Shown here: positions 1-64,000 of the stretch, piece after piece
Layout: each line of letters starts with the position of its first letter
Position numbering within the stretch: the stretch's first letter is position 1
Sequence record: MN445183.1
DNA length: 64,000 nucleotides
Direction: 5' to 3' (one strand)
Made by a program: the position numbers and the translations under genes
Notes under the pieces: model-generated
What the model saw: the letters and a program-made list of their open reading frames with translations, nothing else
Told to the model about the DNA's origin: nothing
Databases searched by the model: none

Positions 1-116
1 ACAGCTCGATCAATTAACCAGTAGCTTTATGCAACCTGGCAGTGATTAATATTAACGATGATTCCGTCTACACGGCTAAGGCTGTGTAACGGAGTCACAT
101 TTATGAGGATTTTAGC

Positions 117-623
117 ATGAACGAAGGTATGGTGTTTAATCTGGCATTGGTGGCAATCGTTTTAATTTTGTCAGCCGCTATCTGGTATCGCGAGCGTAAG
201 ACCAAAAATCCTAATCACTGTGACCCGCAGTTACAGGCGGTGCATGATTATTTGAACGAATCCATTACGACGTTGCTGGCGCAGATGGAGCGTAAGATCG
301 AGGACCATTTCGAAGACGAGTACGACGAAGGCGATTACCTGTTACAAGAACAACTCAGGCGTCAGCGCGACATGGTAACGGATTTCAATGCATTCTGTGT
401 GCATGTTTCTGGTTACCCTGGCTGGGGTCGGTATGTGAAAGCTATCGAAGGCATGGGTATCGATCTGGCTGAACATTGGGACTTAAAACTGACAACCAGT
501 CCAACTGCTGTCAGTACGTTTTCTATCCCGTTGTGCAACGTTGCCCATCTGATTGATAAGTTAACGATCATCAACGACAACAATCAGATGTTGATCGATA
601 TGATCAAAAGCAGCGAGCAGTAA
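117..623 (+). CDS. Hypothetical protein with N-terminal transmembrane anchor
   Basis: 168-aa ORF, GAGGA SD upstream, hydrophobic N-terminus (LALVAIVLILSAAIWY) followed by basic residues. Confidence 0.8.
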   Translation: MNEGMVFNLALVAIVLILSAAIWYRERKTKNPNHCDPQLQAVHDYLNESITTLLAQMERKIEDHFEDEYDEGDYLLQEQLRRQRDMVTDFNAFCVHVSGYPGWGRYVKAIEGMGIDLAEHWDLKLTTSPTAVSTFSIPLCNVAHLIDKLTIINDNNQMLIDMIKSSEQ

Positions 624-678
624 AACTGAACATTGTTTGTCCATAGTTTGAGTTCTAATTTAGCATGAGGGGTAACGG

Positions 679-1170
679 ATGGAACTCGTGTATTTAGCGA
701 TAGGCGTGGTATTAGGTGTTATTGCCACTGCTGTCTACTTTAATCACGACCAGGAAAAGAAACGGGCTGAGATTGTTGAACGTGCACCGATGTCATTTGC
801 TCAGATGTATGCGTATACGTTGGAGCGTTTCAGTGATCCATCAATTCCTCGTTTACGTCAAACCCACACATTGCTGAGGGGTCAAAGAGATCTTCTGGAC
901 GTGTTAGGTGAGGCGGGTGGTATCGTAGAACGGGTACGTGTGCTGTCCAAACAACCTGAACATTTATTGCCAAAGTTCCTGGTTAATTTGCACGATACCG
1001 AGTTTGACAGAAACGGATGTGTTGAACTCTGGGTGGATGTATCCGATGACGTGTCTGAGGTTTATTACCTACGCGGTGAGCATCTCCCTGTGGTGGTTAA
1101 TGTCCTGAGCAACATCAACGCCACTTTTAACAAGCAACTCGTGGTTATGACCAAAGGAATCGTGGAATAG
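679..1170 (+). CDS. Hypothetical protein with N-terminal transmembrane anchor, possible paralog of 117..623
   Basis: 163 aa, GAGGGG SD, N-terminal TM; LRGQRDLL resembles LRRQRDMV in the upstream protein. Confidence 0.8.
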   Translation: MELVYLAIGVVLGVIATAVYFNHDQEKKRAEIVERAPMSFAQMYAYTLERFSDPSIPRLRQTHTLLRGQRDLLDVLGEAGGIVERVRVLSKQPEHLLPKFLVNLHDTEFDRNGCVELWVDVSDDVSEVYYLRGEHLPVVVNVLSNINATFNKQLVVMTKGIVE

Positions 1171-1238
1171 CCCGTTATAATTGCACTGCACATAGTTTGA
1201 GTTTTAACCCAATAATCAAAAACCAGTAAGGTACCGTA

Positions 1239-1508
1239 ATGTCTGTTAGTAAGCGTAAAGTAGCGAACCGTCTGTTAACGTTTCTTATTGTAGGAGGTCT
1301 GGTGTATTTGGTGGTGGCGTTTTTTCTTTTAAATGAGATTGACCAACCGAGTAAACTGGATGCTTTTAAGAAAACCAGCGTTGACAACACCCCTACCTTT
1401 AATCTTACCGAACCGCACACGCAATGTCAGTACGTGTACGACTCCGTAAACAAAAGCATCGTTCAGGCCAAAGGCTTTGAGCATTGCCAATTACCGTCTT
1501 TGAATTAA
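1239..1508 (+). CDS. Small membrane protein
   Basis: 89 aa, TAAGG SD, one TM helix after a basic N-terminus. Confidence 0.75.
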   Translation: MSVSKRKVANRLLTFLIVGGLVYLVVAFFLLNEIDQPSKLDAFKKTSVDNTPTFNLTEPHTQCQYVYDSVNKSIVQAKGFEHCQLPSLN

Positions 1509-1529
1509 CTTGACTCGTAGGGAATTATC

Positions 1530-1868
1530 ATGGAACAAAAGAACAACATTGCTATTCTGATTCTGGGTGATGCGGAGGCGGATAAAACAACCCTTCAACG
1601 CATCATTGGGCAGGCACTGCAAGATGCCGGGGTTAATTACACCCTTGGCACTGATAGCCAGCGTGAAAACAATCTGCTGGGTGCTCATCAGTACGACCAG
1701 GAAGCGGCAGCATTGGATCTTAACAACACCACCACGGTTGTGCTTGAGCAGATTGAAGCAGATAACATCAACAGTTTCGTAAGAGGGTCCCGTGACCCGT
1801 TAATTGGTTATAACGGTTACGAACATAGCTCGGGGTTTAAAATCATTCCGGTGTACAAAGGACTGTAA
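1530..1868 (+). CDS. Hypothetical protein with degenerate P-loop-like N-terminus
   Basis: 112 aa; ILILGDAEADKTT resembles Walker A with a G-to-D change. Confidence 0.75.
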   Translation: MEQKNNIAILILGDAEADKTTLQRIIGQALQDAGVNYTLGTDSQRENNLLGAHQYDQEAAALDLNNTTTVVLEQIEADNINSFVRGSRDPLIGYNGYEHSSGFKIIPVYKGL

Positions 1869-1870
1869 GT

Positions 1871-2374
1871 ATGACTAAACTCGATGAAGTACTCAGCCGG
1901 GTTAATGCGATTGTTCACGCTGAAAACTCCGAACGTTTTGACGAGCTACGGATTGCGGCGGTAGAATCATTTACCTTACTTGATGGATTACTGTGTAAGG
2001 TCTTTAATGCGAGTGATGAAGATCTACGGTCACGTAAAGGCGCACCATCGCCAAGCGATTACAACGAAGGCTTTGCGGGCGTTACTAAGTACGGGATTGA
2101 ACTGTACGCGCCATTTAAGTCTGATAACAGTATCAGTAGTAAAGAAAAGGTTCGCGATATTGATATCGTTGCCACGCTGGTAACCGATAGTTTTATGACA
2201 AAATATCCAGAGTATAAATTTGAACCGTCTATTAACCAGACTGGCGGTTTCTTTATTCTGGTATCGCCGAAACCACCTACACCAGAGTGGAAGATACGGA
2301 CCTTCTTTAAGTTTATGTTTAACCCGTTCTTCCGCCTTAAATGGATTGCTGAACATAGCAATATTAAAGAATAA
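1871..2374 (+). CDS. Hypothetical protein
   Basis: 167-aa ORF tightly packed in the operon. Confidence 0.75.
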   Translation: MTKLDEVLSRVNAIVHAENSERFDELRIAAVESFTLLDGLLCKVFNASDEDLRSRKGAPSPSDYNEGFAGVTKYGIELYAPFKSDNSISSKEKVRDIDIVATLVTDSFMTKYPEYKFEPSINQTGGFFILVSPKPPTPEWKIRTFFKFMFNPFFRLKWIAEHSNIKE

Positions 2375-2384
2375 GGAGGTCATT

Positions 2385-2735
2385 ATGCCTTTTGTTATTT
2401 ATAAAGCCAAGAAGGTCATAATGACCGCTGACCTGTTTATCCAGCTTACGAAAATCCTGCGTAAGAAAAGAAACAACCTGGATAATTTAAGTTACCGTGC
2501 TGTGTATCGACTGGAAGATGATGATACTGGTCTGCTTACATCTGCTCGCGGTACGCTGATTGTTATTCTGTCAGCTAATGGCGGTGAAGATCGCTTTATC
2601 CACCTGTGGGGTGGCGATATCAAAGATATGCTCGATGCTTTCCATCCTGAACTAGAACCCGCTGAACACCGGGTACGTCTTGACCATCAATGTCGTATTG
2701 ATGACTTCCGCGGCATTGCTTATAACCGTTATTGA
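2385..2735 (+). CDS. Hypothetical protein (start revised to ATG 2385)
   Basis: TAAGGAGGT SD just before ATG 2385; 116 aa. Confidence 0.75.
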   Translation: MPFVIYKAKKVIMTADLFIQLTKILRKKRNNLDNLSYRAVYRLEDDDTGLLTSARGTLIVILSANGGEDRFIHLWGGDIKDMLDAFHPELEPAEHRVRLDHQCRIDDFRGIAYNRY

Positions 2736-2745
2736 GGAACTTAAC

Positions 2746-3420
2746 ATGTCAGAACAAAAATACGTTGGCCAGTTAGTGCAACATGATGAAACTGGTGATG
2801 TTACATTGCTGGGCTGGAATTACACCGGCACCACGCGCTTTGAATTACCCGTTGATGGTGTTAACGAAGGTGAACTGGCATTGGTTGATAGTGAGCTTAT
2901 CTATCAGTGGCAGAGTGGTAAATGGGTGTTTGACAATCTCAATACCTACTCGTTGTATATGCTCCAGCAAGAAGAAGCCAACCTGGAATTGATCACTGGC
3001 GCAGCCGATCCTGTTGCCGGTATTGATTTCTCGTCTAAGCCACGTAACGAATGGACCATGGGTAACTGGATTGCCCACGTGGGCGGTAGTATCCGTTCTG
3101 ATCACTTCGTGGTGTTCGGTAGCGTAATGGCTGTTGACATGATGATTCAACAGATCATCAAGAACGTTCTGGGTGTGAAGAAAGAGGGTATCAGTCTCTC
3201 TTTACGCGGTGGGACTGAACTGCAACGCATGATGCTGGCTACGGTTATTACGGGTGCGTTGGAACCTATCACAGTTAACCAGGGTTATAACCTGAAGAAG
3301 TTCATCGAGGCGCAAGGTGAAAACACCCTTACGTTAGAACAAACAATTGTCATTATGGATGCCATTGAAAACAGCGGTGGCATTAATCTCGAAATCGCAG
3401 CGGATAAGGCGGATGAATAA
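2746..3420 (+). CDS. Hypothetical protein (start revised to ATG 2746)
   Basis: GAGGA SD before ATG 2746; stop overlaps the next start (TAATG). Confidence 0.75.
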   Translation: MSEQKYVGQLVQHDETGDVTLLGWNYTGTTRFELPVDGVNEGELALVDSELIYQWQSGKWVFDNLNTYSLYMLQQEEANLELITGAADPVAGIDFSSKPRNEWTMGNWIAHVGGSIRSDHFVVFGSVMAVDMMIQQIIKNVLGVKKEGISLSLRGGTELQRMMLATVITGALEPITVNQGYNLKKFIEAQGENTLTLEQTIVIMDAIENSGGINLEIAADKADE

Positions 3421-5261
3421 TGTTACCTGAATTACGTGCTTACGAAAGACTGTCTCCTGAACTGGTCCTGTTGGCAGAAAGCCACAACACCAACGTAGAA
3501 GGTACGTTGATTACTGACTATCTGGTAACCGGTGCCCGTGGGTATGACTGGCTGTTGCAAATTCACCGTGATGCGGTGATTGTTGATTTCGAAGATATGC
3601 ATGGCTCACTGGCCAATATGAAATCAGCTGTTGATGAACTGGTAGAATACCCGTCCATTATTCGCGTACTCATCCTGGTTGAAGGTGATAAACGCACACC
3701 GATGTTTGTGGTAACCGATCTGGGCGCGGAAGGCCCTGAGATGGTTACAAAGATTAACGCACTCCTGGAAAAGAAGAACAAGACAATGATTGATAAACGT
3801 GTAATTACCCTGAACGTGCCGCTGGATTGCAAAGACCCAGTGGGCTATGTACGTGATGCGGTAGATACTTTCATGGCAACACATGGTGAACCTGGTGTGG
3901 ATTTGGATATCCGGGTAAACCCGAATGATGAAGCGATGCGCAAGCTGCTGCTGGCAGAAGTACCTAACATCAACATCGCAGATGCTTACCCGAAACCGGA
4001 TGAAGCCATCGGCACTGAAGCACCTATTGCGGTTGACATGGTGAAAGAATACACCCCGTTCATTCGTAAGTGGGCTGAAGACCGTAACATCATCGGCGGG
4101 GGTTCTACAACACTCGATCAGTTCATCAAAGGTCTGACTGAAGCGGGTGAGCTCTGGACCCACATCGGTAAAGGTCAGCGTGATCTGATGAAAGATGACG
4201 TAGGCGACGTATATGTCTGCCTGGTCAATGCGGCGGGTAATCTCGACATCAAACTCGAAGAGCACGTTCGTCCGCTCGAAGCCTTTAATGTTCACAGTGG
4301 TCGTCAGCTTTATCAGCGCCGTGGTCTGAAGCGCTATAGTTTGCAGGTCCTGTATGGACTGGCTGCGGTAGCACAATCCATTGAGAATGTGCTGGAAGCT
4401 GACAACGAACGTGATGTCGAGTTCTTCAAGACTGATTTCAGCGAAGCCTGTGCTGACGTGGTTTACGCACTGGAAACCATTGCACTGGAAAACGACTGGT
4501 CGCTGTCTGACTGCGTAATCGAAGCGTACAACGATATTCGCGATAGAAAAGGATTGATGGTAAATGGTACCTTCGTTAAAGAGAAAGATTTTACTGACGT
4601 TATGGTAAGAGCAGCGATCGCTGATGAAAGCACTAAGCCCGCTACACGTGACTATCTGAAAGAGTGGCTACAGAAGAACACCGAAGTTTGCATGCAGGCA
4701 TTGTCTGACGAAACGCAAGAGCATGACGCTTACCTGGTGAAACAAGAAGCGTTGAAGGATGCTGTAAAAGGTATGATCGGTAACATCGAAGGCGATGAGC
4801 TTGTTGTCACCTTGGGTTTATTCGGTTTACCTAACCGCGCGAACGAAGTGTTTATCATCAACCAAGAGAAGCTGAATGCGGACATCGCTAAAATCGTTGG
4901 TACCCACATCGGCGAAATCGGTTCACCCGTCTGCGACAACTCCTCTATTAACACTTGGTTGAACCGCGTTACAACGGTAGAAGTCGATAACAGTGCGGGT
5001 GTGCTGAAAGAAGCCGTGGTCCTCGATCGTGGTGAAAACCAGTACGGCAAGATTCTGGAAGTTGTTGGCCGGGTTAAGCCGTCTGACCGTGCAAGTGAAC
5101 TGTTGGCGGCAAACCACAGCTTTGGCATTCGTTCTGTTGCAGCACCAACAGCCCCATCTTCACCTAAGCTGTCGCATGTAATGGATTTGGTTGGGTTTGA
5201 TCTGGTTATTGAGAACCCGCGCCCGTTTGGTTTTGTTTCTATTCTTGACAAAATTAAGTAA
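3420..5261 (+). CDS. Multidomain protein: MazG-like NTP pyrophosphohydrolase plus C-terminal prohead-protease-like domain
   Basis: DQFIKGLTEAGEL..KDDVGDVYV and CVIEAYNDIRDRKGLMVNGTFVKE match phage MazG-like motifs; C-terminal GEIGSP..VKPS..FGIRS..FDLV resembles prohead proteases. Confidence 0.75.
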   Translation: MLPELRAYERLSPELVLLAESHNTNVEGTLITDYLVTGARGYDWLLQIHRDAVIVDFEDMHGSLANMKSAVDELVEYPSIIRVLILVEGDKRTPMFVVTDLGAEGPEMVTKINALLEKKNKTMIDKRVITLNVPLDCKDPVGYVRDAVDTFMATHGEPGVDLDIRVNPNDEAMRKLLLAEVPNINIADAYPKPDEAIGTEAPIAVDMVKEYTPFIRKWAEDRNIIGGGSTTLDQFIKGLTEAGELWTHIGKGQRDLMKDDVGDVYVCLVNAAGNLDIKLEEHVRPLEAFNVHSGRQLYQRRGLKRYSLQVLYGLAAVAQSIENVLEADNERDVEFFKTDFSEACADVVYALETIALENDWSLSDCVIEAYNDIRDRKGLMVNGTFVKEKDFTDVMVRAAIADESTKPATRDYLKEWLQKNTEVCMQALSDETQEHDAYLVKQEALKDAVKGMIGNIEGDELVVTLGLFGLPNRANEVFIINQEKLNADIAKIVGTHIGEIGSPVCDNSSINTWLNRVTTVEVDNSAGVLKEAVVLDRGENQYGKILEVVGRVKPSDRASELLAANHSFGIRSVAAPTAPSSPKLSHVMDLVGFDLVIENPRPFGFVSILDKIK

Positions 5262-5326
5262 GCATTAAACCGGGAGGGTGTCTGTTAGACGCCCTTCCTT
5301 TATACCCTTGACTTGTAGGAGTAATT

Positions 5327-6331
5327 ATGAACCAGTTCTTCATGCCTGACGCATTAACGTCAGAAATGAACAATGTCAGCTTCATTGCAAAGAGTGGCAA
5401 GTGGCTTGACATTCTTAATAAACACCTGGTGGCCACCCAAGGTAAAGGTAATCCTCGCGATGTCATTAACAGTGACTTGCTAACCAAGAACAAAAACTTT
5501 GAACGGTTGAATCGGGATGTCAAAGCCCGTTATCCCGAGCCCTTGTCTTTGGACGTGTATAATAGCGACATGCCGTTCAGCTGGCTGTGGTATGTGAACA
5601 AGGTTGTGTATCGTATCAGTCGTGAACTGATTGATGCCATTGCGGTACCGGATGACAAGGTGATCGCATTGCCTATTGATCCGTTACTGAACATCCCACA
5701 GTGGGTAACATGTGTGGCATTAAGCTGGGATAAGGGAGGGGTCAAAGACGCCGATGGGCATATCCAGCGTGCACTGATGTACGGCCTGACTAAGATCGGC
5801 GGTAAAGATTACATGATGATCGTGTTGTACATGGAAACTGAAACCGGCCTTATCCAAATGAACATCTACATCGATGTGTCGGCACCTACGATTGGTGAAG
5901 GGTTCGAATGGGCATTGCGTGACTTGCCTAATATCAAACCCAGCGAGTTTGGTCGTACCATGCGCATCACTGAGATGAGTGCCATGATTTGCGACATCAT
6001 TAACATGATCTTGTTCATTAACGGCGAATACCACAAATCGTTAGTTGGTAAATCCACTCGAGTGTGGGAGCAGCCACGTAAAGACCATGGCGGTGGATTC
6101 CGTATTAAACCTCGTCTGGCTACGGTGTTTGCAACAGTAGGTCAAGAGATGGTGGCGACTGTGGACGCGGCTAAACGCGCGCGCACTGAAGGTGGTGAAC
6201 GTCGAGCACATATCCGTCGTGGCCACTGGCATCATTACTGGACAGGTCCACGCGGCTCTAAGCAGACGTATGTACTGCATTGGCTACCGCCTATCATCGT
6301 TTCTGGTGCGGAGCTTGCGGATGATGACTAA
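5327..6331 (+). CDS. AcrVA2/FinQ-family-like protein
   Basis: 334 aa; C-terminal RAHIRRGHWHHYWTG..LHWLPPIIV and central W..VY.I..ELI..LLNIPQW match recalled AcrVA2 motifs. Confidence 0.7.
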   Translation: MNQFFMPDALTSEMNNVSFIAKSGKWLDILNKHLVATQGKGNPRDVINSDLLTKNKNFERLNRDVKARYPEPLSLDVYNSDMPFSWLWYVNKVVYRISRELIDAIAVPDDKVIALPIDPLLNIPQWVTCVALSWDKGGVKDADGHIQRALMYGLTKIGGKDYMMIVLYMETETGLIQMNIYIDVSAPTIGEGFEWALRDLPNIKPSEFGRTMRITEMSAMICDIINMILFINGEYHKSLVGKSTRVWEQPRKDHGGGFRIKPRLATVFATVGQEMVATVDAAKRARTEGGERRAHIRRGHWHHYWTGPRGSKQTYVLHWLPPIIVSGAELADDD

Positions 6332-6479
6332 ATTTTATCTTCGCCTTCGCTGGCGTATGTATGATTATCAACATACACATCCTCTGGTGACACCAGGGGT
6401 GTGGGTTTGTGGTTTGTTGATGCTGGTCATGTGGTTGTGCGACATCGCAGATCTCGTGTTTGGTTTTTATAAAGGATGA
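6321..6479 (+). CDS. Small membrane protein
   Basis: 52 aa from ATG 6321, one hydrophobic segment, fills the gap between flanking genes. Confidence 0.55.
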   Translation: MMTKFYLRLRWRMYDYQHTHPLVTPGVWVCGLLMLVMWLCDIADLVFGFYKG

Positions 6480-6482
6480 TCA

Positions 6483-6941
6483 ATGAAAACGTTAGACAAA
6501 ATTGCGCAGCTTACGGACGCTCAGTTGACCTACGGGTTACTGAAGTATCTTGGTTATGACATCTTTGATTGTGGTGATCATGATGAAACCAGCCCGCATT
6601 GTTGGCCGGGTAATCGTGAGGCAACAGAGATGGCTAGCACCAAAGGCATTGTGACCATTGGGTTGATGGGCGAGATCCACTTTGAAAACAAAGGGGTTAG
6701 TCAGCCTATTCATTATGCTGACGTGGTCGGGATGAACCTCAACCGCATCGTGGTTAATGATGGGGTGTGCGCGGTACGTATCGATGGACACGGGCAGTAT
6801 GTCGTCAGCACCTATATGGGTATGGACCCTGAAGCAACCTGTTACGTACACGGTAGCGACCTGTACAAGGCCCTTTGCTATGGTTTCATCATGTACCACT
6901 GCAACGGAACCTTAGACGTCCCAGATATACTGGTAAAATAA
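6483..6941 (+). CDS. Hypothetical protein, DUF2591/NinX-like
   Basis: N-terminal QLTDAQLTYGLLKYLG and C-terminal KALCYGFIM..GTLDVPDIL resemble recalled DUF2591 ends. Confidence 0.55.
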   Translation: MKTLDKIAQLTDAQLTYGLLKYLGYDIFDCGDHDETSPHCWPGNREATEMASTKGIVTIGLMGEIHFENKGVSQPIHYADVVGMNLNRIVVNDGVCAVRIDGHGQYVVSTYMGMDPEATCYVHGSDLYKALCYGFIMYHCNGTLDVPDILVK

Positions 6942-6944
6942 TAA

Positions 6945-7529
6945 ATGAAAAGAACAAAAAATATCAACCATGACCGTTTCCGTAAGGTACGCCGTTATGG
7001 TACTTTGACTATGGCATTAATGGCAGTATCCGGCGCATTTGTCATGACTGGTTGTGATGAACCCGCAGACCAGCCTGTGGCGATGTACAAGAACTCAGAC
7101 GACTGTGTCAAGGCTAACCCGTCTGAAACCGAGCAGTGTAATAAGGCATGGCAGCGTGCCTTGCAGGAAAGTGACAAGACCGGGCCGAAGTACAACAGCC
7201 AGGGTGAATGCACCGATGAATTTGGTTACGGCCAATGCTACCAAACACACTCCAGTGGTGGTGGGATGGTTTATATGCCATATCCCGGTGGCTTTATGTA
7301 CGGCAACCATGGCTCATACAGCCAGCCATTGTATTCGTCTTCTCGCCCATCCAGTCCAATGTATCGCAGCTTCTCTGATGCCAGTGGACATAACTACGGA
7401 AGTTCTATCTCCGGACGTAACATCATGACCACCCGTAGCAACATCGCGCCAAAAGCTGCAACCACCTCAACCGTAACCCGTGGTGGGTTCGGTCGTTCCG
7501 TATCATCCCATGCCAGCTTTGGAGGCTAA
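6945..7529 (+). CDS. ygiB: YgiB/DUF1190 family lipoprotein
   Basis: MKRTKNINHDRFRK N-terminus, lipobox FVMTGC, Cys pattern DDC..EQC..PKY..C..EFG..QC, C-terminal TVTRGGFG. Confidence 0.85.
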   Translation: MKRTKNINHDRFRKVRRYGTLTMALMAVSGAFVMTGCDEPADQPVAMYKNSDDCVKANPSETEQCNKAWQRALQESDKTGPKYNSQGECTDEFGYGQCYQTHSSGGGMVYMPYPGGFMYGNHGSYSQPLYSSSRPSSPMYRSFSDASGHNYGSSISGRNIMTTRSNIAPKAATTSTVTRGGFGRSVSSHASFGG

Positions 7530-7531
7530 GC

Positions 7532-8197
7532 ATGATCAGTTTTTACCCTTACCCGTTGGAAACAAAGAAAGACATCTCTAACCGCACCAGAAAGATATTT
7601 AAAGACTATCTTAGAAATCGGATTCCGGGCCGCACATTGTCTTACGCGCAGTGGCTTCGTATTTTTGAATACCAAAATTGGTCAGAGAACTGGTTTACCC
7701 GTGAGAAACACATCCGCCGCTACGGCTTTGTTATCCAGACAACGGAAGTGATCAGCCGTCTGTCGTTCTTCTTACGCGGTCTTAATGTACTGGACGTCGG
7801 CGCAGGCGCTGGTTACCTCAGCGAATGCTTGCGTCATCGGGGTACACGTATTACGGCTATCGATAACTTCAGTCATTCCTATTGTGGCGGTGATTCATTC
7901 CGCAAAGTAAGTCGTGGGGTGATTGAATGTGACGTGCGTGATCATGACGTTGCTAAATACCAGGCCGTTATTTTAAGCTGGCCGCATGATGGCATGGAAA
8001 CCCTCAGTAAAATGGTGACCGGTCAGTACTTGATCTACCAAGGTGAAAGTTGGGGTGGTTGCACTGGCAGTGACGAGTTCCATGAATGTCTGAACGATGA
8101 AGAACAGTTTGTGGGAGTGGATGCCGATTTCCTCAATGAATACGCGTTGCAGTTTAGCGGTATTCACGATCGCTGGTATATTTACAGAAAGATGTAA
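7532..8197 (+). CDS. Class I SAM-dependent methyltransferase-like protein
   Basis: VLDVGAGAGY motif I, IAIDN motif II, ILSWP..YQGESWGGCTG. Confidence 0.75.
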   Translation: MISFYPYPLETKKDISNRTRKIFKDYLRNRIPGRTLSYAQWLRIFEYQNWSENWFTREKHIRRYGFVIQTTEVISRLSFFLRGLNVLDVGAGAGYLSECLRHRGTRITAIDNFSHSYCGGDSFRKVSRGVIECDVRDHDVAKYQAVILSWPHDGMETLSKMVTGQYLIYQGESWGGCTGSDEFHECLNDEEQFVGVDADFLNEYALQFSGIHDRWYIYRKM

Positions 8198-8241
8198 TCC
8201 TTTAAACCTCACTGTGGGCAATTGAGCTCCTGGAGACTAAC

Positions 8242-8916
8242 ATGACTATTGAAGTATTGAACCGCGGCTTTGTAATGGCAATTCCGAACGATGAGCATGA
8301 CATGTACCTGCACATCCGTTGCAGCCATAACCACATGGAAGAGTGGAACCACTTTATCCGCATGCAGGATATGGGGTTTAAGAACCTCCGTGGCGAACAC
8401 AACTTTATCGCTAATTCCCACAAGGTGACCTCGCACGATGGTGTGGTGGAAGCCCCTAGTGGAAACATTCAGTTCGAGATCATCGACAGCGTAGTGTACT
8501 TAAAACCCTTCAGTGGAAAGATCCGTGACTACGTGTTCAAAGTCCCGTTGATTCGTTTAGCTGAAACAGTCGGTAGCGAAACCCGACATGGGCGCTGGGA
8601 TGACTATTGCTTGGGTGAAGTTGGTTATAACGGCAAGGTGGTGTACTTCTACAGTCACGTGTTGTTTGATGACGTTATCACTATCACCGACCGTGAATCG
8701 TTTTATGTCCAGATGCATCGCAAAGAATTCGGTTGGACGCGAGGTCAGTTCTATATTACCAATGAGATGTGGCATACGCTCGCTGAAATCCACCGCACTA
8801 ACCCGGAATTCCTGCCACCGCACGACGTACCGGTTACGGCACAAATGTGCAAGATCTTACGCTTCTTCGAATTCGATTCAGTAGAAGCGGTTAAGAAATT
8901 CTTTAACGTATCGTAA
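8242..8916 (+). CDS. Hypothetical protein
   Basis: 224-aa ORF with GGAG SD. Confidence 0.75.
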   Translation: MTIEVLNRGFVMAIPNDEHDMYLHIRCSHNHMEEWNHFIRMQDMGFKNLRGEHNFIANSHKVTSHDGVVEAPSGNIQFEIIDSVVYLKPFSGKIRDYVFKVPLIRLAETVGSETRHGRWDDYCLGEVGYNGKVVYFYSHVLFDDVITITDRESFYVQMHRKEFGWTRGQFYITNEMWHTLAEIHRTNPEFLPPHDVPVTAQMCKILRFFEFDSVEAVKKFFNVS

Positions 8917-8925
8917 GGGCGCATT

Positions 8926-9225
8926 ATGTTGCTTGCCGTAGTATTATTATGGGTGATCCTTATCATTGCCGGGATTGTCCTAGCTTCACTGTTTGTCAGC
9001 GGTGCCTTCACCGGCGCTGGCGCGGTTGCTATGTTAGCGTGCATCGGTGTGATGCTGATCTGCTATAATGGATTAGATCGCATTGATGCCTCTGAAACCT
9101 GTGACGCAATAACGGCCTTAGGTGGACAAGCCTCGTTCGCCTCAGGTAAATGTTTAATCAAGGCTGATGGTGGATTTCCCGTCGATAAGGGAAACAGCCG
9201 TTTCGTCTATTTCACTCAGCAATAA
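8926..9225 (+). CDS. Membrane protein
   Basis: 99 aa with two long hydrophobic segments. Confidence 0.7.
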   Translation: MLLAVVLLWVILIIAGIVLASLFVSGAFTGAGAVAMLACIGVMLICYNGLDRIDASETCDAITALGGQASFASGKCLIKADGGFPVDKGNSRFVYFTQQ

Positions 9226-9239
9226 CTCGGGACTTAATA

Positions 9240-9548
9240 ATGGAACGTGAACAATTTACATCACTACGCGAGATCTCTCTCGTGACAATGCCTGGTGAAT
9301 TAATTCGTCATTCATCCTGGCCAGCTGGTAAAACCTTTGCGTGTTCTACGGAATTTCTTCATGCGTTTGGCAACTACCCGTTTGCTAACCGTGGGGTGAT
9401 GAACCTGAACAACATGCCGAAGGTCGCTAAGGGTGGAACCTGGGAACACGCCAGTAAATATCCTGTGCGAGTGAACACGGTTGATCGCGGTCCTCGCCTT
9501 AGCGGCGTACCACATCACGTCCCTGTTATTAAGAACAAAGCCGCATAA
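9240..9548 (+). CDS. Hypothetical protein
   Basis: 102-aa ORF ending just before a bidirectional hairpin. Confidence 0.65.
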   Translation: MEREQFTSLREISLVTMPGELIRHSSWPAGKTFACSTEFLHAFGNYPFANRGVMNLNNMPKVAKGGTWEHASKYPVRVNTVDRGPRLSGVPHHVPVIKNKAA

Positions 9549-9552
9549 CGCG

Positions 9553-9601
9553 ACATAAAGCTAGGTAAGCCCCGCAAAGGGCTTACCTAGCACTTATGCC
9601 G
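9553..9601. terminator. Bidirectional hairpin terminator with CATAA/TTATGCCG flanks
   Basis: 13-bp perfect stem GCTAGGTAAGCCC/GGGCTTACCTAGC between convergent genes. Confidence 0.85.
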
Positions 9602-9989
9602 GTTGTTCCACTACAAAGCTTTCTGGTAACGCTGCGTGACTGTCAAGAGAAGGACGTCCAAACACACGGACAAACCAGTACATCGGTAGCCAGTATCGCA
9701 TACCACACCCACAGCGTTTGATGTTCTCTTTAAAGAGTGTATCAGCTGCTGCCTTCGTACCTACACCACGCACCGCCAGTAAGTACATGTAATCATGCAC
9801 AATACAAGCCGGTAAGTATTTGTAGTACGGAGGAAACAAAGACCACAAGAACCGCGGGATAGTGCCTCCATCAGTGATCAGCCCTTTCGGAACGATTATT
9901 TCTGGAGTTACATAATCTTCGGTGAGCATAAAACGATCCAGCTTGTTCACGTACTTCAGCGGGACATCTGGTAATACAGTATCGGACAT
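9594..9989 (-). CDS. DUF1353 family protein
   Basis: VPKGLITDGGTIPRFLWS..ACIVHDYMY..AD.LF..MYWFVRVFG motif. Confidence 0.85.
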   Translation of the reverse strand: MSDTVLPDVPLKYVNKLDRFMLTEDYVTPEIIVPKGLITDGGTIPRFLWSLFPPYYKYLPACIVHDYMYLLAVRGVGTKAAADTLFKENIKRCGCGMRYWLPMYWFVRVFGRPSLDSHAALPESFVVEQPA

Positions 9990-10041
9990 GATTCACCCCA
10001 TATACAACCATCGTACTCATACCATTTTCAGGAGGCCTGCA

Positions 10042-10461
10042 ATGTCTAGAGCTAAAATAGTTTCCGAGCGTATTTTGCAAGCGCTCGACAACGACCCAAT
10101 CTACCACACCAATTTGTTATGTCGCACAACTGCGACTTCATCTTTTGGGCTGGTACAAATTGCGATGTTCATTATTCCTGTCGCCGATAACGACCTGAAT
10201 GCTGAAATGACCGAACGCCGTATTCTGGCAGAAATGCAAGAAGAGAACATTTACGTGGCGTTCCACAAAACCCGTCGTCAAGAAGGTGAGCGCTTAGTCA
10301 CTGTGACAAAACCCCTTGAACCCAGCAACATCAACTACACCTATGGTAACTTGAAAGGGTTTACCAAACTGTGGTTGATTGATGCGACTGATGCGAAACG
10401 CGCTGTGGCCGAACAGAAAGCCCGTTCGGCTCCTGAGCAGATTACTGTAGGTCGCTTCTAG
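10042..10461 (+). CDS. Hypothetical protein (start revised to ATG 10042)
   Basis: AGGAGG SD before ATG 10042; 139 aa. Confidence 0.7.
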   Translation: MSRAKIVSERILQALDNDPIYHTNLLCRTTATSSFGLVQIAMFIIPVADNDLNAEMTERRILAEMQEENIYVAFHKTRRQEGERLVTVTKPLEPSNINYTYGNLKGFTKLWLIDATDAKRAVAEQKARSAPEQITVGRF

Positions 10462-10469
10462 GGAGGCGC

Positions 10470-10625
10470 ATGTTTTTCGTATTGCTAACCTTAACCATCG
10501 GGATCGGGTATGTGGCGTATCAGATGTCCGCGCCGTTTAAACACCGTACCCCGATGTTCTTTCTATTTTCTGGTTTACTGGCTCTTGCCGCGGGGTTTCT
10601 ATTTAAGGCCCTCTTTCTTTTATAA
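10470..10625 (+). CDS. 51-aa two-TM microprotein (not in ORF track)
   Basis: GGAGG SD; MFFVLLTLTIGIGYVAYQ..FFLFSGLLALAAGFLFKALFLL; stop abuts the next SD. Confidence 0.7.
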   Translation: MFFVLLTLTIGIGYVAYQMSAPFKHRTPMFFLFSGLLALAAGFLFKALFLL

Positions 10626-10638
10626 AGGAGTAATTCAC

Positions 10639-11241
10639 ATGTCTAATAAACCGTATACCATGGTGGAGTTCCGTGACCTTATGCGCCCAGCAATGGCCGC
10701 GGCTGTAATGGCTTTAATCGGTGGTGAACACTTACAATTGCATTCGCCTAATGTCTCAACAAAAGAACGCAACAAGCTACGCGGCACCGTACGTGATGTA
10801 CCGGAAGGGGTGCTGGGGTTTGGGTCATCCGTTATTTCGATCATGGCCAACGGGTATTATCGTTTGGTTTACGCACACTTCGTGGATGAACGCTGCCGTG
10901 AATTATTCGGCTTTGGTTTAACAATGGAAGGTGATCATGTTGTATTGAAACGCAGTAAACCAAAGAACGACGATAAGACCGTTGGTTTCAGCTATTACAC
11001 GGATGAGCAAAGCCGTGAAATGATTCATGGTGACTACGCGTATGAAGTTAATAAGGCGTACATCCATTTATTTGACACCCCTGAGTTTGTTCATCTCACT
11101 CCTGCCGGTCATGCCTACGTGTACGTTAATACAGCGAAGATCTACCTCGCAGATTTAACGCCTATGGCAAAGTGGTGCGGTGACGAAGTGGTGATCACTA
11201 ACGGTTATGTTCGTATTGAAGGTGCTGGAAGCGAAGAGTAA
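10639..11241 (+). CDS. Hypothetical protein (start revised to ATG 10639)
   Basis: AAGGAG SD; 200 aa. Confidence 0.75.
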   Translation: MSNKPYTMVEFRDLMRPAMAAAVMALIGGEHLQLHSPNVSTKERNKLRGTVRDVPEGVLGFGSSVISIMANGYYRLVYAHFVDERCRELFGFGLTMEGDHVVLKRSKPKNDDKTVGFSYYTDEQSREMIHGDYAYEVNKAYIHLFDTPEFVHLTPAGHAYVYVNTAKIYLADLTPMAKWCGDEVVITNGYVRIEGAGSEE

Positions 11242-11280
11242 TTATCGGCCTTCTCGCCCGCAAACCATAAGGGTATTACG

Positions 11281-11832
11281 ATGAACGAAAGCAACATCAC
11301 AGTGCAACAACTGGCAGCGTACGCTGCCTTGTTGGTCGCTGGTCCCGGGACCAGTATTTGGAAATGGAATACTGAGCAGGAGATCCGTGCAGCGTTTGAC
11401 GACTGTCGTCAGCTATCTCTTGAAGTCGGTGGAATCGACTTTAACAAAAACCTGATCGACTTCCAAATCGATGTACAGCTGGCCCTGAAGAACGACAAGC
11501 CTGTGACAAAGGACGCGTTATCCCGTCATGGTTTCTACGGCAACTATGCTTTTTGGTTCTGGTCTAAAATTCACGATATTGGTGAAACCACGTTCTTCAA
11601 TCAACCACCCGGTTTTTACAAGATCGACTTCATAAGGGGAATCGGGCGTGATGATGTTATCCAGGGTTGGTTGACGACATTCACAGAGGCTGTGGTTCAT
11701 AACCTGTATCACACGGATATGCGGTCAAGAGCCGAAGTCAGCAAGATACTCAAAAAGCCTATATCAACAGGTCCGGTGTTTCCGTACCTGTTGCATTTTG
11801 TCAAAACTAAACCTGTGGAGTTTTTAGAATGA
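11281..11832 (+). CDS. Hypothetical protein
   Basis: 183-aa ORF, stop overlaps the next start. Confidence 0.75.
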   Translation: MNESNITVQQLAAYAALLVAGPGTSIWKWNTEQEIRAAFDDCRQLSLEVGGIDFNKNLIDFQIDVQLALKNDKPVTKDALSRHGFYGNYAFWFWSKIHDIGETTFFNQPPGFYKIDFIRGIGRDDVIQGWLTTFTEAVVHNLYHTDMRSRAEVSKILKKPISTGPVFPYLLHFVKTKPVEFLE

Positions 11833-12029
11833 GCCAATTAATTGGTGTTCTCTTTTCAGTTATTGCATCACTGGCCCTGATGGTGATGGCGTATCGCTAC
11901 GTTGGGTTCAACGAAGGTAAGAGCGAAACCTGGAAAGCCGTTTGGTGGTGGGTAACCGCCGTTGCCGCAATAGCGTTGGCCGTCTCAATCATTACCGGCG
12001 GTGCTGTAATTCAACGCATCTATTTTTAA
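11829..12029 (+). CDS. Small two-TM membrane protein
   Basis: 66 aa, two hydrophobic helices. Confidence 0.7.
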   Translation: MSQLIGVLFSVIASLALMVMAYRYVGFNEGKSETWKAVWWWVTAVAAIALAVSIITGGAVIQRIYF

Positions 12030-12030
12030 G

Positions 12031-12049
12031 CCTACATCACTCTTGTGTA
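12031..12049 (+). promoter_or_regulatory. Phage early-promoter-like motif
   Basis: CCTACATCACTCTTGTGTA; recurrent intergenic motif similar to the phiKZ early consensus TATATTAC. Confidence 0.7.
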
Positions 12050-12103
12050 TTAATCAACATACCCCTTAATTCATATACCCGTAAGTAAAGAGAGGAATAC
12101 CCC

Positions 12104-13174
12104 ATGATTAACAAAACCATGACTGACCTGAACAATGCCCAGCCACACCTGCGTGACCTGCGTATCACCATCGACGGTCTGAACATCGTTGATATTCAGA
12201 TGGCTGGTCCAGGTGCTTGGGTTCCACGTATGACCGTTCAGCTGTCTGGCGATATGGGCCTGGATAAAACTACTGGTCAACGTAATGTGTATCTGACTGC
12301 TGCTGAGTTCCTGCGTGCTACGCTGCTGAACAATGGCACAGGCGACGGTAAACGTGCGCATGCGTTTGTCCCGCATGCTAACGTCAGTCGTGAAGACCTG
12401 AACGGTGACTTCGACGCCGCCATTGCCGTGGCTGAACGCGCGGTTGCTCGCTTGCTGGACGTTTACAAAGGTAAAGACCCGGAGAACGACGGTAAGCCGA
12501 TTCTGGATGACCACTTCGAATGGTACGGCAAATCACTGTACATTAAGGTGGAAACCATCGATTTCAACCTGACTGAGAAACGCGTGGTAGATGCTACGAG
12601 CGCTACCGCCAGTCACCAGCATCTTAGCGTGCCAAACATCATCGTTGCCCAATCTTTGATTGATGCGATGCGCTCTCGTGGTCACGCTGGCGAAATTAAT
12701 CTTGACGCAGCAAGTGATACAGCAGACACATCGTTTATCGATGAACTGGATGTACGCAACGAAACCAAACTGTTTGATGGCGTTGAACACCGACTGGTCA
12801 TTATTCCAATTGCAGAAGGTGCTGTTGATACCAACAAGCTGTGGGTGCCGGTGTCGTATAAAGGTGAAATCACTACCTTTGACGACCTGTCTGAGAACGC
12901 GGTGCTGACTTGCCTGTCACCGAAAGGCACTGACCCTAACGAATGGCGCCTGCTGGAAAAAGAAGTGCTGCTTTCCGTGCTGAATGAAACCAAGCTGTTC
13001 GACGGCGTCCCGTACAAACCTAAGTACCTGGCTGCTGAAGGTGACGTAGTAACACTCTGGGTAAAAGAAGGCACGGAGATTAACGTGTCTTGTCTGGAAG
13101 AAATTCCGGCAGACCAGCGTGTACTGATTACTGCGGAAACTGACGACGTTGTTGCGCAGTGGCGTCTGCTGTAA
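12104..13174 (+). CDS. Hypothetical protein with two C-terminal ~75-aa repeats
   Basis: 356 aa; NETKLFDGV..LWV..WRLL occurs twice; codon usage looks highly expressed. Confidence 0.85.
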   Translation: MINKTMTDLNNAQPHLRDLRITIDGLNIVDIQMAGPGAWVPRMTVQLSGDMGLDKTTGQRNVYLTAAEFLRATLLNNGTGDGKRAHAFVPHANVSREDLNGDFDAAIAVAERAVARLLDVYKGKDPENDGKPILDDHFEWYGKSLYIKVETIDFNLTEKRVVDATSATASHQHLSVPNIIVAQSLIDAMRSRGHAGEINLDAASDTADTSFIDELDVRNETKLFDGVEHRLVIIPIAEGAVDTNKLWVPVSYKGEITTFDDLSENAVLTCLSPKGTDPNEWRLLEKEVLLSVLNETKLFDGVPYKPKYLAAEGDVVTLWVKEGTEINVSCLEEIPADQRVLITAETDDVVAQWRLL

Positions 13175-13183
13175 TTTGTAAAT

Positions 13184-13220
13184 CGGCATAACGGCCAAGG
13201 ACGCTAAGTCCTTGGCTTTT
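13184..13220 (+). terminator. Hairpin terminator preceded by CGGCATAA
   Basis: GCCAAGGAC/GTCCTTGGC stem followed by TTTT. Confidence 0.75.
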
Positions 13221-13247
13221 CCTATCCTATACCTGTTGGAGTAAATC

Positions 13248-13913
13248 ATGGATTTAGAAAAAGTATTAGCAGAAGACCGCGTGTTATTTGAGACTCAGGT
13301 AGTGACGGTTAGTGATCCTAGAGAGCAAACCACAGCCGGCATGAATCTGTATCATCGACTCATTGGCTATATGGGTTATACGGGTAGCGAGCTGGATCGC
13401 TTGACTGCGCGTATAGATGCCTTCATGCATCTGTGTGTAAAGCACAAAGTGTGCAAAGAACTCGCCGGCCTTATCCTGCGCTCTGTGTACTCCGGTTCTA
13501 AGTTTAATAACCGTGATGCACTGATTGAATATTTCAATACGCTCCCGCCTACCGGACCATTGTTTACTGAAAGTCTTAAGGCGTCAAATTCGTTACTTAC
13601 CGAACCCACACCTAACAACGAATACGTTATGCGTAAGCAACAAATCCTGAACGACCTTTATGAACACAATCGTACAACGATGCGACCTGATCGTGCGAAA
13701 GTTGTTGAGCTGGAGAAACTCTGCGAAGAATATCAGGACTGGCTGCGTCGTATGCGTTTAGGGCGTAAGAACATGGATCCAAAGAACTACCCATCGCAAG
13801 ACGAGTTGCGTATTCGTGACAACATCCGTGCAAAGATCATGGAAGTCGCCACGCCTGATTTGTTATTGCAAATGGCTGTTCAGGTATTACAGCACGGAGA
13901 GTTCAATGAATAA
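13248..13913 (+). CDS. Hypothetical protein
   Basis: 221 aa, GGAG SD. Confidence 0.75.
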   Translation: MDLEKVLAEDRVLFETQVVTVSDPREQTTAGMNLYHRLIGYMGYTGSELDRLTARIDAFMHLCVKHKVCKELAGLILRSVYSGSKFNNRDALIEYFNTLPPTGPLFTESLKASNSLLTEPTPNNEYVMRKQQILNDLYEHNRTTMRPDRAKVVELEKLCEEYQDWLRRMRLGRKNMDPKNYPSQDELRIRDNIRAKIMEVATPDLLLQMAVQVLQHGEFNE

Positions 13914-14229
13914 GGTGATGGATTTAAGTGACGCGAACAACCGTCACTTACGCGAAGTGTTGGAAGAACTCATGCTCGTCCGTGCAACAGCACGTTTAGA
14001 TAAACGTCCGGTGCACAGCGCAATTCGTGAACGTTGTCAATTGCTGGGTAAACAGAAACACCCTAGCATGATTAATGCCATGCTAGAACAGATTCGTCGC
14101 AAGACGCTGTGTGAACACGAGTTGTTGAAATGTGTGACCACATACAACGAACTCGTGCGTGGTGAGTTAGAAATGATTCGTGACGGTGAGTTGGTTGAGA
14201 TACAAGGCAACCAGACACCAATCGAGTAA
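13906..14229 (+). CDS. Hypothetical protein (start revised to ATG 13906)
   Basis: GGAG SD, overlaps the upstream stop; 107 aa. Confidence 0.7.
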   Translation: MNKVMDLSDANNRHLREVLEELMLVRATARLDKRPVHSAIRERCQLLGKQKHPSMINAMLEQIRRKTLCEHELLKCVTTYNELVRGELEMIRDGELVEIQGNQTPIE

Positions 14230-14281
14230 AGCAGTACCTTTAAATCCAACTACGGGCAATGCGACCCCTAAGGAAATTAAA

Positions 14282-15049
14282 ATGAAATACGATTACCATG
14301 TAGAAGTACAACTCAATGACAACGTCGTTATCCCATCCTGCGGACGTCGTCCTTCTTATCAGCTGATTGAATCTATCGAGTTGGTAATTGGTGAGAAGAA
14401 CGGAATTGGTGAATATTGCCTGCGCATCCAGCTGGACTCAGAACGCTTGAAGGAGCTCAATACCGGCGAAGCAACGTCCGTTAAACCTGAGTACCATTAC
14501 GAGCTTACGGTGAGTCCGAGCGATGGCACCATCCAGGCCTCGGGTGTTGTACAGCGCTGTTTGTCAACCGAGCTTGTAGGCGGTCGTCTGGTGAAGCGTG
14601 TGCATAACCTCCAAACCGTCGTTTCTGAGTTAATCCATGAAGCAATCGGTAGCATGATGTTATCCGATCTGGTTGAGTATTCTGATCGCTATATTGAGGT
14701 CCTGTTCTTCAATGCGGTTTGCCAGTTCACGCCGTTCACAATGGGTGTGGGGAAAAGTGGTCCGATTGATTCAACCCGGTTCTGGATGCGGGTACCGAGC
14801 TTCGTACCAGATCTTCACGGTAAACGTCGCTTTGTTACTGAAGTGCAACCGGACGGAAGTCGCGCAATAATCGGTGTTTACACCAACTGGACGTACGGTG
14901 AGTTATTGACAGGGCAACCAAAACTGCTGCTCACTGACCAGGTCAATTTCAGCAAGTCAGAAAATGATGAGTTGAAAACGTTTAAGCCGATGACCGATAA
15001 AGAGGTCCTCGAGCAGTTTAAGAAAATCACCATTCCGGTGATCGAGTAA
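14282..15049 (+). CDS. Hypothetical protein (start revised to ATG 14282)
   Basis: TAAGGA SD; 255 aa. Confidence 0.75.
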   Translation: MKYDYHVEVQLNDNVVIPSCGRRPSYQLIESIELVIGEKNGIGEYCLRIQLDSERLKELNTGEATSVKPEYHYELTVSPSDGTIQASGVVQRCLSTELVGGRLVKRVHNLQTVVSELIHEAIGSMMLSDLVEYSDRYIEVLFFNAVCQFTPFTMGVGKSGPIDSTRFWMRVPSFVPDLHGKRRFVTEVQPDGSRAIIGVYTNWTYGELLTGQPKLLLTDQVNFSKSENDELKTFKPMTDKEVLEQFKKITIPVIE

Positions 15050-15057
15050 TAATAGCA

Positions 15058-15086
15058 AGAGGGGTTTCGGCCCCTCTTTTTTTTTT
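15058..15086 (+). terminator. Rho-independent terminator
   Basis: AGAGGGG/CCCCTCT stem followed by a 10-T run. Confidence 0.85.
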
Positions 15087-15102
15087 GTCAAAGGAGTAAG
15101 AA

Positions 15103-15594
15103 ATGTCCCGTACAGAATCACGCAGCATTATTGAGACCCAGCTGTTCATTAACGGCGAAGCGCGACCTAAGGTCTCTGCGGTGTTTGCTAAAGACGGTGT
15201 GGCTGATGAAGCTATTGACAACATCAAGCTTGCCTACAGCACCAGCATCGCCCCAGGTATCACTCGCGACATCGTATTCGGCATGCTGGAGGAAGTGAAG
15301 AAAGAGCACGGTCATGTGAACATGTTCTATCTGCGCAGCGTCTCCATTGGTGTCGTTACGTTGAACTATTCGCAGGGAGTCACCAACGTCACGGTTGACG
15401 ACGCACAGCCTACTGAAGGTAAAGACCTGACAGCGTATCTGGTGGAACCGAAGAAAGAAGAAGAACTTGATATCAGCGCGCTGGGTAATATCGATTTTGA
15501 TGCAGTTGGTGCGCGTGTTGACCAAATGCAGGCGGGTGGTGGCGAAGTAGTTGAAGCCAGCAACGAATGCGATGGCGGTGGTTGTAAGATCTAA
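15103..15594 (+). CDS. Hypothetical protein ending in an NrdA-like CX4C-KI redox tail
   Basis: 163 aa, AAGGAG SD, C-terminus ECDGGGCKI after an acidic linker. Confidence 0.8.
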   Translation: MSRTESRSIIETQLFINGEARPKVSAVFAKDGVADEAIDNIKLAYSTSIAPGITRDIVFGMLEEVKKEHGHVNMFYLRSVSIGVVTLNYSQGVTNVTVDDAQPTEGKDLTAYLVEPKKEEELDISALGNIDFDAVGARVDQMQAGGGEVVEASNECDGGGCKI

Positions 15595-15601
15595 ACATAT
15601 G

Positions 15602-15630
15602 GGTCGGGCTACGGTCCGACCTTTATGCCG
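15602..15630 (+). terminator. Hairpin followed by TTTATGCCG
   Basis: GGTCGG/CCGACC stem. Confidence 0.7.
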
Positions 15631-15677
15631 ATGCAGAAATGATATGAATTCATTTTAGCTACACTAGGGAACCTGTT

Positions 15678-16625
15678 ATGCTTGAGTTAATGTTAGCAGG
15701 AAACAATGTCACCATAGTACCTGGATCTGGGCCGGGTAATAAAAAGCTTTTAGCAGGTGACAAAACAGACGGTTGGTTTGGGATGATTGACTCCGGTGAA
15801 ATGCCGATACCGCAATTAATGCTGAACGAAGCCGGTGGCGGGATAGCGTCACTACCCCAGCAGGCAAGTGTACCATTGCGCTGGATGAAAGCGGTTATTA
15901 ACGGTAAATACATCTTTGTTGCCAATACACCGTTTAACACATACCCTTTACTGGACCTCTATAACCGCGGACAAGTCTTCGGTACCGATGATAACGGGAT
16001 TAGCCCGCCGTCCAACCGTTATAACGATCAGAACCAGTTACAGATCGTTACGCATATCGACAAAGCCGGTAAAGTGTGGGCGTTTAAATTAAGGCTGCTG
16101 AGTCACAGCTCTAACGACAAACCTACTTCTACGTCCGCATCAGCTGCGGAACTTGCCGGAGCCGAATCGTTTAAGTTATACTCGCACGTCATCAGCGGCA
16201 TGATTGCCGATGATGGTAAACGCTGGGATAACCTGGTTAACGGTGTTGATTACTACGCTGCGTGGTCAACAAGTCGAACAGTCTATGGAACACAGTTCTT
16301 GTGCCGTGTACAAAACAGCCCCCGTGCTGGCGGCAACTGGTGGGGCAACACCACGTCCTATAACTGGTTCCCGGTATTGGAGGTTATCGATCCTGATGTT
16401 GACATTATTCCTCCAGTCAACATTGCTTTTGAAACCATTAGTTTGTCCGGCACAGGCACTACAGCAACAAGTGATGCAATCACAATGATTCCTAGCGAAC
16501 TCAATACGCTACCACAAATCGAAGTCGCGCCACATGTCAAAGCGTCGGATGACAATGCGATCGCTATGACGCCGTCCGAGCTTGCGAAACTTGACCACGC
16601 AGAACGCCCGGCGTTCATGAAATAA
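15678..16625 (+). CDS. Putative virion structural protein, cassette 1 gene A (MLE-tag plus paralogous domain)
   Basis: MLELMLAG start; GPGNKKLLAG..GWFG..W.KAVINGK.IF..WFPVLEV domain shared with six other ORFs in the window. Confidence 0.7.
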   Translation: MLELMLAGNNVTIVPGSGPGNKKLLAGDKTDGWFGMIDSGEMPIPQLMLNEAGGGIASLPQQASVPLRWMKAVINGKYIFVANTPFNTYPLLDLYNRGQVFGTDDNGISPPSNRYNDQNQLQIVTHIDKAGKVWAFKLRLLSHSSNDKPTSTSASAAELAGAESFKLYSHVISGMIADDGKRWDNLVNGVDYYAAWSTSRTVYGTQFLCRVQNSPRAGGNWWGNTTSYNWFPVLEVIDPDVDIIPPVNIAFETISLSGTGTTATSDAITMIPSELNTLPQIEVAPHVKASDDNAIAMTPSELAKLDHAERPAFMK

Positions 16626-16635
16626 CAGGTGACAC

Positions 16636-17472
16636 ATGTACATACATTTGAAATGGGCCAATAAGAACACGCAGGATGTTTCTGTCAACATCTATCGTTC
16701 ATTGACCGCTATCGATCGAAACAATCCGGGTACACCGTTGGTCACACTAGCGGGTGATGTGGAAGAATACATTGACCGTGCAGTAACACAGGGCACAACG
16801 TATAACTACGTCATCCAGTTTGTCAAAGGAGCAAACAAAGTCACCTCGCGTAACTATACGTTCACGGCAAACTATCAACGTGGACCTGGGAACAATGTTC
16901 CAGTGTTGGGTAATGATGACTATGGTTTTATGTGGTACGGTCAGTTTGGAATGGCTAACGATATTCTGGCTAAATTGGGTATTTACCGTGAAACCAGTAA
17001 CCCTACTGATAACCCATCGATAATGGCCTACAAATGGAGCTTGAAAGGGGAGGTGTACTATTTGTTGTACATTGGCGGTAACTTGGTCAACACAGCCAAT
17101 GCGTTAGCATTTAGTAAAAGCACTGAACCGAAACCTGTTACGTTTGACGGGATCGACTACCTTGCTTCAATGCCGGATTACAAAGGCGATGGCTGGGTGC
17201 AGACCGACTACAGTACCAAACCACCAGTCGGTGATAGAAGTATGGCTACTCGGTTAACGTTACCGTATCTTTACTACATCAGTAATCGCGGTATACCGGG
17301 TGAGGAGCTGGGATGCATCGGTTCTGCCGCTCTGTCTAACGCTCACGTGAGTGTAACTGACCCAACGTCAGAGCGTTTTACATGCTGGCGTGCGGATATC
17401 GACAGTATCGTCCACTACACAACACTTAGCTCTAGTTACGTCTATCCCGTCATTCTTAAACTTGTGGAGTAA
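16636..17472 (+). CDS. Putative virion structural protein, cassette 1 gene B (FN3-like plus paralogous domain)
   Basis: LKWAN..NIYR..Y.D..V..GTTYNYVI FN3-like pattern; paralog of 19470..20306 (both 278 aa). Confidence 0.7.
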   Translation: MYIHLKWANKNTQDVSVNIYRSLTAIDRNNPGTPLVTLAGDVEEYIDRAVTQGTTYNYVIQFVKGANKVTSRNYTFTANYQRGPGNNVPVLGNDDYGFMWYGQFGMANDILAKLGIYRETSNPTDNPSIMAYKWSLKGEVYYLLYIGGNLVNTANALAFSKSTEPKPVTFDGIDYLASMPDYKGDGWVQTDYSTKPPVGDRSMATRLTLPYLYYISNRGIPGEELGCIGSAALSNAHVSVTDPTSERFTCWRADIDSIVHYTTLSSSYVYPVILKLVE

Positions 17473-17474
17473 TC

Positions 17475-18413
17475 ATGTCAATTACTTTAAACTGGAGTAA
17501 CCGCGGTCAGGCAGTTACCAGCGTGAAGATTTACCGTAATTTACATCGTAGCGAGACTCCGACGTTACTCACCACGTTGAACACCCCTGATGAGACATAC
17601 ACCGACACTACCGCAGAAATGAATAAACTTTATTTCTACAGAGTGGCGCTGGTCATCGGTGATGAAGAGGTTCCAGGGGCGGTGGTACCAATGATGTCTG
17701 TGAACGATACCGGCCCTGGACCTAAGGCGTTGGTCGCCGGCACCATGGAGTATGGGTATTTTGGCACGCTGACACCCGATGAGTTTTTGACAACCTCGGA
17801 TGTTCAGCGTGTCGGGACCCCTAACGGGTTCACCAGTTATTCGTCAGGCACTATCGCACTCTGGCGTAAATTTGCCAACATGGGGAGAATCATTTATATT
17901 CCCAACGCGCCGGTATGGCAGGTATCCACAGCCACTACGGGGATCAACGCACTACAGTTACTATACAGCAGTGGTTATCTGTATGGCGGTGGTGGTACGG
18001 ACAGAGCTCCAGGACTTACCGGATCCCGGGCGCAGGACAAGAAAGCAACGTTAGGTGCCTATGAATTCTACGTCAGGGTGCCAAATGCTGAGTATGACCG
18101 TGACCCAACAACGCAGTATACAACTGGCACGTCATTCAACACTTATGGTGGTGAGGTGTCCATGGTTGCATCGGCCAATAACTACGGACCGATTCAGTCT
18201 TATATTTCTGCCGGGGCTGGTTGGCCACGCATTGCACCACCAACTACGTTAACCGCCATTGGACACGGTTATCTCTTGACATCGACGATGGCTAATAACT
18301 TACAAGTCACCTTCTTTGCCAACCAGCAGCAGTCTGTTGGCACCAGTGTTGCCGGGACAACCGCCAACGTCATATTTGGCTTCTTGACCATTTTGGAATT
18401 GATTCTTGGTTAA
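17475..18413 (+). CDS. Putative virion structural protein, cassette 1 gene C (FN3-like plus paralogous domain)
   Basis: MSITLNWSN..KIYR..YTD..YFYRV; GPGPKALVAGTMEYGYFG; paralog of 20308..21267. Confidence 0.7.
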   Translation: MSITLNWSNRGQAVTSVKIYRNLHRSETPTLLTTLNTPDETYTDTTAEMNKLYFYRVALVIGDEEVPGAVVPMMSVNDTGPGPKALVAGTMEYGYFGTLTPDEFLTTSDVQRVGTPNGFTSYSSGTIALWRKFANMGRIIYIPNAPVWQVSTATTGINALQLLYSSGYLYGGGGTDRAPGLTGSRAQDKKATLGAYEFYVRVPNAEYDRDPTTQYTTGTSFNTYGGEVSMVASANNYGPIQSYISAGAGWPRIAPPTTLTAIGHGYLLTSTMANNLQVTFFANQQQSVGTSVAGTTANVIFGFLTILELILG

Positions 18414-18447
18414 TATAAGGCAGGGCTTCGGCCCTGCTTTTATACCG
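18414..18447 (+). terminator. Hairpin terminator between the duplicated cassettes
   Basis: GCAGGGC-TTCG-GCCCTGC followed by TTTTATACCG. Confidence 0.8.
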
Positions 18448-18487
18448 CTTGATGATATGTATCCACTGATTATAAAAGGTTCGCGCT

Positions 18488-19459
18488 ATGTTAGAGATAC
18501 TTATTTTTGGAGGTGGCGACGGCGATAATTATCTGCCAAACTCAGGACCTGGTAACAAACGACTGATAAAAGGATCAAAGGACGAAGGGTGGTTGGGGTT
18601 AGTTGATGTGCGGTTAATGCCTTCTATATTCCAGGCCGCTGATAGAATCGGATTAAACGTTACACCGTTCACCGGCAGTAACACGGCAGCACCGCGTTGG
18701 TTTAAAGCGATCATTGATGGGAAAGCAATCTTCTTTCCAAACGGTCCATGGGTTAACCCACTGAACTTCACTGACATCTATTACAAGGGCGGTGTGTACG
18801 GGATTGACGGGGTCGGACCTAACGGAACACCGCCGAGTAACGTGGGAAGTGGCGTAAACCAGCTGCAATATTTAGACTGGATTGATCCTGAAGGTCGAGC
18901 GTGGTTGTTTAAGATACGTTTAATCAAAGGCAACAATCCGGTTTACGTCACCAACCAAAGTTCGGTAACCACAACATCAGCCGCCGATGCTGAGTTTTGG
19001 CGATTGGTGGGTCGCGTGGTGGCTAACAGCACGATTGCGGCCAGTGACCGTTGGGATAACCTTGTACTCAATGTTGACTACAAGGATTCTCGCCTTCACG
19101 ACCAAACCATCACCTCCGGTTACTACCATGCCGTATCTGACTTCTTGAAACCCGCCACAGGGTCCTGGAGTCAGTCGGGCTTCAGCAACAGCTATGATTG
19201 GCGACCGGTACTTGAAGTGGTTGATCCTGCAACCACGTTTGTTCCCCCTATCGCACCTCGTGGTGTTACGCCTCGCGGAATAACCCTAAACCCATCCATA
19301 TCGGGCTCGGCGGGGTTCCTGGTTGCTGGCGATGTTTTATTAACAAATCAGAAAACAATACCGTTAGCGACACGCACGAGCAGTAATGCCTTTACCGTGG
19401 CTGGTAATGTATCTACTATAGTGATGCCGGTTGCGCCGATTAACCCAACGCTAAGCTGA
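18488..19459 (+). CDS. Putative virion structural protein, cassette 2 gene A
   Basis: MLEILIFGG start; paralog of 15678..16625 (GPGNKRL..GWLG..RWFKAIIDGK..RWDNLV..WRPVLEV). Confidence 0.7.
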   Translation: MLEILIFGGGDGDNYLPNSGPGNKRLIKGSKDEGWLGLVDVRLMPSIFQAADRIGLNVTPFTGSNTAAPRWFKAIIDGKAIFFPNGPWVNPLNFTDIYYKGGVYGIDGVGPNGTPPSNVGSGVNQLQYLDWIDPEGRAWLFKIRLIKGNNPVYVTNQSSVTTTSAADAEFWRLVGRVVANSTIAASDRWDNLVLNVDYKDSRLHDQTITSGYYHAVSDFLKPATGSWSQSGFSNSYDWRPVLEVVDPATTFVPPIAPRGVTPRGITLNPSISGSAGFLVAGDVLLTNQKTIPLATRTSSNAFTVAGNVSTIVMPVAPINPTLS

Positions 19460-19469
19460 GGTAAGTAAC

Positions 19470-20306
19470 GTGTACATCGATTTAAAATGGGCTAATGTTA
19501 ATACAGGCCCAATAACGACTAACATTTATCGCGGAACGTCGCCTTTGGATAAGACCAACCTTGGCACCCCGGTCGCCGTCTTAACCAATAAAGAAGTCAC
19601 CTGGCGAGACCTTAATGTCACCGCCGGCACAACGTACTATTACGTTATCGAGTTTGACGACGGTAATGGCAATAAAGTTTCAACACGGGTGTTTACCATT
19701 GTGGCGAACTACATCCGTGGGCACGGTAACGCGTCCGTTATGCTGGGTGACCAGAACTACGGGTTTATGGATTACGTTGCCCCTGGTCGACTGCTTGGCG
19801 TATTGACCTCAGCGGGGTTCTCACCCACGGGTATCTCGGATGTCAACTTTGGCCCTGCGGTAAAGTTCTCGTACAACAACAAGGTGTACTTTAGCATTTT
19901 GCAACAGGCCAACCAGGTTGGGTCAACGTTAAGCGTGATGACACCGTTGCTCAACAACGACGCCGGTATACCGGTTACCATTGATGGATTTAACTACATC
20001 CTGCGGATGGCAAAGGTATTGGGGCCCAGCTGGGATGGCACATCTAAACCTGCCAGCCAAGCAGATTTGGATGAATATTACATCAAGTTCATTTTACCAC
20101 AGTTTAACTATTTGCCAAATTGGGAAGGTGAATCGCTGGGTAAGGTTAATAACCTGTCAGCAACCAACACCGTGTTCGGACGGGAAGTGGTGTCCAACAC
20201 CATTGCAAGCCGGGTTGGTCGTAATGGCGCCATTGTCTGGAACGCCTCGACTCTGGCATTAACGGCTTCCCAGTACATCCCTTTCATTTTAGAATTGGTG
20301 GAATGA
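19470..20306 (+). CDS. Putative virion structural protein, cassette 2 gene B
   Basis: GTG start after GAGGT SD; MYIDLKWAN FN3-like; paralog of 16636..17472. Confidence 0.7.
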   Translation: MYIDLKWANVNTGPITTNIYRGTSPLDKTNLGTPVAVLTNKEVTWRDLNVTAGTTYYYVIEFDDGNGNKVSTRVFTIVANYIRGHGNASVMLGDQNYGFMDYVAPGRLLGVLTSAGFSPTGISDVNFGPAVKFSYNNKVYFSILQQANQVGSTLSVMTPLLNNDAGIPVTIDGFNYILRMAKVLGPSWDGTSKPASQADLDEYYIKFILPQFNYLPNWEGESLGKVNNLSATNTVFGREVVSNTIASRVGRNGAIVWNASTLALTASQYIPFILELVE

Positions 20307-20307
20307 C

Positions 20308-21267
20308 ATGTCAATTACATTGAATTGGACAAATAAAAACCCCAACACCACGAACTTTAAAGTGTATCGTGGGACTTCGAAAACTGCGTTGTCTTTATTA
20401 ACCACGCTTGCCAGTTCCGCCACGACGTATACGGATAACGCCGCCGTAAACAACACGCTGTACTACTACCAGGTTAACGTGGTATTGGGTGGATTGGATG
20501 AAATCCCTGGCGCTATTGTCCCGCACGCCGCAGTCACCGATACAGGACCCGGACCAACAACTCTCATTGCCGGCAGCATGGAGTGGGGGTTCTTCGGCAC
20601 GATTCCCGTCGCTGAGTTTATCAGTGATTCGGCATACAAGGCGTTGTCTGCGGTCGGTAACGCATACTCGACGGCGATCACTAGCTGGTACAAGTTTGCT
20701 TACAAAGGCAAGATACTGTTTGTGGCCAGCGACCCGGCCAGAACCCAAACCGTTGCACCGTATATGTTTGCCAAAGCGATATATAACGAAGGCGCGTACC
20801 TTGGTACAGGAGATAGTTCGTTACCGCACACGTTGGTGGGTGCGTCGGCTGTACCACAAACGAAACGGGCGACGTTTGGCTCGTACGAGTTCATTGTGCG
20901 TGCAATGAAAGCCAACGAAACCACACCAGCTAATGCGAACGGTATCACCAACAGCTATAACCCGCCAGTCTCACGCGAACCCATTTTCTCTGAAGCAAAC
21001 CTGATTGCTTCCGGGAGCAGTAACTGGGCCGTTGTGGCGCCATACCTGGCGGCTGGACTGATGCCACCTAAGTTGATTGGGTCTGGTGGATTGATCGGCC
21101 CGTATCAGAACAGCTACTTCATCACTCAACACTTCAACAACGCATCGTCGTATTACGCGTTAATGATGGTTAATAACAATACGTCCACTACGAGTGTTTC
21201 CACGTATGCTTATCAGACATCCATAGCGTGCGTGTTCCTACCGATACTGGAATTAGTTACCCCGTAA
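20308..21267 (+). CDS. Putative virion structural protein, cassette 2 gene C
   Basis: MSITLNWTN FN3-like; GPGPTTLIAGSMEWGFFG; paralog of 17475..18413. Confidence 0.7.
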   Translation: MSITLNWTNKNPNTTNFKVYRGTSKTALSLLTTLASSATTYTDNAAVNNTLYYYQVNVVLGGLDEIPGAIVPHAAVTDTGPGPTTLIAGSMEWGFFGTIPVAEFISDSAYKALSAVGNAYSTAITSWYKFAYKGKILFVASDPARTQTVAPYMFAKAIYNEGAYLGTGDSSLPHTLVGASAVPQTKRATFGSYEFIVRAMKANETTPANANGITNSYNPPVSREPIFSEANLIASGSSNWAVVAPYLAAGLMPPKLIGSGGLIGPYQNSYFITQHFNNASSYYALMMVNNNTSTTSVSTYAYQTSIACVFLPILELVTP

Positions 21268-21314
21268 TATGTAAAATCGTACATATTCGATAGGTATATA
21301 TAACCACACTTATT

Positions 21315-21340
21315 GGCTAGGGTTCATCCCTGGCCTTTAT
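21315..21340 (+). terminator. Hairpin terminator after cassette 2
   Basis: GGCTAGGG/CCCTGGCC stem (one G-U pair) followed by TTT. Confidence 0.55.
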
Positions 21341-21358
21341 TTCGATCTGGGGTTTGTT

Positions 21359-22204
21359 ATGTTTGAGATGATAGTAGCAACGGCAGGTGCCGGCGGTGTC
21401 AGGATCGAGATTACAGCGGACGTTGAAGGGACAGCATATCCTGGCCAGCCCATTAACTACACCTTTAAAATATCCGGGGTGCCAGTAGGTAAGAAGGTCT
21501 ACTGGTCGATGTATGAAGACTACACGGCAAAGACTATCGGTGCTGATAGACTGTACGATGGTGTAACGTCCGGCGTGCTAACCATCACGGGTTTGCCCAT
21601 TACCGTGGCTAAGCGCGTAATGGGGAAAACGTTGCAAGGGCGCAAGCTGGTTATGCGTGCTGCATTAACCGCAGCAGAAGCAGATAACCCTGATACCGCG
21701 CTTGCAACGACCCCTGAGATCGTTATTGGTAAATCACCAACCGGCAGTGCAACGGCTACCACTACTGTGCCTACGAACGTCTATGCAATGACCGTGTCGT
21801 TGTCAGGGGCTGGCGGCGGTGGCGCAGGCGGAGCACCATCAGGCTCGTTCAGGTACTACACCGGTGGTAAAGGCGGTAATGGAGTAATTTACAGCGGCGT
21901 GGTATATGTAAAACCAGGCACCACGGTATCGCTCTCCAAAGGCACCGGCGGTGCAGGTCGCCCACCTGGTCAGGCCGGCTATTCTGGTGGCGGAACTTCA
22001 CTGTCTGGACTCGTCCTGCCCACTACTTCTGTGTCAGCGCAAGGCGGCGGTGGGGGCGGGATTGGTGATAACCAGACTGGCGTAAGCGGTCGCGTGGGTT
22101 CGCCAAACGGCAGTGGAGCAGCAGGTGGGGCGGGTGGGGCTCGTGACCAGGGCACTGGCGGCACCGGTTCACCGGGGTACGGCACAATAACTTGGGGTCT
22201 TTAA
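21359..22204 (+). CDS. Putative fibre or structural protein, Ig-like N-region plus glycine-rich C-domain
   Basis: MFEMIVA start; GAGGGGAGG..GGKGGNG glycine-rich repeats. Confidence 0.7.
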   Translation: MFEMIVATAGAGGVRIEITADVEGTAYPGQPINYTFKISGVPVGKKVYWSMYEDYTAKTIGADRLYDGVTSGVLTITGLPITVAKRVMGKTLQGRKLVMRAALTAAEADNPDTALATTPEIVIGKSPTGSATATTTVPTNVYAMTVSLSGAGGGGAGGAPSGSFRYYTGGKGGNGVIYSGVVYVKPGTTVSLSKGTGGAGRPPGQAGYSGGGTSLSGLVLPTTSVSAQGGGGGGIGDNQTGVSGRVGSPNGSGAAGGAGGARDQGTGGTGSPGYGTITWGL

Positions 22205-22209
22205 CATTA

Positions 22210-22530
22210 ATGATTGATGACATTATTACCGGCCACATTTACAGTTCACCGTCAGGTAAACCGTTCATTGTGGTCGCAAAAGCAGCACATGGCCAGGACT
22301 GTTCATTAGGGATGGTCTTGTATCAAAACTTAGAAGCTACCGACGACTACCCACCCGGTAAGCTCTGGGTGGAGCCTGAGTCGTTGTTTATGCAGCAATT
22401 TAAAACATTCGAATCAGGAGTTTATTATGACTACAACAATGCACGAACATCTACTGACGCGGGGCTACGATCTGGCCCGTTATCCTACTTCTTGGGTTAC
22501 GGACACCCAGCTGACGGTTCCGTTGTTTGA
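22210..22530 (+). CDS. DUF1653-like protein (start revised to ATG 22210)
   Basis: GHIY..G..FIVVAKA.H..MVLYQNL..LWVEP..FM pattern. Confidence 0.65.
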   Translation: MIDDIITGHIYSSPSGKPFIVVAKAAHGQDCSLGMVLYQNLEATDDYPPGKLWVEPESLFMQQFKTFESGVYYDYNNARTSTDAGLRSGPLSYFLGYGHPADGSVV

Positions 22531-22958
22531 CTTTGGCGGTAAGCTGAGGGGATATCAGACGTACACACCCGGCGCGCCGAAGACAGCCAAGAACCCACAT
22601 GATGCGAAGTATTTTACGCGGATGATGGGTGCTGGTCAGGCGGCTGTCTGGGGTACGGAACTGGAGTTGGAAATTACAGGCTCAACCGCACAGAACAACC
22701 GTATTTCTAACGGAGTCGGTGTTCAAAGCGTGTGCGTTGCACAACGCTGGTTTTAACGCCTGGTCTGTTCTGGGTAGCGACGTTTCTAAACAACTCAGAC
22801 AGCAGCTCTTATTACTGCCGTATCATTTTGTCTGTGCAGGCGATGATGATTCGGCGGGCTTGAAATTTTCCCGTACGTTTCGCGACGGCTTTGTTTCGCG
22901 TGACTTAGATGAACTATCTGTTGAAGAGGTTCGCATGTTAGCTAATCAGTACCTGTAG
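22427..22958 (+). pseudogene. Small Toprim-domain (primase-like) gene split by a +1 frameshift near 22670
   Basis: Frame 1 gives PLFDFGGKLRGYQTY.P..KYFT..VWG; the +1 frame gives VFLTESVFKA..AWSVLG..GDDDSAG..DLDE (Toprim acidic motifs). Confidence 0.7.
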
Positions 22959-22974
22959 CCCTGAGGAACAGATA

Positions 22975-23577
22975 ATGATAGAATCACTTTTGTACAGTGG
23001 TGCTCGCCCGATTGCCACTGGACAATTAACGTACAGCATGTCAGGTAACTTTATATTCACCGTTCCCAATAACGTCACAGAGTTGTGTGTCTACGCACAG
23101 GCAGGTGGCGGGGGCGGAGGATACGGTAACACGTCTTATCGTGGGCTTGCCGGTACGCCTGGTTCAATCGGTAAAAACGGCTACCTTAATGCTATTCCCG
23201 TTACTCCTGGAGAAACACTAACTGTTACCATCGGCAGCGGCGGTAACACGCCCGGCCCGGGCTCGGCAACAACCCTATCACGTGGCGGTACCGTTCTATT
23301 GACGGTTGCCGGAGGTGCTGCGGGTAGTAATGCCACGAGCACGGGGTTAAGTGAGCGCAACCCAGGATATCCTGGTCCAGCAGCACCCGCCGTGCCGGGG
23401 GCAACAGGTTTAGGTACCGGTAACTTGGCACCTGGCAGCGGTGGTAATGGTGGTAAAGGTTACGGATTCGGTGGTGGTTATACCGCATCAAAAGGCATTG
23501 CGGGTGCGATGCGTATTATTTGGGGTAAGAACCGTGCGTTCCCCAGCACGAACGTTGCGGATATGAAGGTTGTTTAA
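22975..23577 (+). CDS. Glycine-rich putative fibre or structural protein
   Basis: MIESLLYSG start; FTVP..V..LCV.AQAGGGGGG; C-terminal RIIWGKNRAFPSTN shared with 55950..56804. Confidence 0.75.
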   Translation: MIESLLYSGARPIATGQLTYSMSGNFIFTVPNNVTELCVYAQAGGGGGGYGNTSYRGLAGTPGSIGKNGYLNAIPVTPGETLTVTIGSGGNTPGPGSATTLSRGGTVLLTVAGGAAGSNATSTGLSERNPGYPGPAAPAVPGATGLGTGNLAPGSGGNGGKGYGFGGGYTASKGIAGAMRIIWGKNRAFPSTNVADMKVV

Positions 23578-23593
23578 AAAGGAAACATAAACA

Positions 23594-24184
23594 ATGGCAT
23601 CACTCTATTTTCATTTTGCTACCATGAATGCAGGTAAATCATCGGCGTTGATTCAGGCAGCATACAACTACAAAGAACGCGGTATGGATGTGGTGATTTT
23701 CAAACCACGTATCGATAACCGTGATGGCAATGATGTTGAGGAAGTAACCAGCCGCATTGGGTTGAAGGCGCAAGCAAGGCTGATCTCATCGGATGAAGAT
23801 CTGTTCGAGAAAGTTTGTGTGTCCTTACGCGAACAGCAAATTCACTGCGTGTTCGTTGACGAAGCTCAATTTTTAACACCGGAGCAAGTTCGTCAATTGG
23901 CAAAGGTGGTTGATATTATCAAACTCCCGGTCATGACCTATGGTTTGCGTTCTGATTTCCAGGGGAATCTTTTCCCGGGTTCAGCCGCGTTGTTTGCAAC
24001 TGCACAAAAGTTAAGACCTATGGTTACCATTTGCCATTGCGGTTCACGCGCTACCCACGTACTGCGCTACAATGAAGCGGGTGAAGTGGTGAAAGAAGGC
24101 CCGCAAGTGGAAATCGGTGGTAACGATAAATACGTCGCTGTCTGCCGCAAACACCATGCTGGACCAATGGGTTATTACGACTAA
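23594..24184 (+). CDS. tdk: Thymidine kinase (type II)
   Basis: FATMNAGKS P-loop, SRIG, FVDEAQFL, YGLRSDF, C.CG Zn site, IGGNDKYVAVCRKH. Confidence 0.95.
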   Translation: MASLYFHFATMNAGKSSALIQAAYNYKERGMDVVIFKPRIDNRDGNDVEEVTSRIGLKAQARLISSDEDLFEKVCVSLREQQIHCVFVDEAQFLTPEQVRQLAKVVDIIKLPVMTYGLRSDFQGNLFPGSAALFATAQKLRPMVTICHCGSRATHVLRYNEAGEVVKEGPQVEIGGNDKYVAVCRKHHAGPMGYYD

Positions 24185-24186
24185 GC

Positions 24187-24225
24187 CGGCATAAAGGCCA
24201 GGGCAGTGCCCTGGCTCTTATGACG
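24187..24225. terminator. Bidirectional hairpin with CGGCATAA/TTATG flanks
   Basis: GCCAGGGC/GCCCTGGC stem between convergent genes. Confidence 0.85.
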
Positions 24226-24229
24226 ATCA

Positions 24230-25339
24230 TTACCCATCCACGTAGCGTATAATGATGGCACCATCGTCGCCTTTGGTGCCGTTTGCACGGTATCCACCCT
24301 TACCGCCTTTGTTCCCCATGCCGTTACCGCCGTTGGCGCCGTTACCACCCTGACTCATTCCAGACGCCGCGCCACCGTTCCCCGGTAACGCCGTTGCTAC
24401 GCTGGTACCGTCGACTGTGAGTTGCGAAGCAATGCCAACACTACCTGGATCAATACGACTGTTAACGTTTTGACCCCCTGCGCCACCCGTACCGCCAACA
24501 AACCCCAGTGCTGTAGTGGACGACATGGTTAAGGCATACGGAATAAGTCCGCCATTACCGCCGTTCCCACCAGGATACTTGTAACTCAGTGATTGGTTAC
24601 CGCCAGCACCACCGCCACCGCCTGGACCTTTAATAAAGCAAACGGCATAGGTTGATTTTGGTGGGGTGTAGGTTCTGATGGCAGATGTCATCATCGCGGT
24701 AATAACAGGATAGATTTGACGTTTTCTAATGGACAGCTTTGATATGGACCCTGTGAAACGATAATCTCCACGGAACAAACCACCGAGACTTAATGAACAT
24801 GGATCACGATAAAAACCTGCACCGAAAACATCTGTTACGCTTCCCATCTTCTGGCCACCGCGATAAACATCTAAGCGGGCAGTAGGCTTTTCACACACCC
24901 TGACAACTTTATAAGTCTGGGTGCCGGTTGCGCGTGACCATGTGGTATCATACCAAGAGCCGGTAGTGGTAGTTACATCATTGACAAAACGCTCCTGCCC
25001 AGAAGCGTTGTATTGGAAACCAAGTGAGGTGGTATTGTCTTCTATGCGACCCAATTCAAAGACGGCTACCGAATTACCCGCACCTGCGGTAACAACATAT
25101 TCTATTTCAACTTCACAGCCGACAAAGTCGACAGAACCGAAGTTTGACAGCACGGCATTACCTGCACCGGTAAACGACGCCTGGCCGTTGGCAACGGTTA
25201 CGCCAGTGCCAAGCGAGAATACGCCGCCAGTCACTTTGTCTTTGATTATCCCGTCTGTGGAAAAATCGATGTCTAATATTTGTTCCCATTCTCCGGCTGA
25301 CCCGGTAGGGGGTTTAACTGCTAACATCATCTCTAACAT
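24230..25339 (-). CDS. Putative fibre or adhesin: LamG/concanavalin-like domain plus glycine-rich domain (start revised to ATG 25339)
   Basis: MLEMMLAVK start with GAGGG SD; LSLGG..FTGSISKLSI LamG-like end; GGGGGAGG repeats. Confidence 0.7.
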   Translation of the reverse strand: MLEMMLAVKPPTGSAGEWEQILDIDFSTDGIIKDKVTGGVFSLGTGVTVANGQASFTGAGNAVLSNFGSVDFVGCEVEIEYVVTAGAGNSVAVFELGRIEDNTTSLGFQYNASGQERFVNDVTTTTGSWYDTTWSRATGTQTYKVVRVCEKPTARLDVYRGGQKMGSVTDVFGAGFYRDPCSLSLGGLFRGDYRFTGSISKLSIRKRQIYPVITAMMTSAIRTYTPPKSTYAVCFIKGPGGGGGAGGNQSLSYKYPGGNGGNGGLIPYALTMSSTTALGFVGGTGGAGGQNVNSRIDPGSVGIASQLTVDGTSVATALPGNGGAASGMSQGGNGANGGNGMGNKGGKGGYRANGTKGDDGAIIIRYVDG

Positions 25340-25346
25340 GGTGCCC

Positions 25347-25994
25347 TCACTGCGCAGTAGGAACAAAGAATCGTATTTTACCTATCGCGTCATTCCACGG
25401 GTTTGATGTTGTGCTGTCACTCCAGCATCCAATAGCAATAGGGAGCGCTAATCCATTGAATGAAACGTTGGACGTTGTCGCGGCAACGATGCTACTGCGT
25501 TGATACATTGTGAGTTTAGACCCTTCCCTTACAATCCTAATAATCACCTTGAGAGCCGTAGGTGCTGAGGTACCTGACAATATGGACCGCCAGTTATTCG
25601 TCGCATCTTTATACCAAAATCTAAATAAGCGACTACCCGCAAGTTCAAGGTACCAGCCACCGCCGCCAGTCATACTTGCAGCCTGCGACATCACTACTCG
25701 ACCTTGAGACGCAGTAGACAGCTTAAGTTCTACTGAGAGCTCCCAAGACGGTAATGTCAAATCGATTGGATGCAATGCAGGAGAAGCGCTCTGAATAAAC
25801 CCAATTGATGATGCTTTTGGGTAGTAGCATGAACCAAGGTCTGGGTCTGTGGTGATGTTACCGGCCGAACCACAAGTTAATCTTATCTTACTCACTTGGT
25901 CATATACGATGCTGGCGGCGCTGCCTTCACGCCAGTCTATCAAAAGTAACCCTTCAGCTGCCTGACCGTGGCCGCCCATCATCATCTCTAACAT
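25347..25994 (-). CDS. Putative fibre or adhesin with LamG-like domain
   Basis: MLEMMMGG start; IVREGSKLTMY..IAIG..W..AIGKIRF LamG-like pattern. Confidence 0.7.
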   Translation of the reverse strand: MLEMMMGGHGQAAEGLLLIDWREGSAASIVYDQVSKIRLTCGSAGNITTDPDLGSCYYPKASSIGFIQSASPALHPIDLTLPSWELSVELKLSTASQGRVVMSQAASMTGGGGWYLELAGSRLFRFWYKDATNNWRSILSGTSAPTALKVIIRIVREGSKLTMYQRSSIVAATTSNVSFNGLALPIAIGCWSDSTTSNPWNDAIGKIRFFVPTAQ

Positions 25995-26030
25995 GTTATT
26001 ATCCTCAAAGTAACCCTATACAATCTCACG

Positions 26031-26049
26031 CCTACATTACTAATGTGTA
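26031..26049 (+). promoter_or_regulatory. Phage early-promoter-like motif
   Basis: CCTACATTACTAATGTGTA at a divergent gene junction. Confidence 0.75.
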
Positions 26050-26078
26050 AGTAAAACTGAACTCGTAAGGACCTTTAT

Positions 26079-26621
26079 ATGTTTAACTATGCCTCCATGC
26101 AAGACTTTGATGTTTTAAAGCAACGCTGGATGAAAGAACTTGCAGATGGTTGTCAGAACATTGATAAGCGTCTGGTTAAGACACTGAAACGTTTTAACAC
26201 GTTACCCGGTGTTGTGTCTGTTTGGTGTTGTTCGGGACACACCCGCGCTGAACATGAAGCCAGAAATACCACGCTACCCTACGAAGATCGTCAGAAACGC
26301 AACATCATCTTTGTAGCCGCACCTGCCGCAGCAAGTGTATTTAAAGCGTTTGCGCAGTACATCGCGACCATGCAACATAATGACTGGGCGCTGGTGCGGC
26401 CGGAGTTAAAGACCAGTGATTTGATATGGTGTTTTGATGACGAGCCCACCTTGCGACGTTATCCGATTTGGACGTTGCAAGTGTCATATTCAAACTTAAC
26501 GGAAACCAATCGCGAGCCCAATGAAATGTCAAAAGCCATTCATGAGGCCATGGAAGCCATCTGGGAAGAAATGATTGAGTACCTCATTGACTATTGTGAA
26601 AAGGAACCCGTATGCCTGTAA
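26079..26621 (+). CDS. Hypothetical protein with TYW3-like ID..N..V..CCSGH motif
   Basis: NIDKRLVKTLKRFNTLPGVVSVWCCSGH. Confidence 0.7.
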   Translation: MFNYASMQDFDVLKQRWMKELADGCQNIDKRLVKTLKRFNTLPGVVSVWCCSGHTRAEHEARNTTLPYEDRQKRNIIFVAAPAAASVFKAFAQYIATMQHNDWALVRPELKTSDLIWCFDDEPTLRRYPIWTLQVSYSNLTETNREPNEMSKAIHEAMEAIWEEMIEYLIDYCEKEPVCL

Positions 26622-27247
26622 TGACCCATACGTTGAACTTTATTAAGTACGACATGCCACCTGATAAAGGCAACCACGTTAAGCTGGATTCTCGTACCTG
26701 GCACGGAATGACCGTTGATACCTGGAAAGTGGATGCGATGACCCCGTATCTGCAAATGGTGGGTTACTTCGTTACGCAGTTAGGTAAGGAAGTGGTGCTG
26801 GAACGTAAAGACCTGGACTTGATTGACATTGAGTCTTTGGAGTTCCACAACAAACGCCGTGACTTCTTCTGCGACCTTATCAAGTGGTCATTCCACGGAT
26901 TCGCTGACAGACTGCATTATCAAATCACCGTGCAGGACCTGATTGAATCTCGTCAAGTGATTGAACCGTTCCCGGCGGCCAACGGCGCAACGCACGAAAC
27001 GATCTTCCTGGAAGAGCATTGCGTTCTGGGCGGCAAGGTTGTGTTCATTAAAATCACTTCTGAGAAGTTAACCAATGGGCCGTTCAACACGACCATTGAT
27101 TTCTTCAGGAAAAATACCAGCGGTGGTGTTTCACGTCACTTCATCATTGAACACAAAGGCGACCAACCGTTCATTAAGATGTCGAACGAATACGAACGTC
27201 ATAAAGACCTCATTGCTGAAACACTTGGCCTTAAAGGGAAACCGTAA
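26612..27247 (+). CDS. Hypothetical protein, possible member of a local ~200-aa paralog family
   Basis: 211 aa; ends LIAETLGLKG like the next gene. Confidence 0.75.
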   Translation: MPVMTHTLNFIKYDMPPDKGNHVKLDSRTWHGMTVDTWKVDAMTPYLQMVGYFVTQLGKEVVLERKDLDLIDIESLEFHNKRRDFFCDLIKWSFHGFADRLHYQITVQDLIESRQVIEPFPAANGATHETIFLEEHCVLGGKVVFIKITSEKLTNGPFNTTIDFFRKNTSGGVSRHFIIEHKGDQPFIKMSNEYERHKDLIAETLGLKGKP

Positions 27248-27888
27248 TGTCCTATCAAATTCTGTCTGAGAAGTATTCTGAACTCACCGTTGACATCACC
27301 GCTGTGGATAACGACCCGTCTGATAATTACAGTGTTAGCATCTATGCGAAACGTAATGGCGAGCAGGTACTGTTGTGGCGTGAAAGCTTTGACGAGCAAA
27401 CGCGTTCGATTCACACGGGTATCGAAATTGCGATGGCTAATCTCATCATGTCGTCAAAGACCGGCATCGTAACAGACGATCAGCAACCATGGGAAGATTA
27501 CCTGTGGGTGCGCGATACGGTTCTGCGTACGGCGGGAACATCAGTATTCGCAATGCGCTTCAACGCATCGAACGATGTGTCCCGTTCGGTGTTCCATACC
27601 GGGCAACGTATCTGTTACCCATCGAAGGTTGAGATTATCGGTAAGCCCGTCGACCTGGAAATCTATGTTCGTGTTCCGCACGACCCACTTAGCGCGCTGC
27701 CAACCTATTACCTGAAGTTTACCGTCATAGACGACAGCGAAGAAGTCCGTCGTGATGGTATGGTCCTTACGTCTAGTCGTCGGACCTGCTGCTTCAACTA
27801 CACTGGTCGTGAACTTCGTTTCGATGAAAACGAAATCATCGACACTTTTAAAGAAGAACTTATTGTCGCCTTAGGATTAGAAGGATAA
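27247..27888 (+). CDS. Hypothetical protein, possible member of a local ~200-aa paralog family
   Basis: 213 aa; ends LIVALGLEG; TVIDD..VR.D also appears in the DHFR N-extension. Confidence 0.75.
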   Translation: MSYQILSEKYSELTVDITAVDNDPSDNYSVSIYAKRNGEQVLLWRESFDEQTRSIHTGIEIAMANLIMSSKTGIVTDDQQPWEDYLWVRDTVLRTAGTSVFAMRFNASNDVSRSVFHTGQRICYPSKVEIIGKPVDLEIYVRVPHDPLSALPTYYLKFTVIDDSEEVRRDGMVLTSSRRTCCFNYTGRELRFDENEIIDTFKEELIVALGLEG

Positions 27889-27893
27889 TTGCA

Positions 27894-28403
27894 ATGATTA
27901 AAGCAACGTTAATCGATTTCATCAACTGCTGGAAAATGTTCAACGGCAAAGGGATGATGTCAGAACAGGATGCCGCTGGCGCAATCAACCATGGTGATTG
28001 TGGAGTGGCCGCAATCGGGGTGGCGTACGTACTGCGTCACAAGTACAACCAGGAAGTCGAGATTCATCAAAACGCGAATCACTGCTGGTTAGTGGTGTCT
28101 GGTTGTGGTGAGTTTGATACGTTGCATCCGGATGGTTACAGAACCCCCGTTAAAGAGGTCTGGGACCGCCTAGGCGGTTCTGAAGAGCGAACCTTACACT
28201 TTGGTGAGGCTTGCACCGAATGGATGCCTTGCGACTCCCACGGCGGTTATTTGCTGAAAGCATTCTTTGACCGGCATTCGCTGCCAATGCCAGTCGAACT
28301 CCAGCATCTGATTACCAATGCAGCCGAGTACGAATGTCCTGAGCAAGTGCCGGTATTGCAGGGTTATTACGAACGTACCTTGCGCGTGCCGTTCGCTGTG
28401 TAA
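27894..28403 (+). CDS. Hypothetical protein with possible Cys-His-Asp triad
   Basis: INHGDCG..NHCWL..FD. Confidence 0.7.
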   Translation: MIKATLIDFINCWKMFNGKGMMSEQDAAGAINHGDCGVAAIGVAYVLRHKYNQEVEIHQNANHCWLVVSGCGEFDTLHPDGYRTPVKEVWDRLGGSEERTLHFGEACTEWMPCDSHGGYLLKAFFDRHSLPMPVELQHLITNAAEYECPEQVPVLQGYYERTLRVPFAV

Positions 28404-28478
28404 GGGAATACATAATTCCCCTTTTATATGTACGCCCCTGCACCGGCAGGGGTATTATCAGGGTGAGGTCCATATGTC

Positions 28479-28850
28479 ATGGAACCGTTGAACTACCGTG
28501 TGTTAATCCACATCACGTGTGACGAACGACCGGAACTTAAATTAATAGGCGTGTGTAACTACGACCTCTACGTAACACAAGAGCGCCTGCCTGGTCTAAG
28601 TCGTGAACTGGTTCAACGTATTTCCGATAACGGGGAACAGTTTAATGTCGCCATGGTCTTTCGTGGTGAACGTAACGTATTGAATTGTGATGTTAGCTTT
28701 ACACCGATTGACCCAAGTGAAATGTCGGTGCCGGATCCTAATGCGGGTCCAGCTGCACGATTACCAAAAAGCGTGAACACCTGTATTAACATCTCGATGA
28801 AAGATGTCCATCAGGTTTTGTATCCGCTGACGAAACCCGTGGGGTGTTAA
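28479..28850 (+). CDS. Hypothetical protein
   Basis: 123 aa, GAGGT SD. Confidence 0.7.
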   Translation: MEPLNYRVLIHITCDERPELKLIGVCNYDLYVTQERLPGLSRELVQRISDNGEQFNVAMVFRGERNVLNCDVSFTPIDPSEMSVPDPNAGPAARLPKSVNTCINISMKDVHQVLYPLTKPVGC

Positions 28851-29465
28851 ATGGTTTACGGATATATGTTCTATTTTGACCAACCGGTAAAACGGGTTTG
28901 GTACACCTACGGTCGGAAACCTGCACTGGCTCATTGGGAAGACATAGTGCATTTGGCTAAAACCAAACCAACTGAAATTCCTAATGAGGTTTATAACTTC
29001 ATTGCGGGTACCCACTGTAAAGTACCAATGGTTCAGGTAAGCTCAACCTATTCGTTTCAGACACCTGAAGAGGCAGAAGCGTGGGTGGACAAAGTCACGC
29101 AATCTGAAATTGACAATATGGTTGCGCAACACGTACCGCCTGAGGCCATCCGCGAAGCCATCATTAATGTCGACCATGTGGTGCGGACAATACGTCGCAT
29201 GCGTTCAGCATTAACGGTCAACGCAGGATTGTATTACGATAAAAATGAAACAGCCATCGAAGACTGGCGCTGGGATGAGATCGCTTATCAGTTGGTTGAC
29301 TGGCATAAGCGTTATCATTACATCTTGCCATACGTGAACTTCTTTGATTTTGAATTCATGGACTTTGATGGATCAACCGGGTTCGACCTTCCGTATCGAA
29401 CTCAGCCTTTTGTGAATCATATCGAGCGTGCTATGCAGTACCTTGATAAACACAGAAAACTTTAA
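28851..29465 (+). CDS. Protein with a C-terminal NAD-dependent DNA ligase subdomain Ia-like region
   Basis: RR.R..L.V...LYY..E..I.D..WD.....L..FDGSTGFDLPY. Confidence 0.6.
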   Translation: MVYGYMFYFDQPVKRVWYTYGRKPALAHWEDIVHLAKTKPTEIPNEVYNFIAGTHCKVPMVQVSSTYSFQTPEEAEAWVDKVTQSEIDNMVAQHVPPEAIREAIINVDHVVRTIRRMRSALTVNAGLYYDKNETAIEDWRWDEIAYQLVDWHKRYHYILPYVNFFDFEFMDFDGSTGFDLPYRTQPFVNHIERAMQYLDKHRKL

Positions 29466-29466
29466 G

Positions 29467-29485
29467 CCTACATTACTACTGTGTA
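29467..29485 (+). promoter_or_regulatory. Phage early-promoter-like motif
   Basis: CCTACATTACTACTGTGTA. Confidence 0.75.
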
Positions 29486-29523
29486 ACCGCGGTAGTAACC
29501 TAACTTAACTCGTGAGGATTATC

Positions 29524-31218
29524 ATGACAGAACCAACCTTTACCCCAGTTGATGAAGTATTAGAAATTGTGCGTGCCCCTGTAACCACCACCGAACCGTC
29601 AGGCACCAAAGCTGCTGAAGTAGAGCTGCGTCTGAACGGGCATCTGGTTGCCTGTATTTTTGAAGAAGGTGCAGCTAACTGGAGCGACACTAAGATCTTG
29701 GCACACACGTACCTGGAGTCATTGTTCTATCGTGGTGCTGCGGCCAGCGAGGCGTACAACGAAAGTATCTTCACGCTGGTTATGAACACGCTGGCGAAAG
29801 TCACTGACAAAACTGACTTTGTCACCGCTGACTGGCAGGATGTTAAACTGAATCGTGCTTTTGACAAACCCAACCAATCAATGTACCTGGAAATTAGCAC
29901 GCCGGATGGCTATGACTTGATCATCAAGTATATGTCACCAGGCATGCCATGGCAGGAAATCGTTGTGCCGTACAATGCCGAAGTTCCGTCCATTGACGAG
30001 CTGTGGGCAAAACTGAACGGCGACGGCGAAGGCGAATGGGATAACGCCGGCACGATCATTCACAAGGGGATGTTCTATTCGCTTGATGTGACGGCTAACC
30101 CGGTTATCACTGCGCGTGCTCGTTTGGTGATTCAGCGTGAAGGTGGTGATGTTATTTATCAAGATAACAACCTGACTCAGCACGGGATTATCGACGTGCT
30201 GCTGGAACTGTACCGCCGCTTAGCGCTGCAAATGAATTACGGCGACATTCAGACGTTGACCTACGATGATCGTCTGGCCCTACAGACCAATCTGATGAGT
30301 TTGCTGAACGAGCTCCTGGGCTTACACGAATACACCATGTTGGTAAATGGGTTATCTGCATCAGTGCGCGGTTCGGTGGTTCCTGACGTGCAATGCATGA
30401 TCACCCACACCATCATTGATGATCAGGGTCGTATTCGTGCAGACTTCAAATACTTCAACGGGATGGATAACTGGTCGGTTGAACGTAGTCTGTCGTTCAA
30501 CCTGGGCGAAGAACCACCAGAAGCCACCAATGTGTATTTGCAAGACACTGCACAGATTCGTCGTGGTTTGGGGTTGGATGTCAAAGACATGCTTGGCATC
30601 GATGACGTACCGTTTGAAAACCGTTACGATAATGAGCAACTTGAGTCGCCGCAAATGGCTGAAGCAGCATCTATCTCGGCTATCGTAGCAGTTGGTCCGA
30701 ATAACGGCATTGGCATGGGCAGTGATTTACTGTGGCGTATCAAAGAGGACATGAAGTTCTTTAAAGAAACCACAACGGGTCACGTAGTAGTCATGGGTCG
30801 TAAGACCTTTGAGTCCATCGGGCGTCCACTGCCTAATCGCCAGAACATCGTCGTTACACAGGACCCGGAGTATGTGCTGAACTTGTACACTGGTGAAGAT
30901 CAAACCGCATACACCAACCTGCATTGCGCGACCAGTATCGAAGAAGCGATTCTATTGGCACAACGTCTGAGCGCTGCACATTACGACAGCAATGAAATCT
31001 TTATCATCGGCGGCGGCGAGATCTATAAACAATGCATGCCATTCACAACCCGTGTTTACCTGACCCAGATCAACGGCGATGATTCACACGCGGATGTTTT
31101 CTTCCCTATTACCGGTGATGAAGTGGCAACGCATTGGATAGCCAGCGTGTTGAACGAAAACATGGTCTCGGAAGAAGGTGTGTCGTACGCTCGTTACCTG
31201 CTGTCTCGTAAGTACTAA
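29524..31218 (+). CDS. folA: Dihydrofolate reductase fused to a ~385-aa uncharacterised N-terminal region
   Basis: C-terminal AIVAVGPNNGIG..LLWRIKEDMKFFKETTTGHVVVMGRKTFESIGRPLPNRQNIV..FIIGGGEIY..D.FFP; GAGGA SD before ATG 29524. Confidence 0.9.
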   Translation: MTEPTFTPVDEVLEIVRAPVTTTEPSGTKAAEVELRLNGHLVACIFEEGAANWSDTKILAHTYLESLFYRGAAASEAYNESIFTLVMNTLAKVTDKTDFVTADWQDVKLNRAFDKPNQSMYLEISTPDGYDLIIKYMSPGMPWQEIVVPYNAEVPSIDELWAKLNGDGEGEWDNAGTIIHKGMFYSLDVTANPVITARARLVIQREGGDVIYQDNNLTQHGIIDVLLELYRRLALQMNYGDIQTLTYDDRLALQTNLMSLLNELLGLHEYTMLVNGLSASVRGSVVPDVQCMITHTIIDDQGRIRADFKYFNGMDNWSVERSLSFNLGEEPPEATNVYLQDTAQIRRGLGLDVKDMLGIDDVPFENRYDNEQLESPQMAEAASISAIVAVGPNNGIGMGSDLLWRIKEDMKFFKETTTGHVVVMGRKTFESIGRPLPNRQNIVVTQDPEYVLNLYTGEDQTAYTNLHCATSIEEAILLAQRLSAAHYDSNEIFIIGGGEIYKQCMPFTTRVYLTQINGDDSHADVFFPITGDEVATHWIASVLNENMVSEEGVSYARYLLSRKY

Positions 31219-31268
31219 TATTAACCATTGGGCACGACTCTGATGTTCGTGCCCTGCAAGAGGTAATC

Positions 31269-31886
31269 ATGACTAAACCTGTAGAAAATCCTGCTAAGCT
31301 GAAAGAAGCGGTAGGTAACCCGTTTGACTTACAAAAGAAAGCCAAGGCAGTGATGCTGCTGAGCAATAACACCGTCCAGCTTGATGGCAACTATGTGCTT
31401 GAGAATTTCCTGCACGACAAAGCCGAGCGCGAACGACTCTGTGCCCTTTATAACGTGTCACCACGTATTGCGTTAGAAGCGGCGATCAATGCGGAAGGTA
31501 AACCGGTAACGGATAAACATGCGCCGATCATGTTGCATCAGTACGCAACTGGCGCGTATGACACTCGTAAAATGGGAAGTCTGGTAATTCTGGAACGTGA
31601 TAACCTGATCATTATCGGGACACACTACCACACATCACCGCAGGTTAACTTTTCTTACACTGCGTTTGAGCGTGCGTTAACAGACTACTGCGAACTGGCT
31701 TCGCTGGAAGGGCGTCGTAACGATCCGGTTATTATTCCGATGCCTGGGTTGGATTGCGTGGGCGTACGGGTAAGCGATGGCAAAGGCGGGTACGTTATTG
31801 ACCCATCGCACTACCGTAAAGTGACAAACACCATTAAGAACGTCATGTTTCCAGAAGCTGACGTCACCCTGGTCATCCCAGCATAA
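31269..31886 (+). CDS. Hypothetical protein with degenerate macrodomain-like C-half
   Basis: KMGSL..FSYTAFERAL..VIIPMPGL.C.G..KV..I..DVTLV. Confidence 0.6.
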   Translation: MTKPVENPAKLKEAVGNPFDLQKKAKAVMLLSNNTVQLDGNYVLENFLHDKAERERLCALYNVSPRIALEAAINAEGKPVTDKHAPIMLHQYATGAYDTRKMGSLVILERDNLIIIGTHYHTSPQVNFSYTAFERALTDYCELASLEGRRNDPVIIPMPGLDCVGVRVSDGKGGYVIDPSHYRKVTNTIKNVMFPEADVTLVIPA

Positions 31887-31898
31887 CACGGAGGTTAC

Positions 31899-32279
31899 AT
31901 GCTCGCTCAAGTTCAATGTTCACGACCACGCACCCACATCATTCCGGCGTGGGATAAATTCATGTCTCGTGTAGCCGGTCTGCATGATAACCGTGCGGTA
32001 CCCAATAAGCGTGACCGTTACCTGTTGGATCCGGGCATCATTGATCGCATGCCAAGTTCATCTGGCCGCTACATCAAAGCCATTCGTGATTTTGCACAGC
32101 AGTGGTTTCACGACCCTGACATGCGTGCAACGTTTGAAGAGCGTCTAAAGGCCGACCCCCAGTTTGAGGGGGTTAACCTTAGAGTAGGAAACCCGCGTGG
32201 TGACAAAGTCAATATCTCTGTCACAACACGCAAAGGGTTCATCACCGTTTCGTTTGATCTGGATAAATTCGTATTCTGA
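31899..32279 (+). CDS. Hypothetical protein
   Basis: 126 aa, GGAGG SD. Confidence 0.75.
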   Translation: MLAQVQCSRPRTHIIPAWDKFMSRVAGLHDNRAVPNKRDRYLLDPGIIDRMPSSSGRYIKAIRDFAQQWFHDPDMRATFEERLKADPQFEGVNLRVGNPRGDKVNISVTTRKGFITVSFDLDKFVF

Positions 32280-32343
32280 TCAATGTATATGGCGTTAAGT
32301 AGTCACCAACATTACACACCACTCAATCCTCATGGGGAACATC

Positions 32344-32634
32344 ATGTCCATTAAGAAAACTGTAACAGCCGAAGCAATTGAACAAAGCGTACTGGATCTG
32401 GAAGGCGTGCGCGTGATCTTGCGTGTAGGTTCGAAAAAGAAAGTAGCGGTCGCAGGCTATGGCGATGTGTTCAAAAACCGTTGTGCCAAAACGAATAACC
32501 TGTCTACGTTGCGCAAGCGCATCGCCCAGGTCATTGGTTCTGACATTGAAGTTGACATCGTTGATGGTTCCGGCGCATCAGTGAATGGTAATACCAAAAT
32601 TGGTAACCTTCGTGAACTGTATCTGTCCGCGTAA
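32344..32634 (+). CDS. Small basic protein, possible beta-grasp (ubiquitin-like) fold
   Basis: 96 aa from ATG 32344; LSTLRKRIAQVIG..VDGSG..NTKIGNLRELY. Confidence 0.7.
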   Translation: MSIKKTVTAEAIEQSVLDLEGVRVILRVGSKKKVAVAGYGDVFKNRCAKTNNLSTLRKRIAQVIGSDIEVDIVDGSGASVNGNTKIGNLRELYLSA

Positions 32635-32638
32635 AAAA

Positions 32639-32718
32639 GCATAAAGACACACTCAGCATATGTAGAGGCCCTCTCCACCACACGGTGGAGAGGTACCTCT
32701 TTTATGCTGTTCTTTTTT
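32639..32718. terminator. Bidirectional terminator with GCATAA/TTATGC flanks
   Basis: AGAGG..CTCTCCACC/GGTGGAGAG..CCTCT stem between convergent genes, with a T-run. Confidence 0.85.
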
Positions 32719-32720
32719 TT

Positions 32721-34853
32721 TTACCAGCTTAACACTTTTGCCCGCGAAGACGGAACGTCGGTTGGTGGCTCCTCAACGATAAAGCCTTCATCTTCCAAGA
32801 AGTTATAGAACGCTTCGTTACCGCTTGACAGGAACCCTTCATCAGGATCAAACGGTGGCTGATCACCCATACCTTCGGTACCCACACCTTCCATATCTGG
32901 CACATCAACCGTTGACCCGTAGCGATCATAGCCCATCAACTGATCGACCTGGTCTCGTGACCAGTTCATGATGTCTTCAGAGCGCGTGGAAATGTTTGGT
33001 TCATTACCGGTGTCCAAAACGAAGTTATTGATGTAAACCGTTGTATCCTGGCCAAGACGGTGCATACGTGCCATCGCCTGTTTGTAATGGTGGAAACGGA
33101 ACGGTTTATTCAACATCATCCCATTGTTCGCTTCGGTCAACGGAACTGCTTCAGCTAACGAACGGAAAGTCGCAATACACGGGTTGATGTCTTCGTTACT
33201 GCGGAAGTCTTTTACGATGTTTACCAGATCACTGTTTGTATCGCCGTAAACAACCACAGGCATGTAGCCCAGCTCAGCACAGAACTTACGCGTCTCTTCC
33301 AGTACCGGGACAAAGTCCGTAAACACGACGGTCTTCTTCTTGGCGTTATCAATGTACATCTGGAACGGAATATACCGTACCATATCAACGTGACACTGCG
33401 TACGCTCTTTGCCGAGGATACGACCCAGACATTCACCCTTAATCTTCAAATCCACGTACTTGATAACCGATCGGGCATCTTTGAACGGGGCTTTCAAACT
33501 GTCAGGTAGACAGGGGACAATCACATTGAGTTCGTAGTCATTACAGAACTTCGACTCGTCCGACATGGTACGTGGGTCAAACCCGTACTTCTGGAACATG
33601 GCAACGTTGTCTTTGTACTGCTTGAACAGTTCATGATCACGAGGTGTGCGCAATTGCCGACCATGAATCAACATAGCGTCGTCATAGATCTGCTGGTAAC
33701 GCGGACGGTTTTTGGTGTAGTAATCAAAACGTTCTTTAATAAACGACACCATTAAGGTCCTGATTGCCTCCAGTGTGTAGCGCTGGGCGTTTGGGATCTT
33801 GACCTTGACCGTCGCTTCGATCGGCTTGTCTGACATGAAACTGTCTTTCGGCACCAGGAAGCTGACGATCCCCAAACGGTTCGCCAGGATGTCGTTCGCT
33901 TTCCCGCCAACTTTACCCCAAATCTTACGCATGGCGAATTCTACTTCAGGCGTAAAGTCAGGGATCAAGGTACGGAACAACGGAATAGCTTCAGACCCCA
34001 TCGCAGTTAGCGCAGTACCCGACAGCCACAGAATGTCCTCGGACTTCGATATGGCACACAGTTCACCGAACTGGGTAGTACGAATCGACTCTTTGGACTT
34101 CAGGTTGAGGTTGTGGGATTCATCAAGGATAATCCCGACGTTAGGCAAATTCAATTGCTTTGCCATCTGTACGGCTTGTTCCAAACGCTCGTAGTGGAAG
34201 ATCATCCACTTGGTACCTTTCGGACAAGCAGTGTTGGTGTCAGCGACCCAAACCGTTTGTTTACCGGTGACCAACTCCTTGAGGGTTTTTTCCCACACGT
34301 CATAGATCGCCTTTTTCGGCGACACAATGAACACGTAGTCTTTATCACGGGCAAACATCGTGGCAATACCACCGAGCGTCTTACCTGAACCAGGATCCCC
34401 AGCGAATAGCGCGCCTTTCAAACGGTAACGCGGCTTGGTGTAGTTATAATACTGCAAGAACTTTGCCTGGTGATCTTTCAACTTGTAAATGATCGGGCTG
34501 GTCTTACGCACGTCAAGGATATCGCCCCAGGGTTCATCAAGATCCCGCATCCAGGTATTTTCTTTAATCAGGTCTACAATGCGTTGAAGGACGCGGCGAC
34601 TACAATACCGGGTTTTGTCTTCGATCATCTTTTCGAACATGTACACAACTTCAAGTGCGAAGAAGCCGTGGAAAGAAAATTCACTGGGCTTTACGTTCTT
34701 GAACATGTACTTCGCGATCTTCGAGGTACCCCATAATTTGTCGATGTCGTACTGAATAAAACGCGACGGTGTGCCGGTCACAGTGATGAGACCGTTTTGT
34801 TCTCGAACACTGATGATCCCCAGCATTCCTTTTACTCGGTCGAATAAGGCCAT
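32721..34853 (-). CDS. SF2 (SNF2/DEAD-like) helicase (start revised to ATG 34853)
   Basis: GDPGSGKT, IILDESH, LSGT, QAMARMHRLGQ helicase motifs. Confidence 0.9.
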   Translation of the reverse strand: MALFDRVKGMLGIISVREQNGLITVTGTPSRFIQYDIDKLWGTSKIAKYMFKNVKPSEFSFHGFFALEVVYMFEKMIEDKTRYCSRRVLQRIVDLIKENTWMRDLDEPWGDILDVRKTSPIIYKLKDHQAKFLQYYNYTKPRYRLKGALFAGDPGSGKTLGGIATMFARDKDYVFIVSPKKAIYDVWEKTLKELVTGKQTVWVADTNTACPKGTKWMIFHYERLEQAVQMAKQLNLPNVGIILDESHNLNLKSKESIRTTQFGELCAISKSEDILWLSGTALTAMGSEAIPLFRTLIPDFTPEVEFAMRKIWGKVGGKANDILANRLGIVSFLVPKDSFMSDKPIEATVKVKIPNAQRYTLEAIRTLMVSFIKERFDYYTKNRPRYQQIYDDAMLIHGRQLRTPRDHELFKQYKDNVAMFQKYGFDPRTMSDESKFCNDYELNVIVPCLPDSLKAPFKDARSVIKYVDLKIKGECLGRILGKERTQCHVDMVRYIPFQMYIDNAKKKTVVFTDFVPVLEETRKFCAELGYMPVVVYGDTNSDLVNIVKDFRSNEDINPCIATFRSLAEAVPLTEANNGMMLNKPFRFHHYKQAMARMHRLGQDTTVYINNFVLDTGNEPNISTRSEDIMNWSRDQVDQLMGYDRYGSTVDVPDMEGVGTEGMGDQPPFDPDEGFLSSGNEAFYNFLEDEGFIVEEPPTDVPSSRAKVLSW

Positions 34854-34908
34854 GGTCTTTCCCTTTTGTTTCAAATGAATAACATACAATTTTCCATTTC
34901 TTTTCAAA

Positions 34909-34927
34909 CCTATATCACCATGGTGAC
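34909..34927 (+). promoter_or_regulatory. Phage early-promoter-like motif
   Basis: TTTTCAAA-CCTATATCACCATGGTGAC at a divergent junction. Confidence 0.65.
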
Positions 34928-34973
34928 TTTTCGATCGAAAAGAATGTAATACTTTACTTGTGGGGGTAATTAA

Positions 34974-35057
34974 ATGAACAATTCACTCGTGAATCTGTGT
35001 ATATTCATTGTTTGCGTCGTAGGGTTAACATTAATGTTTATCCTCAATGTAAAATGA
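34974..35057 (+). CDS. 27-aa single-TM microprotein (not in ORF track)
   Basis: GGGGGT SD; MNNSLVNLCIFIVCVVGLTLMFILNVK; first ORF after the promoter motif. Confidence 0.55.
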   Translation: MNNSLVNLCIFIVCVVGLTLMFILNVK

Positions 35058-35141
35058 TGATATGACGACTTTGTGTCGTTAAGCAAACACTCCCGGGAAT
35101 CTGAGTGTTAACAACCAAATTATAATTTAAGGGTTAGGAAC

Positions 35142-35699
35142 ATGCTTGAATCGATTATACGCACAGCAGTGCACCGCGCTTCTTTAGTTGAAAATGCTGA
35201 AGAATATTTGCTTCGTCTTCGCAACTATGTCGAGTCTGATATTCGCCATCAGATTAAACAGTACGGTGGCAAGCAGAGTTTCGATATCAATACGCGTTTC
35301 CATCTGGGCTACAACGACATTGACGGATTCTATCAAGAAATCTGCACCAACGTTTTATGCACGGGCACCACACGAGAAATGGCAGAGCGCGTTCGCATAA
35401 CCATTGGGGGCAACGATCTCCTTGGTCCACTGCGCGGCGTTTTCCATCACGCTTCTTTGAAAGCTAAGATGGCAAGTGACTACTACTTCTCAAACGGTGA
35501 GATCATCACCACCAAAACCAATCTGCAAAATGAGCTGCGTCCGTTCTTCGGCAACCACAAAGCTATTGTCGTGCTCAATCATTCGCTCACGGGTAACTGT
35601 GCGGTTGACGTTGAGCTGATTCACTGCTCTTTGAAAAATCTTGCTGGCGTCTTCAGTACGTTGGAAAATAGCTTGCCGGACGATGCGGTAAGTGTGTGA
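35142..35699 (+). CDS. Hypothetical protein
   Basis: 185 aa, AGGA SD. Confidence 0.75.
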   Translation: MLESIIRTAVHRASLVENAEEYLLRLRNYVESDIRHQIKQYGGKQSFDINTRFHLGYNDIDGFYQEICTNVLCTGTTREMAERVRITIGGNDLLGPLRGVFHHASLKAKMASDYYFSNGEIITTKTNLQNELRPFFGNHKAIVVLNHSLTGNCAVDVELIHCSLKNLAGVFSTLENSLPDDAVSV

Positions 35700-35708
35700 C
35701 AATAACTA

Positions 35709-35741
35709 AGAAGGGGGCTTCGGCTCCCTTCTTTTTTGCCG
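35709..35741 (+). terminator. Rho-independent terminator
   Basis: AGAAGGGGGC-TTCG-GCTCCCTTCT followed by TTTTTGCCG. Confidence 0.8.
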
Positions 35742-35749
35742 GAGTTTGT

Positions 35750-36238
35750 ATGTTGAAGTATTTGGTGTATTTGGAATACCTTGCAGGCTTCTGCATTTTA
35801 GCGGGTGCTCTACTTGCCCTGCTTGTCGTATTTGCTTTAAAGGTAAAACCAAGAGTACCCATGGCTATTAAACCTGTACCTGCTAGACTTGCACTGGATG
35901 TGCGTCGGTTGTTAGAAGAAGTACGTTTTGAAATGACCATTCCTGACGGGTATAAAGAATTAACACGCGCCCCGTTACCACCACAGATTGATCGCTTAAA
36001 TCTCATTGCCACCCATTTACGTAAATATGTGGAATTAAAAGTATTTGATTACATCAGAACCTGTTCTTATGTAAGTCGTTCTATTTGGTTACGTAAGCCG
36101 CGTGTTATCACTGAGACGAGCGGAGATCTGCTGACCATAACAGTATATGGTATTGGTAATGTAATCATTCATTCTATTAGGTTCAGGCCGTCGGATTACG
36201 CGCATGAATCTGAGTACTTTAAAAACAAAGTGTATTGA
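35750..36238 (+). CDS. Hypothetical protein with N-terminal TM (start revised to ATG 35750)
   Basis: GGAG SD; hydrophobic N-terminus. Confidence 0.65.
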   Translation: MLKYLVYLEYLAGFCILAGALLALLVVFALKVKPRVPMAIKPVPARLALDVRRLLEEVRFEMTIPDGYKELTRAPLPPQIDRLNLIATHLRKYVELKVFDYIRTCSYVSRSIWLRKPRVITETSGDLLTITVYGIGNVIIHSIRFRPSDYAHESEYFKNKVY

Positions 36239-36248
36239 GGACTGGTAA

Positions 36249-37436
36249 ATGGCCCGTAAGCAGAACAAACTAAAACAAGCCCGTAAAGAAGCACAGCGCG
36301 CAAATCCGATTCACTGGGAACAAGATTGGATCGAGAAGGTCCTGCCATCCATTCAGGACTTCGCCAACAAGTCAACGCATCGTCGTTTCAAAGACGAGAT
36401 TGCTGAAGATGATCGTAAGAACTGGACTTGGGGTTCTGACATCGACGTACTGCATGCTGAACGTAAAGTCATTATCACCGAATGGCTGGTACCGGTTGTA
36501 GATGGCAAGGGCCTCGTTTACCTCGACGAAGTCAATGGTGTGTTGAACCCAGCAATGCGGGCGTACAAGTTTACCCTGCGTTACGATCACCTGCAAGAAG
36601 CAGCACGTCATGCATCGAAAACTGGTGGTGCGCCGAACATCGGTCTGTACTATCTGCCGGACGTAGAAATCCTGCCAGGTAAGAAAGGCTGGGAGCACGA
36701 AATTGAGCTGTACGATGAGCAGGGTAAATTCCTGGTCTCTGGTGCGGTAACCCACCTGAATGCATTGAAAGCCAAGCTGATTGCTGAACACGGTGAACTG
36801 TCTGACGAGGGTGTGTATCTCGGCGTCTGCATGGTTTACAACCGTGATGAAAACCTGATTCAGCTGGTGACTCACAAACGTCATGCGCTCGACGTGATGG
36901 AAAACAAAGACGGTGAAATCAACTACATCGACCTGGCGGACATTAAGATCGATGAGTTTCGTTTCGATCACGACACTCGTGGCTTGAACATCCGTTCTGC
37001 TGTGGAACGCCACGTAGAAGAACATCGCGTCTGGGACCGTATCATTAAGCCGTCTGAGGCTGCGTATAAGCGCTTCTCCTGTGATCTGGCTGATTACCTC
37101 ATGTCGATCACTGAAGAGGTCTACAAGCGTGCCTGTGCATCTGTACCGAACGTTGTGGATGTGAAGTTCGAGTACAACCTCATGAACGGTGGTCTGGAAG
37201 CGTATCACATTGGCGCGGTGGTAGACGCCGATGAAGATGGTAATCTGTCTGTACAGAAAGAAGAGCGTTACGATATCGAGCTGCCTCGTGAAGATCGTGC
37301 CGCTATCCTGATGGTGGCGGGTCGTATCGAACCAGATCTATGGTTCCACGTTCAGGCTGATTACCTGCGTCGCTTCCTGGCGACCTACGGTAAAGGCGAT
37401 ATCACGGTTAGCGATACTGTATTAACTTCAGCATAA
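36249..37436 (+). CDS. Hypothetical protein
   Basis: 395 aa, GAGGA SD, codon usage looks highly expressed. Confidence 0.85.
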   Translation: MARKQNKLKQARKEAQRANPIHWEQDWIEKVLPSIQDFANKSTHRRFKDEIAEDDRKNWTWGSDIDVLHAERKVIITEWLVPVVDGKGLVYLDEVNGVLNPAMRAYKFTLRYDHLQEAARHASKTGGAPNIGLYYLPDVEILPGKKGWEHEIELYDEQGKFLVSGAVTHLNALKAKLIAEHGELSDEGVYLGVCMVYNRDENLIQLVTHKRHALDVMENKDGEINYIDLADIKIDEFRFDHDTRGLNIRSAVERHVEEHRVWDRIIKPSEAAYKRFSCDLADYLMSITEEVYKRACASVPNVVDVKFEYNLMNGGLEAYHIGAVVDADEDGNLSVQKEERYDIELPREDRAAILMVAGRIEPDLWFHVQADYLRRFLATYGKGDITVSDTVLTSA

Positions 37437-37481
37437 TAGACCAGACCCTTCTCCTGGCGGGAGGGGTCTGGTTTTATGCCG
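37431..37481 (+). terminator. Hairpin with GCATAA/TTTTATGCCG flanks
   Basis: ACCAGACCC../..GGGTCTGGT stem. Confidence 0.8.
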
Positions 37482-37528
37482 ATTTGTTGTTTATTTTTTG
37501 TTTATTTTGAGTTGCAGATTTTTTCAGA

Positions 37529-37547
37529 CCTATATTAGAAAGGTGAA
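37529..37547 (+). promoter_or_regulatory. Phage early-promoter-like motif
   Basis: TTTTCAGA-CCTATATTAGAAAGGTGAA. Confidence 0.65.
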
Positions 37548-37599
37548 TAAGAGCAATGAACATTGTTCTATACCCCACTTAACCTGTAAGGAATATCCC

Positions 37600-37845
37600 A
37601 TGTCATCTATTAAAGTTATCGCTATTGCCGCTATCGCTGTTGTTACTATCGCTTCCATGCTGAAACAGAAACCTGCTCCGGAAGCTAAACCAGCTTACCG
37701 CAAACTGAGCCGCAAAGAAGCGCATGACAAAGTAATGGAGTTTGCCCGTAATCAGGGTGGTTCCAAAGAGTACGTTGAAGCTATGGATCTCATGGGCAAC
37801 GCTGTTGACTTCAACAATGTTTACCCGATGTACGAACGCGTTTAA
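37600..37845 (+). CDS. Small protein with N-terminal hydrophobic anchor
   Basis: 81 aa from ATG 37600, TAAGGA SD. Confidence 0.75.
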   Translation: MSSIKVIAIAAIAVVTIASMLKQKPAPEAKPAYRKLSRKEAHDKVMEFARNQGGSKEYVEAMDLMGNAVDFNNVYPMYERV

Positions 37846-37858
37846 TTAAGGAACCATC

Positions 37859-38041
37859 ATGAGTAAATTCAATATCACCGTCCTGGCCGTTACCGCTATC
37901 GCCACCACTGCCATTGTTGCTTGTGAACTGAAGATTAAAAAGCTTCACAAGGAACGCGAAGCCGGTATGAACGCTCTGTTAGAAGAAATGCGTTTCAACG
38001 ACGCAAAAGACATCACTGCTGATGCAACCGTAGTTGCTTAA
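37859..38041 (+). CDS. Small protein with N-terminal hydrophobic anchor
   Basis: 60 aa, TAAGGA SD. Confidence 0.75.
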   Translation: MSKFNITVLAVTAIATTAIVACELKIKKLHKEREAGMNALLEEMRFNDAKDITADATVVA

Positions 38042-38068
38042 TAACCCATTACCCGTAGGAGATTTACC

Positions 38069-38200
38069 ATGCAATCATTACTCACTAAAGTTGTCGTATC
38101 CGTTGCTGTTTCTGTCGCTGTTACTGCGGCTATCAACTACGTTAATAAACGTACTGGTAACGGTCACATCAAATCCACTTTCCTGTACATCAAACTGTAA
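38069..38200 (+). CDS. 43-aa microprotein with N-terminal hydrophobic anchor (not in ORF track)
   Basis: AGGAG SD; MQSLLTKVVVSVAVSVAVTAAINYVNKRTGNGHIKSTFLYIKL. Confidence 0.75.
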   Translation: MQSLLTKVVVSVAVSVAVTAAINYVNKRTGNGHIKSTFLYIKL

Positions 38201-38315
38201 TCCTTGAGGAGGGTCCTTTATGGCACCGACTCAAACAGGCTAGACCCTCACTTGGCGTTCATGTCAAGTGAGCTAAACAACAATTAACTAATTCACTTGC
38301 TAAGAGGTATTTACC

Positions 38316-38753
38316 ATGAACATGAACGCTAACAAACTCGCTTTCGTAATGTCCGAAGAATTCGTATCTATGGTCCGTGAGAATCTCAACGACCTGGGTG
38401 TGAAAGGTGTCTGCCGTATGGCTGAACGCCGCTACCAGTTCCGCAACCCTAAGCTGGACGGTATTGAAATTGACGTAGCTGATATCAAACGCGCCGTTGG
38501 TATGAGTTATGGTATTGTGGTCCGTAAAGACCGCCTGGTCAACATCTATACATGGATTGTAAGCAACGTACGTAGCTTCTTCTCCGGCGTGAAGGCTACA
38601 AAAGAGGCGGTAACCGATGCTTGGGCTGGTTACCGTAAATATGTCACTGACAATGGTTTGGAACGTCTCTGGGCTGGTGCTGGCATTGGCAGCAACAGTA
38701 TTATTGAACGTGAGTTCCGTATCATATGTTCAAACGTCGCAGAAAAGATCTGA
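38316..38753 (+). CDS. Hypothetical protein
   Basis: 145 aa, GAGGT SD. Confidence 0.75.
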   Translation: MNMNANKLAFVMSEEFVSMVRENLNDLGVKGVCRMAERRYQFRNPKLDGIEIDVADIKRAVGMSYGIVVRKDRLVNIYTWIVSNVRSFFSGVKATKEAVTDAWAGYRKYVTDNGLERLWAGAGIGSNSIIEREFRIICSNVAEKI

Positions 38754-38763
38754 GGGAAACAAT

Positions 38764-39243
38764 ATGTTTGACATTGTAAAGTGGTTAGCCTGGATGGGTA
38801 TTGCAACGTTCTGCATTCTCATTCTGAGAGCGCTATTCCGCAAACCAGCTGGAGCTAATCAGAAACGCTGGGTCAACTTAACCACACCGGAACTACTGGA
38901 GTGTGCGTTCAAAAGCGAGAAGATGTATGAGATCGCTGAACGCACTGCGAAACGACATCTGGATAAATATGGCACCGAAGGGCTCATCGAGTTTTACACG
39001 GAACTGTTCAATGAACTCCAAAAGGGTCCAACGACAGACGGGTTTAACTTGAGTGGTGGGGTCACTGACCTGGGCAATGGACGAGTGAGATTGGTCTTCA
39101 CGCTGAAAAGCGGGGATGATTCCGTCGACCATGTCTATGACGTCAGCTACGTGCATCTGACTCGAGTCACAGATGCATTCTCCCCTGCCTTACTTACACG
39201 GCTCGAATGGCATAAGAAACCTATCATTGCCAGCCAGGGGTAA
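38764..39243 (+). CDS. Hypothetical protein with N-terminal TM (start revised to ATG 38764)
   Basis: GAGGG SD; MFDIVKWLAWMGIATFCILILRALF. Confidence 0.75.
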   Translation: MFDIVKWLAWMGIATFCILILRALFRKPAGANQKRWVNLTTPELLECAFKSEKMYEIAERTAKRHLDKYGTEGLIEFYTELFNELQKGPTTDGFNLSGGVTDLGNGRVRLVFTLKSGDDSVDHVYDVSYVHLTRVTDAFSPALLTRLEWHKKPIIASQG

Positions 39244-39262
39244 CACCCTGGCTCTTATGCCG
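39232..39262 (+). terminator. Hairpin followed by CTTATGCCG
   Basis: AGCCAGGG/CCCTGGCT stem. Confidence 0.75.
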
Positions 39263-39291
39263 TCTTAACTAACAATGCAGCCTGGCTCACA

Positions 39292-39310
39292 CCTACATTA
39301 CTAATGTGTC
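39292..39310 (+). promoter_or_regulatory. Phage early-promoter-like motif
   Basis: CCTACATTACTAATGTGTC, near-identical to the 26031 copy. Confidence 0.75.
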
Positions 39311-39345
39311 TAGGCTGCGCTATCAACTTCAATGAGGTGCTTCAC

Positions 39346-39975
39346 ATGTCATGTCCAATCAACGATATCCGTAATTTCAAAGCTGAACGTAACGAGAAGG
39401 CCGCGGACAACGTGGTTAACATTAAACGTGAAGCGCCTATCGCCGCGATGCACTTCGCTCGTGCTGACGAAGCCGAGTCTATCGAAGTTGCCATCATGGA
39501 CGAAAACAAAGAAACCATTACCTGTGAGGAAGTTAACATGAAAGATATCAACGTAAACACTACTGTAGAAACCAACGACGCTGTAGAAGCTGAACAAGTA
39601 GAAACCGTATCTATGGTTGACGTTGAAAAACGTGTGCGTGCTATCAAAGGTAAAAATGCATTCATGAACGTTGCCAGTGGTATCGGCGCTGCATTCGTTG
39701 TTGCTGCGACTGCTAAGAAATATGGTCGTAGTGAACGCGGTGCTGCCATCGCTGCGGGCGTTGTCGCAAGCCTGAGTATCGCGAACACCTTCAGTGCACG
39801 TCAAGCAGAAGAAACCAAGCGTTTCGCTGAAACTGCGAGTGAAGAAGAATTCAACGCCGCAAAACGCATCAGCATCATGGACGACGTTCTGCCAACTTTC
39901 GTTGGTACCGTTGTAGTTGGTGCACTGATCGGTCGCTTCCTGGTTAAGAAAGCGGCTGTAACTGATGAAGTATAA
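39346..39975 (+). CDS. Membrane protein (three hydrophobic helices) with possible internal start at 39538
   Basis: GAGGT SD before ATG 39346; Ala/Gly-rich helical hairpin plus C-terminal TM-KK. Confidence 0.75.
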   Translation: MSCPINDIRNFKAERNEKAADNVVNIKREAPIAAMHFARADEAESIEVAIMDENKETITCEEVNMKDINVNTTVETNDAVEAEQVETVSMVDVEKRVRAIKGKNAFMNVASGIGAAFVVAATAKKYGRSERGAAIAAGVVASLSIANTFSARQAEETKRFAETASEEEFNAAKRISIMDDVLPTFVGTVVVGALIGRFLVKKAAVTDEV

Positions 39976-39984
39976 GGGGTGGGT

Positions 39985-40350
39985 ATGAGCCAAGTTGAAG
40001 AAGTAGCAGTTCCGTTGTCGGCAAGGAAACAAGTCTTTGCCACACGCATGGCCCGCGGTGCGGGCTTTGTTGCTGCAGTTGGTCTTGGGTTAGCCGTATG
40101 CAAACTTCCCAAAGAAAAGCTGACGACTGCCGCAGCGGTGCTGTTGGCCGCTGAGGTAGCAACCTCCAGCTTGAACGCGCTTGACGATGAAATCGTTAGC
40201 GAAGCAATGGAAAAAGATAACTTCGGCACCCACCCTGAAAAGCTGGAAGCAGCAGGGTTGGGTCTAGGAATCGGATTCGCAGCTGTAGCGATGGCAATTA
40301 TGATCACGAAATTAATGAAGAAAGGTGACAACGATGAGCAATCAGGATAA
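39985..40350 (+). CDS. Membrane protein, paralog-like architecture to 39346..39975
   Basis: 121 aa; hairpin TM, acidic linker, TM, then KLMKK. Confidence 0.75.
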   Translation: MSQVEEVAVPLSARKQVFATRMARGAGFVAAVGLGLAVCKLPKEKLTTAAAVLLAAEVATSSLNALDDEIVSEAMEKDNFGTHPEKLEAAGLGLGIGFAAVAMAIMITKLMKKGDNDEQSG

Positions 40351-40528
40351 ATGCAACGAGCAAGTAGAATGCGTCAAACCTCCTCGCTGGGAATTTCCAC
40401 TGATCGCAATTACTGTCGGCGCCGTACTGGCAGGCAGTGAAAACCGTGGCGTTAAAGCACTGGGCGCGGGCATCGTAATGGCCAGCGCTCTTAGCATCCT
40501 CAACAAATTAGCAAGACTGGCGGACTAA
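40334..40528 (+). CDS. Small two-helix membrane protein
   Basis: 64 aa from ATG 40334; PLIAITVGAVLAG..ALGAGIVMASALSIL. Confidence 0.7.
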   Translation: MSNQDKCNEQVECVKPPRWEFPLIAITVGAVLAGSENRGVKALGAGIVMASALSILNKLARLAD

Positions 40529-40650
40529 TGGAAACGAATAACACCGAGTTCAAAATCACCCTGACCGGCAAGAAAGCATGGCTGGCAGTGATGGGCATGA
40601 CCACTTTAGCACTCGGTGTTATTGTGGTTGCTGCTCGTCTGAATAAATGA
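40528..40650 (+). CDS. 40-aa single-TM microprotein (not in ORF track)
   Basis: TAATG coupling with the upstream stop; WLAVMGMTTLALGVIVVAARLNK; ends just before a terminator. Confidence 0.7.
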   Translation: METNNTEFKITLTGKKAWLAVMGMTTLALGVIVVAARLNK

Positions 40651-40660
40651 TGTGTAATAG

Positions 40661-40689
40661 GAAGGGATCTCGGTCCCTTCTTTTTTTTT
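40661..40689 (+). terminator. Rho-independent terminator
   Basis: GAAGGGA/TCCCTTC stem followed by a 9-T run. Confidence 0.85.
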
Positions 40690-40707
40690 GTAACCACGGA
40701 GGTGCTC

Positions 40708-41172
40708 ATGCATGATCTGTTGGTGGTTATTACAACCATCGCCGGACTGGGTGGGGTGTTATTCGTAACCAGTTCGTTGTTTGATGCATTGGAACTGCGT
40801 GCAGCAGAAAAACGTGTGGCGCTGTTGATGGGATTTGTTGAACGACGAGATCACGAATTCGATCACATTAGTGTTGCGCTGATTAATGCTGAACTGCAAC
40901 ACCGAATGTCCATGACGGGTGAGTTCTATATTACTGTAGCACACAGACTACTATTAAATCACATTTCCCGTGTCATTTATATTCTGGCAAAAGCCGGTGT
41001 GCGTAATCAGCTTGACATGCTGATGCTTGTCGCCGAACAAATCAACCGAGAAGGTCACTGCACCGCTCGAGTTAATTTCACCACCAACAACCGACTTGAG
41101 CTAGTCACACAGATGCCGGAAAGCGAACAGTTGATTTATATCAAGTTTCATTCTGTCAATACCTTATTCTGA
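40708..41172 (+). CDS. Hypothetical protein with N-terminal TM
   Basis: GGAGGT SD before ATG 40708; 154 aa. Confidence 0.7.
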   Translation: MHDLLVVITTIAGLGGVLFVTSSLFDALELRAAEKRVALLMGFVERRDHEFDHISVALINAELQHRMSMTGEFYITVAHRLLLNHISRVIYILAKAGVRNQLDMLMLVAEQINREGHCTARVNFTTNNRLELVTQMPESEQLIYIKFHSVNTLF

Positions 41173-41173
41173 T

Positions 41174-41214
41174 CGGCATAAAGGCAGGGGTTAAACCCCT
41201 GCCTGTTTTATGAC
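41174..41214. terminator. Bidirectional hairpin with CGGCATAA/TTTTATG flanks
   Basis: AGGCAGGGG/CCCCTGCCT stem between convergent genes. Confidence 0.85.
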
Positions 41215-41822
41215 TGCCCGGTAAGTCGTTTCTCGTAATCCTGAATGATCAAGCGCAAACGCTCGTTCTCCGCCGTTAACAGCAAGTTCTCAGCGTGTTC
41301 AGTTGTACGGCGTTTAATGGTGTTCAAGCGATTCTCTTCATTGATACGGTGCTGTTCTACGGTTACTGTGCCGGCAGAAGGTGCAATGGACACATTAACC
41401 TCTGGCGTAATGCCAATCAGATCGGAGATCGTTGACTTCACCTCATCCATGGTTTGCTGCATCTGATCAATTAAGGTCGTTGGTACAGCACCCAATGGAA
41501 TAGACAACACCACAAAGTCGTAACTTACTGCGGTGTCGTCCGGCATGCGCTCAATGTACGTTGATGGGACGTAAACTGTGGTTTGACCTGGAGCGGTTAA
41601 GGAAACAATCTTAGCCAGTGCCAGCACGTCAGATTCATACGCCGATTTGTCTAACCCAACCGGTGCATAGACACGTTCTACGATATCAACGTTTAGCCTG
41701 AGCATCTCGTCGAAGGTACGAACCGCTTCCACCGTGTACTTGGTATTGGGGGTTACCTTAAACGGCTCCTTAAGCGTCCAGAGGCCTGCGAGCAATAGCG
41801 GCGGGACAATGTTCGATGCCAT
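41208..41822 (-). CDS. Conserved jumbo-phage-type protein, probable virion structural
   Basis: 204 aa, coupled to the upstream 441-aa gene in the core region; function inferred from context. Confidence 0.65.
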   Translation of the reverse strand: MASNIVPPLLLAGLWTLKEPFKVTPNTKYTVEAVRTFDEMLRLNVDIVERVYAPVGLDKSAYESDVLALAKIVSLTAPGQTTVYVPSTYIERMPDDTAVSYDFVVLSIPLGAVPTTLIDQMQQTMDEVKSTISDLIGITPEVNVSIAPSAGTVTVEQHRINEENRLNTIKRRTTEHAENLLLTAENERLRLIIQDYEKRLTGQS

Positions 41823-41832
41823 GCTTTAATCC

Positions 41833-43158
41833 TTATGCTGCGGGATACAGGGACTCTGTGTACGGCTTAGCAACCATCAACAGTTTGATGCCATCCACGG
41901 TCTTGGTCGCACAGATTACACCGTCACGCACAACACGGTTCACACCGGCTGGCAGTTCAGAGAACTCTTCCATCGTTTCCGACGCATTGATCAATTCCTG
42001 CAATGCATAGATGAATGCTTGCGTCGGTTTCGAAATGCTGTCGAACTCGCCGTCTTTGGATGGGATCAGCGCGTAGTCCGGATACAGGTCTTTCAACTTC
42101 AACTGCCCGCCGCGGTTAGTCGGTTTCGCTACCGCATTGAGTTTGATAGAACGGGTGAGGTTAGGGAAGACCTGCAAAGAAGCTTTGATGTGATCCGGCG
42201 TATACCACTTGAGGACTTTCGTCGGCAGCTCCAACATGGTTTCGAAATCGGTAATCGGACTATGAACACCCGCCTGCACCGTTTTGTTAGGAATGCTATA
42301 GGACATCCAATCTGGTGCAATTACATATTCGATTGGGTTAAACAGGTCCGGAATTACCAACGCCCATTCATCCTCATCAAATTCGGAGTTTGCAAGGATA
42401 TCATTTTTGATCACCTCGTAAGCTGCGTCATCGTTACGCCCATTCGCACCCCATCCAATTACCTGCCAGTACGCGTACTGCCACAGCTTCGTATTCGCCT
42501 TGTCATACACCTTAAAGGTATACGTCTGAATGAAGGTCTGCGGGTGAACGCCGATCATGCGATCGATTTCTTCCGTGATCATCCCTTTAGTAAAAGCAGC
42601 GATGGCTTGCGTTTGGGTTTCAAAATCTTCGTGCAGAAGATCCAGGTCAGATTTTTTCACACAGTGCAGTGGTTCCAGCTCAAAGCGAGGATACTGCATT
42701 TGGAACGATTCATCGGCAAACCAGATCTTCACGTAGTTGTCGCCGGCGTTAGAGCCTTTGATACTACCTGAGATCCATTCCGGTGACCAGTGCACACCAT
42801 CCGTCACCATATTACCAATGGAAAGGCTGCTCCACGCGTTGCCGAACTCACTGGTAATCTGTTGCAACGTAATGGTTTTGTCATTGGTGATACGCCCGTC
42901 CGTAATGCGCACCATCATCCAGTATTGCAGTTGGAGAATGGGTACTTTATAGACGTCGGTCAAAACAAAAGGCTTACCCGCATCGTTTTCTGCGGTGAAC
43001 GCCTGGAAGACCGTACCGGGTTGGCTGTCGTTGGTATAGGTTCCGATATTTCGGGAAGACGTCAAGGAGATTGCTGACAACTCACCGATTGCATTCGTAA
43101 TCGACGGGCTGTTGTTGATCAAGGCATTGCATACTGCAAACCCGAGTATCGTTTTCAT
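41833..43158 (-). CDS. Probable virion structural protein (jumbo-phage core region)
   Basis: 441-aa ORF next to the RNase H/UvsX block; function inferred from context. Confidence 0.65.
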   Translation of the reverse strand: MKTILGFAVCNALINNSPSITNAIGELSAISLTSSRNIGTYTNDSQPGTVFQAFTAENDAGKPFVLTDVYKVPILQLQYWMMVRITDGRITNDKTITLQQITSEFGNAWSSLSIGNMVTDGVHWSPEWISGSIKGSNAGDNYVKIWFADESFQMQYPRFELEPLHCVKKSDLDLLHEDFETQTQAIAAFTKGMITEEIDRMIGVHPQTFIQTYTFKVYDKANTKLWQYAYWQVIGWGANGRNDDAAYEVIKNDILANSEFDEDEWALVIPDLFNPIEYVIAPDWMSYSIPNKTVQAGVHSPITDFETMLELPTKVLKWYTPDHIKASLQVFPNLTRSIKLNAVAKPTNRGGQLKLKDLYPDYALIPSKDGEFDSISKPTQAFIYALQELINASETMEEFSELPAGVNRVVRDGVICATKTVDGIKLLMVAKPYTESLYPAA

Positions 43159-43234
43159 AGTTCACCCTTTACAATGGGAGTGGATAAAAGACATAACATT
43201 CAGCAGCGGTACGTGAGTTGGGAGTTAACAGCAT

Positions 43235-43645
43235 ATGTTACTGTTACGTATATTTTGGATGTCTCTCCCCTGGATTCGTAAGCACTCGAATACTTTCATG
43301 TCCGACGGCGCTACACGTTACAGCACATCGCGTAAAAACAAGGGGATTTATTACACCTTGATTGCTTTTATATTCCTACTGACCGGATTGGTATTTTACG
43401 GTTATCGGGAATACGAAAGTCTAAGCAAACAAAACAAGCAGTTCGTAAGCGAGTTAAGCACGTTGCGGAGTTTAACGAGCATCTATCCGAACATGACTGA
43501 TATGCTGAATCAGAATAAAATGCTGTTACAGCAGAACAAAGCCTTAGGCGACGAAGTGTTGGATTTGCGTAGGGAAAACGCACGTTTACATGAAGAGAAA
43601 CTGGGACAATGTATTAATTTGGGAAAAACTGTAGCGAAGAAGTAA
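43235..43645 (+). CDS. Membrane-anchored coiled-coil protein
   Basis: TM (IYYTLIAFIFLLTGLVFYGY) followed by a heptad-rich tail. Confidence 0.65.
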   Translation: MLLLRIFWMSLPWIRKHSNTFMSDGATRYSTSRKNKGIYYTLIAFIFLLTGLVFYGYREYESLSKQNKQFVSELSTLRSLTSIYPNMTDMLNQNKMLLQQNKALGDEVLDLRRENARLHEEKLGQCINLGKTVAKK

Positions 43646-43721
43646 TTTTCGCAGTTTTGGTATTTTTGTACCTTCCCAGCCTATTATAAGAGAGAATTCG
43701 ATTAAACTATAGGAGTCAGCG

Positions 43722-45236
43722 ATGGAATCAACATCATTGCCGAGAGTATCCATGGTGTTGTACACCGATGGTGGCTTTCGACAGAATGTGGGCGGATGGG
43801 GTGTGCACGGGTACAGTTACCCCAAAGATGACAGCGACGACAAAAAGAAAAAGAAGAAACCCGCTGTAGGTGTTCCGACCACAACTGGGTACATCATCAA
43901 AGACGATCCGAAAATGAATCAACGCGAAGTTGTGCGTCCGACTCATGTTTTCGAATCGTTCGGTGGTCTATTGCCTGAAACGACAAACAACATCGCTGAA
44001 ATGACAGCCGCCATTAACGGTATGGATCTCGCCATTAACCACGGCGCTGATAACCTGGTGGTATTCACAGACAGCGAGTACGTAACAAAAGGGATCACCC
44101 AGTATCTAAATAAATGGAAAGCGAACGGATGGAAGAAATCCACAGGCGATGAGATTGCTAACAAATCGCTGTGGATGAGCATTGATAGCAAACTGGGTGA
44201 ACTCGCTACAAAGAACATCCACTACACGTTCCAGTGGGTGAAAGGCCATGATGGTCATCGTGGGAACGTAATGGCGGACCACATGGCGACCCGTGGCGTG
44301 CTGTTGGGTAAACAGGGCGATACCGAACCTCGTCATCTGGTTCAGGACTTTAGCGAATACGACAAGTACAAGGCAGATCGCCATCGTTTTGTCTCTCATT
44401 CGCGCTGGTATTTCAATCTCAGCGACGACTCTCTGCTGAAGGCGAACGAGCACGGGTATTATGAGTACAGCTTCGGACACCCTTCAAAAGAAGATACCGA
44501 CCAGGTCTATTTAGGCAAAGCACTTGCCGATACCGCATTCAGTGTCGTGTGGTTGAAGCAACCTGAAACCTGCTTGGACTTGGTCTACACTCGCGTTAAA
44601 CAGATTGCGACCAACGTTTTCGGTAATGCATTCATTGGGCGTCTTGACAACATCTACAGTCCGTTTATCCATAAGGAAATTATGGACTACGGCGGTGAGT
44701 TACTGGTCAGGGCGAACAAGAACGATAACGACATCACCAACTGCACCGGTGCGTTAATCGTTCGTGAATGTAATCCGCCGGCTATCTCGTATCGGGCTAT
44801 CAACAACCTGGTGTTCTTGAACACCTGCTTGACTGAGTTCCATACGGGTAAGCTGTCGGTACTGCGTAAGGTGTACGATGTTACTGACCTGATCTTTGAT
44901 TCGGAAACCAACAAGAAGGGTGAAGTGAAGATGTCCTTGAAAAAGGCCATCAAACAAAACACCAAAGCCATCAAGTTGCCGGTATCGTGTGAGGTCATTA
45001 ACAAACCGCTTACCGTTGACGTTACGTGTACGTTAGGGTTGGACATTCCTAGCCGCAATACTTTAAACGGTATTGTTGATGAAAATCCGAAAGTGCATAT
45101 CCTGGTGGTGAAGGAATCCGATGTGGCGTTCCGTTATTTAACCATCATGTCGTGCGATGCGGGATATTGCATCATGGCAAATGTCTACGCCAACCTACGT
45201 ATCTTGTCCAAAGCTGAGTTGGATAAGTGCGCGTAA
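43722..45236 (+). CDS. rnhA: Ribonuclease HI with long C-terminal extension (phiKZ-type)
   Basis: LYTDGG, TNNIAEMTA, VFTDSEYV, WVKGHDGHRGNVMADHMA catalytic motifs. Confidence 0.9.
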   Translation: MESTSLPRVSMVLYTDGGFRQNVGGWGVHGYSYPKDDSDDKKKKKKPAVGVPTTTGYIIKDDPKMNQREVVRPTHVFESFGGLLPETTNNIAEMTAAINGMDLAINHGADNLVVFTDSEYVTKGITQYLNKWKANGWKKSTGDEIANKSLWMSIDSKLGELATKNIHYTFQWVKGHDGHRGNVMADHMATRGVLLGKQGDTEPRHLVQDFSEYDKYKADRHRFVSHSRWYFNLSDDSLLKANEHGYYEYSFGHPSKEDTDQVYLGKALADTAFSVVWLKQPETCLDLVYTRVKQIATNVFGNAFIGRLDNIYSPFIHKEIMDYGGELLVRANKNDNDITNCTGALIVRECNPPAISYRAINNLVFLNTCLTEFHTGKLSVLRKVYDVTDLIFDSETNKKGEVKMSLKKAIKQNTKAIKLPVSCEVINKPLTVDVTCTLGLDIPSRNTLNGIVDENPKVHILVVKESDVAFRYLTIMSCDAGYCIMANVYANLRILSKAELDKCA

Positions 45237-45248
45237 GGAGGATGTGTT

Positions 45249-45599
45249 GTGAATACAGCGACGGCGTTACCGATTCGTTCTGACGTGGACATCAGCGCGT
45301 TGTTTGACCAGGATCGTGATTTAGAGGGACCGATAAAACGTCGGCTCCTTCTGACCTACATCTGCAAGCAACGCAGTCCTGAGGCTACCCCGGACGAACT
45401 CAATCGTAAGTATCACATTACCCGTAATGCAAAAGACGTAGCACGATGTCTCACTTATCTGGGTGGTCTTGACCACAAACTGCGACCAGCATTCAGCGGG
45501 GTTGATTTTACACGACCTTTTGATATCCTGGCACATACACCAGATTGGATTAAGTACGGGTCAGTGATTGACATGTACCAAGACATTCGAAAACTGTAA
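45249..45599 (+). CDS. Hypothetical protein
   Basis: 116 aa, GTG start after TAAGGAGG SD. Confidence 0.75.
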   Translation: MNTATALPIRSDVDISALFDQDRDLEGPIKRRLLLTYICKQRSPEATPDELNRKYHITRNAKDVARCLTYLGGLDHKLRPAFSGVDFTRPFDILAHTPDWIKYGSVIDMYQDIRKL

Positions 45600-45600
45600 T

Positions 45601-45665
45601 CGGCATAAGAGGCGCTTCTTCCCCGCAAAGGGAAGAAGCCCTCTGTATCTTATGCTCTTTTTTTT
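45601..45665. terminator. Bidirectional hairpin with CGGCATAA/TTATGC flanks
   Basis: GCTTCTTCCC/GGGAAGAAGC stem, loop shared with the 9553 hairpin, T-run. Confidence 0.85.
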
Positions 45666-46445
45666 TTATTTGCTTAACAGTTTTTCTGCGGTGTTGTTCA
45701 ATGCAGAGCCGGTTGCGATGATGGTGGTGGTCGCAATGGCGTAAACATCCACAACGCGCGCCAGGGACAGCAGAAGTTCACCCAGGGCTTTTACCTGTGC
45801 AGCCGTCAGTGGGAGTTCTTCCGCTGCTACATCTTTATGAATGAGTTCTGCCAGTTCTGCAACGCGGTCAACGTTCAGACGCACATCTTTCGGATTGCGA
45901 CGCAACAGGTTCTGGACCACAGAGTTAAACTCAACATAAGTGGCTTGATATTGTGTCATCGATTCGAAACGTGTAGAGAATACTGCTTCGGTGGTGTCTT
46001 TACCGTTGAAAGCCTTTTGCAGTTCAAGTTCCATTTTATTCTTCGCACCAACCATTGAGCTGGTAGAATAAATGGAGACAACTTCACCGTCTGCCACGGA
46101 AGCAAGGTTTGCCAGCACCGATGGCATCGCTTGTTCCACAGCCAGCAGATAACGGGCACACTGATCCACCACCGGCATGAACTCTTTATATGAGCGATTG
46201 AGCCGTTGCGGTTGGAAGATGAGAGTATCCATTACGTCGGTGTAATTCAATTTACCGACCACTTTTTTGGCAGCGTTAGCGTCAGCAATGACCAACGGTT
46301 TATCGAGGCCCAGGAGTTTACCCTGGAAATAATTCTTTATGCCGCCGAAGAGATTACTGATGGAACTCTTAACGTCGAAGCCTTCGTTACCGATGCCCTC
46401 GTTGAGGTCCTTTACGGCGTTTTCAAAATCGCTAATGGTATACAT
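45666..46445 (-). CDS. Probable virion (head) structural protein (start revised to ATG 46445)
   Basis: GGAG SD; GNEGFD-type acidic N-region resembling processed jumbo head proteins; lies between RNase H and UvsX. Confidence 0.6.
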   Translation of the reverse strand: MYTISDFENAVKDLNEGIGNEGFDVKSSISNLFGGIKNYFQGKLLGLDKPLVIADANAAKKVVGKLNYTDVMDTLIFQPQRLNRSYKEFMPVVDQCARYLLAVEQAMPSVLANLASVADGEVVSIYSTSSMVGAKNKMELELQKAFNGKDTTEAVFSTRFESMTQYQATYVEFNSVVQNLLRRNPKDVRLNVDRVAELAELIHKDVAAEELPLTAAQVKALGELLLSLARVVDVYAIATTTIIATGSALNNTAEKLLSK

Positions 46446-46527
46446 ATTTGCTCCCGAGGGTTCATTTGTTTTATTCAACATATTATCACTTCTTATGAAG
46501 TCATTTTCTTTTACTAAGGATTAATCC

Positions 46528-47916
46528 ATGAGCTTATCTTTTGGTGATGTAATCGAGCAATCGAAGCCGATACGTCCGATGCTAAACATTGGCGCTGGCT
46601 TTGATATCCCGACCGGTAGCTACCGTTTGGGTAAGCATGGCGAGTCCATCCTCAATGGCGGGCTTGCGCCGTTTACAGCCATCGTAGGGAAAGGGAACAC
46701 CTTTAAGACAGCAATTGCCATGTTCATGATGGGGCGAGTGCTGGAACGTTATTCTAACTCTAACGGTCTGCATTACGACACCGAATGTACGTTCAGTCCT
46801 GACCGTATCCTGAGTTTGATGAGCCACCTGGAACCTGGTACGGCACAGGAGTGGATCGACAGTGGTCGTATCTACCTGACCGATGACTCCATCGCAAAAG
46901 GTAACCAGTGGTTTAAGCAGACGGTACAGAACTACGGTGAGATGAAGAAGAAAGACAAATCCACCATTGGTCATTTGCCGTTCGTTGATTCTAAAGGGAA
47001 TTACATCCCTTACCACTATCCAACCATCAACATCGCCGACTCCATGTCAGAGATGAAGTTTGATGATCTGGAAAAGAACTACGCGAAGATGGAAATCGGC
47101 CAGGGCGAAATGCAAACCGAAGCCATGCGTGTATCGAACGCCAAGCGTATGCTGATTGAAAAGACGCAGGGTTATGCTAACGGCGGCGGGTTGTATGTAT
47201 TGATGACCGCGCACCTCGGTAAAGACCTGAACATGGACGGTAAACCACAAGAGAAGAAAATGACCTTCATGAAGCAAGGTGATAAAATCTCTAAGGTACC
47301 GACTCAGATCATGTCTCTGCCGAACAACGCCTGGGAAATCTCTACCGGTACCGTGCTGATCGACCGCAACACCAAAGAGTGGATGTACCCGAAACCGGGT
47401 GACATCGAAACCGCAGGTAACCCCGATCTGTTGACGCTGATTGCGAAGAACCTGCGTGGTAAGAACGGGCCGTCTGGAGTGCCATGGGAATTCGTGATGT
47501 CTCAGTCTGAAGGTCTGTTGCCGTCACTGACTGAATTCAACCACATCAAATCCTGCAACCGTTATGGTCTGGGTGGTAACGATCGTAATTATTATGTTGA
47601 GCTGTGCCCGGATGTCAAACTTATGCGTACCACGGTGCGTGGTAAGATTGATGAGACTCCTGAGCTTCGTCGCGCTTTGGAGATCACCATGGAGATGTGT
47701 CAGATGCGTTATCTGTGGCACACCCGTGATCCGAAGTACAACATGACACCAGAAGAGCTGCGTATTGGGCTCGAAAAGAAAGGGTACAAGTGGGACGTCC
47801 TGCTTAACACCCGCGGCTTCTGGACGTTTGAGGAAGATAAACACCCTCTGCCGTTCTTAAGCACCATGGACTTACTCCGCATGTACCATGACGAGTATCG
47901 TCCGTATTGGATGTAA
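46528..47916 (+). CDS. uvsX: UvsX/RecA-like recombinase (phiKZ-type)
   Basis: GFDIPTG..GG..AIVGKGNTFKT P-loop, YDTE, IADSMS Walker B. Confidence 0.85.
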   Translation: MSLSFGDVIEQSKPIRPMLNIGAGFDIPTGSYRLGKHGESILNGGLAPFTAIVGKGNTFKTAIAMFMMGRVLERYSNSNGLHYDTECTFSPDRILSLMSHLEPGTAQEWIDSGRIYLTDDSIAKGNQWFKQTVQNYGEMKKKDKSTIGHLPFVDSKGNYIPYHYPTINIADSMSEMKFDDLEKNYAKMEIGQGEMQTEAMRVSNAKRMLIEKTQGYANGGGLYVLMTAHLGKDLNMDGKPQEKKMTFMKQGDKISKVPTQIMSLPNNAWEISTGTVLIDRNTKEWMYPKPGDIETAGNPDLLTLIAKNLRGKNGPSGVPWEFVMSQSEGLLPSLTEFNHIKSCNRYGLGGNDRNYYVELCPDVKLMRTTVRGKIDETPELRRALEITMEMCQMRYLWHTRDPKYNMTPEELRIGLEKKGYKWDVLLNTRGFWTFEEDKHPLPFLSTMDLLRMYHDEYRPYWM

Positions 47917-48006
47917 CTTTTGTCCGTGCGCTAAAATGGGGGCGGGGTTTCCTGCCTCCTCCTATTACGCCGGTTGGGAAAAGCAAGTTGGTTGGGAAAG
48001 ACTACT

Positions 48007-48423
48007 ATGTTAAATAAAGAAGTACGTATAGTCGTTGCCGGCGTTAAGGGATTCCACGATAAGGAACGTTTAAAGCTGGCACTTGATTCACTCATCTGCG
48101 ATATCTTCCTCGTCAACGAAGGCGTAGTTGAGGAAGACGAGCTGTTGACGAAAGAGCATGTCGTGCTGATCACCAACGGTGAAATGAAAACGCTGGCAGC
48201 TGAAGTCAAAGAGTACGGCGCTGAAGCCGGGATCGATGTTCAAGAGATTGGCGTCGAATGGGACCGTGGTAAGAAAGCGTTCTTTGATAACTGTGGTATT
48301 TTGGGGATGCGTTCTACCCACGCGCTTATTTTCACCAACCACAACGATGAAGGAATGTCGACCTTAACGAAGAGCTGCCTGGAAAACGGGAGCCGCGTAC
48401 GAGTGTTCGCTACCGCCATCTAA
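48007..48423 (+). CDS. Degenerate YspA/SLOG-like protein (start revised to ATG 48007)
   Basis: RIVVAG.KGF.D..LITNG..EW..ALIF pattern parallels the SLOG domain at 49915..50309. Confidence 0.65.
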   Translation: MLNKEVRIVVAGVKGFHDKERLKLALDSLICDIFLVNEGVVEEDELLTKEHVVLITNGEMKTLAAEVKEYGAEAGIDVQEIGVEWDRGKKAFFDNCGILGMRSTHALIFTNHNDEGMSTLTKSCLENGSRVRVFATAI

Positions 48424-48432
48424 GGACACATC

Positions 48433-49305
48433 ATGATCGTATCGGAATCACACATCGGCATTCTGGATGTACCAGTCAGTCATGTCATTTGCACCGTCAA
48501 TACTGAAGGGCATATGGGACGTGGCATTGCGCTGTATCTTCGGAAGTGTGTTCCAGGACTCTACGACGCATACCGTGAACAGTGCAAACAAAAACAATTA
48601 CTGGTCGACACGTTATGGGTTTACGAGAACAACGAACCAAAGATTCTTTGCTTTCCAACGAAAGACAAAACTTGGGAAGACAGCAGGGTTGAGTGGATTG
48701 ATGCCAACCTGCGCAAGCTTCGCGATACCTACAAGGAATTGGGTATCACGAGCGTTGCAATGCCACCGCTTGGCTGTGGCAACGGTAACCTTAAATGGGA
48801 GGACGTTCGTCCTCTCGTTTATGCCATTTTGGGTGATTGCGACCTTCAGGTGCATATCTGTTTAGGGAAGCGTTTACCGGTTGCCGCAGAAGACGGCGAC
48901 AAACACATTAACATCTGGACCAAAGGTAAGACCTCTGTTGGGCGTAAACTAAGCAACTTATCACCACACGGTTTTCTACACGAAGACCATGGTTGGTTTG
49001 AATGCTTGGAAGGTTACTGGTATTGGCTGGCCACCGGCTGTAAACATGAACAGTTTAAAAGCATGAACGGCTGGGAAGCGAAGTCGATAGGGTCAAAGAT
49101 GGATCGAGTGGAGATGCCTGATTTCCAAGTGCGATTCAAAGAAGGGATGCGACTACGCCTAGAACAAAACCAGGCACTGCGTCAAGAGTTGATCACTTCA
49201 ACATTACCGTTTGAACACTATTACGTTTACGGTGATCACGACACGGGTAAGGTGGTTGATGTCAAAGCACGGCATCAGTGGCAGCTCGACTTCTACGATG
49301 AATAA
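48433..49305 (+). CDS. DarG-like macrodomain fused to a NADAR-like domain (truncated at the duplication junction)
   Basis: CTVNTEGHMGRGIAL..FPTK..AMPPLGCGNGNL.W macro motifs; LSNL..F..LEGYW..AK..G..QNQ.LR.EL NADAR-like; TAA created at the repeat junction. Confidence 0.85.
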   Translation: MIVSESHIGILDVPVSHVICTVNTEGHMGRGIALYLRKCVPGLYDAYREQCKQKQLLVDTLWVYENNEPKILCFPTKDKTWEDSRVEWIDANLRKLRDTYKELGITSVAMPPLGCGNGNLKWEDVRPLVYAILGDCDLQVHICLGKRLPVAAEDGDKHINIWTKGKTSVGRKLSNLSPHGFLHEDHGWFECLEGYWYWLATGCKHEQFKSMNGWEAKSIGSKMDRVEMPDFQVRFKEGMRLRLEQNQALRQELITSTLPFEHYYVYGDHDTGKVVDVKARHQWQLDFYDE

Positions 49306-49894
49306 AGCTTCGCGATACCTACAAGGAATTGGGTATCACGAGCGTTGCAATTCCACCGCTTGGCTGTGGCAACGGTAACCTTAAATGGGAGGACGTTCGT
49401 CCTCTCGTTTATGCCATTTTGGGTGATTGCGACGTTCATGCGCATATCTGTTTAGGGAAGCGTCTACCGGTTGCCGCAGAAGACGGAGACAAACACATTA
49501 ACCTCCGGACCAAAGGCAAGACCTCTGTTGGGCGTACACTAAGCAACTTATCACCACACGGTTTTCTACACGAAGACCATGGTTGGTTTGAATGCTTGGA
49601 AGGTTACTGGTATTGGCTGGCCACCGGCTGTAAACATGAACAGTTTAAAAGCATGAACGGCTGGGAAGCGAAGTCGATAGGGTCAAAGATGGATCGAGTG
49701 GAGATGCCTGATTTCCAAGTGCGATTCAAAGAAGGGATGCGACTACGCCTAGAACAAAACCAGGCACTGCGTCAAGAGTTGATCACTTCAACATTACCGT
49801 TTGAACACTATTACGTTTACGGTGATCACGACACGGGTAAGGTGGTTGATGTCAAAGCACGGCATCAGTGGCAGCTCGACTTCTACGATGAATA
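48715..49894 (+). repeat. 590-bp direct tandem duplication (48715-49304 and 49305-49894)
   Basis: By-eye comparison: 10 substitutions, all in the first ~235 bp; the rest identical; each copy starts with AAGCTT. Confidence 0.95.
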
Positions 49895-50309
49895 CCGCAA
49901 GGCGGCACAAATGGACCATAAAGTCATGAACGTATTAATTGCAGGTGGCCGGACGTTCAATAACTATCTGGCATTTAAGCAAGTAGTCAAAGAACAACTC
50001 GAGCATTTTGAAACGCCGTTCGACGGGGATTATGATATCAACCTCATTACCGGGATGGCGCACAGCGGTCCTGATAACATGGCCATCCAATATGCCCGTG
50101 AATTTGGTTGTCAGTTAACCGGTTGGCCTGCGCTGTGGGACAAGTATCAGAAACGCGCCGGGATGATTCGCAATCATCACATGTCAAAGCAAGACTTGCA
50201 TTATGCGATCATCTTCTGGGACGGGGAAAGCCACGGTACCAAAAACATGATCGAACTCCTGGCCAAGAATAATATAGCCCATTTTATCTATATTTATCCC
50301 AAGGAGTAA
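49329..50309 (+). CDS. Macro C-fragment, NADAR-like domain and YspA/SLOG domain (second half of the duplicated gene)
   Basis: TTG start with no strong SD; VLIAGGRTF..ITG.A..G.D..W....AGMIRN..FWDGES.GT..MI SLOG motif. Confidence 0.7.
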   Translation: MGITSVAIPPLGCGNGNLKWEDVRPLVYAILGDCDVHAHICLGKRLPVAAEDGDKHINLRTKGKTSVGRTLSNLSPHGFLHEDHGWFECLEGYWYWLATGCKHEQFKSMNGWEAKSIGSKMDRVEMPDFQVRFKEGMRLRLEQNQALRQELITSTLPFEHYYVYGDHDTGKVVDVKARHQWQLDFYDEYRKAAQMDHKVMNVLIAGGRTFNNYLAFKQVVKEQLEHFETPFDGDYDINLITGMAHSGPDNMAIQYAREFGCQLTGWPALWDKYQKRAGMIRNHHMSKQDLHYAIIFWDGESHGTKNMIELLAKNNIAHFIYIYPKE

Positions 50310-50314
50310 TCGGC

Positions 50315-50983
50315 ATGAACGCAGCACGTGAAGCAGTGCAGAAGTACGTTTCCGATGCCATGGCACAAGTGCTGCCCGGCAATAAGAACCCAGAGATCTA
50401 CGCAGACTTCTTTGCTCGTCTTGATGATGAACAATTTGACAATCTGATGGATCGCTTAGAAAAGGATGAAGAATCGTTTCCGTTCTATCATCCTAACTTC
50501 TCCGGTAAGAATATCGACCTGGAGCATCTGATCGGCCTGATTAAACAGGAAGGCGGTGCGTTCATGGAACAGATCAACATGGTTGATTTCGAAACAGGGC
50601 AGAAGTTCCTGACGCCAATTGAATATCCGATTCTGCGATTGCCGCTGCGTATCCAGCAACAGAAATTGCAGAAGAAGATGTCAGTACCAAAAGACAACAA
50701 GCACGTGGACGACTTGACTGGTCAGCCTACCACAGAATCCAAAGGCTCTGCGATCTCCTATCCGGAAATCCAGATTCTCTATGCCATGGGGTTGAACAAA
50801 ACCATGCAGGAGTTGCTGAAGGTGCGTGGTGGGGATGAAAAGGCGTACCGCGATTACAATAACGAAATCATCGCCACTGGCGGGGTTAATGTCAGCGCCA
50901 TCGCAAGTCAGAAGACCAAAGTGAAATCCGGTAAAACGGTAAGTGCTATTCTGAACGCAATGATGCTGAGCAACAACATGTAA
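50315..50983 (+). CDS. Split multisubunit phage (virion-type) RNA polymerase beta subunit, C-terminal part
   Basis: QKLQKK..DDLTGQP..SKGS.IS.PE..LYAMG....QELL.VRGGD aligns with the RpoB C-terminal LVTQQP..GEMEV.AL.AYGA..LQE..T.KSDD segment. Confidence 0.85.
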   Translation: MNAAREAVQKYVSDAMAQVLPGNKNPEIYADFFARLDDEQFDNLMDRLEKDEESFPFYHPNFSGKNIDLEHLIGLIKQEGGAFMEQINMVDFETGQKFLTPIEYPILRLPLRIQQQKLQKKMSVPKDNKHVDDLTGQPTTESKGSAISYPEIQILYAMGLNKTMQELLKVRGGDEKAYRDYNNEIIATGGVNVSAIASQKTKVKSGKTVSAILNAMMLSNNM

Positions 50984-50993
50984 TGGAGTTGCC

Positions 50994-51584
50994 ATGGGTG
51001 GTAGTAAACTTACTAATTTCGTCTCGGCCTTATCCGGCGGTAAGGCGGCGGATGTTTCCGTATTAGAAATGGATGCCGCGGCACAAGAGGTCTGCGAGGA
51101 GTACGTGGACACTTGGATCAAAAGCCGTATTCGTCACAACCTGGCTCAGAAGCGTCCGGTGAAAGATGACGCGGTGTACGTGTCAGTGGTGGAGTTTGTC
51201 ACCGCTATAGGCACGGCATTTTTCTATCCGCGTCTGTGGACCGAAGCCGGGATCAAACAACAGATCTGGGAATCCATGCAGGCTAAGCAAGAACGTTTGG
51301 AATTTGTTTATCGCGGGGCGTCTCTACTGCACGCAAAGGTCTTTGGATCAAAAGCCAACGACACGCAGAACGTGGGGTTCCAAACACTGGTGAAACATCT
51401 GTGTGACAGCCTGTGTATCATGTCGTCAACGGATAGTAGTCTGGTAACGCAAGAGGTGCGTGAGGTCTTTCCAACGTACAATACGTTACAGCAAATGTTT
51501 ACTGAAAACCCGTGGCTAACGTTCATTTACTATATTGGCCGCATCGATATGTTTGAGCTTATCGAGAAGGGGACTAGTTCATGA
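50994..51584 (+). CDS. Hypothetical protein (jumbo core region)
   Basis: 196 aa, GGAG SD. Confidence 0.75.
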   Translation: MGGSKLTNFVSALSGGKAADVSVLEMDAAAQEVCEEYVDTWIKSRIRHNLAQKRPVKDDAVYVSVVEFVTAIGTAFFYPRLWTEAGIKQQIWESMQAKQERLEFVYRGASLLHAKVFGSKANDTQNVGFQTLVKHLCDSLCIMSSTDSSLVTQEVREVFPTYNTLQQMFTENPWLTFIYYIGRIDMFELIEKGTSS

Positions 51585-52306
51585 GTGAAAACACAAAGTG
51601 TCTGGTGCAGCTTGATGCGCTGATGGACACCCGCCTGGGAACGCTTAAACGTCTTAGCCCGGATGGTGCGGAACTGATTCGCACCACCTGGTATCATAAG
51701 CGCACCTCAGATCAATTCGATCGCAATGGGTCGAAGATCAATCAGGCGGCATATACGGCGCTTTACAGCGCCCGTGATGAAGAGACGTTAAAACTGTCGA
51801 TGATGACACAGCTGCCGAAGTACCTGATGACGTTGATTGCACGTCTGACCAGCACACAAGGCATGCCGTTATTGTCCCAGCAGTTTAAGATTGATATCAA
51901 CTACTATCCGTATGAATTGTCTGAGCAAGTACTGACAGCAATTCAGGTAGCGATGGAAACCTATACCAACGGTGCGGCAGAAATCAACATGGTGTATTAT
52001 GCGCCAGAAGATCTGACGGTCACCATGGTGAAGTCTTGCTATGACATTGTGTTCTTGTATGACTTTAATGAGTGGTTAATGCAGCACACGAAGGAGTTTG
52101 AGAAAGCACAGATTCCGGAAGTGCGCATGGTGGCGCCGAAGCTGTACTTGAAGGATGTGCCTTCCCAGTTACTGGAGAAGGTGAATCATGAAGAGTATGT
52201 GTGGGAGCAGATGTCGATGGTCTTTATGGGGTTGGTCGGCGTGGTGTTCATGGACGCGAATCTGTATTCGATCGTCACAGACACACCACCCGACCTGGAT
52301 CCCTGA
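51581..52306 (+). CDS. Conserved jumbo-phage-type hypothetical protein
   Basis: 241 aa; LVQLDALMDTRLGTL N-motif; coupled start. Confidence 0.75.
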   Translation: MSENTKCLVQLDALMDTRLGTLKRLSPDGAELIRTTWYHKRTSDQFDRNGSKINQAAYTALYSARDEETLKLSMMTQLPKYLMTLIARLTSTQGMPLLSQQFKIDINYYPYELSEQVLTAIQVAMETYTNGAAEINMVYYAPEDLTVTMVKSCYDIVFLYDFNEWLMQHTKEFEKAQIPEVRMVAPKLYLKDVPSQLLEKVNHEEYVWEQMSMVFMGLVGVVFMDANLYSIVTDTPPDLDP

Positions 52307-52747
52307 TTAGGACCGCTTGGCCATGATGTCATCGTATTCGATGTGTTCAACGCCAATGTGGGCTTCCTGATCGGAGATTGTGGTTTGCGGTAACATGTTT
52401 AACTGCGGGGCAGGTGCGGCGGGTTGGTCCGTCGTACCGGTTCCGTCCGCCAGCGCCATGCCGCCTTTTTCCATGATAAGGTTGATCGCGCCCGCAATCT
52501 GTTTCTGGAAATCGCCTTCGTTTTCTTGTGCCTGTTTGTCAAGGTCAAGGCGACGCTGTTTCTGGATCGAGTTGTCGACCCCATCCATTGCGGTCAGGGC
52601 AACGCGCAACATCTTAGGATCTTTATCAACGATACGTTCGCCGGGGTTCTCAGCAGGAGCATCCATTACCCCTTCAATGATGTTCATGCGATATCGTTGC
52701 ATTTTATTAATCAGCACGTCATCGCTGTCAAGAGCAATATTACTCAT
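52307..52747 (-). CDS. Hypothetical protein
   Basis: 146 aa, GGAGG SD, acidic. Confidence 0.75.
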   Translation of the reverse strand: MSNIALDSDDVLINKMQRYRMNIIEGVMDAPAENPGERIVDKDPKMLRVALTAMDGVDNSIQKQRRLDLDKQAQENEGDFQKQIAGAINLIMEKGGMALADGTGTTDQPAAPAPQLNMLPQTTISDQEAHIGVEHIEYDDIMAKRS

Positions 52748-52769
52748 ACTTCCTCCAAGAAATTTCAGG

Positions 52770-52788
52770 ACTATATTACTAAAGTGAA
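52770..52788 (+). promoter_or_regulatory. Phage early-promoter-like motif
   Basis: TTTCAGG-ACTATATTACTAAAGTGAA contains an exact TATATTAC; divergent junction. Confidence 0.7.
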
Positions 52789-52813
52789 TGTGGAACTGAA
52801 TTAAGGACTTCCC

Positions 52814-53338
52814 ATGCGGTTCTTAAAACGCTTTGTATTAAAACGTCTGCTTTCTGGTCTTGAAAATGCACGACGTGACAGTTATAAAACTGAAGATGGC
52901 TTACGCGCACTGACTATGCTGCGGAAAGTCATTAACAGTGACAATCCCATAGAATACTTTAGCATACGCTTTATGTTGGACGTGCGTATGCGAGTACAGA
53001 CCCACTGTGCGGTCCACTTGTTAGAGACGGTTACCGAAATTAACAAGAACCTCATGGAGGGTTCTGGATCACTGCCGGAACCCCGCATCATCTATAGACA
53101 CTTGCAGGATGTGCGAACCATGACGCTGTATGATTGGTTGGTGGATGAAGATAATAATGTGCTCGATGTGCCTGAGTTCTATTCTTCCTTTACCCAGCAA
53201 TTGAATCTACTGTGTGATTTGGTGTTCCAGGTGGATGATATTGACCGCGACTATATCCTGCGAAAACTAACACCGCTGTACACGGAACTGTTAATAGTTT
53301 TTGCAGGCACGTTAGAGTGTGGTTTACGTAGCACCTGA
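52814..53338 (+). CDS. Hypothetical protein
   Basis: 174 aa, TAAGGA SD. Confidence 0.75.
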   Translation: MRFLKRFVLKRLLSGLENARRDSYKTEDGLRALTMLRKVINSDNPIEYFSIRFMLDVRMRVQTHCAVHLLETVTEINKNLMEGSGSLPEPRIIYRHLQDVRTMTLYDWLVDEDNNVLDVPEFYSSFTQQLNLLCDLVFQVDDIDRDYILRKLTPLYTELLIVFAGTLECGLRST

Positions 53339-53352
53339 ATGGAGTATACTCG

Positions 53353-53817
53353 TTGGAAATCAAGAGACCAAAAGAGGAGCTGGAAGAACTCCTTACTGAC
53401 CCCAGTAAGAAGAGCTATTCTACTCCACATCATCTCTTGCGGATTTGGCGTGAATTCCTATCAGCTGAGCAGGTGACGCAGGCTAAGTGGACGCGTTTAG
53501 TCATGGAGCACATCAATAAGCTGAAACGAATAAAGCCAATGAGCGCGCAAGATATCGGCACAGCACGAGGCAATCTGGTAAAGCTGTTTATCGCGAAACC
53601 CAGCATGTCTTTCGGAGCTCTGTTACGTGGCTTGGAGTTCTTAGGATACTCCTCGGTACGGATACAGATAACTGGCATTCGACCGGATGGGACGGAGGTT
53701 ACTAACTCCGCAACTATTCCGATAGCCAAACGTCGAATGTTCGGTGAGGCCGCGACACCAACCCCGGAGGAGTCAACGACGTCGGATTCTTCTGAGGATG
53801 TGAAAGAAGTAAAATGA
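53353..53817 (+). CDS. Hypothetical protein
   Basis: 154 aa, TTG start after GGAG. Confidence 0.65.
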   Translation: MEIKRPKEELEELLTDPSKKSYSTPHHLLRIWREFLSAEQVTQAKWTRLVMEHINKLKRIKPMSAQDIGTARGNLVKLFIAKPSMSFGALLRGLEFLGYSSVRIQITGIRPDGTEVTNSATIPIAKRRMFGEAATPTPEESTTSDSSEDVKEVK

Positions 53818-53824
53818 TATAGCC

Positions 53825-53859
53825 GGTGGGGAGACGTCCCCACCACTATCTTTTTTTTT
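53825..53859 (+). terminator. Rho-independent terminator
   Basis: GGTGGGGA/TCCCCACC stem and a 9-T run. Confidence 0.8.
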
Positions 53860-53875
53860 GGTTTCCGGAGGCATC

Positions 53876-54943
53876 ATGGCTGTCGATATTAGCAACTCGA
53901 TCAGTAGCGCGATGAAACAAGCGGGTTCGTTAAGCACCAACGCGGTGTCGAAAGCAACGTCGATGTTTACTGGCGGCCTGCAGGAGAACCTGGCACTTGT
54001 CGACTCCGCGGCAAAGAGCGGAGTTGCCAGTCTTAACGCGTTTAAAGATTCACAGATCAATGCCCTGAGCGGATTCATTAAAAAGGTCTCCGGCGGTGCG
54101 TTGTCGATCAGTGAGCTGACCAGCTACATTGATATTCGTAATGGTTTCAAGATTGACTACATGGGTCTGGGTAAACGTTTAGGTGAAGCTGCGGGTTTCC
54201 CTATTGACTCCGTCCTGAACATGACCAATGATATCAAACAACAGGCGATGGATCTGTTGGATGCATATCAGAACAAAAACTACTTAGGTATCCTCAACGG
54301 CCTGGGTATTGAAATCGGTACAATGGACGGTTCGTATGAACTGACCAGTATGTTAACCGATCTGCTGAGTCGCTATTCAGCAGAAGACAGTGACTTCAGT
54401 TCGTATGTCGACCGTACGGCTCAGGTGGCGTTCTTAAACGTCATGTTGCAATATACCGTCTCAGCGGGCCTGTGGGAAGGTATTGACACTTTGTTAGCCC
54501 AATACACCGTGAAGGAGGATGGGCTCAGCGCGTTGGCTAACAGCGCGTCCTATGCGGTAAATAACGGTGATGTCTACACCTTGCGTGCCATTGTCGACCG
54601 TGTAGGGGTTGCGCGTGTTAAAGCATTGAACCCTACGGTGGTTGCTTCTTTGTTGCAGAACTTCCGCTTCAAAGCCAACACCACCAGCGATCAGTATCCT
54701 GATTATCGTACCCGTCTGATTGGTTTACTTAATCTGTTAGAACCTGGCTGGGACACAAAGAAGTTTGGTTCTATTACCGCTAAGAAGTTGGAACCGTTCG
54801 TAACCTGTTCAACTGATGTGGTAACCCTGTTGCAGTACGACCCTCGATATCGCGAACAAGTGTTGGTGGCGAAGTTATACCCGAAAGCAGATCTCATGGA
54901 TCTGTTAAAAGCCAACTACACGAATTTGGCGATTGTGCAATAA
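53876..54943 (+). CDS. Probable virion structural protein (start revised to ATG 53876)
   Basis: GGAGG SD; 355 aa; core-region context. Confidence 0.65.
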   Translation: MAVDISNSISSAMKQAGSLSTNAVSKATSMFTGGLQENLALVDSAAKSGVASLNAFKDSQINALSGFIKKVSGGALSISELTSYIDIRNGFKIDYMGLGKRLGEAAGFPIDSVLNMTNDIKQQAMDLLDAYQNKNYLGILNGLGIEIGTMDGSYELTSMLTDLLSRYSAEDSDFSSYVDRTAQVAFLNVMLQYTVSAGLWEGIDTLLAQYTVKEDGLSALANSASYAVNNGDVYTLRAIVDRVGVARVKALNPTVVASLLQNFRFKANTTSDQYPDYRTRLIGLLNLLEPGWDTKKFGSITAKKLEPFVTCSTDVVTLLQYDPRYREQVLVAKLYPKADLMDLLKANYTNLAIVQ

Positions 54944-54946
54944 CCA

Positions 54947-54983
54947 GCATAAAAGGCAGGGGCTGATCCCCTGCCCTTATGCC
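54947..54983. terminator. Bidirectional hairpin with GCATAA/CTTATGCC flanks
   Basis: GGCAGGGG/CCCCTGCC stem between convergent genes. Confidence 0.85.
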
Positions 54984-54986
54984 ATC

Positions 54987-55691
54987 TTAAGACACGAGCT
55001 CTAATACCGGCCGCCAGCCATACTGTGACGAGGTGGTTGATTTACCCGTCTCGCCGCTGGAGTTGGTGGCGTCATTGCTATCGCCACGGTAGAGGTACCC
55101 AATAGTTCCAGACGCTATGAATAATTCCATACATATAGTGCTGCGACCATTCTCGTTAACCCCCATCCCCAGATCTGCATACGTGAAGTTATCCCATTTT
55201 ACCCCACCAGTTACCTGCTGACCAGAAATTGCAGGTGACAACACACTGTAAATCAAACGATTCCATTCCGAATTATCTGTCTTTACAGGCACTGCTTGCG
55301 AATCCCCATTAAGACCTTTGATCGACCTCAGCAGATAGTCATACTTCCCAATGGTTATTGACTTGCCTGTTAATCTGTTATTGCTAGTCGCTGTCGTGTT
55401 CACCCCATCCCAGCTTACGTAATACTTAAATGGTTTTTTAGCAACGTAGATAATTTTACCGTCAATTAAAAACTTTAACCAACCGGCATTGTAGTTAGCG
55501 ATGATATTGGTCCCGCTAAACGCCGGTAAGGCGGCGATTAGATCCCCGCCAGTGATTAGATCACTCGCAGGCACCAAGCCGTAATAACCCGCCAATTGCC
55601 CAGAACCTTTGCTGTACGAGTAAAGTAATGTGTCGCCACCCGGCACGCCGCCAGATGCTTTCTTAACACCGCCCACCAATATTTCAAACAT
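54987..55691 (-). CDS. Putative virion structural protein, MxE-tag plus paralogous domain (start revised to ATG 55691)
   Basis: MFEILVGG after GGGGAG SD; GYYGLVP..GWLKF.IDGKIIYVAKKP..WRPVLELV. Confidence 0.75.
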   Translation of the reverse strand: MFEILVGGVKKASGGVPGGDTLLYSYSKGSGQLAGYYGLVPASDLITGGDLIAALPAFSGTNIIANYNAGWLKFLIDGKIIYVAKKPFKYYVSWDGVNTTATSNNRLTGKSITIGKYDYLLRSIKGLNGDSQAVPVKTDNSEWNRLIYSVLSPAISGQQVTGGVKWDNFTYADLGMGVNENGRSTICMELFIASGTIGYLYRGDSNDATNSSGETGKSTTSSQYGWRPVLELVS

Positions 55692-55715
55692 ACTGACTCC
55701 CCTGATGGCGACAAA

Positions 55716-55744
55716 ATAATAACGGAGACCTGCTCCGTTATTAT
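55716..55744 (-). terminator. Hairpin terminator
   Basis: 12-bp ATAATAACGGAG/CTCCGTTATTAT stem, with TTT downstream on the minus strand. Confidence 0.75.
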
Positions 55745-55752
55745 CCCAACCA

Positions 55753-55938
55753 TTATCTGTGATACTCTTGTTCAACGGCTTTCACCGCATTGTCCAGCAC
55801 GTTGCTCAAACGGTCATGTACCTGTTTAGCCATCTTCTTTTGTTTAATCAACTCAGAAGACAGCCCAGCTACCAGCAACAGCAGCAGTGCAATAAGAACA
55901 GCCGCGCCTGCGATTGTTTCAGAATAGTACTCTTGCAT
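55753..55938 (-). CDS. Small membrane protein
   Basis: 61 aa, GAGGT SD, one TM plus an amphipathic tail. Confidence 0.7.
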   Translation of the reverse strand: MQEYYSETIAGAAVLIALLLLLVAGLSSELIKQKKMAKQVHDRLSNVLDNAVKAVEQEYHR

Positions 55939-55949
55939 GAACACCTCTT

Positions 55950-56804
55950 TTATTGATCGGCAGTGAGCGTGTTAGGGAATGCACGACCATTACCCCAGAT
56001 GATACGAAGTCCTGCTTGACCACCCACAGCGTAGCCTGGTCTAACTGTACCGTGAGAAGCCGAACCAGCACCGTACGCACCAGCGGTGACCCCAGTATCG
56101 GATCGTCCACCAGAGCCTGGATACCCGGAACCGAAGTTACCGGTGTTAGAGCCACCGCCGGTGCCTCCCGCACCGTTCCCGCCTTGACCATTTAACCCAA
56201 CAGAACCCCCGGAACTCCCGTAATATTGGCCGTTGTATAAATAGCCTGCGCCCCCGCCACCTCCGCCTCCTGTACCTGCCAAGCCCTTCCCTGTGAAGTT
56301 GCTGGCATTACCGCCGTTACCACTGTATCCACCAGCACCGCCACCGCCACCGCCGTATTGACCTACTGCGTTATACCCCACCCCACCGTTCCCGCCACCG
56401 CAGTTGGGACTAGTAAGTGGAGTCTCATTGGCATCGGTGTATCCGCCGCCGCCCGCAAGAAGCAGAATCGTGCCTTGTCGTGATAACGATGCGGGTCGAC
56501 CGTACACCGCCCCACTTCCTCCGAAGTTACCAGGTCGTCCTACGGTTACAGATAGTGTCTCGCCCGGTGTTACAGGGATCTGATTACGCCAACGGAGATT
56601 ACCGCCATTGCCGCCCCGGGAAGCCCCACTAGATGAAGAGGTAGGCGACCCTCCTCCAGAACCCACGGCTACGACCGAAATGAAATACACTCCAGCCGGC
56701 ACCACCCAATCAGTTGACACATCGGCCCCGGTATTATTGGTGAATAACTTTTGTCCTACCGGGGACTTCACTGCCGGAGCGCCACCTAAAATGATCTCTA
56801 ACAT
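55950..56804 (-). CDS. Glycine-rich putative fibre or structural protein
   Basis: MLEIILGG start; WVVPAGVYFISVVAVGSGGG; C-terminal RIIWGNGRAFPNT. Confidence 0.75.
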   Translation of the reverse strand: MLEIILGGAPAVKSPVGQKLFTNNTGADVSTDWVVPAGVYFISVVAVGSGGGSPTSSSSGASRGGNGGNLRWRNQIPVTPGETLSVTVGRPGNFGGSGAVYGRPASLSRQGTILLLAGGGGYTDANETPLTSPNCGGGNGGVGYNAVGQYGGGGGGAGGYSGNGGNASNFTGKGLAGTGGGGGGGAGYLYNGQYYGSSGGSVGLNGQGGNGAGGTGGGSNTGNFGSGYPGSGGRSDTGVTAGAYGAGSASHGTVRPGYAVGGQAGLRIIWGNGRAFPNTLTADQ

Positions 56805-56815
56805 ACGCCTCCCGA

Positions 56816-58816
56816 TTAGCTACGTCCCGTGCCCTGCATAAACATCTTGATCGTTTCACCGGCTAAGGAGTTCGAGAACGATGCTGCCATCTGGGTTGGA
56901 GAAACCCATTGTTTCACATCTAGCTTGGTTTTCGCCAATACACGAGCCAACTTATCCGATGTATAGATCTGTTCGTTCACACCCATTGCGGCCAAGATGT
57001 TCAGATAATCAGAGTAGTTGTTATCGTCGGTCAGGATCTTGTTCATCGCTGCGGCAGGGTTGGTTAAATCCCCTGCGTTTAACCCAGGTTCAATTGGGAT
57101 ATGCATCAGCGGAGACAAGTCCACAATTGAGAATGTGACGTCAATGCCTAACGGTTGTTTGTCACGTGTCCAGCCTACGTTACCGACACCACGCTGAATG
57201 GACATGGAGTCCACCATCCCCAGTCGTGTTTGTGAACGCCCTTTAGAGAACGCTTCAATCAAGAACGGAGACGTGTAAGCCTGTGAGCCTGCTGAGTGGG
57301 GCAGCGCCATGTTCAACAAACATACTAACGGGATAATCAGGTTCTGAATACGGGCTACAGGATGGCCGTAGGGTGAACGAAGGTTGATGGTGTAGGTTTC
57401 GCGTGGCAGTGATACCGTTGACCCAGCCCAGTGCTGTGGGATATCCACAAAGCCTTGACCCAGGACAATGTTAGCAATACCACCAAGACCCGTACCGTTG
57501 ATTGCACCACGGATAACATCGGTTGCTCCTTGGATTAATTGGTCGACACCCGGCACACCGGTGACTCCACCGGCCATGGTAAAACGAGCGTCATTGGTTT
57601 GTGCAGAGAAGCCGTTTAAGAACCCAGCCAGGTCGTTGTCTTTAAACGATGACTGGAATGATTCCCCGATCGCGCCGTTGTGGTTCACCTTGAAGCCAAT
57701 GAAGGCGCCACCGTCACGCAGTTCAGACGCCAGGTGTTCTTCAATGGACTGCATGGTGGTCATCGGTTTCTCTTGGTCGGTTACCGAGACCGTTTGACCG
57801 TTTTGAGTCTTAGGCTGATTGGCCCCGGTATCGCCGTCTTTGTCAACCGTGTAGTTACCTGCGGACTCCACGCCTTTATCGTGGTCAGTATCCTGGCCAA
57901 GGCCCGAATCGAAATATGATTCCAAATAGGTCTTCAGGTTAGACTGCGGCGAATCACCAGCACGGTCCGTCCAGTTGTTCCCGTGTTCGTAGATCTTACG
58001 CACCGCTGACTCATGGTTATCGTTACCGTTCAGACGGGAGTCCAGGGCTTTCTGCCAGCGAATCTGTTTACGGGTTGCACGGTTAGCCAGATAGAATAAG
58101 TCCACGGTACCGTCTGCACGCCACAAACCCGGCAACAGGTTAGCCAGCTGCGAGCGTTCGTTCTTTGTATACATGGAGAAGTCAAAGCCAGAGACCTTAC
58201 CCACGTCAGCCAGGATACCGTGACGTGTGCGGAACACACGTGGTACAATACCCATGTTGATCAAGATCTGGTTCAGCATGTGGGTACACGCTTTCCAGTA
58301 TAAAGGCATAACCGGCTTTGAATAGTAGAAACGTGATTTAGGAATACCGGCTAACCAACGAACGGTGGTGTAGGTAACCGAGATAGCTTGAATCGGCCAA
58401 TGCACAATAGCAGAAGCCAACTCCGCCATTTTAAACAACCAACCCGGTGAACGACCGGTGCGGGCTAAGAAGGCGTTGTTAGAATCAAACATGTTGGTTA
58501 AGAACATGAACATGCCGTTGAATTCTGGCACCCCCATACGGAAGTACACCACGTCGGCGTTATCGTCGATCGACACTGAGTAATCAGACCCCATACCAGA
58601 GAACTGATCTTTCCAGAAACGCGAAGAACGAATATCGCACGTCGGCGACCATTGTGGCGGTGGGTTAATCCAGAAGTTCCCTCCGGGCGTCGTATCGGTA
58701 AACTTGTTACGTGCGGCCTGGAAGCGACGACGATCTTTGAGACCATCATCAATCGACGTACCCGATAGCATGAATGCCTGTTGGATATAGTCGTGATCTC
58801 GGATAGTGATTACCAT
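56816..58816 (-). CDS. Tail or baseplate-associated virion protein following the tape measure (phiKZ gp182-like position); start revised to ATG 58816
   Basis: 666 aa directly downstream of the giant lytic tail gene; GGAG SD; assignment by synteny and size. Confidence 0.65.
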   Translation of the reverse strand: MVITIRDHDYIQQAFMLSGTSIDDGLKDRRRFQAARNKFTDTTPGGNFWINPPPQWSPTCDIRSSRFWKDQFSGMGSDYSVSIDDNADVVYFRMGVPEFNGMFMFLTNMFDSNNAFLARTGRSPGWLFKMAELASAIVHWPIQAISVTYTTVRWLAGIPKSRFYYSKPVMPLYWKACTHMLNQILINMGIVPRVFRTRHGILADVGKVSGFDFSMYTKNERSQLANLLPGLWRADGTVDLFYLANRATRKQIRWQKALDSRLNGNDNHESAVRKIYEHGNNWTDRAGDSPQSNLKTYLESYFDSGLGQDTDHDKGVESAGNYTVDKDGDTGANQPKTQNGQTVSVTDQEKPMTTMQSIEEHLASELRDGGAFIGFKVNHNGAIGESFQSSFKDNDLAGFLNGFSAQTNDARFTMAGGVTGVPGVDQLIQGATDVIRGAINGTGLGGIANIVLGQGFVDIPQHWAGSTVSLPRETYTINLRSPYGHPVARIQNLIIPLVCLLNMALPHSAGSQAYTSPFLIEAFSKGRSQTRLGMVDSMSIQRGVGNVGWTRDKQPLGIDVTFSIVDLSPLMHIPIEPGLNAGDLTNPAAAMNKILTDDNNYSDYLNILAAMGVNEQIYTSDKLARVLAKTKLDVKQWVSPTQMAASFSNSLAGETIKMFMQGTGRS

Positions 58817-58833
58817 CGTAAACTCCAAAGATA

Positions 58834-58862
58834 GGGGTGGCTATCTTGCGACAGCCACCCCC
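58834..58862 (-). terminator. Intergenic hairpin between tape-measure and next tail gene
   Basis: GGGGTGGCT/AGCCACCCC stem. Confidence 0.6.
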
Positions 58863-58869
58863 AGTGGTT

Positions 58870-61800
58870 TTAGTAAGTGCGTTTTAACGAGACGCCTTGG
58901 TTAGTGGTTCCAACCGGTTGGGAACGGAAGTCCTTTGCCGTTTGTTGCGGGTTCGGTGGTTGAACCGGACTAACCGCTGGCGGTGCTTGTGTTTCCTTTT
59001 CGGCCATTTGCTTGTTGGTGCCAGCAATGGTGTTCAAGGCTTCAAGCATCTGATCCATCTTCTCAGCCATCGACGCCGTGTTTTCCGCAGTCGATTTCGA
59101 GTGGGTATCGTCCATCTCCATGGTAACCGGAACAGGTTTAACCTCTTCTGGTTTGGTCGGCGGTGTCTGCGGTTGCAGGTCGTTCTTATTGAACGGCGTA
59201 ACTTCAGCAGACGCAGTGGAATCCTTGGCGTTCGGTGTAACCGAGGTCGCGTTGGTTTCTGCTGCTGCACTTGGACCCGTGGTAGACTGCATGGACGGTG
59301 CGCCTGGAGGCGGAGCCGCGTTTGTTGTTGAACCTGGAGGCGCCGCTGAAGGTGCCGAAGCATCGCCAGTCGCAGCCCCTGCCGGCGGCGGAGAAGCATT
59401 GGTGGATGACCCCTCTGGAGCAGCGCCAGACTGCGCAGCCTGCTCCTGAGCAGATTTACCCATCATGTCTTCCATGGACTCACCGCCGTCCGACGTGGTA
59501 CCCGTTTCACCTTTATCCTTGCCGGAAATGATGTCGTCGTACTCGCCGCCGTTCAACATCTGAGCGTACTGTTGTGCGAGCTTCTGCGTGTCTTCAAGGC
59601 CGATGGTGCCGCCGTTGACGATCTTACGCACACCCGCTACGTTACCCGCTCGTGCTTGCTCACCGATACGTTTATTGGCTTTCCAGAAATACAAGGCTGA
59701 GGATGCTGCCATGGTCGGGTCTTCGGCGACCTGATCTGGATCAGACACCAAGTCCACGCCCAACGCTTTAGAAGCGCGCTGGTAGTTGTCTTTACCCGTT
59801 AACTGGATAAAGCCACGCCCACGGTATTTCCAACCGTCTCCTGGCTCGTCGTTCCCCATGCGGTTACCGTAGATGGTGTTTGCCACTACAACCGGACCAC
59901 CACCTGCGACAGCAGATGCTTTCTCCATGGTTGGGAACCGATGAGGCCACAGCTTCATTAACGTCTGAGGTTTGTAACGCAGGTTTTCCTCAACGTTCTT
60001 AAAGCCCCCGGTTTCATGGTGGGTGTTCGCCAACATGATCGCCAGTTCTTTCTTATCGGTAACACCGCTTTTCACAGCTTCGCGGATCATGGCCCGCGCA
60101 CCTTCCTCAGTGCCTGGACCCAACTTCAGCGGTTCAACTTTACCGGTGGTGTCTAACCCACCTGCGCCAGATGCTGCGGCACCCGCATTATCGGCACCGA
60201 AACCCCCACCCCCGTATGAGCCAGTGGTTTTCCCGGTCTTAGGATCGTAGACAGTTTCCTGACGTTGTGAACTCCGCACCAGCCCATCTGTGCCGCGTAC
60301 GGCATTGGTGGTTTGCTGGCCCGTGCTCTTATCAGGACGCCAATCTTTATCCGTCGTGCCGTCTGTCTGTTTCACCCCACCTTTAACGTCGTTGGTTTCA
60401 TACTGCGCCGTCTTCGCTAATGCTTTCAGGTTGTTGAGGTGTGCATCCAGAATACTGGCATCGGTGTTGGTGACAACCCAATCACTCCACGGGTTATCCG
60501 CCACGGTCCAGATACTCTTCTCGTCACGACCGTCATTGTACGTCGCACTGGTCATCGCATTGATGATAGCGAGTTTCGTTTCTGGCGGTAAGTTCTTCGA
60601 AGCAATCGTCGGTTGATCTTCACCAACCTGATTCTTCACAGCCGAGGCAAATGCCAAGTATGCTGGTAAGAAACGACGAGAGAACCATTTTGACCATGAC
60701 CCAAAGGCACCAATCGACAGCCACCCATGACCAAACGACGCGGCGATGATGTCAAAGACCTCTTTCGTTTTACCGCTAAAGGTGACACCCCGTCCGTTGA
60801 ATTGAATACGGTTCTGCATGACCAGTTCTAACTGGAGCAGTACCGAAACCCGACTCACATCAAGACTGCCTAACCCGTAGATCTTCATACGGGCTGCGGT
60901 CAGATCATCCAACGGTTCGCCTTTCTTCGGCAGAATGGAACCCAACACGTCTTGGGCAGTGACCACGGTCACTTCTTGCCCCCAGCCACCCGATACGGTA
61001 TGACCGTCGGTGTTTACGCCTTTCAGCGTTTTCCCGTCGGTGGGTTTAATCGCGTCCACCACACCTTTATCAATGGTTGCTGCGCGTGCGCGGTCTTCAT
61101 CACCCGTAGTCATGAGCGACGTCGTTTTCGTGGTTGTCTTCTGACGATCCTTCAACCCAGCCTTCAGTTTGTCGACAACCTCTTGAACGTACTGCGTGGT
61201 TTGGTCGTAATCTAACGCAGGTTGGGTGTTGAACAGGATGCCTGACCAACGGTAAGGATGGTCGATGGATTCGTCAAACTGCTGACAACGACGTGCCATC
61301 TCATACTTGGCTGCGCTGTCACTGGATCCATCAATGTCCTCAAACTTAGAGCTTGGGAACATTTGTTTAGCGACAGCGAAGTGGGTTAAGAACACCGGTT
61401 TGAAGCGGTGTACAAACCAGCCACCGAAGGACTCCACTTCATCACGATCGTTAGGGTCGTTGATAAATGGGCGGGCCAATTCTGCCAGGGGCAGTTTTGG
61501 ATCCAGCATGGCCTTACCGGAATCGGTCAGCTTAACGTATGGTTCACACCCTTTTTCCAACGCAAAGATCTTACCGGTATAGTCACCGTCAATGGAGTTT
61601 AAACCGTACTGATACAGACGCATCTGTTGTAACAGTCCAGGTGAACGCGCCCATTTGTACAGCGAGGACCCGATTGCTGATCCACCCATTGCACCAATAG
61701 CGCCACCAACCACCCCACCGATAAAGGTCCCGACAATTGGTACAACAGAACCAATTGCTGCCCCTGCGGCTGCACCGGCCAGGCCACCAGCCATCCCACC

Positions 61801-64000
61801 TGCGGAGTCCGCCATCCCTAACCCATCGTTATCTTGATAGGATTGGTACATCTCAAATGCACCGAGCCCCACTGCACCCACCATCGGGATACGACGTGCC
61901 AAGGTCTTCGCACCACCTTTGAGCAACCATGAAGCACGACCGGCCATACGACCCGGTTCGTTCTTAATGGCACGGGCAGTACCGCCAACCACTTTACGGG
62001 TCATGCGATTCAGGAAGCCGCGTTTCTTCGGCACACGCGTCCGACCTTTACCGCCCTTCTTCCCTTTCTTACCATCGCCTTCGACCATGTCACCGACATC
62101 AGCCGCATCCCCAACGATATCCCCTACCGTCTCTGCTGCTTTCTTACCGAGGATGAGTTTCCCCAAACCGCCGATGGCAGTACCGATTCCGCTGACCAGC
62201 GTACCGATCCAACCTAGCCCTAAGAAGTTAGCCAGTCCGCCGAGAATACCGAACTTCTTAATCCCGTCGAACATCCCCGTGACGCCACCCCAGATACCGG
62301 AGAGCAAGCCAAAGATCGAAGTAGGCTCTTTCCGCGGTTTATCATCCTTTGGTGCGGCTTCAGGTTTCTCTTCCTTCTTACGACGCAATCGTGCCATCCA
62401 AGAGTTTTCGCGTAGACCGTCGCCGTCAACGTCACCGCGTTCAGCTTCCTTCTTCTTACGGAAGTACGACCACAACCCTTTCGTGGCTTTCCACCCTAAA
62501 TAGGCCGGACCAATCGTCGCCCACTTGGTGACTGTGAAGACGCCGGAGCTGTACATCTTACCGAGGCCAACCATCTTCGCGACCTTAGATGCTTCGCGAG
62601 ACTTCATGCGATCGCCCAATGATTTCAAGAACCCTTTGCGTTCCTGAACCCCCTCACTGATCAAGTTAGGGTCACCGGTAATCTGGGCCATGGTGGCATC
62701 TTTGGTCGCTGTGATTTGGTCACGTGACGACGCAGAGATGGAGATCAACTCTTTTAACAGGTCGTTGGTCTCTTCCGCCAGCGTGACTTCTGGTGCTGGC
62801 TGCTGTGGTTGATTGGATACCGGCTCATCAATCTGGCTGATCCGTGCCACACCAGGTTCTGGCGTAACAATGTCGGCTAACGGTTTTGTTGAACCTGCTT
62901 CTTCAGCCGCTACCCCGCTGCGCAGCGTAGAGATATCCAGAGTGTCAATCTGTCGGTTCAATGAGCTGATTAATTGTTCACCCTGTTCCATGACTGCGTT
63001 GTAGGCAGCTTCGCCGAGTTCTTCGCGATTAGACCCCGCAAGCTGTTTACGAATATGACGAATGGTTTCGGCCGCCCGTTCTTTTACTTCCGCGATACCT
63101 ACACGAATATCCATGTCGTTGCCGCTGTGCGCTAAACGTTGCAGCTGAGACACCAGATCGTCGTACTTCTCAATCGCGTTATCGTAAAGGTCGTTAAGGG
63201 CATCTTTGGTCATCGAGGTGCGAAGACGTTCAGTCGCCCCCGCAGCCGCGTCCTTACCGCGTCCCAGGACGTCATTAACGCGATCCTTTGCATTGTTCGC
63301 AGCATCGGTAACGCCCAGGTCATCCAACCCACCTTTAAGCTTGGACTTCGCCTTCTCCTTCAGATCACTTACCGCACCTTTATCAACACGACGCAGGAGA
63401 TCGTTAGGATCTTCTTCCAGATCAGGACGGAAGTTCGGGTTTGAGATGAACTTCTGCATCATCTCCCAGTACATGTCGTGGTTAAAGACTTCTTGACCGT
63501 TGACACGTTGGATGATACCCATCTCTTTCAACAGAGCACGCTGACCACCGTTCGCCAGGGAGTTTACCGAATCCTGTACGTTAGGCATGTAGTTCATCTG
63601 CGATTGCATGTTCGTTGCCACACGCTTACGCAGTTCTGCTACTTCCTTCGTATCACCGATTTGATACTTACCGAAGATCTTCGCTTTCCCGGTAGCTTCT
63701 TTGGTTTCAAAGCGCGCATGCAGGAAGTCGTTGATTTCACGGATGGTATCTTTATCGGTATTGATCCAACCCGACTCACTCAGGTAATTATTGATGTTAA
63801 ACCCATCACCCGCATCCGCATCACGGGCAAAGCGCATGGCCAGCGCCACACGGGCGTTTGGCGACAGCTCTTCTTCTGGGTCAATCACTTCAACCATGCT
63901 GTTGAACGAACCGGCTGCCGACTGGAACTCGCTGCGGTTAAAGATACTGGAACGCACATCAGCTTTTACACGGGCCTTCGTGGTGAATGCACCCTGCTTA
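58870..64000 (-). CDS. Tape-measure-like lytic tail protein with GH19 (chitinase/lysozyme-class) domain; 5' end lies outside the window
   Basis: >1700 aa, frame open to the window edge (..KQGAFTTKARVKADVRS); HHETGGF..EENL..GWKYRGRGFIQLTGKDNY GH19 at ~59560-60090; glycine-zipper TM at ~61670-61810. Confidence 0.9.
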   Translation of the reverse strand, partial: KQGAFTTKARVKADVRSSIFNRSEFQSAAGSFNSMVEVIDPEEELSPNARVALAMRFARDADAGDGFNINNYLSESGWINTDKDTIREINDFLHARFETKEATGKAKIFGKYQIGDTKEVAELRKRVATNMQSQMNYMPNVQDSVNSLANGGQRALLKEMGIIQRVNGQEVFNHDMYWEMMQKFISNPNFRPDLEEDPNDLLRRVDKGAVSDLKEKAKSKLKGGLDDLGVTDAANNAKDRVNDVLGRGKDAAAGATERLRTSMTKDALNDLYDNAIEKYDDLVSQLQRLAHSGNDMDIRVGIAEVKERAAETIRHIRKQLAGSNREELGEAAYNAVMEQGEQLISSLNRQIDTLDISTLRSGVAAEEAGSTKPLADIVTPEPGVARISQIDEPVSNQPQQPAPEVTLAEETNDLLKELISISASSRDQITATKDATMAQITGDPNLISEGVQERKGFLKSLGDRMKSREASKVAKMVGLGKMYSSGVFTVTKWATIGPAYLGWKATKGLWSYFRKKKEAERGDVDGDGLRENSWMARLRRKKEEKPEAAPKDDKPRKEPTSIFGLLSGIWGGVTGMFDGIKKFGILGGLANFLGLGWIGTLVSGIGTAIGGLGKLILGKKAAETVGDIVGDAADVGDMVEGDGKKGKKGGKGRTRVPKKRGFLNRMTRKVVGGTARAIKNEPGRMAGRASWLLKGGAKTLARRIPMVGAVGLGAFEMYQSYQDNDGLGMADSAGGMAGGLAGAAAGAAIGSVVPIVGTFIGGVVGGAIGAMGGSAIGSSLYKWARSPGLLQQMRLYQYGLNSIDGDYTGKIFALEKGCEPYVKLTDSGKAMLDPKLPLAELARPFINDPNDRDEVESFGGWFVHRFKPVFLTHFAVAKQMFPSSKFEDIDGSSDSAAKYEMARRCQQFDESIDHPYRWSGILFNTQPALDYDQTTQYVQEVVDKLKAGLKDRQKTTTKTTSLMTTGDEDRARAATIDKGVVDAIKPTDGKTLKGVNTDGHTVSGGWGQEVTVVTAQDVLGSILPKKGEPLDDLTAARMKIYGLGSLDVSRVSVLLQLELVMQNRIQFNGRGVTFSGKTKEVFDIIAASFGHGWLSIGAFGSWSKWFSRRFLPAYLAFASAVKNQVGEDQPTIASKNLPPETKLAIINAMTSATYNDGRDEKSIWTVADNPWSDWVVTNTDASILDAHLNNLKALAKTAQYETNDVKGGVKQTDGTTDKDWRPDKSTGQQTTNAVRGTDGLVRSSQRQETVYDPKTGKTTGSYGGGGFGADNAGAAASGAGGLDTTGKVEPLKLGPGTEEGARAMIREAVKSGVTDKKELAIMLANTHHETGGFKNVEENLRYKPQTLMKLWPHRFPTMEKASAVAGGGPVVVANTIYGNRMGNDEPGDGWKYRGRGFIQLTGKDNYQRASKALGVDLVSDPDQVAEDPTMAASSALYFWKANKRIGEQARAGNVAGVRKIVNGGTIGLEDTQKLAQQYAQMLNGGEYDDIISGKDKGETGTTSDGGESMEDMMGKSAQEQAAQSGAAPEGSSTNASPPPAGAATGDASAPSAAPPGSTTNAAPPPGAPSMQSTTGPSAAAETNATSVTPNAKDSTASAEVTPFNKNDLQPQTPPTKPEEVKPVPVTMEMDDTHSKSTAENTASMAEKMDQMLEALNTIAGTNKQMAEKETQAPPAVSPVQPPNPQQTAKDFRSQPVGTTNQGVSLKRTY

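Follow-up and report, generated by a model that had tools for sequence, protein, structure and literature searches.

AcrVA2, the closest described relative of the protein studied here, comes from a Moraxella bovoculi prophage (PDB 7CI1/7CI2; 10.1101/2022.11.29.518452; Nature 2026, as cited in PMC13728456) and has been described as the first example from prokaryotes of a protein that reads a nascent polypeptide and then destroys one specific mRNA (10.1101/2022.11.29.518452). Its residues H286, R288 and H291 are required for the down-regulation of both Cas12a mRNA and Cas12a protein, and mutations of W79 and D89 have moderate effects (Marino et al., 10.1101/2022.11.29.518452). In the depleted cas12a transcript the 5' end retains its reads whereas coverage of the remaining 3' part is lost (10.1101/2022.11.29.518452). 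According to a 2026 review of Marino et al. Nature 2026 (PMC13728456), the C-terminal part of AcrVA2 associates with ribosomes and polysomes, and the cas12a mRNA is cleaved by a cellular enzyme and not by AcrVA2 itself. The second described system is FinQ, the fertility inhibition protein of IncI1 plasmids (e.g., BCH38435.1 on pN126, LC567065.1), which is encoded next to trbA and acts on F transfer genes by a mechanism that is not settled (Marino et al., 10.1101/2022.11.29.518452).

AcrVA2-like proteins were noted in huge phages by Al-Shayeb et al. 2020 (PMC7162821), and Marino et al. (10.1101/2022.11.29.518452) reported about 1,800 orthologues, carried by plasmids and megaphages and for the most part in hosts without Cas12a, and proposed that these have other targets. 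The idea of an undescribed counter-defence target, which a first-pass annotation put forward for the gene analysed here, was therefore already in print. Nor is the homology itself new: the GenBank record of our phage carries a finQ note, and gp231 of the Erwinia phage Special G, the nearest named homologue (36% identity), is annotated as "putative protein FinQ". What we add is confirmation at the level of residues and fold, the context of a chimallin-encoding phage, the loss of the counterpart of AcrVA2 D89, and the fixed position and strong constraint of the gene in one phage clade.

An intact AcrVA2/FinQ family gene

The window, by which we mean the whole stretch of 64,000 nt analysed, is identical to Salmonella phage vB_SalM_SA002 (hereafter SA002; MN445183.1, 288,012 bp), and its positions equal those of the record minus 62,000. 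On the plus strand, positions 5327–6331 (at 67 kb of the record) hold a clean ORF of 334 codons with an ATG start and a TAA stop, and a Shine–Dalgarno sequence, AGGAG, can be read at 5317–5321 (+), 5 nt 5' of the ATG. The product, an AcrVA2-like protein of 334 aa (AcrVA2/FinQ family, Pfam PF26125), is QKE54392.1 (ACSA002_0780), which was deposited as "hypothetical protein" with a note by the depositors of 24.7% identity to Escherichia coli FinQ. The gene has the GC content of the SA002 genome, and tblastn revealed no second copy in the parts of the record compared, which lie outside 50–54.5 kb and 176–240 kb.

The first-pass annotation had recognized the family from two motifs and a similar protein length. 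Both motifs are present, W88...NKVVYRISRELI...PIDPLLNIPQW.T.VALS at aa 88–133 and RRAHIRRGHWHHYWTG...LHWLPPIIVSG at aa 292–327, and the 334 aa of the SA002 protein compare with 323 aa in AcrVA2. The likeness is far above chance. When the single SA002 protein was searched with phmmer against all PDB chains, the sole real match was AcrVA2 (7ci1/7ci2, 323 aa; E = 1.6e-7). The profile search that had been suggested as a check gave the same answer with greater significance: a profile of 11 sequences, consisting of the SA002 protein, 3 close metagenomic relatives, 6 phage homologues and the IncI1 FinQ, matched AcrVA2 7ci1 at E = 1.5e-22, with profile positions 79–322 aligned to chain residues 72–318. 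The match spans approximately 245 residues, nearly the entire protein.

FinQ is more remote. A tblastn search of 7.3 Gb of plasmids found the IncI1 protein at 25% identity over 72% of the query (E = 4e-4), and in BLASTP the C-terminal 47 residues alone aligned, at 47% identity; judged by these alignments, IncI1 FinQ is a distant relative of the SA002 protein. The two share the invariant columns P116/P124/W126 and H295/R297/H300/Y304/W305/G307/W319, whereas their N-terminal halves differ and the overall identity is approximately 21–25%. The detectable relationship brings up the possibility that the SA002 protein acts as a FinQ-like fertility inhibitor, lowering the expression of the transfer genes of a resident conjugative plasmid. 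Such plasmids are common in Salmonella and E. coli, and relatives of the gene are encoded on 604 plasmid records, mostly conjugative. However, scarcely anything aligns outside the C-terminal module, so the regions expected to confer specificity differ, and FinQ itself has no settled mechanism. In addition, FinQ is a plasmid gene whereas the SA002 gene lies in a lytic jumbo-phage genome and not on a conjugative IncI/F-like plasmid, and the benefit of fertility inhibition to such a phage is not evident. We regard this explanation as highly unlikely.

Scans of the SA002 protein against Pfam-A, NCBIfam and PADLOC gave no match. As FinQ and sequences named "AcrVA2 family anti-CRISPR protein" by NCBI likewise went unmatched in control scans, the Pfam, NCBIfam and PADLOC libraries as used lack a model of the family and the negative results are uninformative about membership. 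Precomputed PF26125 "AcrVA2-like" tags are found on relatives that are 76–99% identical to the SA002 protein, and the scan of PHROGs returned phrog_6160 ("unknown function") alone. With sequence matches in the PDB, the profile match, the FinQ alignments and the match in fold described below, the proposed assignment to AcrVA2/FinQ holds: the gene at 5327–6331 encodes a genuine and intact member of the family.

Fold and functional residues

An AlphaFold2 model of the protein, built with 86 family sequences, has a mean pLDDT of 85.8 and a pTM of 0.85. In a Foldseek comparison of the model with the PDB, AcrVA2 (7ci1/7ci2) was the only match at E ≤ 1e-3 (E = 2.4e-11, probability 1.00, TM 0.53–0.59), the next entry being at E = 0.14; identity in the structural alignment is 15–17%. 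The model consists of a six-helix N-terminal domain, an alpha/beta middle domain and a four-strand C-terminal domain, in agreement with the published description of AcrVA2-type proteins. The SA002 protein thus has in common with AcrVA2 the three-part architecture, the fold, the C-terminal H-x-R-x-x-H-W-H and a tryptophan (W88/W79). It differs in having serine at the position of D89 and in its N-terminal domain and peptide-contact segments, which are not conserved.

The three parts of the protein differ in conservation. The helical N-terminal domain (aa 1–92, six helices in the model; 5327–5602, +) is the least conserved across the family, the mean share of the most common residue being 0.29 over aa 1–87, and can be aligned only inside the subfamily formed by SA002 and the Agricanvirus proteins, most representatives aligning from approximately aa 87 onward. 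Inside the SA002-like clade the same domain is strongly conserved, with pN of 0.11–0.14 against close relatives. The middle domain, delimited from the secondary structure of the model and column conservation (aa 93–290; 5603–6196, +), has at its N-terminal edge the conserved block W88...P116...P124.W126, and the top-residue share is 0.52 over aa 88–130 and falls to a mean of 0.31 in the variable sheet region, aa 131–215.

The C-terminal module (aa 291–327; 6197–6307, +; strands E295–297, E300–306, E314–320 and E323–325) shows the highest conservation across the family, with a mean top-residue share of 0.61, and is strongly basic, with 11 K/R/H against 1 D/E. It corresponds to the AcrVA2 region needed for mRNA down-regulation. 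Allowing for the numbering of the PDB chain, which is that of native AcrVA2 plus 1, the residue-by-residue alignment to 7ci1 equates H295, R297 and H300 of the HxRxxH motif (6209–6226, +) with AcrVA2 H286, R288 and H291. All three are invariant, in 11/11 sequences of the profile and in 86/86 relatives. W88 is the equivalent of AcrVA2 W79, and its column has tryptophan in 84 of the 86 relatives. The equivalent of D89 is S98. In this column 47 of the 86 sequences have D, 10 have S and 10 have P; the position is therefore not universal in the family, and S98 does not exclude membership.

The AcrVA2 residues that contact the Cas12a 620–636 peptide fall in variable or inserted segments and have no conserved counterpart in the alignment, and consequently no target can be identified from them. 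Judged from the alignment, the pattern of conservation fits a constant C-terminal effector joined to a variable recognition part, as published by Marino et al. The same observations could be accommodated if the fold and the C-terminal module were kept for a non-specific or different function at the ribosome or on RNA, for example, a general shut-off of host translation or RNA binding without recognition of a single nascent peptide. The basic charge of the module, the association of the AcrVA2 C-terminus with ribosomes (PMC13728456), the replacement of D89 by serine and the lack of a deducible target would all agree with this. AcrVA2, however, is highly specific, cas12a being the sole expressed gene that is significantly down-regulated (10.1101/2022.11.29.518452), and the N-terminal and middle domains of the SA002 protein are under strong purifying selection, which implies a specific ligand. 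A non-specific role seems unlikely to us in the light of these facts.

Phage type, neighbourhood and distribution

NCBI taxonomy places SA002 among "unclassified Caudoviricetes", but by its gene content the phage is phiKZ-like. A 690-aa chimallin/PhuN homologue (record positions 193174–195246) matches phiPA3 PhuN (8fne) at E = 3.5e-28 and chimallin (7sqt) at E = 1.6e-21, and its gene adjoins that of an RNA polymerase beta-type subunit, the same pairing being found in Special G. Beta-type subunits of a split RNA polymerase are annotated at six SA002 loci, and the genome encodes the phiKZ internal head protein phiKZ_IP (E = 2e-51) and a Peptidase_S80 domain (E = 9e-7). When ten large SA002 ORFs were scanned with Pfam for chimallin or tubulin, phiKZ_IP was the only family returned. 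SA002 is thus a phiKZ-like, chimallin-encoding Salmonella jumbo phage, as the first-pass annotation had recognized; its further mention of a phiKZ-like nucleus is supported for SA002 at the level of genes. The setting differs from that of acrVA2, which lies beside acrVA1 in a Moraxella prophage, whereas the SA002 gene belongs to a lytic phage.

The gene upstream encodes a 613-aa protein with a MazG-like pyrophosphatase and an S80 protease-like domain, and downstream follow genes for small proteins, a DUF1190 protein and a weakly methyltransferase-like protein. Across the two genes upstream and eight downstream, Pfam and PHROGs find no HTH or DNA-binding regulator, in keeping with the earlier remark that no aca gene is adjacent, and reveal no acr–aca operon structure; the only PHROG "DNA binding protein" matches nearby overlap the MazG domain of the upstream gene. 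Between the MazG/S80 gene and the AcrVA2-like gene, RNA folding predicts a G+C-rich stem-loop with a 12-bp stem (5272–5298, +; −25 kcal/mol, z = −3.24 against shuffles), which may be a transcript-end or processing hairpin. As it is followed by only three T residues, it is not a canonical intrinsic terminator, and the scan for consensus terminators did not call it. When the surroundings of the gene were scanned with sigma-70 and terminator consensus patterns, promoter-like sites were fewer than in shuffles and none lay upstream of the gene; this result is uninformative because the phage uses its own polymerases. An annotated ORF of 52 aa with a hydrophobic C-terminal half (6321–6479, +) shares 11 nt, stop codon included, with the AcrVA2-like gene and is possibly translationally coupled to it. 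It has a counterpart, 55% identical, in one of three relatives and belongs to no Pfam or PHROG family.

The family is large: in an exhaustive search of representatives, 1,369 clusters (50% identity) match the SA002 protein at E ≤ 1e-3 and 6 at E ≤ 1e-30, which make up the SA002-like and Agricanvirus subfamily with a common N-terminal domain; most of the 1,369 align from residue 87 or thereabouts onward only. A word-indexed protein search gave 7 and later 12 proteins. Among sequenced phages we found 82 matching records, mostly jumbo phages of Erwinia, Klebsiella/Serratia, Dickeya, Salmonella and E. coli. They include the Chimalliviridae genera Agricanvirus, Risingsunvirus, Seoulvirus and Siatvirus and, outside this family, Sasquatchvirus Y3 and Alexandra-like phages, and small temperate phages are matched too, such as a Pasteurella P2-like phage with the gene beside its integrase. 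Pseudomonas phages of the phiKZ type gave no match with the SA002 protein as the query, and SPN3US is absent among the matches to the homologue of Seoulvirus EC001. In IMG/VR there are 75 matching loci, mostly on contigs of ordinary phage size.

The homologues in the Erwinia jumbo phages Special G (gp231), MadMel and AH06 align over their full length, including the N-terminal domain, at 34–36% identity (E of about 1e-53 to 1e-59). The more distant ones, in RisingSun, Seoulvirus EC001/JN03, Siatvirus, Y3, Alexandra-like phages and Dickeya JA13/AD1, share only the region from aa 87 or so onward, and structural matches among the AcrVA2-like proteins of jumbo phages in BFVD have E = 1e-13 to 1e-19. 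Special G gp231 is not syntenic with the SA002 gene: it is encoded four genes downstream of a pair formed by the chimallin-like gp225 and the RNA polymerase gene gp226, and the equivalent SA002 locus, at 193–200 kb, is without an AcrVA2-like gene.

Close to SA002 the picture is one of stability. Three SA002-like metagenomic contigs and a 273-kb IMG/VR genome, the latter at a similar map position, keep the gene in the same slot, after the MazG/S80 gene and before a DUF1353 tail-chaperone-like gene. In these syntenic relatives the AcrVA2-like gene is 75–82% identical, compared with 39–47% for the upstream gene and 35–70% for most neighbours, which places it with the best conserved of the local genes in SA002-like phages. 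With pN of 0.11–0.15, synonymous sites saturated and dN/dS of approximately 0.05 where it can be computed, selection against amino acid changes is strong, and the N-terminal domain is constrained equally with the rest of the protein. The gene is a fixed and highly constrained component of the SA002-like clade. A chance likeness or a pseudogene was considered and rejected on the basis of the E-values, the confident fold and this dN/dS.

A counter-defence gene would not usually be so well conserved or so constant in its synteny, and these features could instead reflect a housekeeping role in the phage cycle. Another reading is that the protein regulates phage-encoded expression, or that of a competing phage, as a temporal switch or as a factor in superinfection or inter-phage conflict; nascent-chain-directed mRNA decay of the AcrVA2 type would then be aimed at a phage protein and not at a host defence. 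The mRNAs of chimalliviruses are translated in the cytoplasm, where a factor of this kind would act. The constant position and the strong purifying selection, extending even to the normally variable N-terminal domain, speak for this role, while the patchy occurrence of the family in jumbo phages, with no match in the phiKZ-type phages of Pseudomonas and a different location in Special G, speaks against it. The presence of relatives on plasmids and in temperate phages is also more in keeping with an accessory gene of conflict than with a core regulator. On balance we find a regulator of phage expression improbable.

Proposed action and target

From homology with AcrVA2, at 15–17% identity, we infer that the SA002 protein most likely associates with ribosomes and promotes mRNA decay, and the nature of its target is likewise inferred. 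The model that we slightly favour, at little better than an even chance, is that of nascent-peptide-directed mRNA decay at the ribosome with a target other than Cas12a, shared across the SA002-like clade. The protein would act in the cytoplasm on translating ribosomes, where its variable N-terminal and middle domains would recognize one given polypeptide as it emerges, and the basic, conserved HxRxxH module would trigger decay of the translated mRNA through a recruited cellular RNase. A protein conserved in the host, or one encoded by a rival mobile element, would be a more likely target than Cas12a, and the same target would probably be common to the SA002-like phages; that the recognition domains are strongly constrained throughout the clade points to a single conserved target.

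That the protein instead shares the role of AcrVA2 as a true anti-CRISPR directed at Cas12a would be in line with their common family and with the presence of the essential HxRxxH residues. However, Salmonella enterica carries CRISPR-Cas of type I-E and is not known to carry type V-A, and no Cas12a is expected in the host of SA002. Most hosts of the orthologues also lack Cas12a (10.1101/2022.11.29.518452) and the contact segments are variable, and for these reasons the target is probably not Cas12a. The identity to AcrVA2 is low, the binding regions are unrelated and the neighbouring genes, as seen with Pfam and PHROGs, lack the acr–aca arrangement; moreover, the chimallin shell of studied relatives already keeps out DNA-targeting nucleases. 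Altogether, we consider an anti-Cas12a function extremely improbable.

A more specific version of this model is possible, and we put it forward tentatively: an AcrVA2-type mechanism would be directed against a conserved target other than CRISPR. With the phage DNA already shielded by a chimallin shell, this target would be a cytoplasmic threat, either a host defence acting on RNA or translation or the product of a rival plasmid or prophage.

As targets other than Cas12a have been proposed before, the value of the locus is that of a candidate and a testable lead and not of a new concept. The family is very large, yet its known targets are Cas12a and, loosely, the F tra genes only. The SA002 copy is useful in the search for a second target in being intact, strongly constrained and fixed in position within its clade, and in belonging to a phage in whose host no Cas12a is expected. 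If the tentative version above is true, it would provide the first assigned target for the large share of the family that is independent of Cas12a; the SA002 copy would also show what nucleus-forming phages still must silence in the cytoplasm.

Conservation of the AcrVA2-like gene and its upstream flank

Between SA002 and its SA002-like relatives (L014, L016, L017, and L018), the AcrVA2-like protein (window 5327-6331, + strand) is 75-82% identical, compared with mostly 35-70% for the other neighborhood proteins, and it is among the best conserved of its neighborhood in these phages. Conservation this high is unusual for a presumed counter-defense gene. The adjoining upstream gene (window 3420-5261, + strand), annotated as "nucleoside triphosphate pyrophosphohydrolase," is diverging much faster, with 39-47% identity to the relatives. 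In its product, a MazG-like pyrophosphatase domain (aa ~197-413) is fused to a Peptidase_S80/head-maturation-protease-like domain (aa ~461-598), and the same long protein, including the S80 match, is kept in L016 and L017. The 65-nt spacer 5' of the AcrVA2-like gene contains a G+C-rich stem-loop of 12 bp (window 5272-5298, + strand; -25 kcal/mol, z -3.2). The spacer of three related phages instead carries a pair of small genes (77-126 aa), neither of which is present in SA002.

Downstream genes

At its stop, the AcrVA2-like gene shares 11 nt with a 52-aa ORF (window 6321-6479, + strand). The C-terminal half of this ORF is hydrophobic and membrane-like, and a counterpart (55% identity) was found in only one of three relatives. 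A DUF1190 protein gene farther downstream (window 6945-7529, + strand; DUF1190 E=7e-39) looks like an accessory gene, as its product is 84.5% identical to the L017 counterpart while the gene is absent from L014 and L016. The next gene (window 7532-8197, + strand) encodes a 221-aa protein with weak, subthreshold matches to methyltransferases (Methyltransf_23, E=2.8e-4; FtsJ, E=3.7e-3); it has a counterpart in L016 (58% identity), and comparison with L014 and L017 gave no match in either. Farther along the window, six successive + strand genes (15678-21267), each of ~280-320 aa and all annotated as "putative virion structural protein," look like a tandem array of paralogues.

Homologues in other jumbo phages and the placement of SA002

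The AcrVA2-like homologue of Erwinia phage RisingSun, gp126 (L003:3701-4702), is annotated as "putative mycothiosynthase," which looks like a misannotation because Foldseek matched the protein to the window AcrVA2-like model with E=2.8e-19. Among Seoulvirus records, the AcrVA2-like gene carried by EC001, Lh1B, and JN03 had no match in an SPN3US record at E<=1e-20, suggesting either that the gene is variable within Seoulvirus or that the SPN3US record is missing from the collection searched. Outside the window, the SA002 record holds a gene for a chimallin/PhuN homologue (MN445183.1 193174-195246; L013:17174-19246), annotated only as a hypothetical protein. NCBI taxonomy still places SA002 in "unclassified Caudoviricetes"; despite this status, the phage has the hallmarks of Chimalliviridae.

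Follow-up and report, generated by a model that had tools for sequence, protein, structure and literature searches.

A conserved N-terminal peptide on different adhesin-like proteins of Salmonella jumbo phage SA002: a candidate virion docking tag

In phages K1-5/SP6, KP32 and KP34, the docking of interchangeable receptor-binding proteins by conserved N-terminal peptides of 7, 11 and 29 residues is established (PMC6872550, PMC13352976). In K1-5, K1E and SP6, the N-terminal hepta- and undecapeptides of two tailspikes bind the adapter gp37 (Leiman 2007, as summarised in PMC6872550). In the Klebsiella phages, the peptide of the secondary receptor-binding protein (29 aa in KP32, MALxxLV in KP34) docks on a T4gp10-like branching domain, is a prerequisite for incorporation into the virion and is transferable to foreign cargo; contacts of the KP32 peptide are made by Leu2, Asp3, Phe5 and Asn6 (PMC6872550; PMC13352976). 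In phiKZ, the shared N-terminal domains of the gp131 paralogues form a hetero-hexameric fibre base (PMC13250141). Finally, proteins with the domain DUF7941 (PF25613), which is the "paralog family B" of phage SPN3US (PMC5694885; Goslar preprint 10.64898/2026.04.21.720040), form head-to-tail filaments at the baseplate periphery (phiKZ gp127, PDB 9XQD; Goslar preprint), and their globular N-domain is described as an acceptor for the linker of a neighbour.

We analysed a window of 64,000 nucleotides (nt 62001–126000) of the Salmonella jumbo phage vB_SalM_SA002 (MN445183.1), a phiKZ-like chimallivirus. A sequence-only reading of this window had pointed to eight protein starts with a shared short tag, and all eight proved to be annotated CDS starts (gp96, gp99, gp102, gp106, gp108, gp109, gp151 and gp153), each with a purine-rich Shine-Dalgarno-like stretch on its 5' side. 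The tag consensus consists of Met1, Leu/Ile/Phe2, Glu3, x4, Leu/Met5 and Leu/Met6, and is followed by a Gly/Ser/Thr-rich part and then by a Lys/Pro-rich flexible linker. Counting the pattern M-[LIFM]-E-x-[LIVMF]-[LIVMF], which is expected from composition at a frequency of 0.0009 per Met, we detected 8 tags where 0.08 are expected for the 85 proteins annotated in the window (P = 2e-14), and 15 tags in the whole SA002 genome where 0.3 are expected (P = 9e-21). The genome-wide scan, which the same reading had proposed, extended the set beyond the window to 15–16 tagged genes: outside it we found gp164, gp284, gp293, gp294, gp313, gp328 and gp332 and probably also the 67-aa gp194. Two other genes, gp121 (in the window at 35142, MLESII...) and gp22, satisfy the loose pattern, but no Gly/Ser-rich stretch follows in them, and we took both as chance matches. 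We found no earlier description of the tag motif in the literature, though docking by such peptides, which the sequence-only reading suggested, has the precedents given above.

Table 1. Tagged genes, neighbouring genes and an intergenic motif in the window.
Feature	Position	Strand	N-terminus	Description
gp96	15678..16625	+	tag MLELMLAG (codons 1–8)	short linker, family A cargo; triplet 1, member 1
gp97	16636..17472	+	untagged, FN3-like (MYIHLKW...)	family-A-related body; triplet 1, member 2
gp98	17475..18413	+	untagged, FN3-like (MSITLNW...)	family A cargo; triplet 1, member 3
intergenic motif	18440..18460	+		promoter- or terminator-like; ~30 nt upstream of gp99
gp99	18488..19459	+	tag MLEILIFGG	family A cargo; triplet 2, member 1
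gp100	19470..20306	+	untagged	triplet 2, member 2
gp101	20308..21267	+	untagged	triplet 2, member 3
gp102	21359..22204	+	tag MFEMIVATAG	~130 aa N-terminal region, glycine-rich domain
gp106	22975..23577	+	tag MIESLLYSG	glycine-rich domain
gp108	24230..25339	-	tag MLEMMLAV	360-aa cargo without assigned fold
gp109	25347..25994	-	tag MLEMMMGG	LamG-like cargo (PF13385, weak)
gp151	54987..55691	-	tag MFEILVGG	family A cargo
gp153	55950..56804	-	tag MLEIILGG	glycine-rich fibre-tip cargo
gp154	56816..58816	-		context gene; baseplate spacer, phiKZ gp182 homologue (9xqs_K PHIKZ182, E 1.5e-89)

The eight proteins had been described as unrelated, which holds for their cargo types but not for every pair of them. 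The cargos of gp96, gp99 and gp151 are paralogues of family A, a chimallivirus-specific, phiKZ gp83-like domain, and those of gp102, gp106 and gp153 share a glycine-rich domain, whereas gp109 is LamG-like. At least five unrelated cargo types follow the tag in SA002, namely family A, the glycine-rich fibre-tip domain, LamG, and the Kelch and RCC1 propellers. The gp106 sequence matched PF21722 above the cut-off (34.1 bits) as well as minor tail protein PHROGs, while gp102 stayed just below the cut-off of the same Pfam family (23.6 bits against 24.3). The AlphaFold2 models of gp151 and gp153 had pTM values of 0.86 and 0.89, respectively; residues 1–13 of gp151 were below pLDDT 50, and residues 1–10 of gp153 were at pLDDT 57, with secondary structure starting no earlier than residue 17. 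The tag is thus predicted to lie outside the confidently folded cargo in both models. Fold matches of gp151 were confined to chimallivirus virion proteins, those of gp153 in Foldseek included the fibre of cyanophage Pam3 and the tail tip of Bxb1, and some family A homologues carry the tail-fibre N-terminus Mtd_N (PF18454) in place of the tag. These matches support adhesin or fibre-tip folds for the tagged cargos.

A scan across phages, also proposed in the sequence-only reading, recovered about 100 tagged proteins among the relatives of SA002. The tag was kept in homologues from phiKZ (gp83), PhiPA3, Noxifer, 201phi2-1, Deimos-Minion and metagenomes, on family A, Kelch propeller and LamG-like proteins. 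Of 104 non-redundant tagged proteins, 103 had Glu3, although these proteins come from phages of Pseudomonas, Erwinia and Salmonella and from metagenomic phages and their cargos share just 25–45% identity. Among 29 diverse family A homologues, Met1 was invariant and Glu3 at least 90% conserved, while the 10–35 columns after the tag differed in length and sequence. Similarly, the gp109 homologues, with a precomputed PF13385 assignment, had an invariant tag and a variable linker, and LamG homologues that are 80–90% identical carried the same tag and differed at residues 8–15. The nearest ~12 homologues of the glycine-rich cargo were all tagged, including gp135 of Erwinia phage Deimos-Minion, whereas its distant non-jumbo homologues were without the tag. 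A metagenomic homologue of gp102 (P0063) and the sole full-length homologue of gp108 (P0181, 51% identical) kept it as well. These alignments support purifying selection on the tag across distant phages, with a linker that drifts. Furthermore, in a close relative (L013), the slot syntenic to the SA002 gp154 neighbourhood is occupied by another tagged cargo, so that the cargo has changed and the tag has been kept.

We found three triplets in SA002 with the order tag-A, FN3-A and FN3-A (gp96–98, gp99–101 and gp313–311), and these match member by member the SPN3US triplets DUF7941N-A, FN3-A and FN3-A (gp145–153). Residues 13–302 of gp96 align to residues 155–433 of SPN3US gp145, so the tag stands in place of the gp145 DUF7941 N-module, which is exactly where related phages have this module on the same cargo. 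The best matches of gp97 were SPN3US gp146, gp149 and gp152, and those of gp98 were gp150, gp153 and gp147. We counted 17 DUF7941 N-modules in SPN3US and 4 in SA002, and no convincing tag in SPN3US against the 15–16 of SA002. Behind the baseplate spacer gene, SPN3US has a DUF7941 protein (gp237) and SA002 has tagged genes; the SA002 spacer gene, gp154, directly precedes gp153 and gp151 in the direction of transcription. The DUF7941 profile matched phiKZ gp127 (PDB 9xqd, PHIKZ127; E 4e-21), which is modelled at the baseplate periphery and is the sole modelled DUF7941 chain. The exchange is not like-for-like, because the DUF7941 N-domain is globular and is described as accepting the linker of its neighbour; the tagged SA002 proteins gave no match to Pfam DUF7941, and the tag did not clearly resemble the linker motif of DUF7941.

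Regarding the presence of tagged proteins in virions, the record notes of gp452 and gp456 of 201phi2-1, which start with an MID-type tag, read "identified as virion protein by mass spectrometry"; phiKZ gp83, with the start MFELLLSS, has the annotation of a virion structural protein. We found no virion proteomics for SA002 itself, and a family A chain is absent from every solved chimallivirus virion structure.

We consider it fairly probable that the tag is a minimal N-terminal docking (anchor) peptide that plugs interchangeable binding modules into one virion site; the binding itself, its partner and its place on the virion are our inference. The tag would be translated as the very start of adhesin-like modules of the five cargo types named above, each encoded by its own gene. 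Methionine aminopeptidase leaves Met1 in place before a bulky residue, and because residue 2 of the tag is bulky, Met1 would probably be retained. The free peptide would be unstructured, and its hydrophobic face and conserved Glu would insert into an acceptor site common to all tagged proteins, located in the network of peripheral fibres on the chimallivirus virion, the most likely socket being the DUF7941 ("paralog family B") network on the outer baseplate. One socket type would then permit the display of many different binding modules, exchangeable in evolution with the socket untouched. The docking tag suggested by the sequence-only reading is upheld in part, as far as a cargo-independent, strictly N-terminal peptide is concerned, which is conserved beside a drifting linker and lies outside the folded cargo in two AlphaFold2 models, and agrees with the virion-detected relatives and the cargo swap in L013.

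An unlikely alternative is a self-assembly or chaperone signal, in which the N-terminal peptides of several copies, or of the three proteins of a triplet, would pack into a small hydrophobic cap or strand bundle, or be recognised by a chaperone, and drive fibre oligomerisation or folding instead of docking. In its favour, fibre proteins are mostly trimers, and the tag is short, hydrophobic, unstructured in the monomer models and followed by a flexible linker. The fibre bases of phiKZ are bundled N-terminal parts of paralogues (PMC13250141), but the phiKZ fibre paralogues gp131–135 are without the tag. Against it, the tag in SA002 is present on just one of the three members of each triplet and on folds that are atypical of trimers (Kelch and RCC1 propellers, LamG), and it replaces the DUF7941 N-module, which mediates protein-protein contacts.

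We regard as distinctly improbable an inherited 5' cassette of little protein function, in which each newly recruited cargo gene would have received a joint copy of promoter, ribosome-binding site and starting codons, and the codons would persist for expression reasons such as an AT-rich start that favours translation initiation. In its favour, the first codons are AT-rich, ATGTTAGAGAT is common to four tagged genes (gp99, gp108, gp109 and gp153), and an extended form of the intergenic motif is found ~30 nt before the ATG of four tagged genes outside the window. The DNA sharing of four genes noticed earlier thus stands, but the conservation is at the level of the protein and not of the DNA: Glu3 is encoded by GAG in 9 tagged genes and by GAA in 7, and Leu2 by TTA, TTG or CTT, so selection acts on the protein. 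Against a cassette also speak the constancy of Glu3 despite the divergent cargos and an adjoining linker that is not conserved. The upstream motif, which has a related copy at 15623–15632 upstream of gp96, speaks against it too, because its core is a general element between genes that occurs 34 times in the genome.

The internal proteins of phage T4 carry a capsid targeting sequence, a short N-terminal peptide on polymorphic, swappable cargo, which directs them into the prohead and is cut off by the prohead protease. A similar role of the tag, sending cargo into or onto the prohead as internal or decorating head components, is more improbable still, even though the evidence on location is at odds between the head or neck and the baseplate periphery. 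Proteins of the SPN3US paralog family B, which contain the same family A cargo, were detected in the particles of a mutant without tails and classed as head proteins, and two of them exceed 300 copies per capsid (PMC5694885); these high-copy members, however, are DUF7941 proteins, and the modelled DUF7941 chain is at the baseplate periphery. The phiKZ record notes gp83 as "structural head protein", but its head notes are unreliable, and the baseplate wedge gp128 is called a head protein in them too. Moreover, the lectin, propeller and fibre-tip cargos have homologues in solved tail fibres or fused to tail-fibre N-termini, and the prohead-protease motif of these phages requires that the residue two places ahead of Glu be Ala, Ser or Gly (PMC5694885), where the tag has Met1. 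The tagged proteins may be external head or neck fibres, a case that falls within the docking explanation. An export or membrane signal is hardly credible, as the sequence-only reading had held: five hydrophobic N-terminal residues could suggest sorting to the membrane or secretion, but the tag, hydrophobic with a single acidic residue and not polar as had been stated, has a stretch of just these five with the acidic residue inside, no positively charged n-region, Gly, Ser, Pro and Lys coming next, and virion proteins as relatives.

Compared with known systems, the SA002 tag differs from the T4 targeting sequence in having no protease motif and in carrying external adhesin folds. With the 7–11-residue peptides of K1-5, K1E and SP6, as far as the summary in PMC6872550 describes them, it shares the extreme N-terminal position, conservation across phages and unrelated exchangeable cargos. 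Those peptides (MAKLTKP, MIQRLGSSLVK) differ in sequence, belong to podoviruses with two cargos per phage against ~15 in SA002, and bind an adapter with a T4gp10-like domain, of which we detected none by Pfam in ten large SA002 structural proteins. Like the tag, the KP32 peptide stands at the N-terminus, is hydrophobic and has an acidic third residue, and its part in virion incorporation and its transferability fit the logic proposed for SA002; the function of the KP32/KP34 peptides is experimentally shown, whereas that of the SA002 tag is putative, motif and phage family differ, and SA002 has far more clients per genome. The gp131 paralogues of phiKZ, also a chimallivirus, combine a common N-terminal attachment part with different C-terminal binding domains, but in them this part consists of a folded domain and a helix rather than a short peptide. 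Finally, the DUF7941 N-module is a ~150-residue globular domain that polymerises head to tail, unlike the tag with its 6–8 residues, and yet both occur in the same phage family, on family A cargo and in the same triplets and genomic slots, and both are N-terminal attachment modules, putatively so for the tag, on host-recognition domains.

The window matches nt 62001-126000 of Salmonella phage vB_SalM_SA002 (MN445183.1) without a difference. SA002 is a jumbo myovirus and a phiKZ-like chimallivirus, a placement based on its split multisubunit RNA polymerase genes, phiKZ-type tail and phiKZ-type vertex protein. The eight tag starts proposed in the sequence-only reading (gp96, gp99, gp102, gp106, gp108, gp109, gp151 and gp153) are real: all 8 coordinates corresponded to annotated CDS starts, each with a purine-rich ribosome-binding stretch upstream. 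The genome-wide scan that had been proposed covered all 288,012 bp of MN445183.1 in eight pieces (L001-L008), each scanned separately, and recovered further tags on gp164, gp284, gp293, gp294, gp313, gp328 and gp332. For the statistics we used the pattern M-[LIFM]-E-x-[LIVMF]-[LIVMF], for which the amino-acid composition of SA002 gives an expectation of 0.0009 per Met. Among the 85 window proteins there were 8 matches (0.08 expected, P = 2e-14), and in the whole genome 15 strict matches (0.3 expected, P = 9e-21). The small protein gp194 is probably also tagged. Behind its start a ~17-residue repeat (...TKxMTxNLLYA...) occurs three times, and the protein may be either a tagged minimal repeat cargo or a remnant. 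The match in gp121 is probably due to chance.

Classification of the tagged proteins by BLAST, Pfam and PHROGs gave five or more cargo classes behind the tag in SA002: the chimallivirus-specific, phiKZ gp83-like family A domain (gp96, gp99, gp151, gp284, gp293 and gp313), the glycine-rich domain PF21722 (gp102, gp106, gp153 and gp332), a LamG-like domain (gp109), a Kelch propeller (gp164) and RCC1-like propellers (gp294 and gp328); gp108 had no assigned class. The earlier description of the window proteins as unrelated thus does not hold for all eight, given that gp96, gp99 and gp151 share family A and gp102, gp106 and gp153 the glycine-rich domain. With a gathering score of 24.3 bits for Gly_rich_2 (PF21722), gp106 scored above it (34.1 bits) and gp102 and gp153 below it (23.6 and 18.8 bits), the fold of gp153 still matching fibre proteins with this domain. 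Its structural matches, at E ~1e-5 and probability 1.0 but with low TM-scores, were the fibre of cyanophage Pam3 and chains of the tail tip of mycobacteriophage Bxb1. For family A (gp151) there was no solved match in the PDB by single sequence, profile or fold, and the BFVD entries with its fold were all "virion structural proteins", from chimalliviruses or related jumbo phages. The AlphaFold2 monomer models showed a confident cargo for gp151 (29 homologues, pTM 0.86), with pLDDT < 50 at residues 1-13, and for gp153 (48 homologues) a pTM of 0.89, a mean pLDDT of 57 for residues 1-10 and no secondary structure before residue 17. As modelled, with N-termini of low confidence in both proteins, the tag is an extension lying outside two unrelated cargo folds.

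The tag also recurred in the cross-phage scan that had been suggested, on homologues from PhiPA3, Noxifer, Deimos-Minion, phiKZ and uncultured phages. An exact DNA pattern for MLEMMLGG gave a single match in IMG/VR and was too narrow, so we used homologue-based loci instead: 76 loci around family A genes, mostly on contigs > 200 kb and including PhiPA3, Noxifer and many uncultured phages. Because loci were chosen via family A, the census outside SA002 and SPN3US is biased toward this cargo. In the long ORFs of these loci the motif was present at 3.4% of first and 0.4% of later Met codons, and the tag was also found on Kelch-propeller proteins and on LamG-like or propeller proteins without family A. 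Most of 55 family A homologues from public metagenomes started with the tag motif, and the rest with nothing comparable or with the tail-fibre domain Mtd_N (PF18454). When 29 tagged homologues (29-46% identical to gp151) were aligned, Met1 was invariant and Glu3 at least 90% conserved, and the 10-35 columns behind the tag varied in length and sequence. The profile of 104 non-redundant examples consisted of Met1, Leu/Ile/Phe2, Glu3 (in 103 of 104), any residue at position 4, and Leu or Met at positions 5 and 6, with positions 2, 3, 5 and 6 partly fixed by the search pattern and preferences within the allowed sets still strong; Gly/Ser/Thr and then a Lys- and Pro-rich stretch followed. The closest dozen homologues of the glycine-rich cargo were all tagged, including gp135 of Erwinia phage Deimos-Minion, and distant ones were untagged; LamG homologues 80-90% identical kept the tag and differed in residues 8-15; and the sole full-length relative of gp108 was also tagged. 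The family A protein gp83 of phiKZ starts MFELLLSS and 201phi2-1 gp456 starts MIDLML. In its paralogue gp452 the true start is, from the sequence, probably the internal Met of MIDLLMTTGG.

In SPN3US (JN641803, accession from PMC5694885) we examined the cluster gp138-155, whose members are DUF7941 (PF25613) proteins. In gp145, gp148 and gp151 the first 150 residues of DUF7941 are fused to the family A domain, and in each case the next two genes encode family A proteins whose N-terminus is FN3-like. By reciprocal BLAST, SA002 gp96-98, gp99-101 and gp313-311 (the last outside the window) corresponded to these triplets member by member, the first member bearing an 8-residue tag in SA002 and a 150-residue DUF7941 N-module in SPN3US; residues 13-302 of SA002 gp96 aligned with residues 155-433 of SPN3US gp145. 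The untagged gp97, gp98, gp100 and gp101 carry a second common N-terminal module and form conserved triplets with the tagged gene, in the same order in SPN3US gp145-153 and SA002 gp313-311. An obvious idea, offered here as conjecture, is that a tagged gene and its two FN3-like neighbours encode a heterotrimer. Local profiles counted 17 DUF7941 N-modules, 9 family A cargos and no convincing tag in SPN3US, and 4 DUF7941 N-modules, 10 family A cargos and 15-16 tags in SA002. None of the eight tagged window proteins matched PF25613 above its gathering score; SA002 gp8, gp9 and gp11 and SPN3US gp141, gp145 and gp160 did match. The slot downstream of the baseplate spacer gene (SA002 gp154, similar to phiKZ gp182) is occupied by the DUF7941 protein gp237 in SPN3US versus tagged gp153 and gp151 in SA002. 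In a 287-kb relative from IMG/VR (L013; gp154 71% identical) two tagged family A genes in this slot replace the glycine-rich, holin-like and family A genes of SA002, the holin-like ORF gp152 being absent. Family A is therefore found behind four alternative N-terminal modules (tag, DUF7941 N, FN3-like domain or, in ordinary phages, Mtd_N), as would be expected of an attachment position.

We propose that the tag is a minimal N-terminal docking peptide. Methionine aminopeptidase leaves Met1 in place when residue 2 is bulky, and the tagged proteins would probably keep theirs for this reason. The strict N-terminal position and the conserved Glu3 point to a pocket in which the free terminus would be recognised along with the acidic and three or four hydrophobic side chains, and the Gly/Ser/Pro/Lys linker would leave the cargo free to move. 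Docking so proposed also covers head or neck fibres. The tag is not a simple miniature of the DUF7941 N-domain, since that domain is itself described as an acceptor. One possibility is that it descends from the first helix of DUF7941 (consensus Glu/Asp/Gln, Leu, Leu/Val, x, x, hydrophobic, Ile, Asn). Compared by eye with the DUF7941 alignment, the tag showed no convincing similarity to the linker or the C-terminal motif of DUF7941. We give a modest chance to a wider reading, that the hexapeptide is a universal plug for the chimallivirus DUF7941 filament "cloud", with tagged proteins hung on long flexible filaments at the baseplate (or head/neck) and the tag perhaps being a remnant of a lost DUF7941 N-domain, namely its first helix. 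If true, it would be a natural display system with a six-residue tag, in which the adhesin repertoire is altered by cargo gene swaps behind a constant tag.

A signal for self-assembly or for a chaperone is unlikely, as the tag is on only one member of each triplet and the propeller and LamG cargos would be atypical trimers. The sharing of ATGTTAGAGAT by four tagged genes, correctly noted before, could recall an inherited 5' cassette or an expression effect. We find this improbable, because the residues are constant while the codons vary and the peptide is conserved across phages of different host genera. Codon usage otherwise varies, with Glu3 encoded by GAG (9 genes) or GAA (7) and Leu2 by TTA, TTG or CTT, which places selection at the level of the peptide. 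Invertible or shufflon-type cassettes, prompted by tagged genes on both strands and by the common 11-mer, were ruled out, since every gene comes with a ribosome-binding site and start of its own, DNA identity extends over only a few codons, and codons vary. Capsid targeting of the T4 type is quite improbable. In the prohead-protease motif of these phages, the second residue ahead of Glu is Ala, Ser or Gly (PMC5694885); the tag has Met1 there and thus no cleavage motif, and its cargos are of external type, with fibre-tip or lectin folds. An export signal is hardly conceivable: Sec or lipoprotein signal peptides combine a positively charged n-region with a hydrophobic core of ~7-15 residues, and the tag has a hydrophobic stretch of 5 residues including Glu3, followed by Gly/Ser/Pro/Lys. 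The tag had been called too short and polar for a signal peptide, which is right as to the outcome and wrong as to polarity, the tag being hydrophobic with a single Glu. Finally, the tag as a helix of the six-helix bundle at the phiKZ fibre base (PMC13250141) was ruled out by its absence from phiKZ gp131-135, gp83 being the one tagged protein in the 100 kb of phiKZ examined.

In the 201phi2-1 record, gp452 and gp456 are "identified as virion protein by mass spectrometry", and phiKZ gp83 is annotated "virion structural protein"; the literature searched contained neither virion proteomics of SA002 nor papers on this phage. SPN3US has a 20-member paralog family B, detected both in virions and in a tailless mutant, and the authors place its members on the head because they stay with tailless particles (PMC5694885). 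Our DUF7941 alignment profile had one match among solved chains, PHIKZ127 in PDB 9XQD (E 4e-21). A family A chain is absent from all solved chimallivirus structures; the tagged proteins may sit at the baseplate periphery or on the head or neck. The phiKZ RefSeq notes (NC_004629.1, our locus L089) call gp83 a "structural head protein" and give the same label to gp128 and gp145/gp146. A 2026 atlas puts "head"-noted phiKZ proteins, e.g. the baseplate wedge gp128 and gp145/gp146 (gp146 being a fibre), in the baseplate or tail. Since the label is shared with a baseplate wedge and a fibre, these notes carry little weight and are unfit for locating proteins.

Several other elements lie in and near the window. 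The intergenic motif TTATG[AC]CG[AG][TC] had 34 copies in the 288-kb genome versus ~4 expected, usually preceded by a G+C-rich stretch and in some cases palindromic (e.g. record 164455-164468); its role is probably that of a terminator or promoter. An extended form ending TTATAG was found ~30 nt before the ATG of gp164, gp294, gp328 and gp332, tagged genes outside the window. Two of the small ORFs in the gp103-gp105 region matched successive parts of the DNA-primase family phrog_849, so a primase-like reading frame lies in at least two pieces; each piece has small PHROG families of its own, so the split may be a feature kept among relatives and not a sign of recent decay. The position of the thymidine kinase gene gp107 fits a mosaic region with high gene turnover. 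The spacer homologue gp154 also matched 11lx_H ("tail tube initiator complex protein gp203") and, oddly, 36za_rp ("Capsid decorator gp77"), a chain that may be mislabelled in that entry.

Table. Coordinates of untagged, doubtful and neighbouring features (window positions unless marked otherwise)
Feature	Coordinates	Strand	Description
gp97, gp98, gp100, gp101	16636-18413, 19470-21267		untagged; start MYIxLKWAN or MSITLNWxN, FN3-like; family-A-related bodies
gp103	22210-22530		small ORF between two tagged genes, overlapping gp104/gp105 region in a different frame
gp104, gp105	22427-22958		small overlapping ORFs, different frames, between the same tagged genes
gp107	23594-24184	+	thymidine kinase amid tagged adhesin genes, between gp106 and divergent gp108/gp109
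gp121	35142-35699	+	starts MLESIIRT, fits loose pattern; no Gly/Ser linker; downstream sequence looks helical, charged
gp152	55753-55938	-	61 aa, holin-like (phrog_608, weak PF09682 match); between tagged gp153 and gp151
gp154, gp155	56816-63957	-	gp154, clear homologue of phiKZ baseplate spacer gp182 (9xqs_K, E 1.5e-89); gp155, giant lysozyme-domain protein
gp194	record 167123-167326 (L004 41123-41326)		outside window; 67 aa; starts MQELMLLNGSPG
201phi2-1 gp452	L086 1584-2336	-	paralogue of gp456; in-frame MIDLLMTTGG, 13 codons inside annotated start, matches tag
TTATG[AC]CG[AG][TC]	15623-15632, 18440-18449, 37474-37483	+	intergenic motif
TTATG[AC]CG[AG][TC]	13182-13191, 41172-41181, 45599-45608	-	intergenic motif
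TTATG[AC]CG[AG][TC]	24194, 24218		intergenic motif

The principle that interchangeable receptor-binding proteins can share a short conserved N-terminal peptide is already known; the literature searched contained no earlier description of the motif, of its occurrence in Chimalliviridae, of its number of clients per genome or of its alternation with DUF7941. Peripheral fibres and many abundant virion proteins lack an assignment in both of the 2026 structural atlases of chimalliviruses (phiKZ and Goslar), and a six-residue address on ~15 adhesin-like proteins per genome offers a searchable handle on the members of this unresolved apparatus and on their possible attachment. For annotation, a start of the form M-[LIF]-E-x-[LM]-[LM] marks a candidate host-recognition protein in these phages. 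The docking-peptide principle of two-spike podoviruses would have a counterpart in nucleus-forming jumbo myoviruses, where its clients are far more numerous.

As in known docking peptides, a short conserved peptide stands at the extreme N-terminus of proteins with unrelated downstream domains, and the cargos are of receptor-binding or fibre type (Pam3 and Bxb1 matches; LamG, Kelch and RCC1 cargos; homologues fused to Mtd_N). Among tested precedents, the conserved peptide of KP32 RBP2 comes closest. Contacts with the RBP1 branching domain are predicted for its Leu2, Asp3, Phe5 and Asn6; deletion of the peptide led to loss of RBP2 from the virion, and it could be transferred to a foreign cargo (PMC13352976). 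A T4gp10-like branching domain was not found by Pfam in ten large SA002 structural proteins. Further precedents are the hepta- and undecapeptides of K1-5/SP6 (MAKLTKP and MIQRLGSSLVK) and MALxxLV of KP34 (as printed in PMC6872550), to which the tag is unrelated in sequence. Its likeness to the known peptides lies in hydrophobic character only, together with an acidic position 3 as in KP32.

Follow-up and report, generated by a model that had tools for sequence, protein, structure and literature searches.

A macrodomain, NADAR, and SLOG cassette of phiKZ-like jumbo phages as a candidate counter-defense against DarT-type DNA ADP-ribosylation, and its disruption in the Salmonella phage SA002 record

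Introduction

Could one phage protein reverse both of the ADP-ribose marks that DarT toxins place on DNA? The question is raised by a locus of the Salmonella jumbo phage vB_SalM_SA002 (MN445183.1), of which a 64-kb stretch (hereafter the window) was analyzed and in which an earlier note, made from the sequence, had read a fusion of a DarG-type macrodomain, a NADAR-like domain, and a SLOG domain. Each of the two activities in question has been assigned to a phage protein: AdfM (gp104 of PhiKZ) erases DarT2 marks and gives protection to chimalliviruses (PMC13309987), and AdfN (gp30.3 of T4) removes DarT1 marks (PMC11825919). Phage fusions of Macro, NADAR, SLOG, and DUF4326 domains were described in 2021 and 2022 by Iyer et al., with the YAcAr SLOG of jumbo phages explicitly reported as fused to Macro and NADAR (PMC7824862, PMC9503650).

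Results

Organization of the locus

The interval 48007–50309 correctly delimits the locus: it opens at the start codon (ATG) of the 138-aa gene upstream and closes on the final base of the ORF2 stop (Table 1). In Erwinia phage RAY, the orthologue of the upstream flanking gene (gp150) is annotated as UvsX-like and the counterpart of the downstream flank (gp154) as “vRNAP beta subunit 2”. The flanks had been named as uvsX and a vRNAP beta gene, and the matches to phrog_97 and phrog_3233 uphold this; the accompanying statement that the locus is inserted between them does not stand, as RAY and its relatives carry the same cassette at that site.

Table 1. Features of the locus and its flanks, in window coordinates.
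Feature	Position	Strand	Match or remark
UvsX-like recombinase, 462 aa, upstream flank	46528..47916	+	phrog_97, E 1.2e-51
Divergent SLOG (YAcAr) paralogue, 138 aa	48007..48423	+	
ORF1, 290 aa	48433..49305	+	macrodomain and NADAR copy 1
DarG-type (AdfM-like) macrodomain	48460..48861	+	aa 10-143 of ORF1
Catalytic Asn23, macrodomain	48499-48501		
PTK lysine Lys77, macrodomain	48661-48663		
NADAR-fold domain copy 1	48871..49302	+	ancestral sequence; phrog_11222, phrog_652
NADAR copy 1, Glu193	49009		
NADAR copy 1, Lys204	49042		
NADAR copy 1, His262	49216		
Tandem repeat unit copy 1	48715..49304		590 nt
Tandem repeat unit copy 2	49305..49894		590 nt
Junction TAA stop, copy 1/copy 2	49303..49305	+	
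Cluster of 10 copy 2 substitutions	49352..49537	+	
ORF2, 326 aa, TTG start	49329..50309	+	macro remnant (aa 1-44), NADAR copy 2, SLOG
NADAR-fold domain copy 2	49461..49919	+	
NADAR copy 2, Glu	49599		
NADAR copy 2, Lys	49632		
NADAR copy 2, His	49806		
YAcAr/YspA-type SLOG domain	49914..50306	+	Pfam core 49926-50147
RNA polymerase beta subunit piece, 222 aa, downstream flank	50315..50983	+	phrog_3233, E 1.1e-86

A tandem duplication splits the gene in the SA002 record

The single three-domain polypeptide that had been proposed is absent from the sequence as deposited. An out-of-frame 590-bp tandem duplication splits the gene into ORF1 and ORF2: comparison at an offset reveals two head-to-tail units with 0 indels and 10 substitutions between them, and, because 590 mod 3 = 2, the reading frame shifts. 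The stop codon of ORF1 straddles the junction, two bases coming from the end of copy 1 and the third from the start of copy 2, whereas the matching codon of copy 2, in the undisturbed reading, is TAC (Tyr; 49893–49895). No other direct repeat of 60 nt or more occurs in the window; the duplication was missed by Tandem Repeats Finder, as its period lies above the 500-nt limit of that program. Removal of one copy had been said to give a 1287-nt frame of 428 aa, and this is borne out both by arithmetic (290 + 138 codons, with the stop) and by the existence of natural intact versions. The two ORFs were searched separately, with the natural intact homologues P0001 and L002 as stand-ins for the whole protein.

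ORF1 is preceded by a good Shine-Dalgarno sequence (AAGGA, 6 nt ahead of the ATG). The frame of ORF2 is open from 49302 onward only, and its TTG start has AAGGA just 1 nt upstream, a spacing that makes initiation doubtful and leaves ORF2 without a proper ribosome-binding site. The well-initiated product of the SA002 gene is thus predicted to be a Macro-NADAR protein with a final NADAR helix about 8 residues short; the NADAR-SLOG remainder probably yields little product or none.

All 10 differences between the copies fall within the first 233 nt of the 590-nt unit. Copy 1 agrees with the outgroup at 9/10 of these sites, and nine changes are accordingly polarized as derived in copy 2; seven of the ten are non-synonymous and three synonymous, none is shared with a relative, and one replaces Trp with Arg at a conserved aromatic position in the N-terminal strand of the NADAR domain. 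Ten changes in 233 nt compared with 0 in ~221 other synonymous sites corresponds to a P of about 8e-5, and the divergence of the copies is therefore not clock-like. The cluster brackets 49457–49498, the position of a homing endonuclease in a relative; no group I intron was found with Rfam around the endonuclease in L009. Two sources of the changes were considered and ruled out, namely import from the endonuclease-bearing relative, whose protein (P0036) keeps the copy 1 residues there, and DGR-type mutagenesis, as the copy 2 changes are not adenine-specific.

The duplication could be an artifact, introduced in assembly or by a mixed phage stock, in which case the true SA002 gene would be the intact 428-aa fusion. 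We consider this rather unlikely, although the evidence is divided. The duplication is present in the SA002 record alone, with the split ORF2 in one GenBank assembly only, and all relatives carry either intact or cleanly separate genes; moreover, a 98%-identical tandem repeat should soon recombine away in a phage with a recombinase gene of its own, and both the confinement of the differences to 233 nt and the lack of a usable ribosome-binding site for ORF2 fit an artifact. Assembly errors, however, normally yield identical copies, whereas copy 2 carries substitutions that are largely derived and private to it. The two units join cleanly and in register, the window holds no further large repeat, and the clustering of the substitutions at the homing-endonuclease site of a relative suggests a real repair event. 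The SA002 literature yielded no paper with sequencing details.

The macrodomain belongs with DarG

The assignment of the N-terminal domain as a DarG-type macrodomain held up. It scores 42.1 bits against Pfam Macro (cut-off 22) and matches the PADLOC DarG model with E 3.1e-41, and the macro domain of Thermus aquaticus DarG (T. aquaticus; PDB 5m31) is found with E 5e-23 from the single sequence and 2.9e-41 from the profile. In the profile search of the PDB, DarG is closest (2.9e-41 and 5.2e-40), followed by TARG1 (2.7e-13), with other macrodomains at 0.02 or above; by this wide margin, sequence comparison places the domain in the DarG clade. The NCBIfam antitoxin_DarG model is matched in its macro part only (E 1.7e-38), and its equivalog score of 132.7 lies below the cut-off of 250, with model positions 8–145 of 338 aligned. 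Of the hallmarks of full-length DarG, neither the C-terminal DarT-binding domain (NCBIfam) nor an adjoining DarT gene was found.

Lys77 lies in a PTK motif that has an aligned counterpart in both 5m31 and 5m3i, and we take this lysine to be the catalytic residue of DarG and TARG1. The domain is 28% identical to PhiKZ gp104 AdfM over 130 aa, and Asn23 is aligned with Asn23 of gp104, the conserved residue that was mutated in PhiKZ AdfM (N23A) (PMC13309987).

The middle domain adopts a predicted NADAR fold

The middle domain had been likened to T4 gp30.3-type NADARs from the motif LSN..F..LEG, a reading on which AlphaFold, Foldseek, and hhalign now agree. The isolated domain has no Pfam match, with E values allowed up to 10, and a PDB search with the single sequence found no NADAR; it took a profile of the family, together with a structure model and hhalign, to identify it. 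When the fold was checked, the AF2 model of copy 2 (pLDDT 97.1, pTM 0.90) returned as its top three Foldseek matches in the PDB the NADARs YbiA (2b3w; E 3.4e-4, TM 0.63), that of P. nicotianae (8bau; TM 0.60), and that of G. lovleyi DarG1 (8bat; TM 0.54), with the next match at TM 0.19; the many matches named NADAR in BFVD (TM 0.57–0.71) are viral. Copy 1 was assigned to the same sequence family as the modeled copy 2.

Alignment of this family with T4 gp30.3 by hhalign (prob 85%, E 6.4e-6) superimposes the LSNF motif and the Glu, Lys, and His residues, such that Glu193 corresponds to T4 E36, Lys204 to K43, and His262 to H123. In AdfN, E36 and K43 are required for full rescue, and E36A is inactive in vitro (PMC11825919); phage NADARs are marked by replacement of E/D with H (PMC11543638). 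The catalytic Glu and the subtype-defining His are invariant in 62/62 family members. Lys204, in the sequence GCK, aligns with K43 after a 4-residue insertion, and a K/R at the K43-equivalent or adjacent column is found in only ~1/3 of the members. Taken with the structure model, these correspondences identify the middle domain as a predicted His-type NADAR of the T4 gp30.3/AdfN subtype.

The family comprises 1339 clusters at 50% identity, and its profile reaches PDB NADARs at E 0.032 and 0.18 only. Pfam NADAR (PF08719) misses the window domain and matches 1/62 family members, weakly (E 0.011); Phage_30_3 (PF08010), against which T4 gp30.3 itself scores 237.5 bits, also misses it and matches 4/62 members weakly (best E 0.051). 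As a His-type NADAR family of >1300 clusters thus escapes the Pfam NADAR model, many phage “hypothetical proteins” could become annotatable. Two observations from this comparison speak against a role in DNA repair, namely that both Pfam models miss the window domain and that the K43-equivalent lysine, present here, is not kept family-wide.

Two SLOG modules at one locus

The YspA/YAcAr assignment of the C-terminal SLOG domain was confirmed, marginally, by Pfam PF10686, which the isolated domain reaches with 28.9 bits (cut-off 28.2); the pass is marginal because the same domain within ORF2 scores 26.1 bits. Homologues of the domain score 32–45 bits, and a homologue search with the isolated domain itself returned a single match. 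The AF2 model (pLDDT 93.5) is a five-stranded Rossmannoid fold, for which the Foldseek matches in the PDB are generic, each with E >0.001 (among them CARF of Cam1, eIF2B, and USP); in the top matches, specific similarity to SLOG structures of the ThsA type is lacking. That this fold search returned generic Rossmannoid matches only is a further observation against DNA repair.

The small upstream gene had been described as a degenerate SLOG gene, and profile-profile comparison, by which alone the homology is visible, agrees: hhalign aligns it to the C-terminal SLOG of the fusion family with prob 95.9% and E 5.4e-9. By BLASTP, its similarity to the SLOG domain is insignificant (E 0.13), and against PF10686 it scores 21.7 bits (E 1.8e-4), under the cut-off; several of its orthologues have precomputed PF10686 matches. 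The SLOG motifs GSR, SGxAxGxD, and AGxxRN are replaced by GVKG, TNGEMKT, and KAFFDN. The family profile had only one weak match in the PDB, to a HAD phosphatase (E 0.01), which was judged spurious. T4 gp30.2, the neighbor of AdfN, was considered as a hidden SLOG partner and rejected (no Pfam match; hhalign prob 0.4%).

Relatives carry the cassette intact or as separate genes

The cassette is not private to SA002. An intact 428-aa protein, 97% identical (P0001), is encoded with the same neighbors on two metagenome contigs, and Erwinia phage pEa_SNUABM_48 has an intact 429-aa ORF at the same site. In RAY (Agricanvirus), the syntenic cassette between the UvsX-like and vRNAP beta genes consists of separate genes, gp151–gp153, for a 139-aa SLOG-like, a macro, and a NADAR-SLOG protein (~54% identical); macro and NADAR-SLOG are thus apart in RAY and fused in the SA002/pEa_SNUABM lineage. 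Conservation probably extends across a phiKZ-like clade of SA002, pEa_SNUABM_37/48, and the Agricanvirus phages RAY and Ea35-70. The RAY core-genome paper mentions neither SA002-type phages nor macrodomains.

The separate genes of RAY-type phages bear on whether the SA002 duplication might be real and adaptive, as its two units would resemble them if they worked as Macro-NADAR and NADAR-SLOG genes; alternatively, the duplication would act as an on/off switch reversible by recombination. NADAR-SLOG does occur naturally as a stand-alone protein (phrog_11222; P0011; RAY gp153), reinitiation is conceivable with the ORF1 stop just 24 nt ahead of the ORF2 start, and the copies share 357 identical bases through which recombination would rebuild an intact gene, its 5′ part being that of copy 1, the ancestral one. 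We nevertheless regard an adaptive duplication as very improbable: the arrangement is found in no other phage, ORF2 retains a 44-aa macro fragment behind its poorly spaced TTG start, and the substitutions, including the Trp to Arg change, form a neutral pattern.

Discussion

The intact cassette would comprise a small divergent SLOG protein and a 428-aa protein with a DarG-type macrodomain, a His-type NADAR domain, and a YAcAr SLOG domain. By analogy with AdfM and AdfN, we read it as a counter-defense that repairs DarT-type ADP-ribosylation of DNA, with a probability of roughly 0.6. Phage DNA modified by host DarT-type toxins would be repaired enzymatically, and the best-supported mechanism is dual: the macrodomain would remove ADP-ribose from thymidine, the DarT2 product, and the NADAR domain would remove it from guanosine, the DarT1 product. 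The SLOG domain, kin to ligand-sensing modules and to the ssDNA-binding Rossmannoid module of DprA, may serve as a targeting or ligand-binding accessory. The function proposed in the earlier note is a reasonable inference, since strengthened by experimental work on the single domains of other phages, namely AdfM and AdfN. As a separate observation against DNA repair, the gene is disrupted in the SA002 record, and the NADAR domain of copy 2 carries the Trp to Arg change.

Instead of repairing DNA, the cassette might degrade or sequester soluble immune signals or toxins derived from ADP-ribose, for example ADPr-1''P or the cyclic ADPR isomers of Thoeris-type systems; the SLOG domain would bind such a signal, in which macro and NADAR would each cut a different bond. 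Soluble signals are the published prediction for phage Macro/NADAR/SLOG/DUF4326 sets (PMC9503650, sections 3.4.3, 3.4.4, and 3.7.4; PMC7824862), and that Iyer et al. argue mainly for such substrates weighs against DNA repair (PMC9503650). Cyclic ADPR isomers are ligands of the SLOG domains in ThsA (PMC11204291), relatives of the NADAR-SLOG unit are fused to DUF4326, which is predicted to be phosphatase-like, and the presence of two SLOG modules at a single locus suggests that binding of a ligand is important. We consider soluble substrates unlikely, given the wide margin that places the macrodomain in the DarG clade, as bacterial DarG2 macrodomains act exclusively on ADP-ribosylated DNA according to the AdfM authors (PMC13309987). 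Likewise, the NADAR domain is of the AdfN subtype, and all tested phage NADARs reversed guanosine ADP-ribosylation of DNA (PMC11825919), and the top Foldseek matches of the SLOG model lack specific similarity to ThsA.

Comparison with the characterized systems reveals what is shared and what is distinct. AdfM and the window macrodomain are both of the DarG clade, with the PTK lysine aligned, and both come from phiKZ-like jumbo phages; the macrodomain orthologue in RAY, a proven nucleus former, is a stand-alone gene. AdfM is a single-domain protein, whereas the window macrodomain, known here from sequence, is fused to NADAR and SLOG domains. AdfN resembles the window domain in its NADAR fold, in its LSNF and LEG motifs, and in the aligned Glu, Lys, and His, but stands alone, and the window family is separate and much larger, with its four-residue insertion after the Glu helix and a lysine that is not kept family-wide. 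In bacterial DarG, the same two catalytic types serve as the antitoxins of DarTG2 (macro) and DarTG1 (NADAR), whereas the intact window-type protein joins both eraser types. DarG2 has a C-terminal DarT-binding domain that the window protein lacks, as it lacks a nearby DarT gene, and the N-terminal extension of DarG1-type NADARs is absent as well.

The novelty claimed for the fusion in the earlier note was overstated: the catalogues of Iyer, Burroughs, Anantharaman, and Aravind (PMC7824862, PMC9503650) contain the same domain set with the same fusion logic, and novelty is therefore modest. Those catalogues are computational and favor soluble ADPr signals as substrates; the window locus, the degenerate SLOG paralogue, and the SA002 disruption are absent from them.

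A more speculative proposal, which we hold to be improbable as a whole, joins the two halves of this analysis: the SLOG modules would potentiate a dual-specificity de-ADP-ribosylase, and cleavage by a homing endonuclease followed by faulty repair would have made the SA002 duplication. The fused SLOG and its degenerate free-standing paralogue would then represent the missing type of partner, the “potentiating factor”, of His-type phage NADARs; by binding ssDNA or a ligand derived from ADP-ribose, they would direct or switch on the de-ADP-ribosylase, and the linker between macro and NADAR would be a homing-endonuclease target. If this were true, traffic of selfish elements would have remodeled a counter-defense gene.

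The split in the deposited SA002 sequence needs verification before SA002 serves as a source of the gene. The dependence of T4 AdfN on a further phage factor can be approached through the SLOG modules, fused and free. If the intact fusion reverses both linkages, one protein would defeat both DarTG classes whatever the toxin sequence, and the AdfM story of nucleus-forming phages would extend to DarT1.

A 590-nt duplication splits the Macro-NADAR-SLOG gene in the SA002 record

The 288-kb Salmonella jumbo phage vB_SalM_SA002 (MN445183.1), obtained from sewage, carries a 138-aa ORF at this locus, followed by ORF1 (290 aa; macrodomain and NADAR domain) and ORF2 (326 aa; macrodomain remnant, second NADAR copy, and SLOG domain). 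Offset comparison reveals a 590-nt head-to-tail duplication whose two copies show no indels and differ by 10 substitutions, none of which lies beyond nt 233 of the unit; the 64-kb window contains no other sizeable direct repeat. As 590 is not divisible by three, the frame shifts at the duplication, and the TAA stop codon of ORF1 straddles the junction, taking two bases from the end of copy 1 and one from the start of copy 2; where copy 2 ends, the counterpart codon reads TAC. The earlier note had claimed an undisrupted length of 428 aa, which the codon count reproduces (290 + 138). An intact natural version of this length (P0001), 97% identical and with identical neighbours, is present on two metagenome contigs, and Erwinia phage pEa_SNUABM_48 has a 429-aa ORF in the equivalent position. 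Each repeat unit opens with AAGCTT, a HindIII site; examination of the duplication junction for microhomology found none.

Features of the locus and of other genes in the window (window base 47900 is record base 109900)
Feature	Position	Strand	Annotation
Upstream ORF, 138 aa	48007-48423	+	annotated gene
ORF1, 290 aa	48433-49305	+	'putative phosphatase, fusion protein'
ORF2, 326 aa	49329-50309	+	annotated gene
Repeat copy 1	48715-49304		
Repeat copy 2	49305-49894		
AAGCTT, copy 1	48715-48720		
AAGCTT, copy 2	49305-49310		
ORF1 stop codon	49303-49305		
Endonuclease-equivalent interval, copy 1	48867-48908		
Endonuclease-equivalent interval, copy 2	49457-49498		
The 10 copy-2 substitutions	49352-49537		
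Six successive genes	15678-21267		'putative virion structural protein'
504-aa product	43722-45236		ribonuclease HI
565-aa product	29524-31218		'putative dihydrofolate reductase'

Elsewhere in the window, the six successive virion protein genes, of 948/837/939 and 972/837/960 nt, look like a duplicated triplet of paralogues. The annotated ribonuclease HI is much larger than an RNase H domain alone, with a lysine-rich insert near its N terminus and a long C-terminal extension, and the annotated dihydrofolate reductase may be a fusion, as its length far exceeds that of DHFR.

The N-terminal domain is a DarG-type macrodomain

Residues 10–143 of ORF1 match the DarG macrodomain structures from T. 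aquaticus (5m31, E = 5e-23) and M. tuberculosis (5m3i, E = 1.6e-21), whereas human TARG1 is a far weaker match (1e-6). The family profile separates DarG (2.9e-41) from TARG1 (2.7e-13) more widely still, with the remaining macrodomain structures at 0.02 or above, and the PADLOC DarG model recognizes the domain with an E value of 3.1e-41, in agreement with the DarG-type assignment of the earlier note. The NCBIfam DarG equivalog aligns to ORF1 with an E value of 1.7e-38; because this alignment covers the macro part alone, at a score under the full-length cut-off, the DarT-binding half of DarG is missing. Both the PTK lysine (Lys77) and Asn23 are present, and mutation of the asparagine equivalent to Asn23 weakens AdfM, the macrodomain protein gp104 of phage PhiKZ (PMC13309987). 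The gp104 sequence from that work is 28% identical to the ORF1 macrodomain.

The middle domain has a NADAR fold

The middle domain has no match in Pfam at E values up to 10. An exhaustive search places it in a family of 1339 clusters (E ≤ 0.001), whose members are chiefly stand-alone proteins of 150–180 aa, and a 62-member alignment of this family has invariant Glu, Pro, and His residues. When the 62-member profile is compared with the PDB, NADAR structures occupy the top two ranks, with weak E values of 0.03–0.18. The AlphaFold model of the domain (pLDDT 97.1) has real Foldseek matches in the PDB solely to YbiA (TM 0.63), a Phytophthora NADAR (0.60), and the Geobacter DarG1 NADAR (0.54), the next match scoring 0.19; against viral models, many of the matches are named NADAR. 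The model and its structural neighbours thus bear out the NADAR fold that had been read from the sequence.

Alignment with T4 gp30.3 (AdfN) by hhalign (E = 6.4e-6) pairs the LSNF motif, the LEG glutamate E36, the GCK lysine K43, and the histidine H123 of the T4 protein, the last three corresponding to Glu193, Lys204, and His262 of ORF1. The histidine, which takes the place of a Glu/Asp in other NADARs, is specific to phage NADARs (PMC11543638, PMC11825919); the lysine at the Lys204 position is not kept across the family. A His-type NADAR domain of this kind is also joined to a C-terminal region of ~170 aa in a group of jumbo-phage proteins (P0016–P0026; contigs of 263–278 kb) of 317–326 aa, one of them 468 aa; Pfam scans of three (P0016, P0020, and P0022) gave no match.

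Two SLOG modules are present at the locus

Scanned alone, the C-terminal ~130 aa pass the threshold of the Pfam YAcAr/YspA SLOG model (28.9 against 28.2 bits), which upholds the assignment of a YspA SLOG domain. Homologues outscore the SA002 domain and weakly match the DprA model as well. The predicted structure is a confident Rossmannoid domain with five strands, and comparison with the PDB yields generic structural neighbours, with no pointer to a ligand. The 138-aa upstream protein belongs to a small, tight family restricted to these phages, and profile–profile comparison shows it to be a homologue of the SLOG domain in the fusion (probability 95.9%, E = 5.4e-9). With its glycine-rich SLOG motifs substituted, the label "degenerate SLOG" that it had been given is a fair one.

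The cassette occurs in fused and split forms

The flanking genes, which encode a UvsX-like recombinase and a piece of RNA polymerase beta, are as the earlier note described; its view that the cassette was inserted between them does not hold, since the same cassette lies between the same two genes in Erwinia phage RAY and the Agricanvirus relatives. In RAY, which forms a nucleus (PMC10299810), this interval encodes the SLOG-like gp151, the macrodomain protein gp152, and the NADAR-SLOG protein gp153. Unlike in the fused form, macro and NADAR-SLOG are separate genes in RAY and these relatives. The NADAR-SLOG unit is also found alone (P0011), with DUF4326, with Macro and DUF4326, and with other unknown C-terminal domains. 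Erwinia phage AH06 has an additional 115-aa gene between the macro and NADAR-SLOG genes (contig L011:1959-2306), which has no match in PHROG, and, downstream of NADAR-SLOG, another of 94 aa (phrog_625).

A homing endonuclease occupies the macro-NADAR linker in a relative

A close relative carries this gene as a 683-aa ORF (contigs L009:2164-4215 and L010:1131-3182) that contains, in frame and within the macro-NADAR linker, an I-TevI/Seg-like GIY-YIG homing endonuclease (phrog_314, E = 7e-22; 27–28% identity to annotated homing endonucleases). No intron was detected in this gene with Rfam. Copies of a short D-G-x-x-H-x-N motif flank the insert on both sides. The endonuclease takes the place of gene positions 435–476, and all but one of the 10 copy-2 substitutions fall no more than 40 nt from the equivalent interval (binomial 5.6e-6, a post hoc calculation). 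The endonuclease site, the clustered substitutions, and the extra gene of AH06 make the linker look like a hot spot, and a putative origin of the duplication, which we consider plausible, is faulty repair of an endonuclease-made break. Import of the copy-2 substitutions from the endonuclease-bearing relative is ruled out, as that relative carries the copy-1 residues.

The substitutions are assigned to copy 2 because copy 1 agrees with the nearest relative at nine of the 10 differing sites. Seven are non-synonymous, including a Trp to Arg change at a conserved aromatic position, unlike the differences between SA002 and the relative, which fall mostly at third codon positions; judged from sequence, this pattern looks like loss of constraint. 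Simple divergence over time is a poor fit, given that the remaining ~221 synonymous sites of both copies carry no changes (P about 8e-5). The split ORF2 is recorded in a single assembly only, and we regard the duplication as probably real rather than an artefact, since the copies differ at sites unshared by any relative. ORF1 has an ordinary Shine-Dalgarno motif, and its Macro-NADAR product lacks merely ~8 residues of the final NADAR helix. The ORF2 frame is open from 49302, with TTG as its sole candidate start and AAGGA 1 base upstream; all neighbouring genes have a Shine-Dalgarno motif 5–7 bases upstream of the start.

Proposed function

The best-supported reading, drawn by analogy with characterized phage proteins, is that the enzymes would reverse DNA ADP-ribosylation of the DarT type. 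PhiKZ AdfM acts on thymidine adducts (PMC13309987), and the SA002 macrodomain would likewise remove these. T4 AdfN and two other phage NADARs act on guanosine adducts, none of the three acting on DarT2 products (PMC11825919), and the SA002 NADAR would remove guanosine adducts. Domain identity and residue conservation are direct observations; substrate and rescue we infer. The main rival holds that Macro, NADAR, and SLOG combinations process soluble ADP-ribose-derived signals, with SLOG as the sensor (PMC9503650, PMC7824862), a proposal that the two SLOG modules at the locus favour and that the affinities of the two enzymes to DarG and AdfN weigh against. Reversal of DNA modification and signal processing are not mutually exclusive.

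T4 AdfN requires an unidentified phage factor (PMC11825919), and as the related His-type NADAR described here is fused to a SLOG domain, SLOG could be a partner of this sort. The AdfN neighbour T4 gp30.2 was considered as such a SLOG partner and rejected, as it is not a SLOG.

The domain architecture has already been described computationally, and experiments on phages have shown each of the two eraser activities, carried by separate proteins, one of which comes from the same phage group. What appear to be new are a large His-type NADAR family overlooked by the NADAR model of Pfam, a degenerate SLOG paralogue kept at the locus, a cassette that alternates between fused and split forms, and the disruption of the SA002 gene at the endonuclease site.
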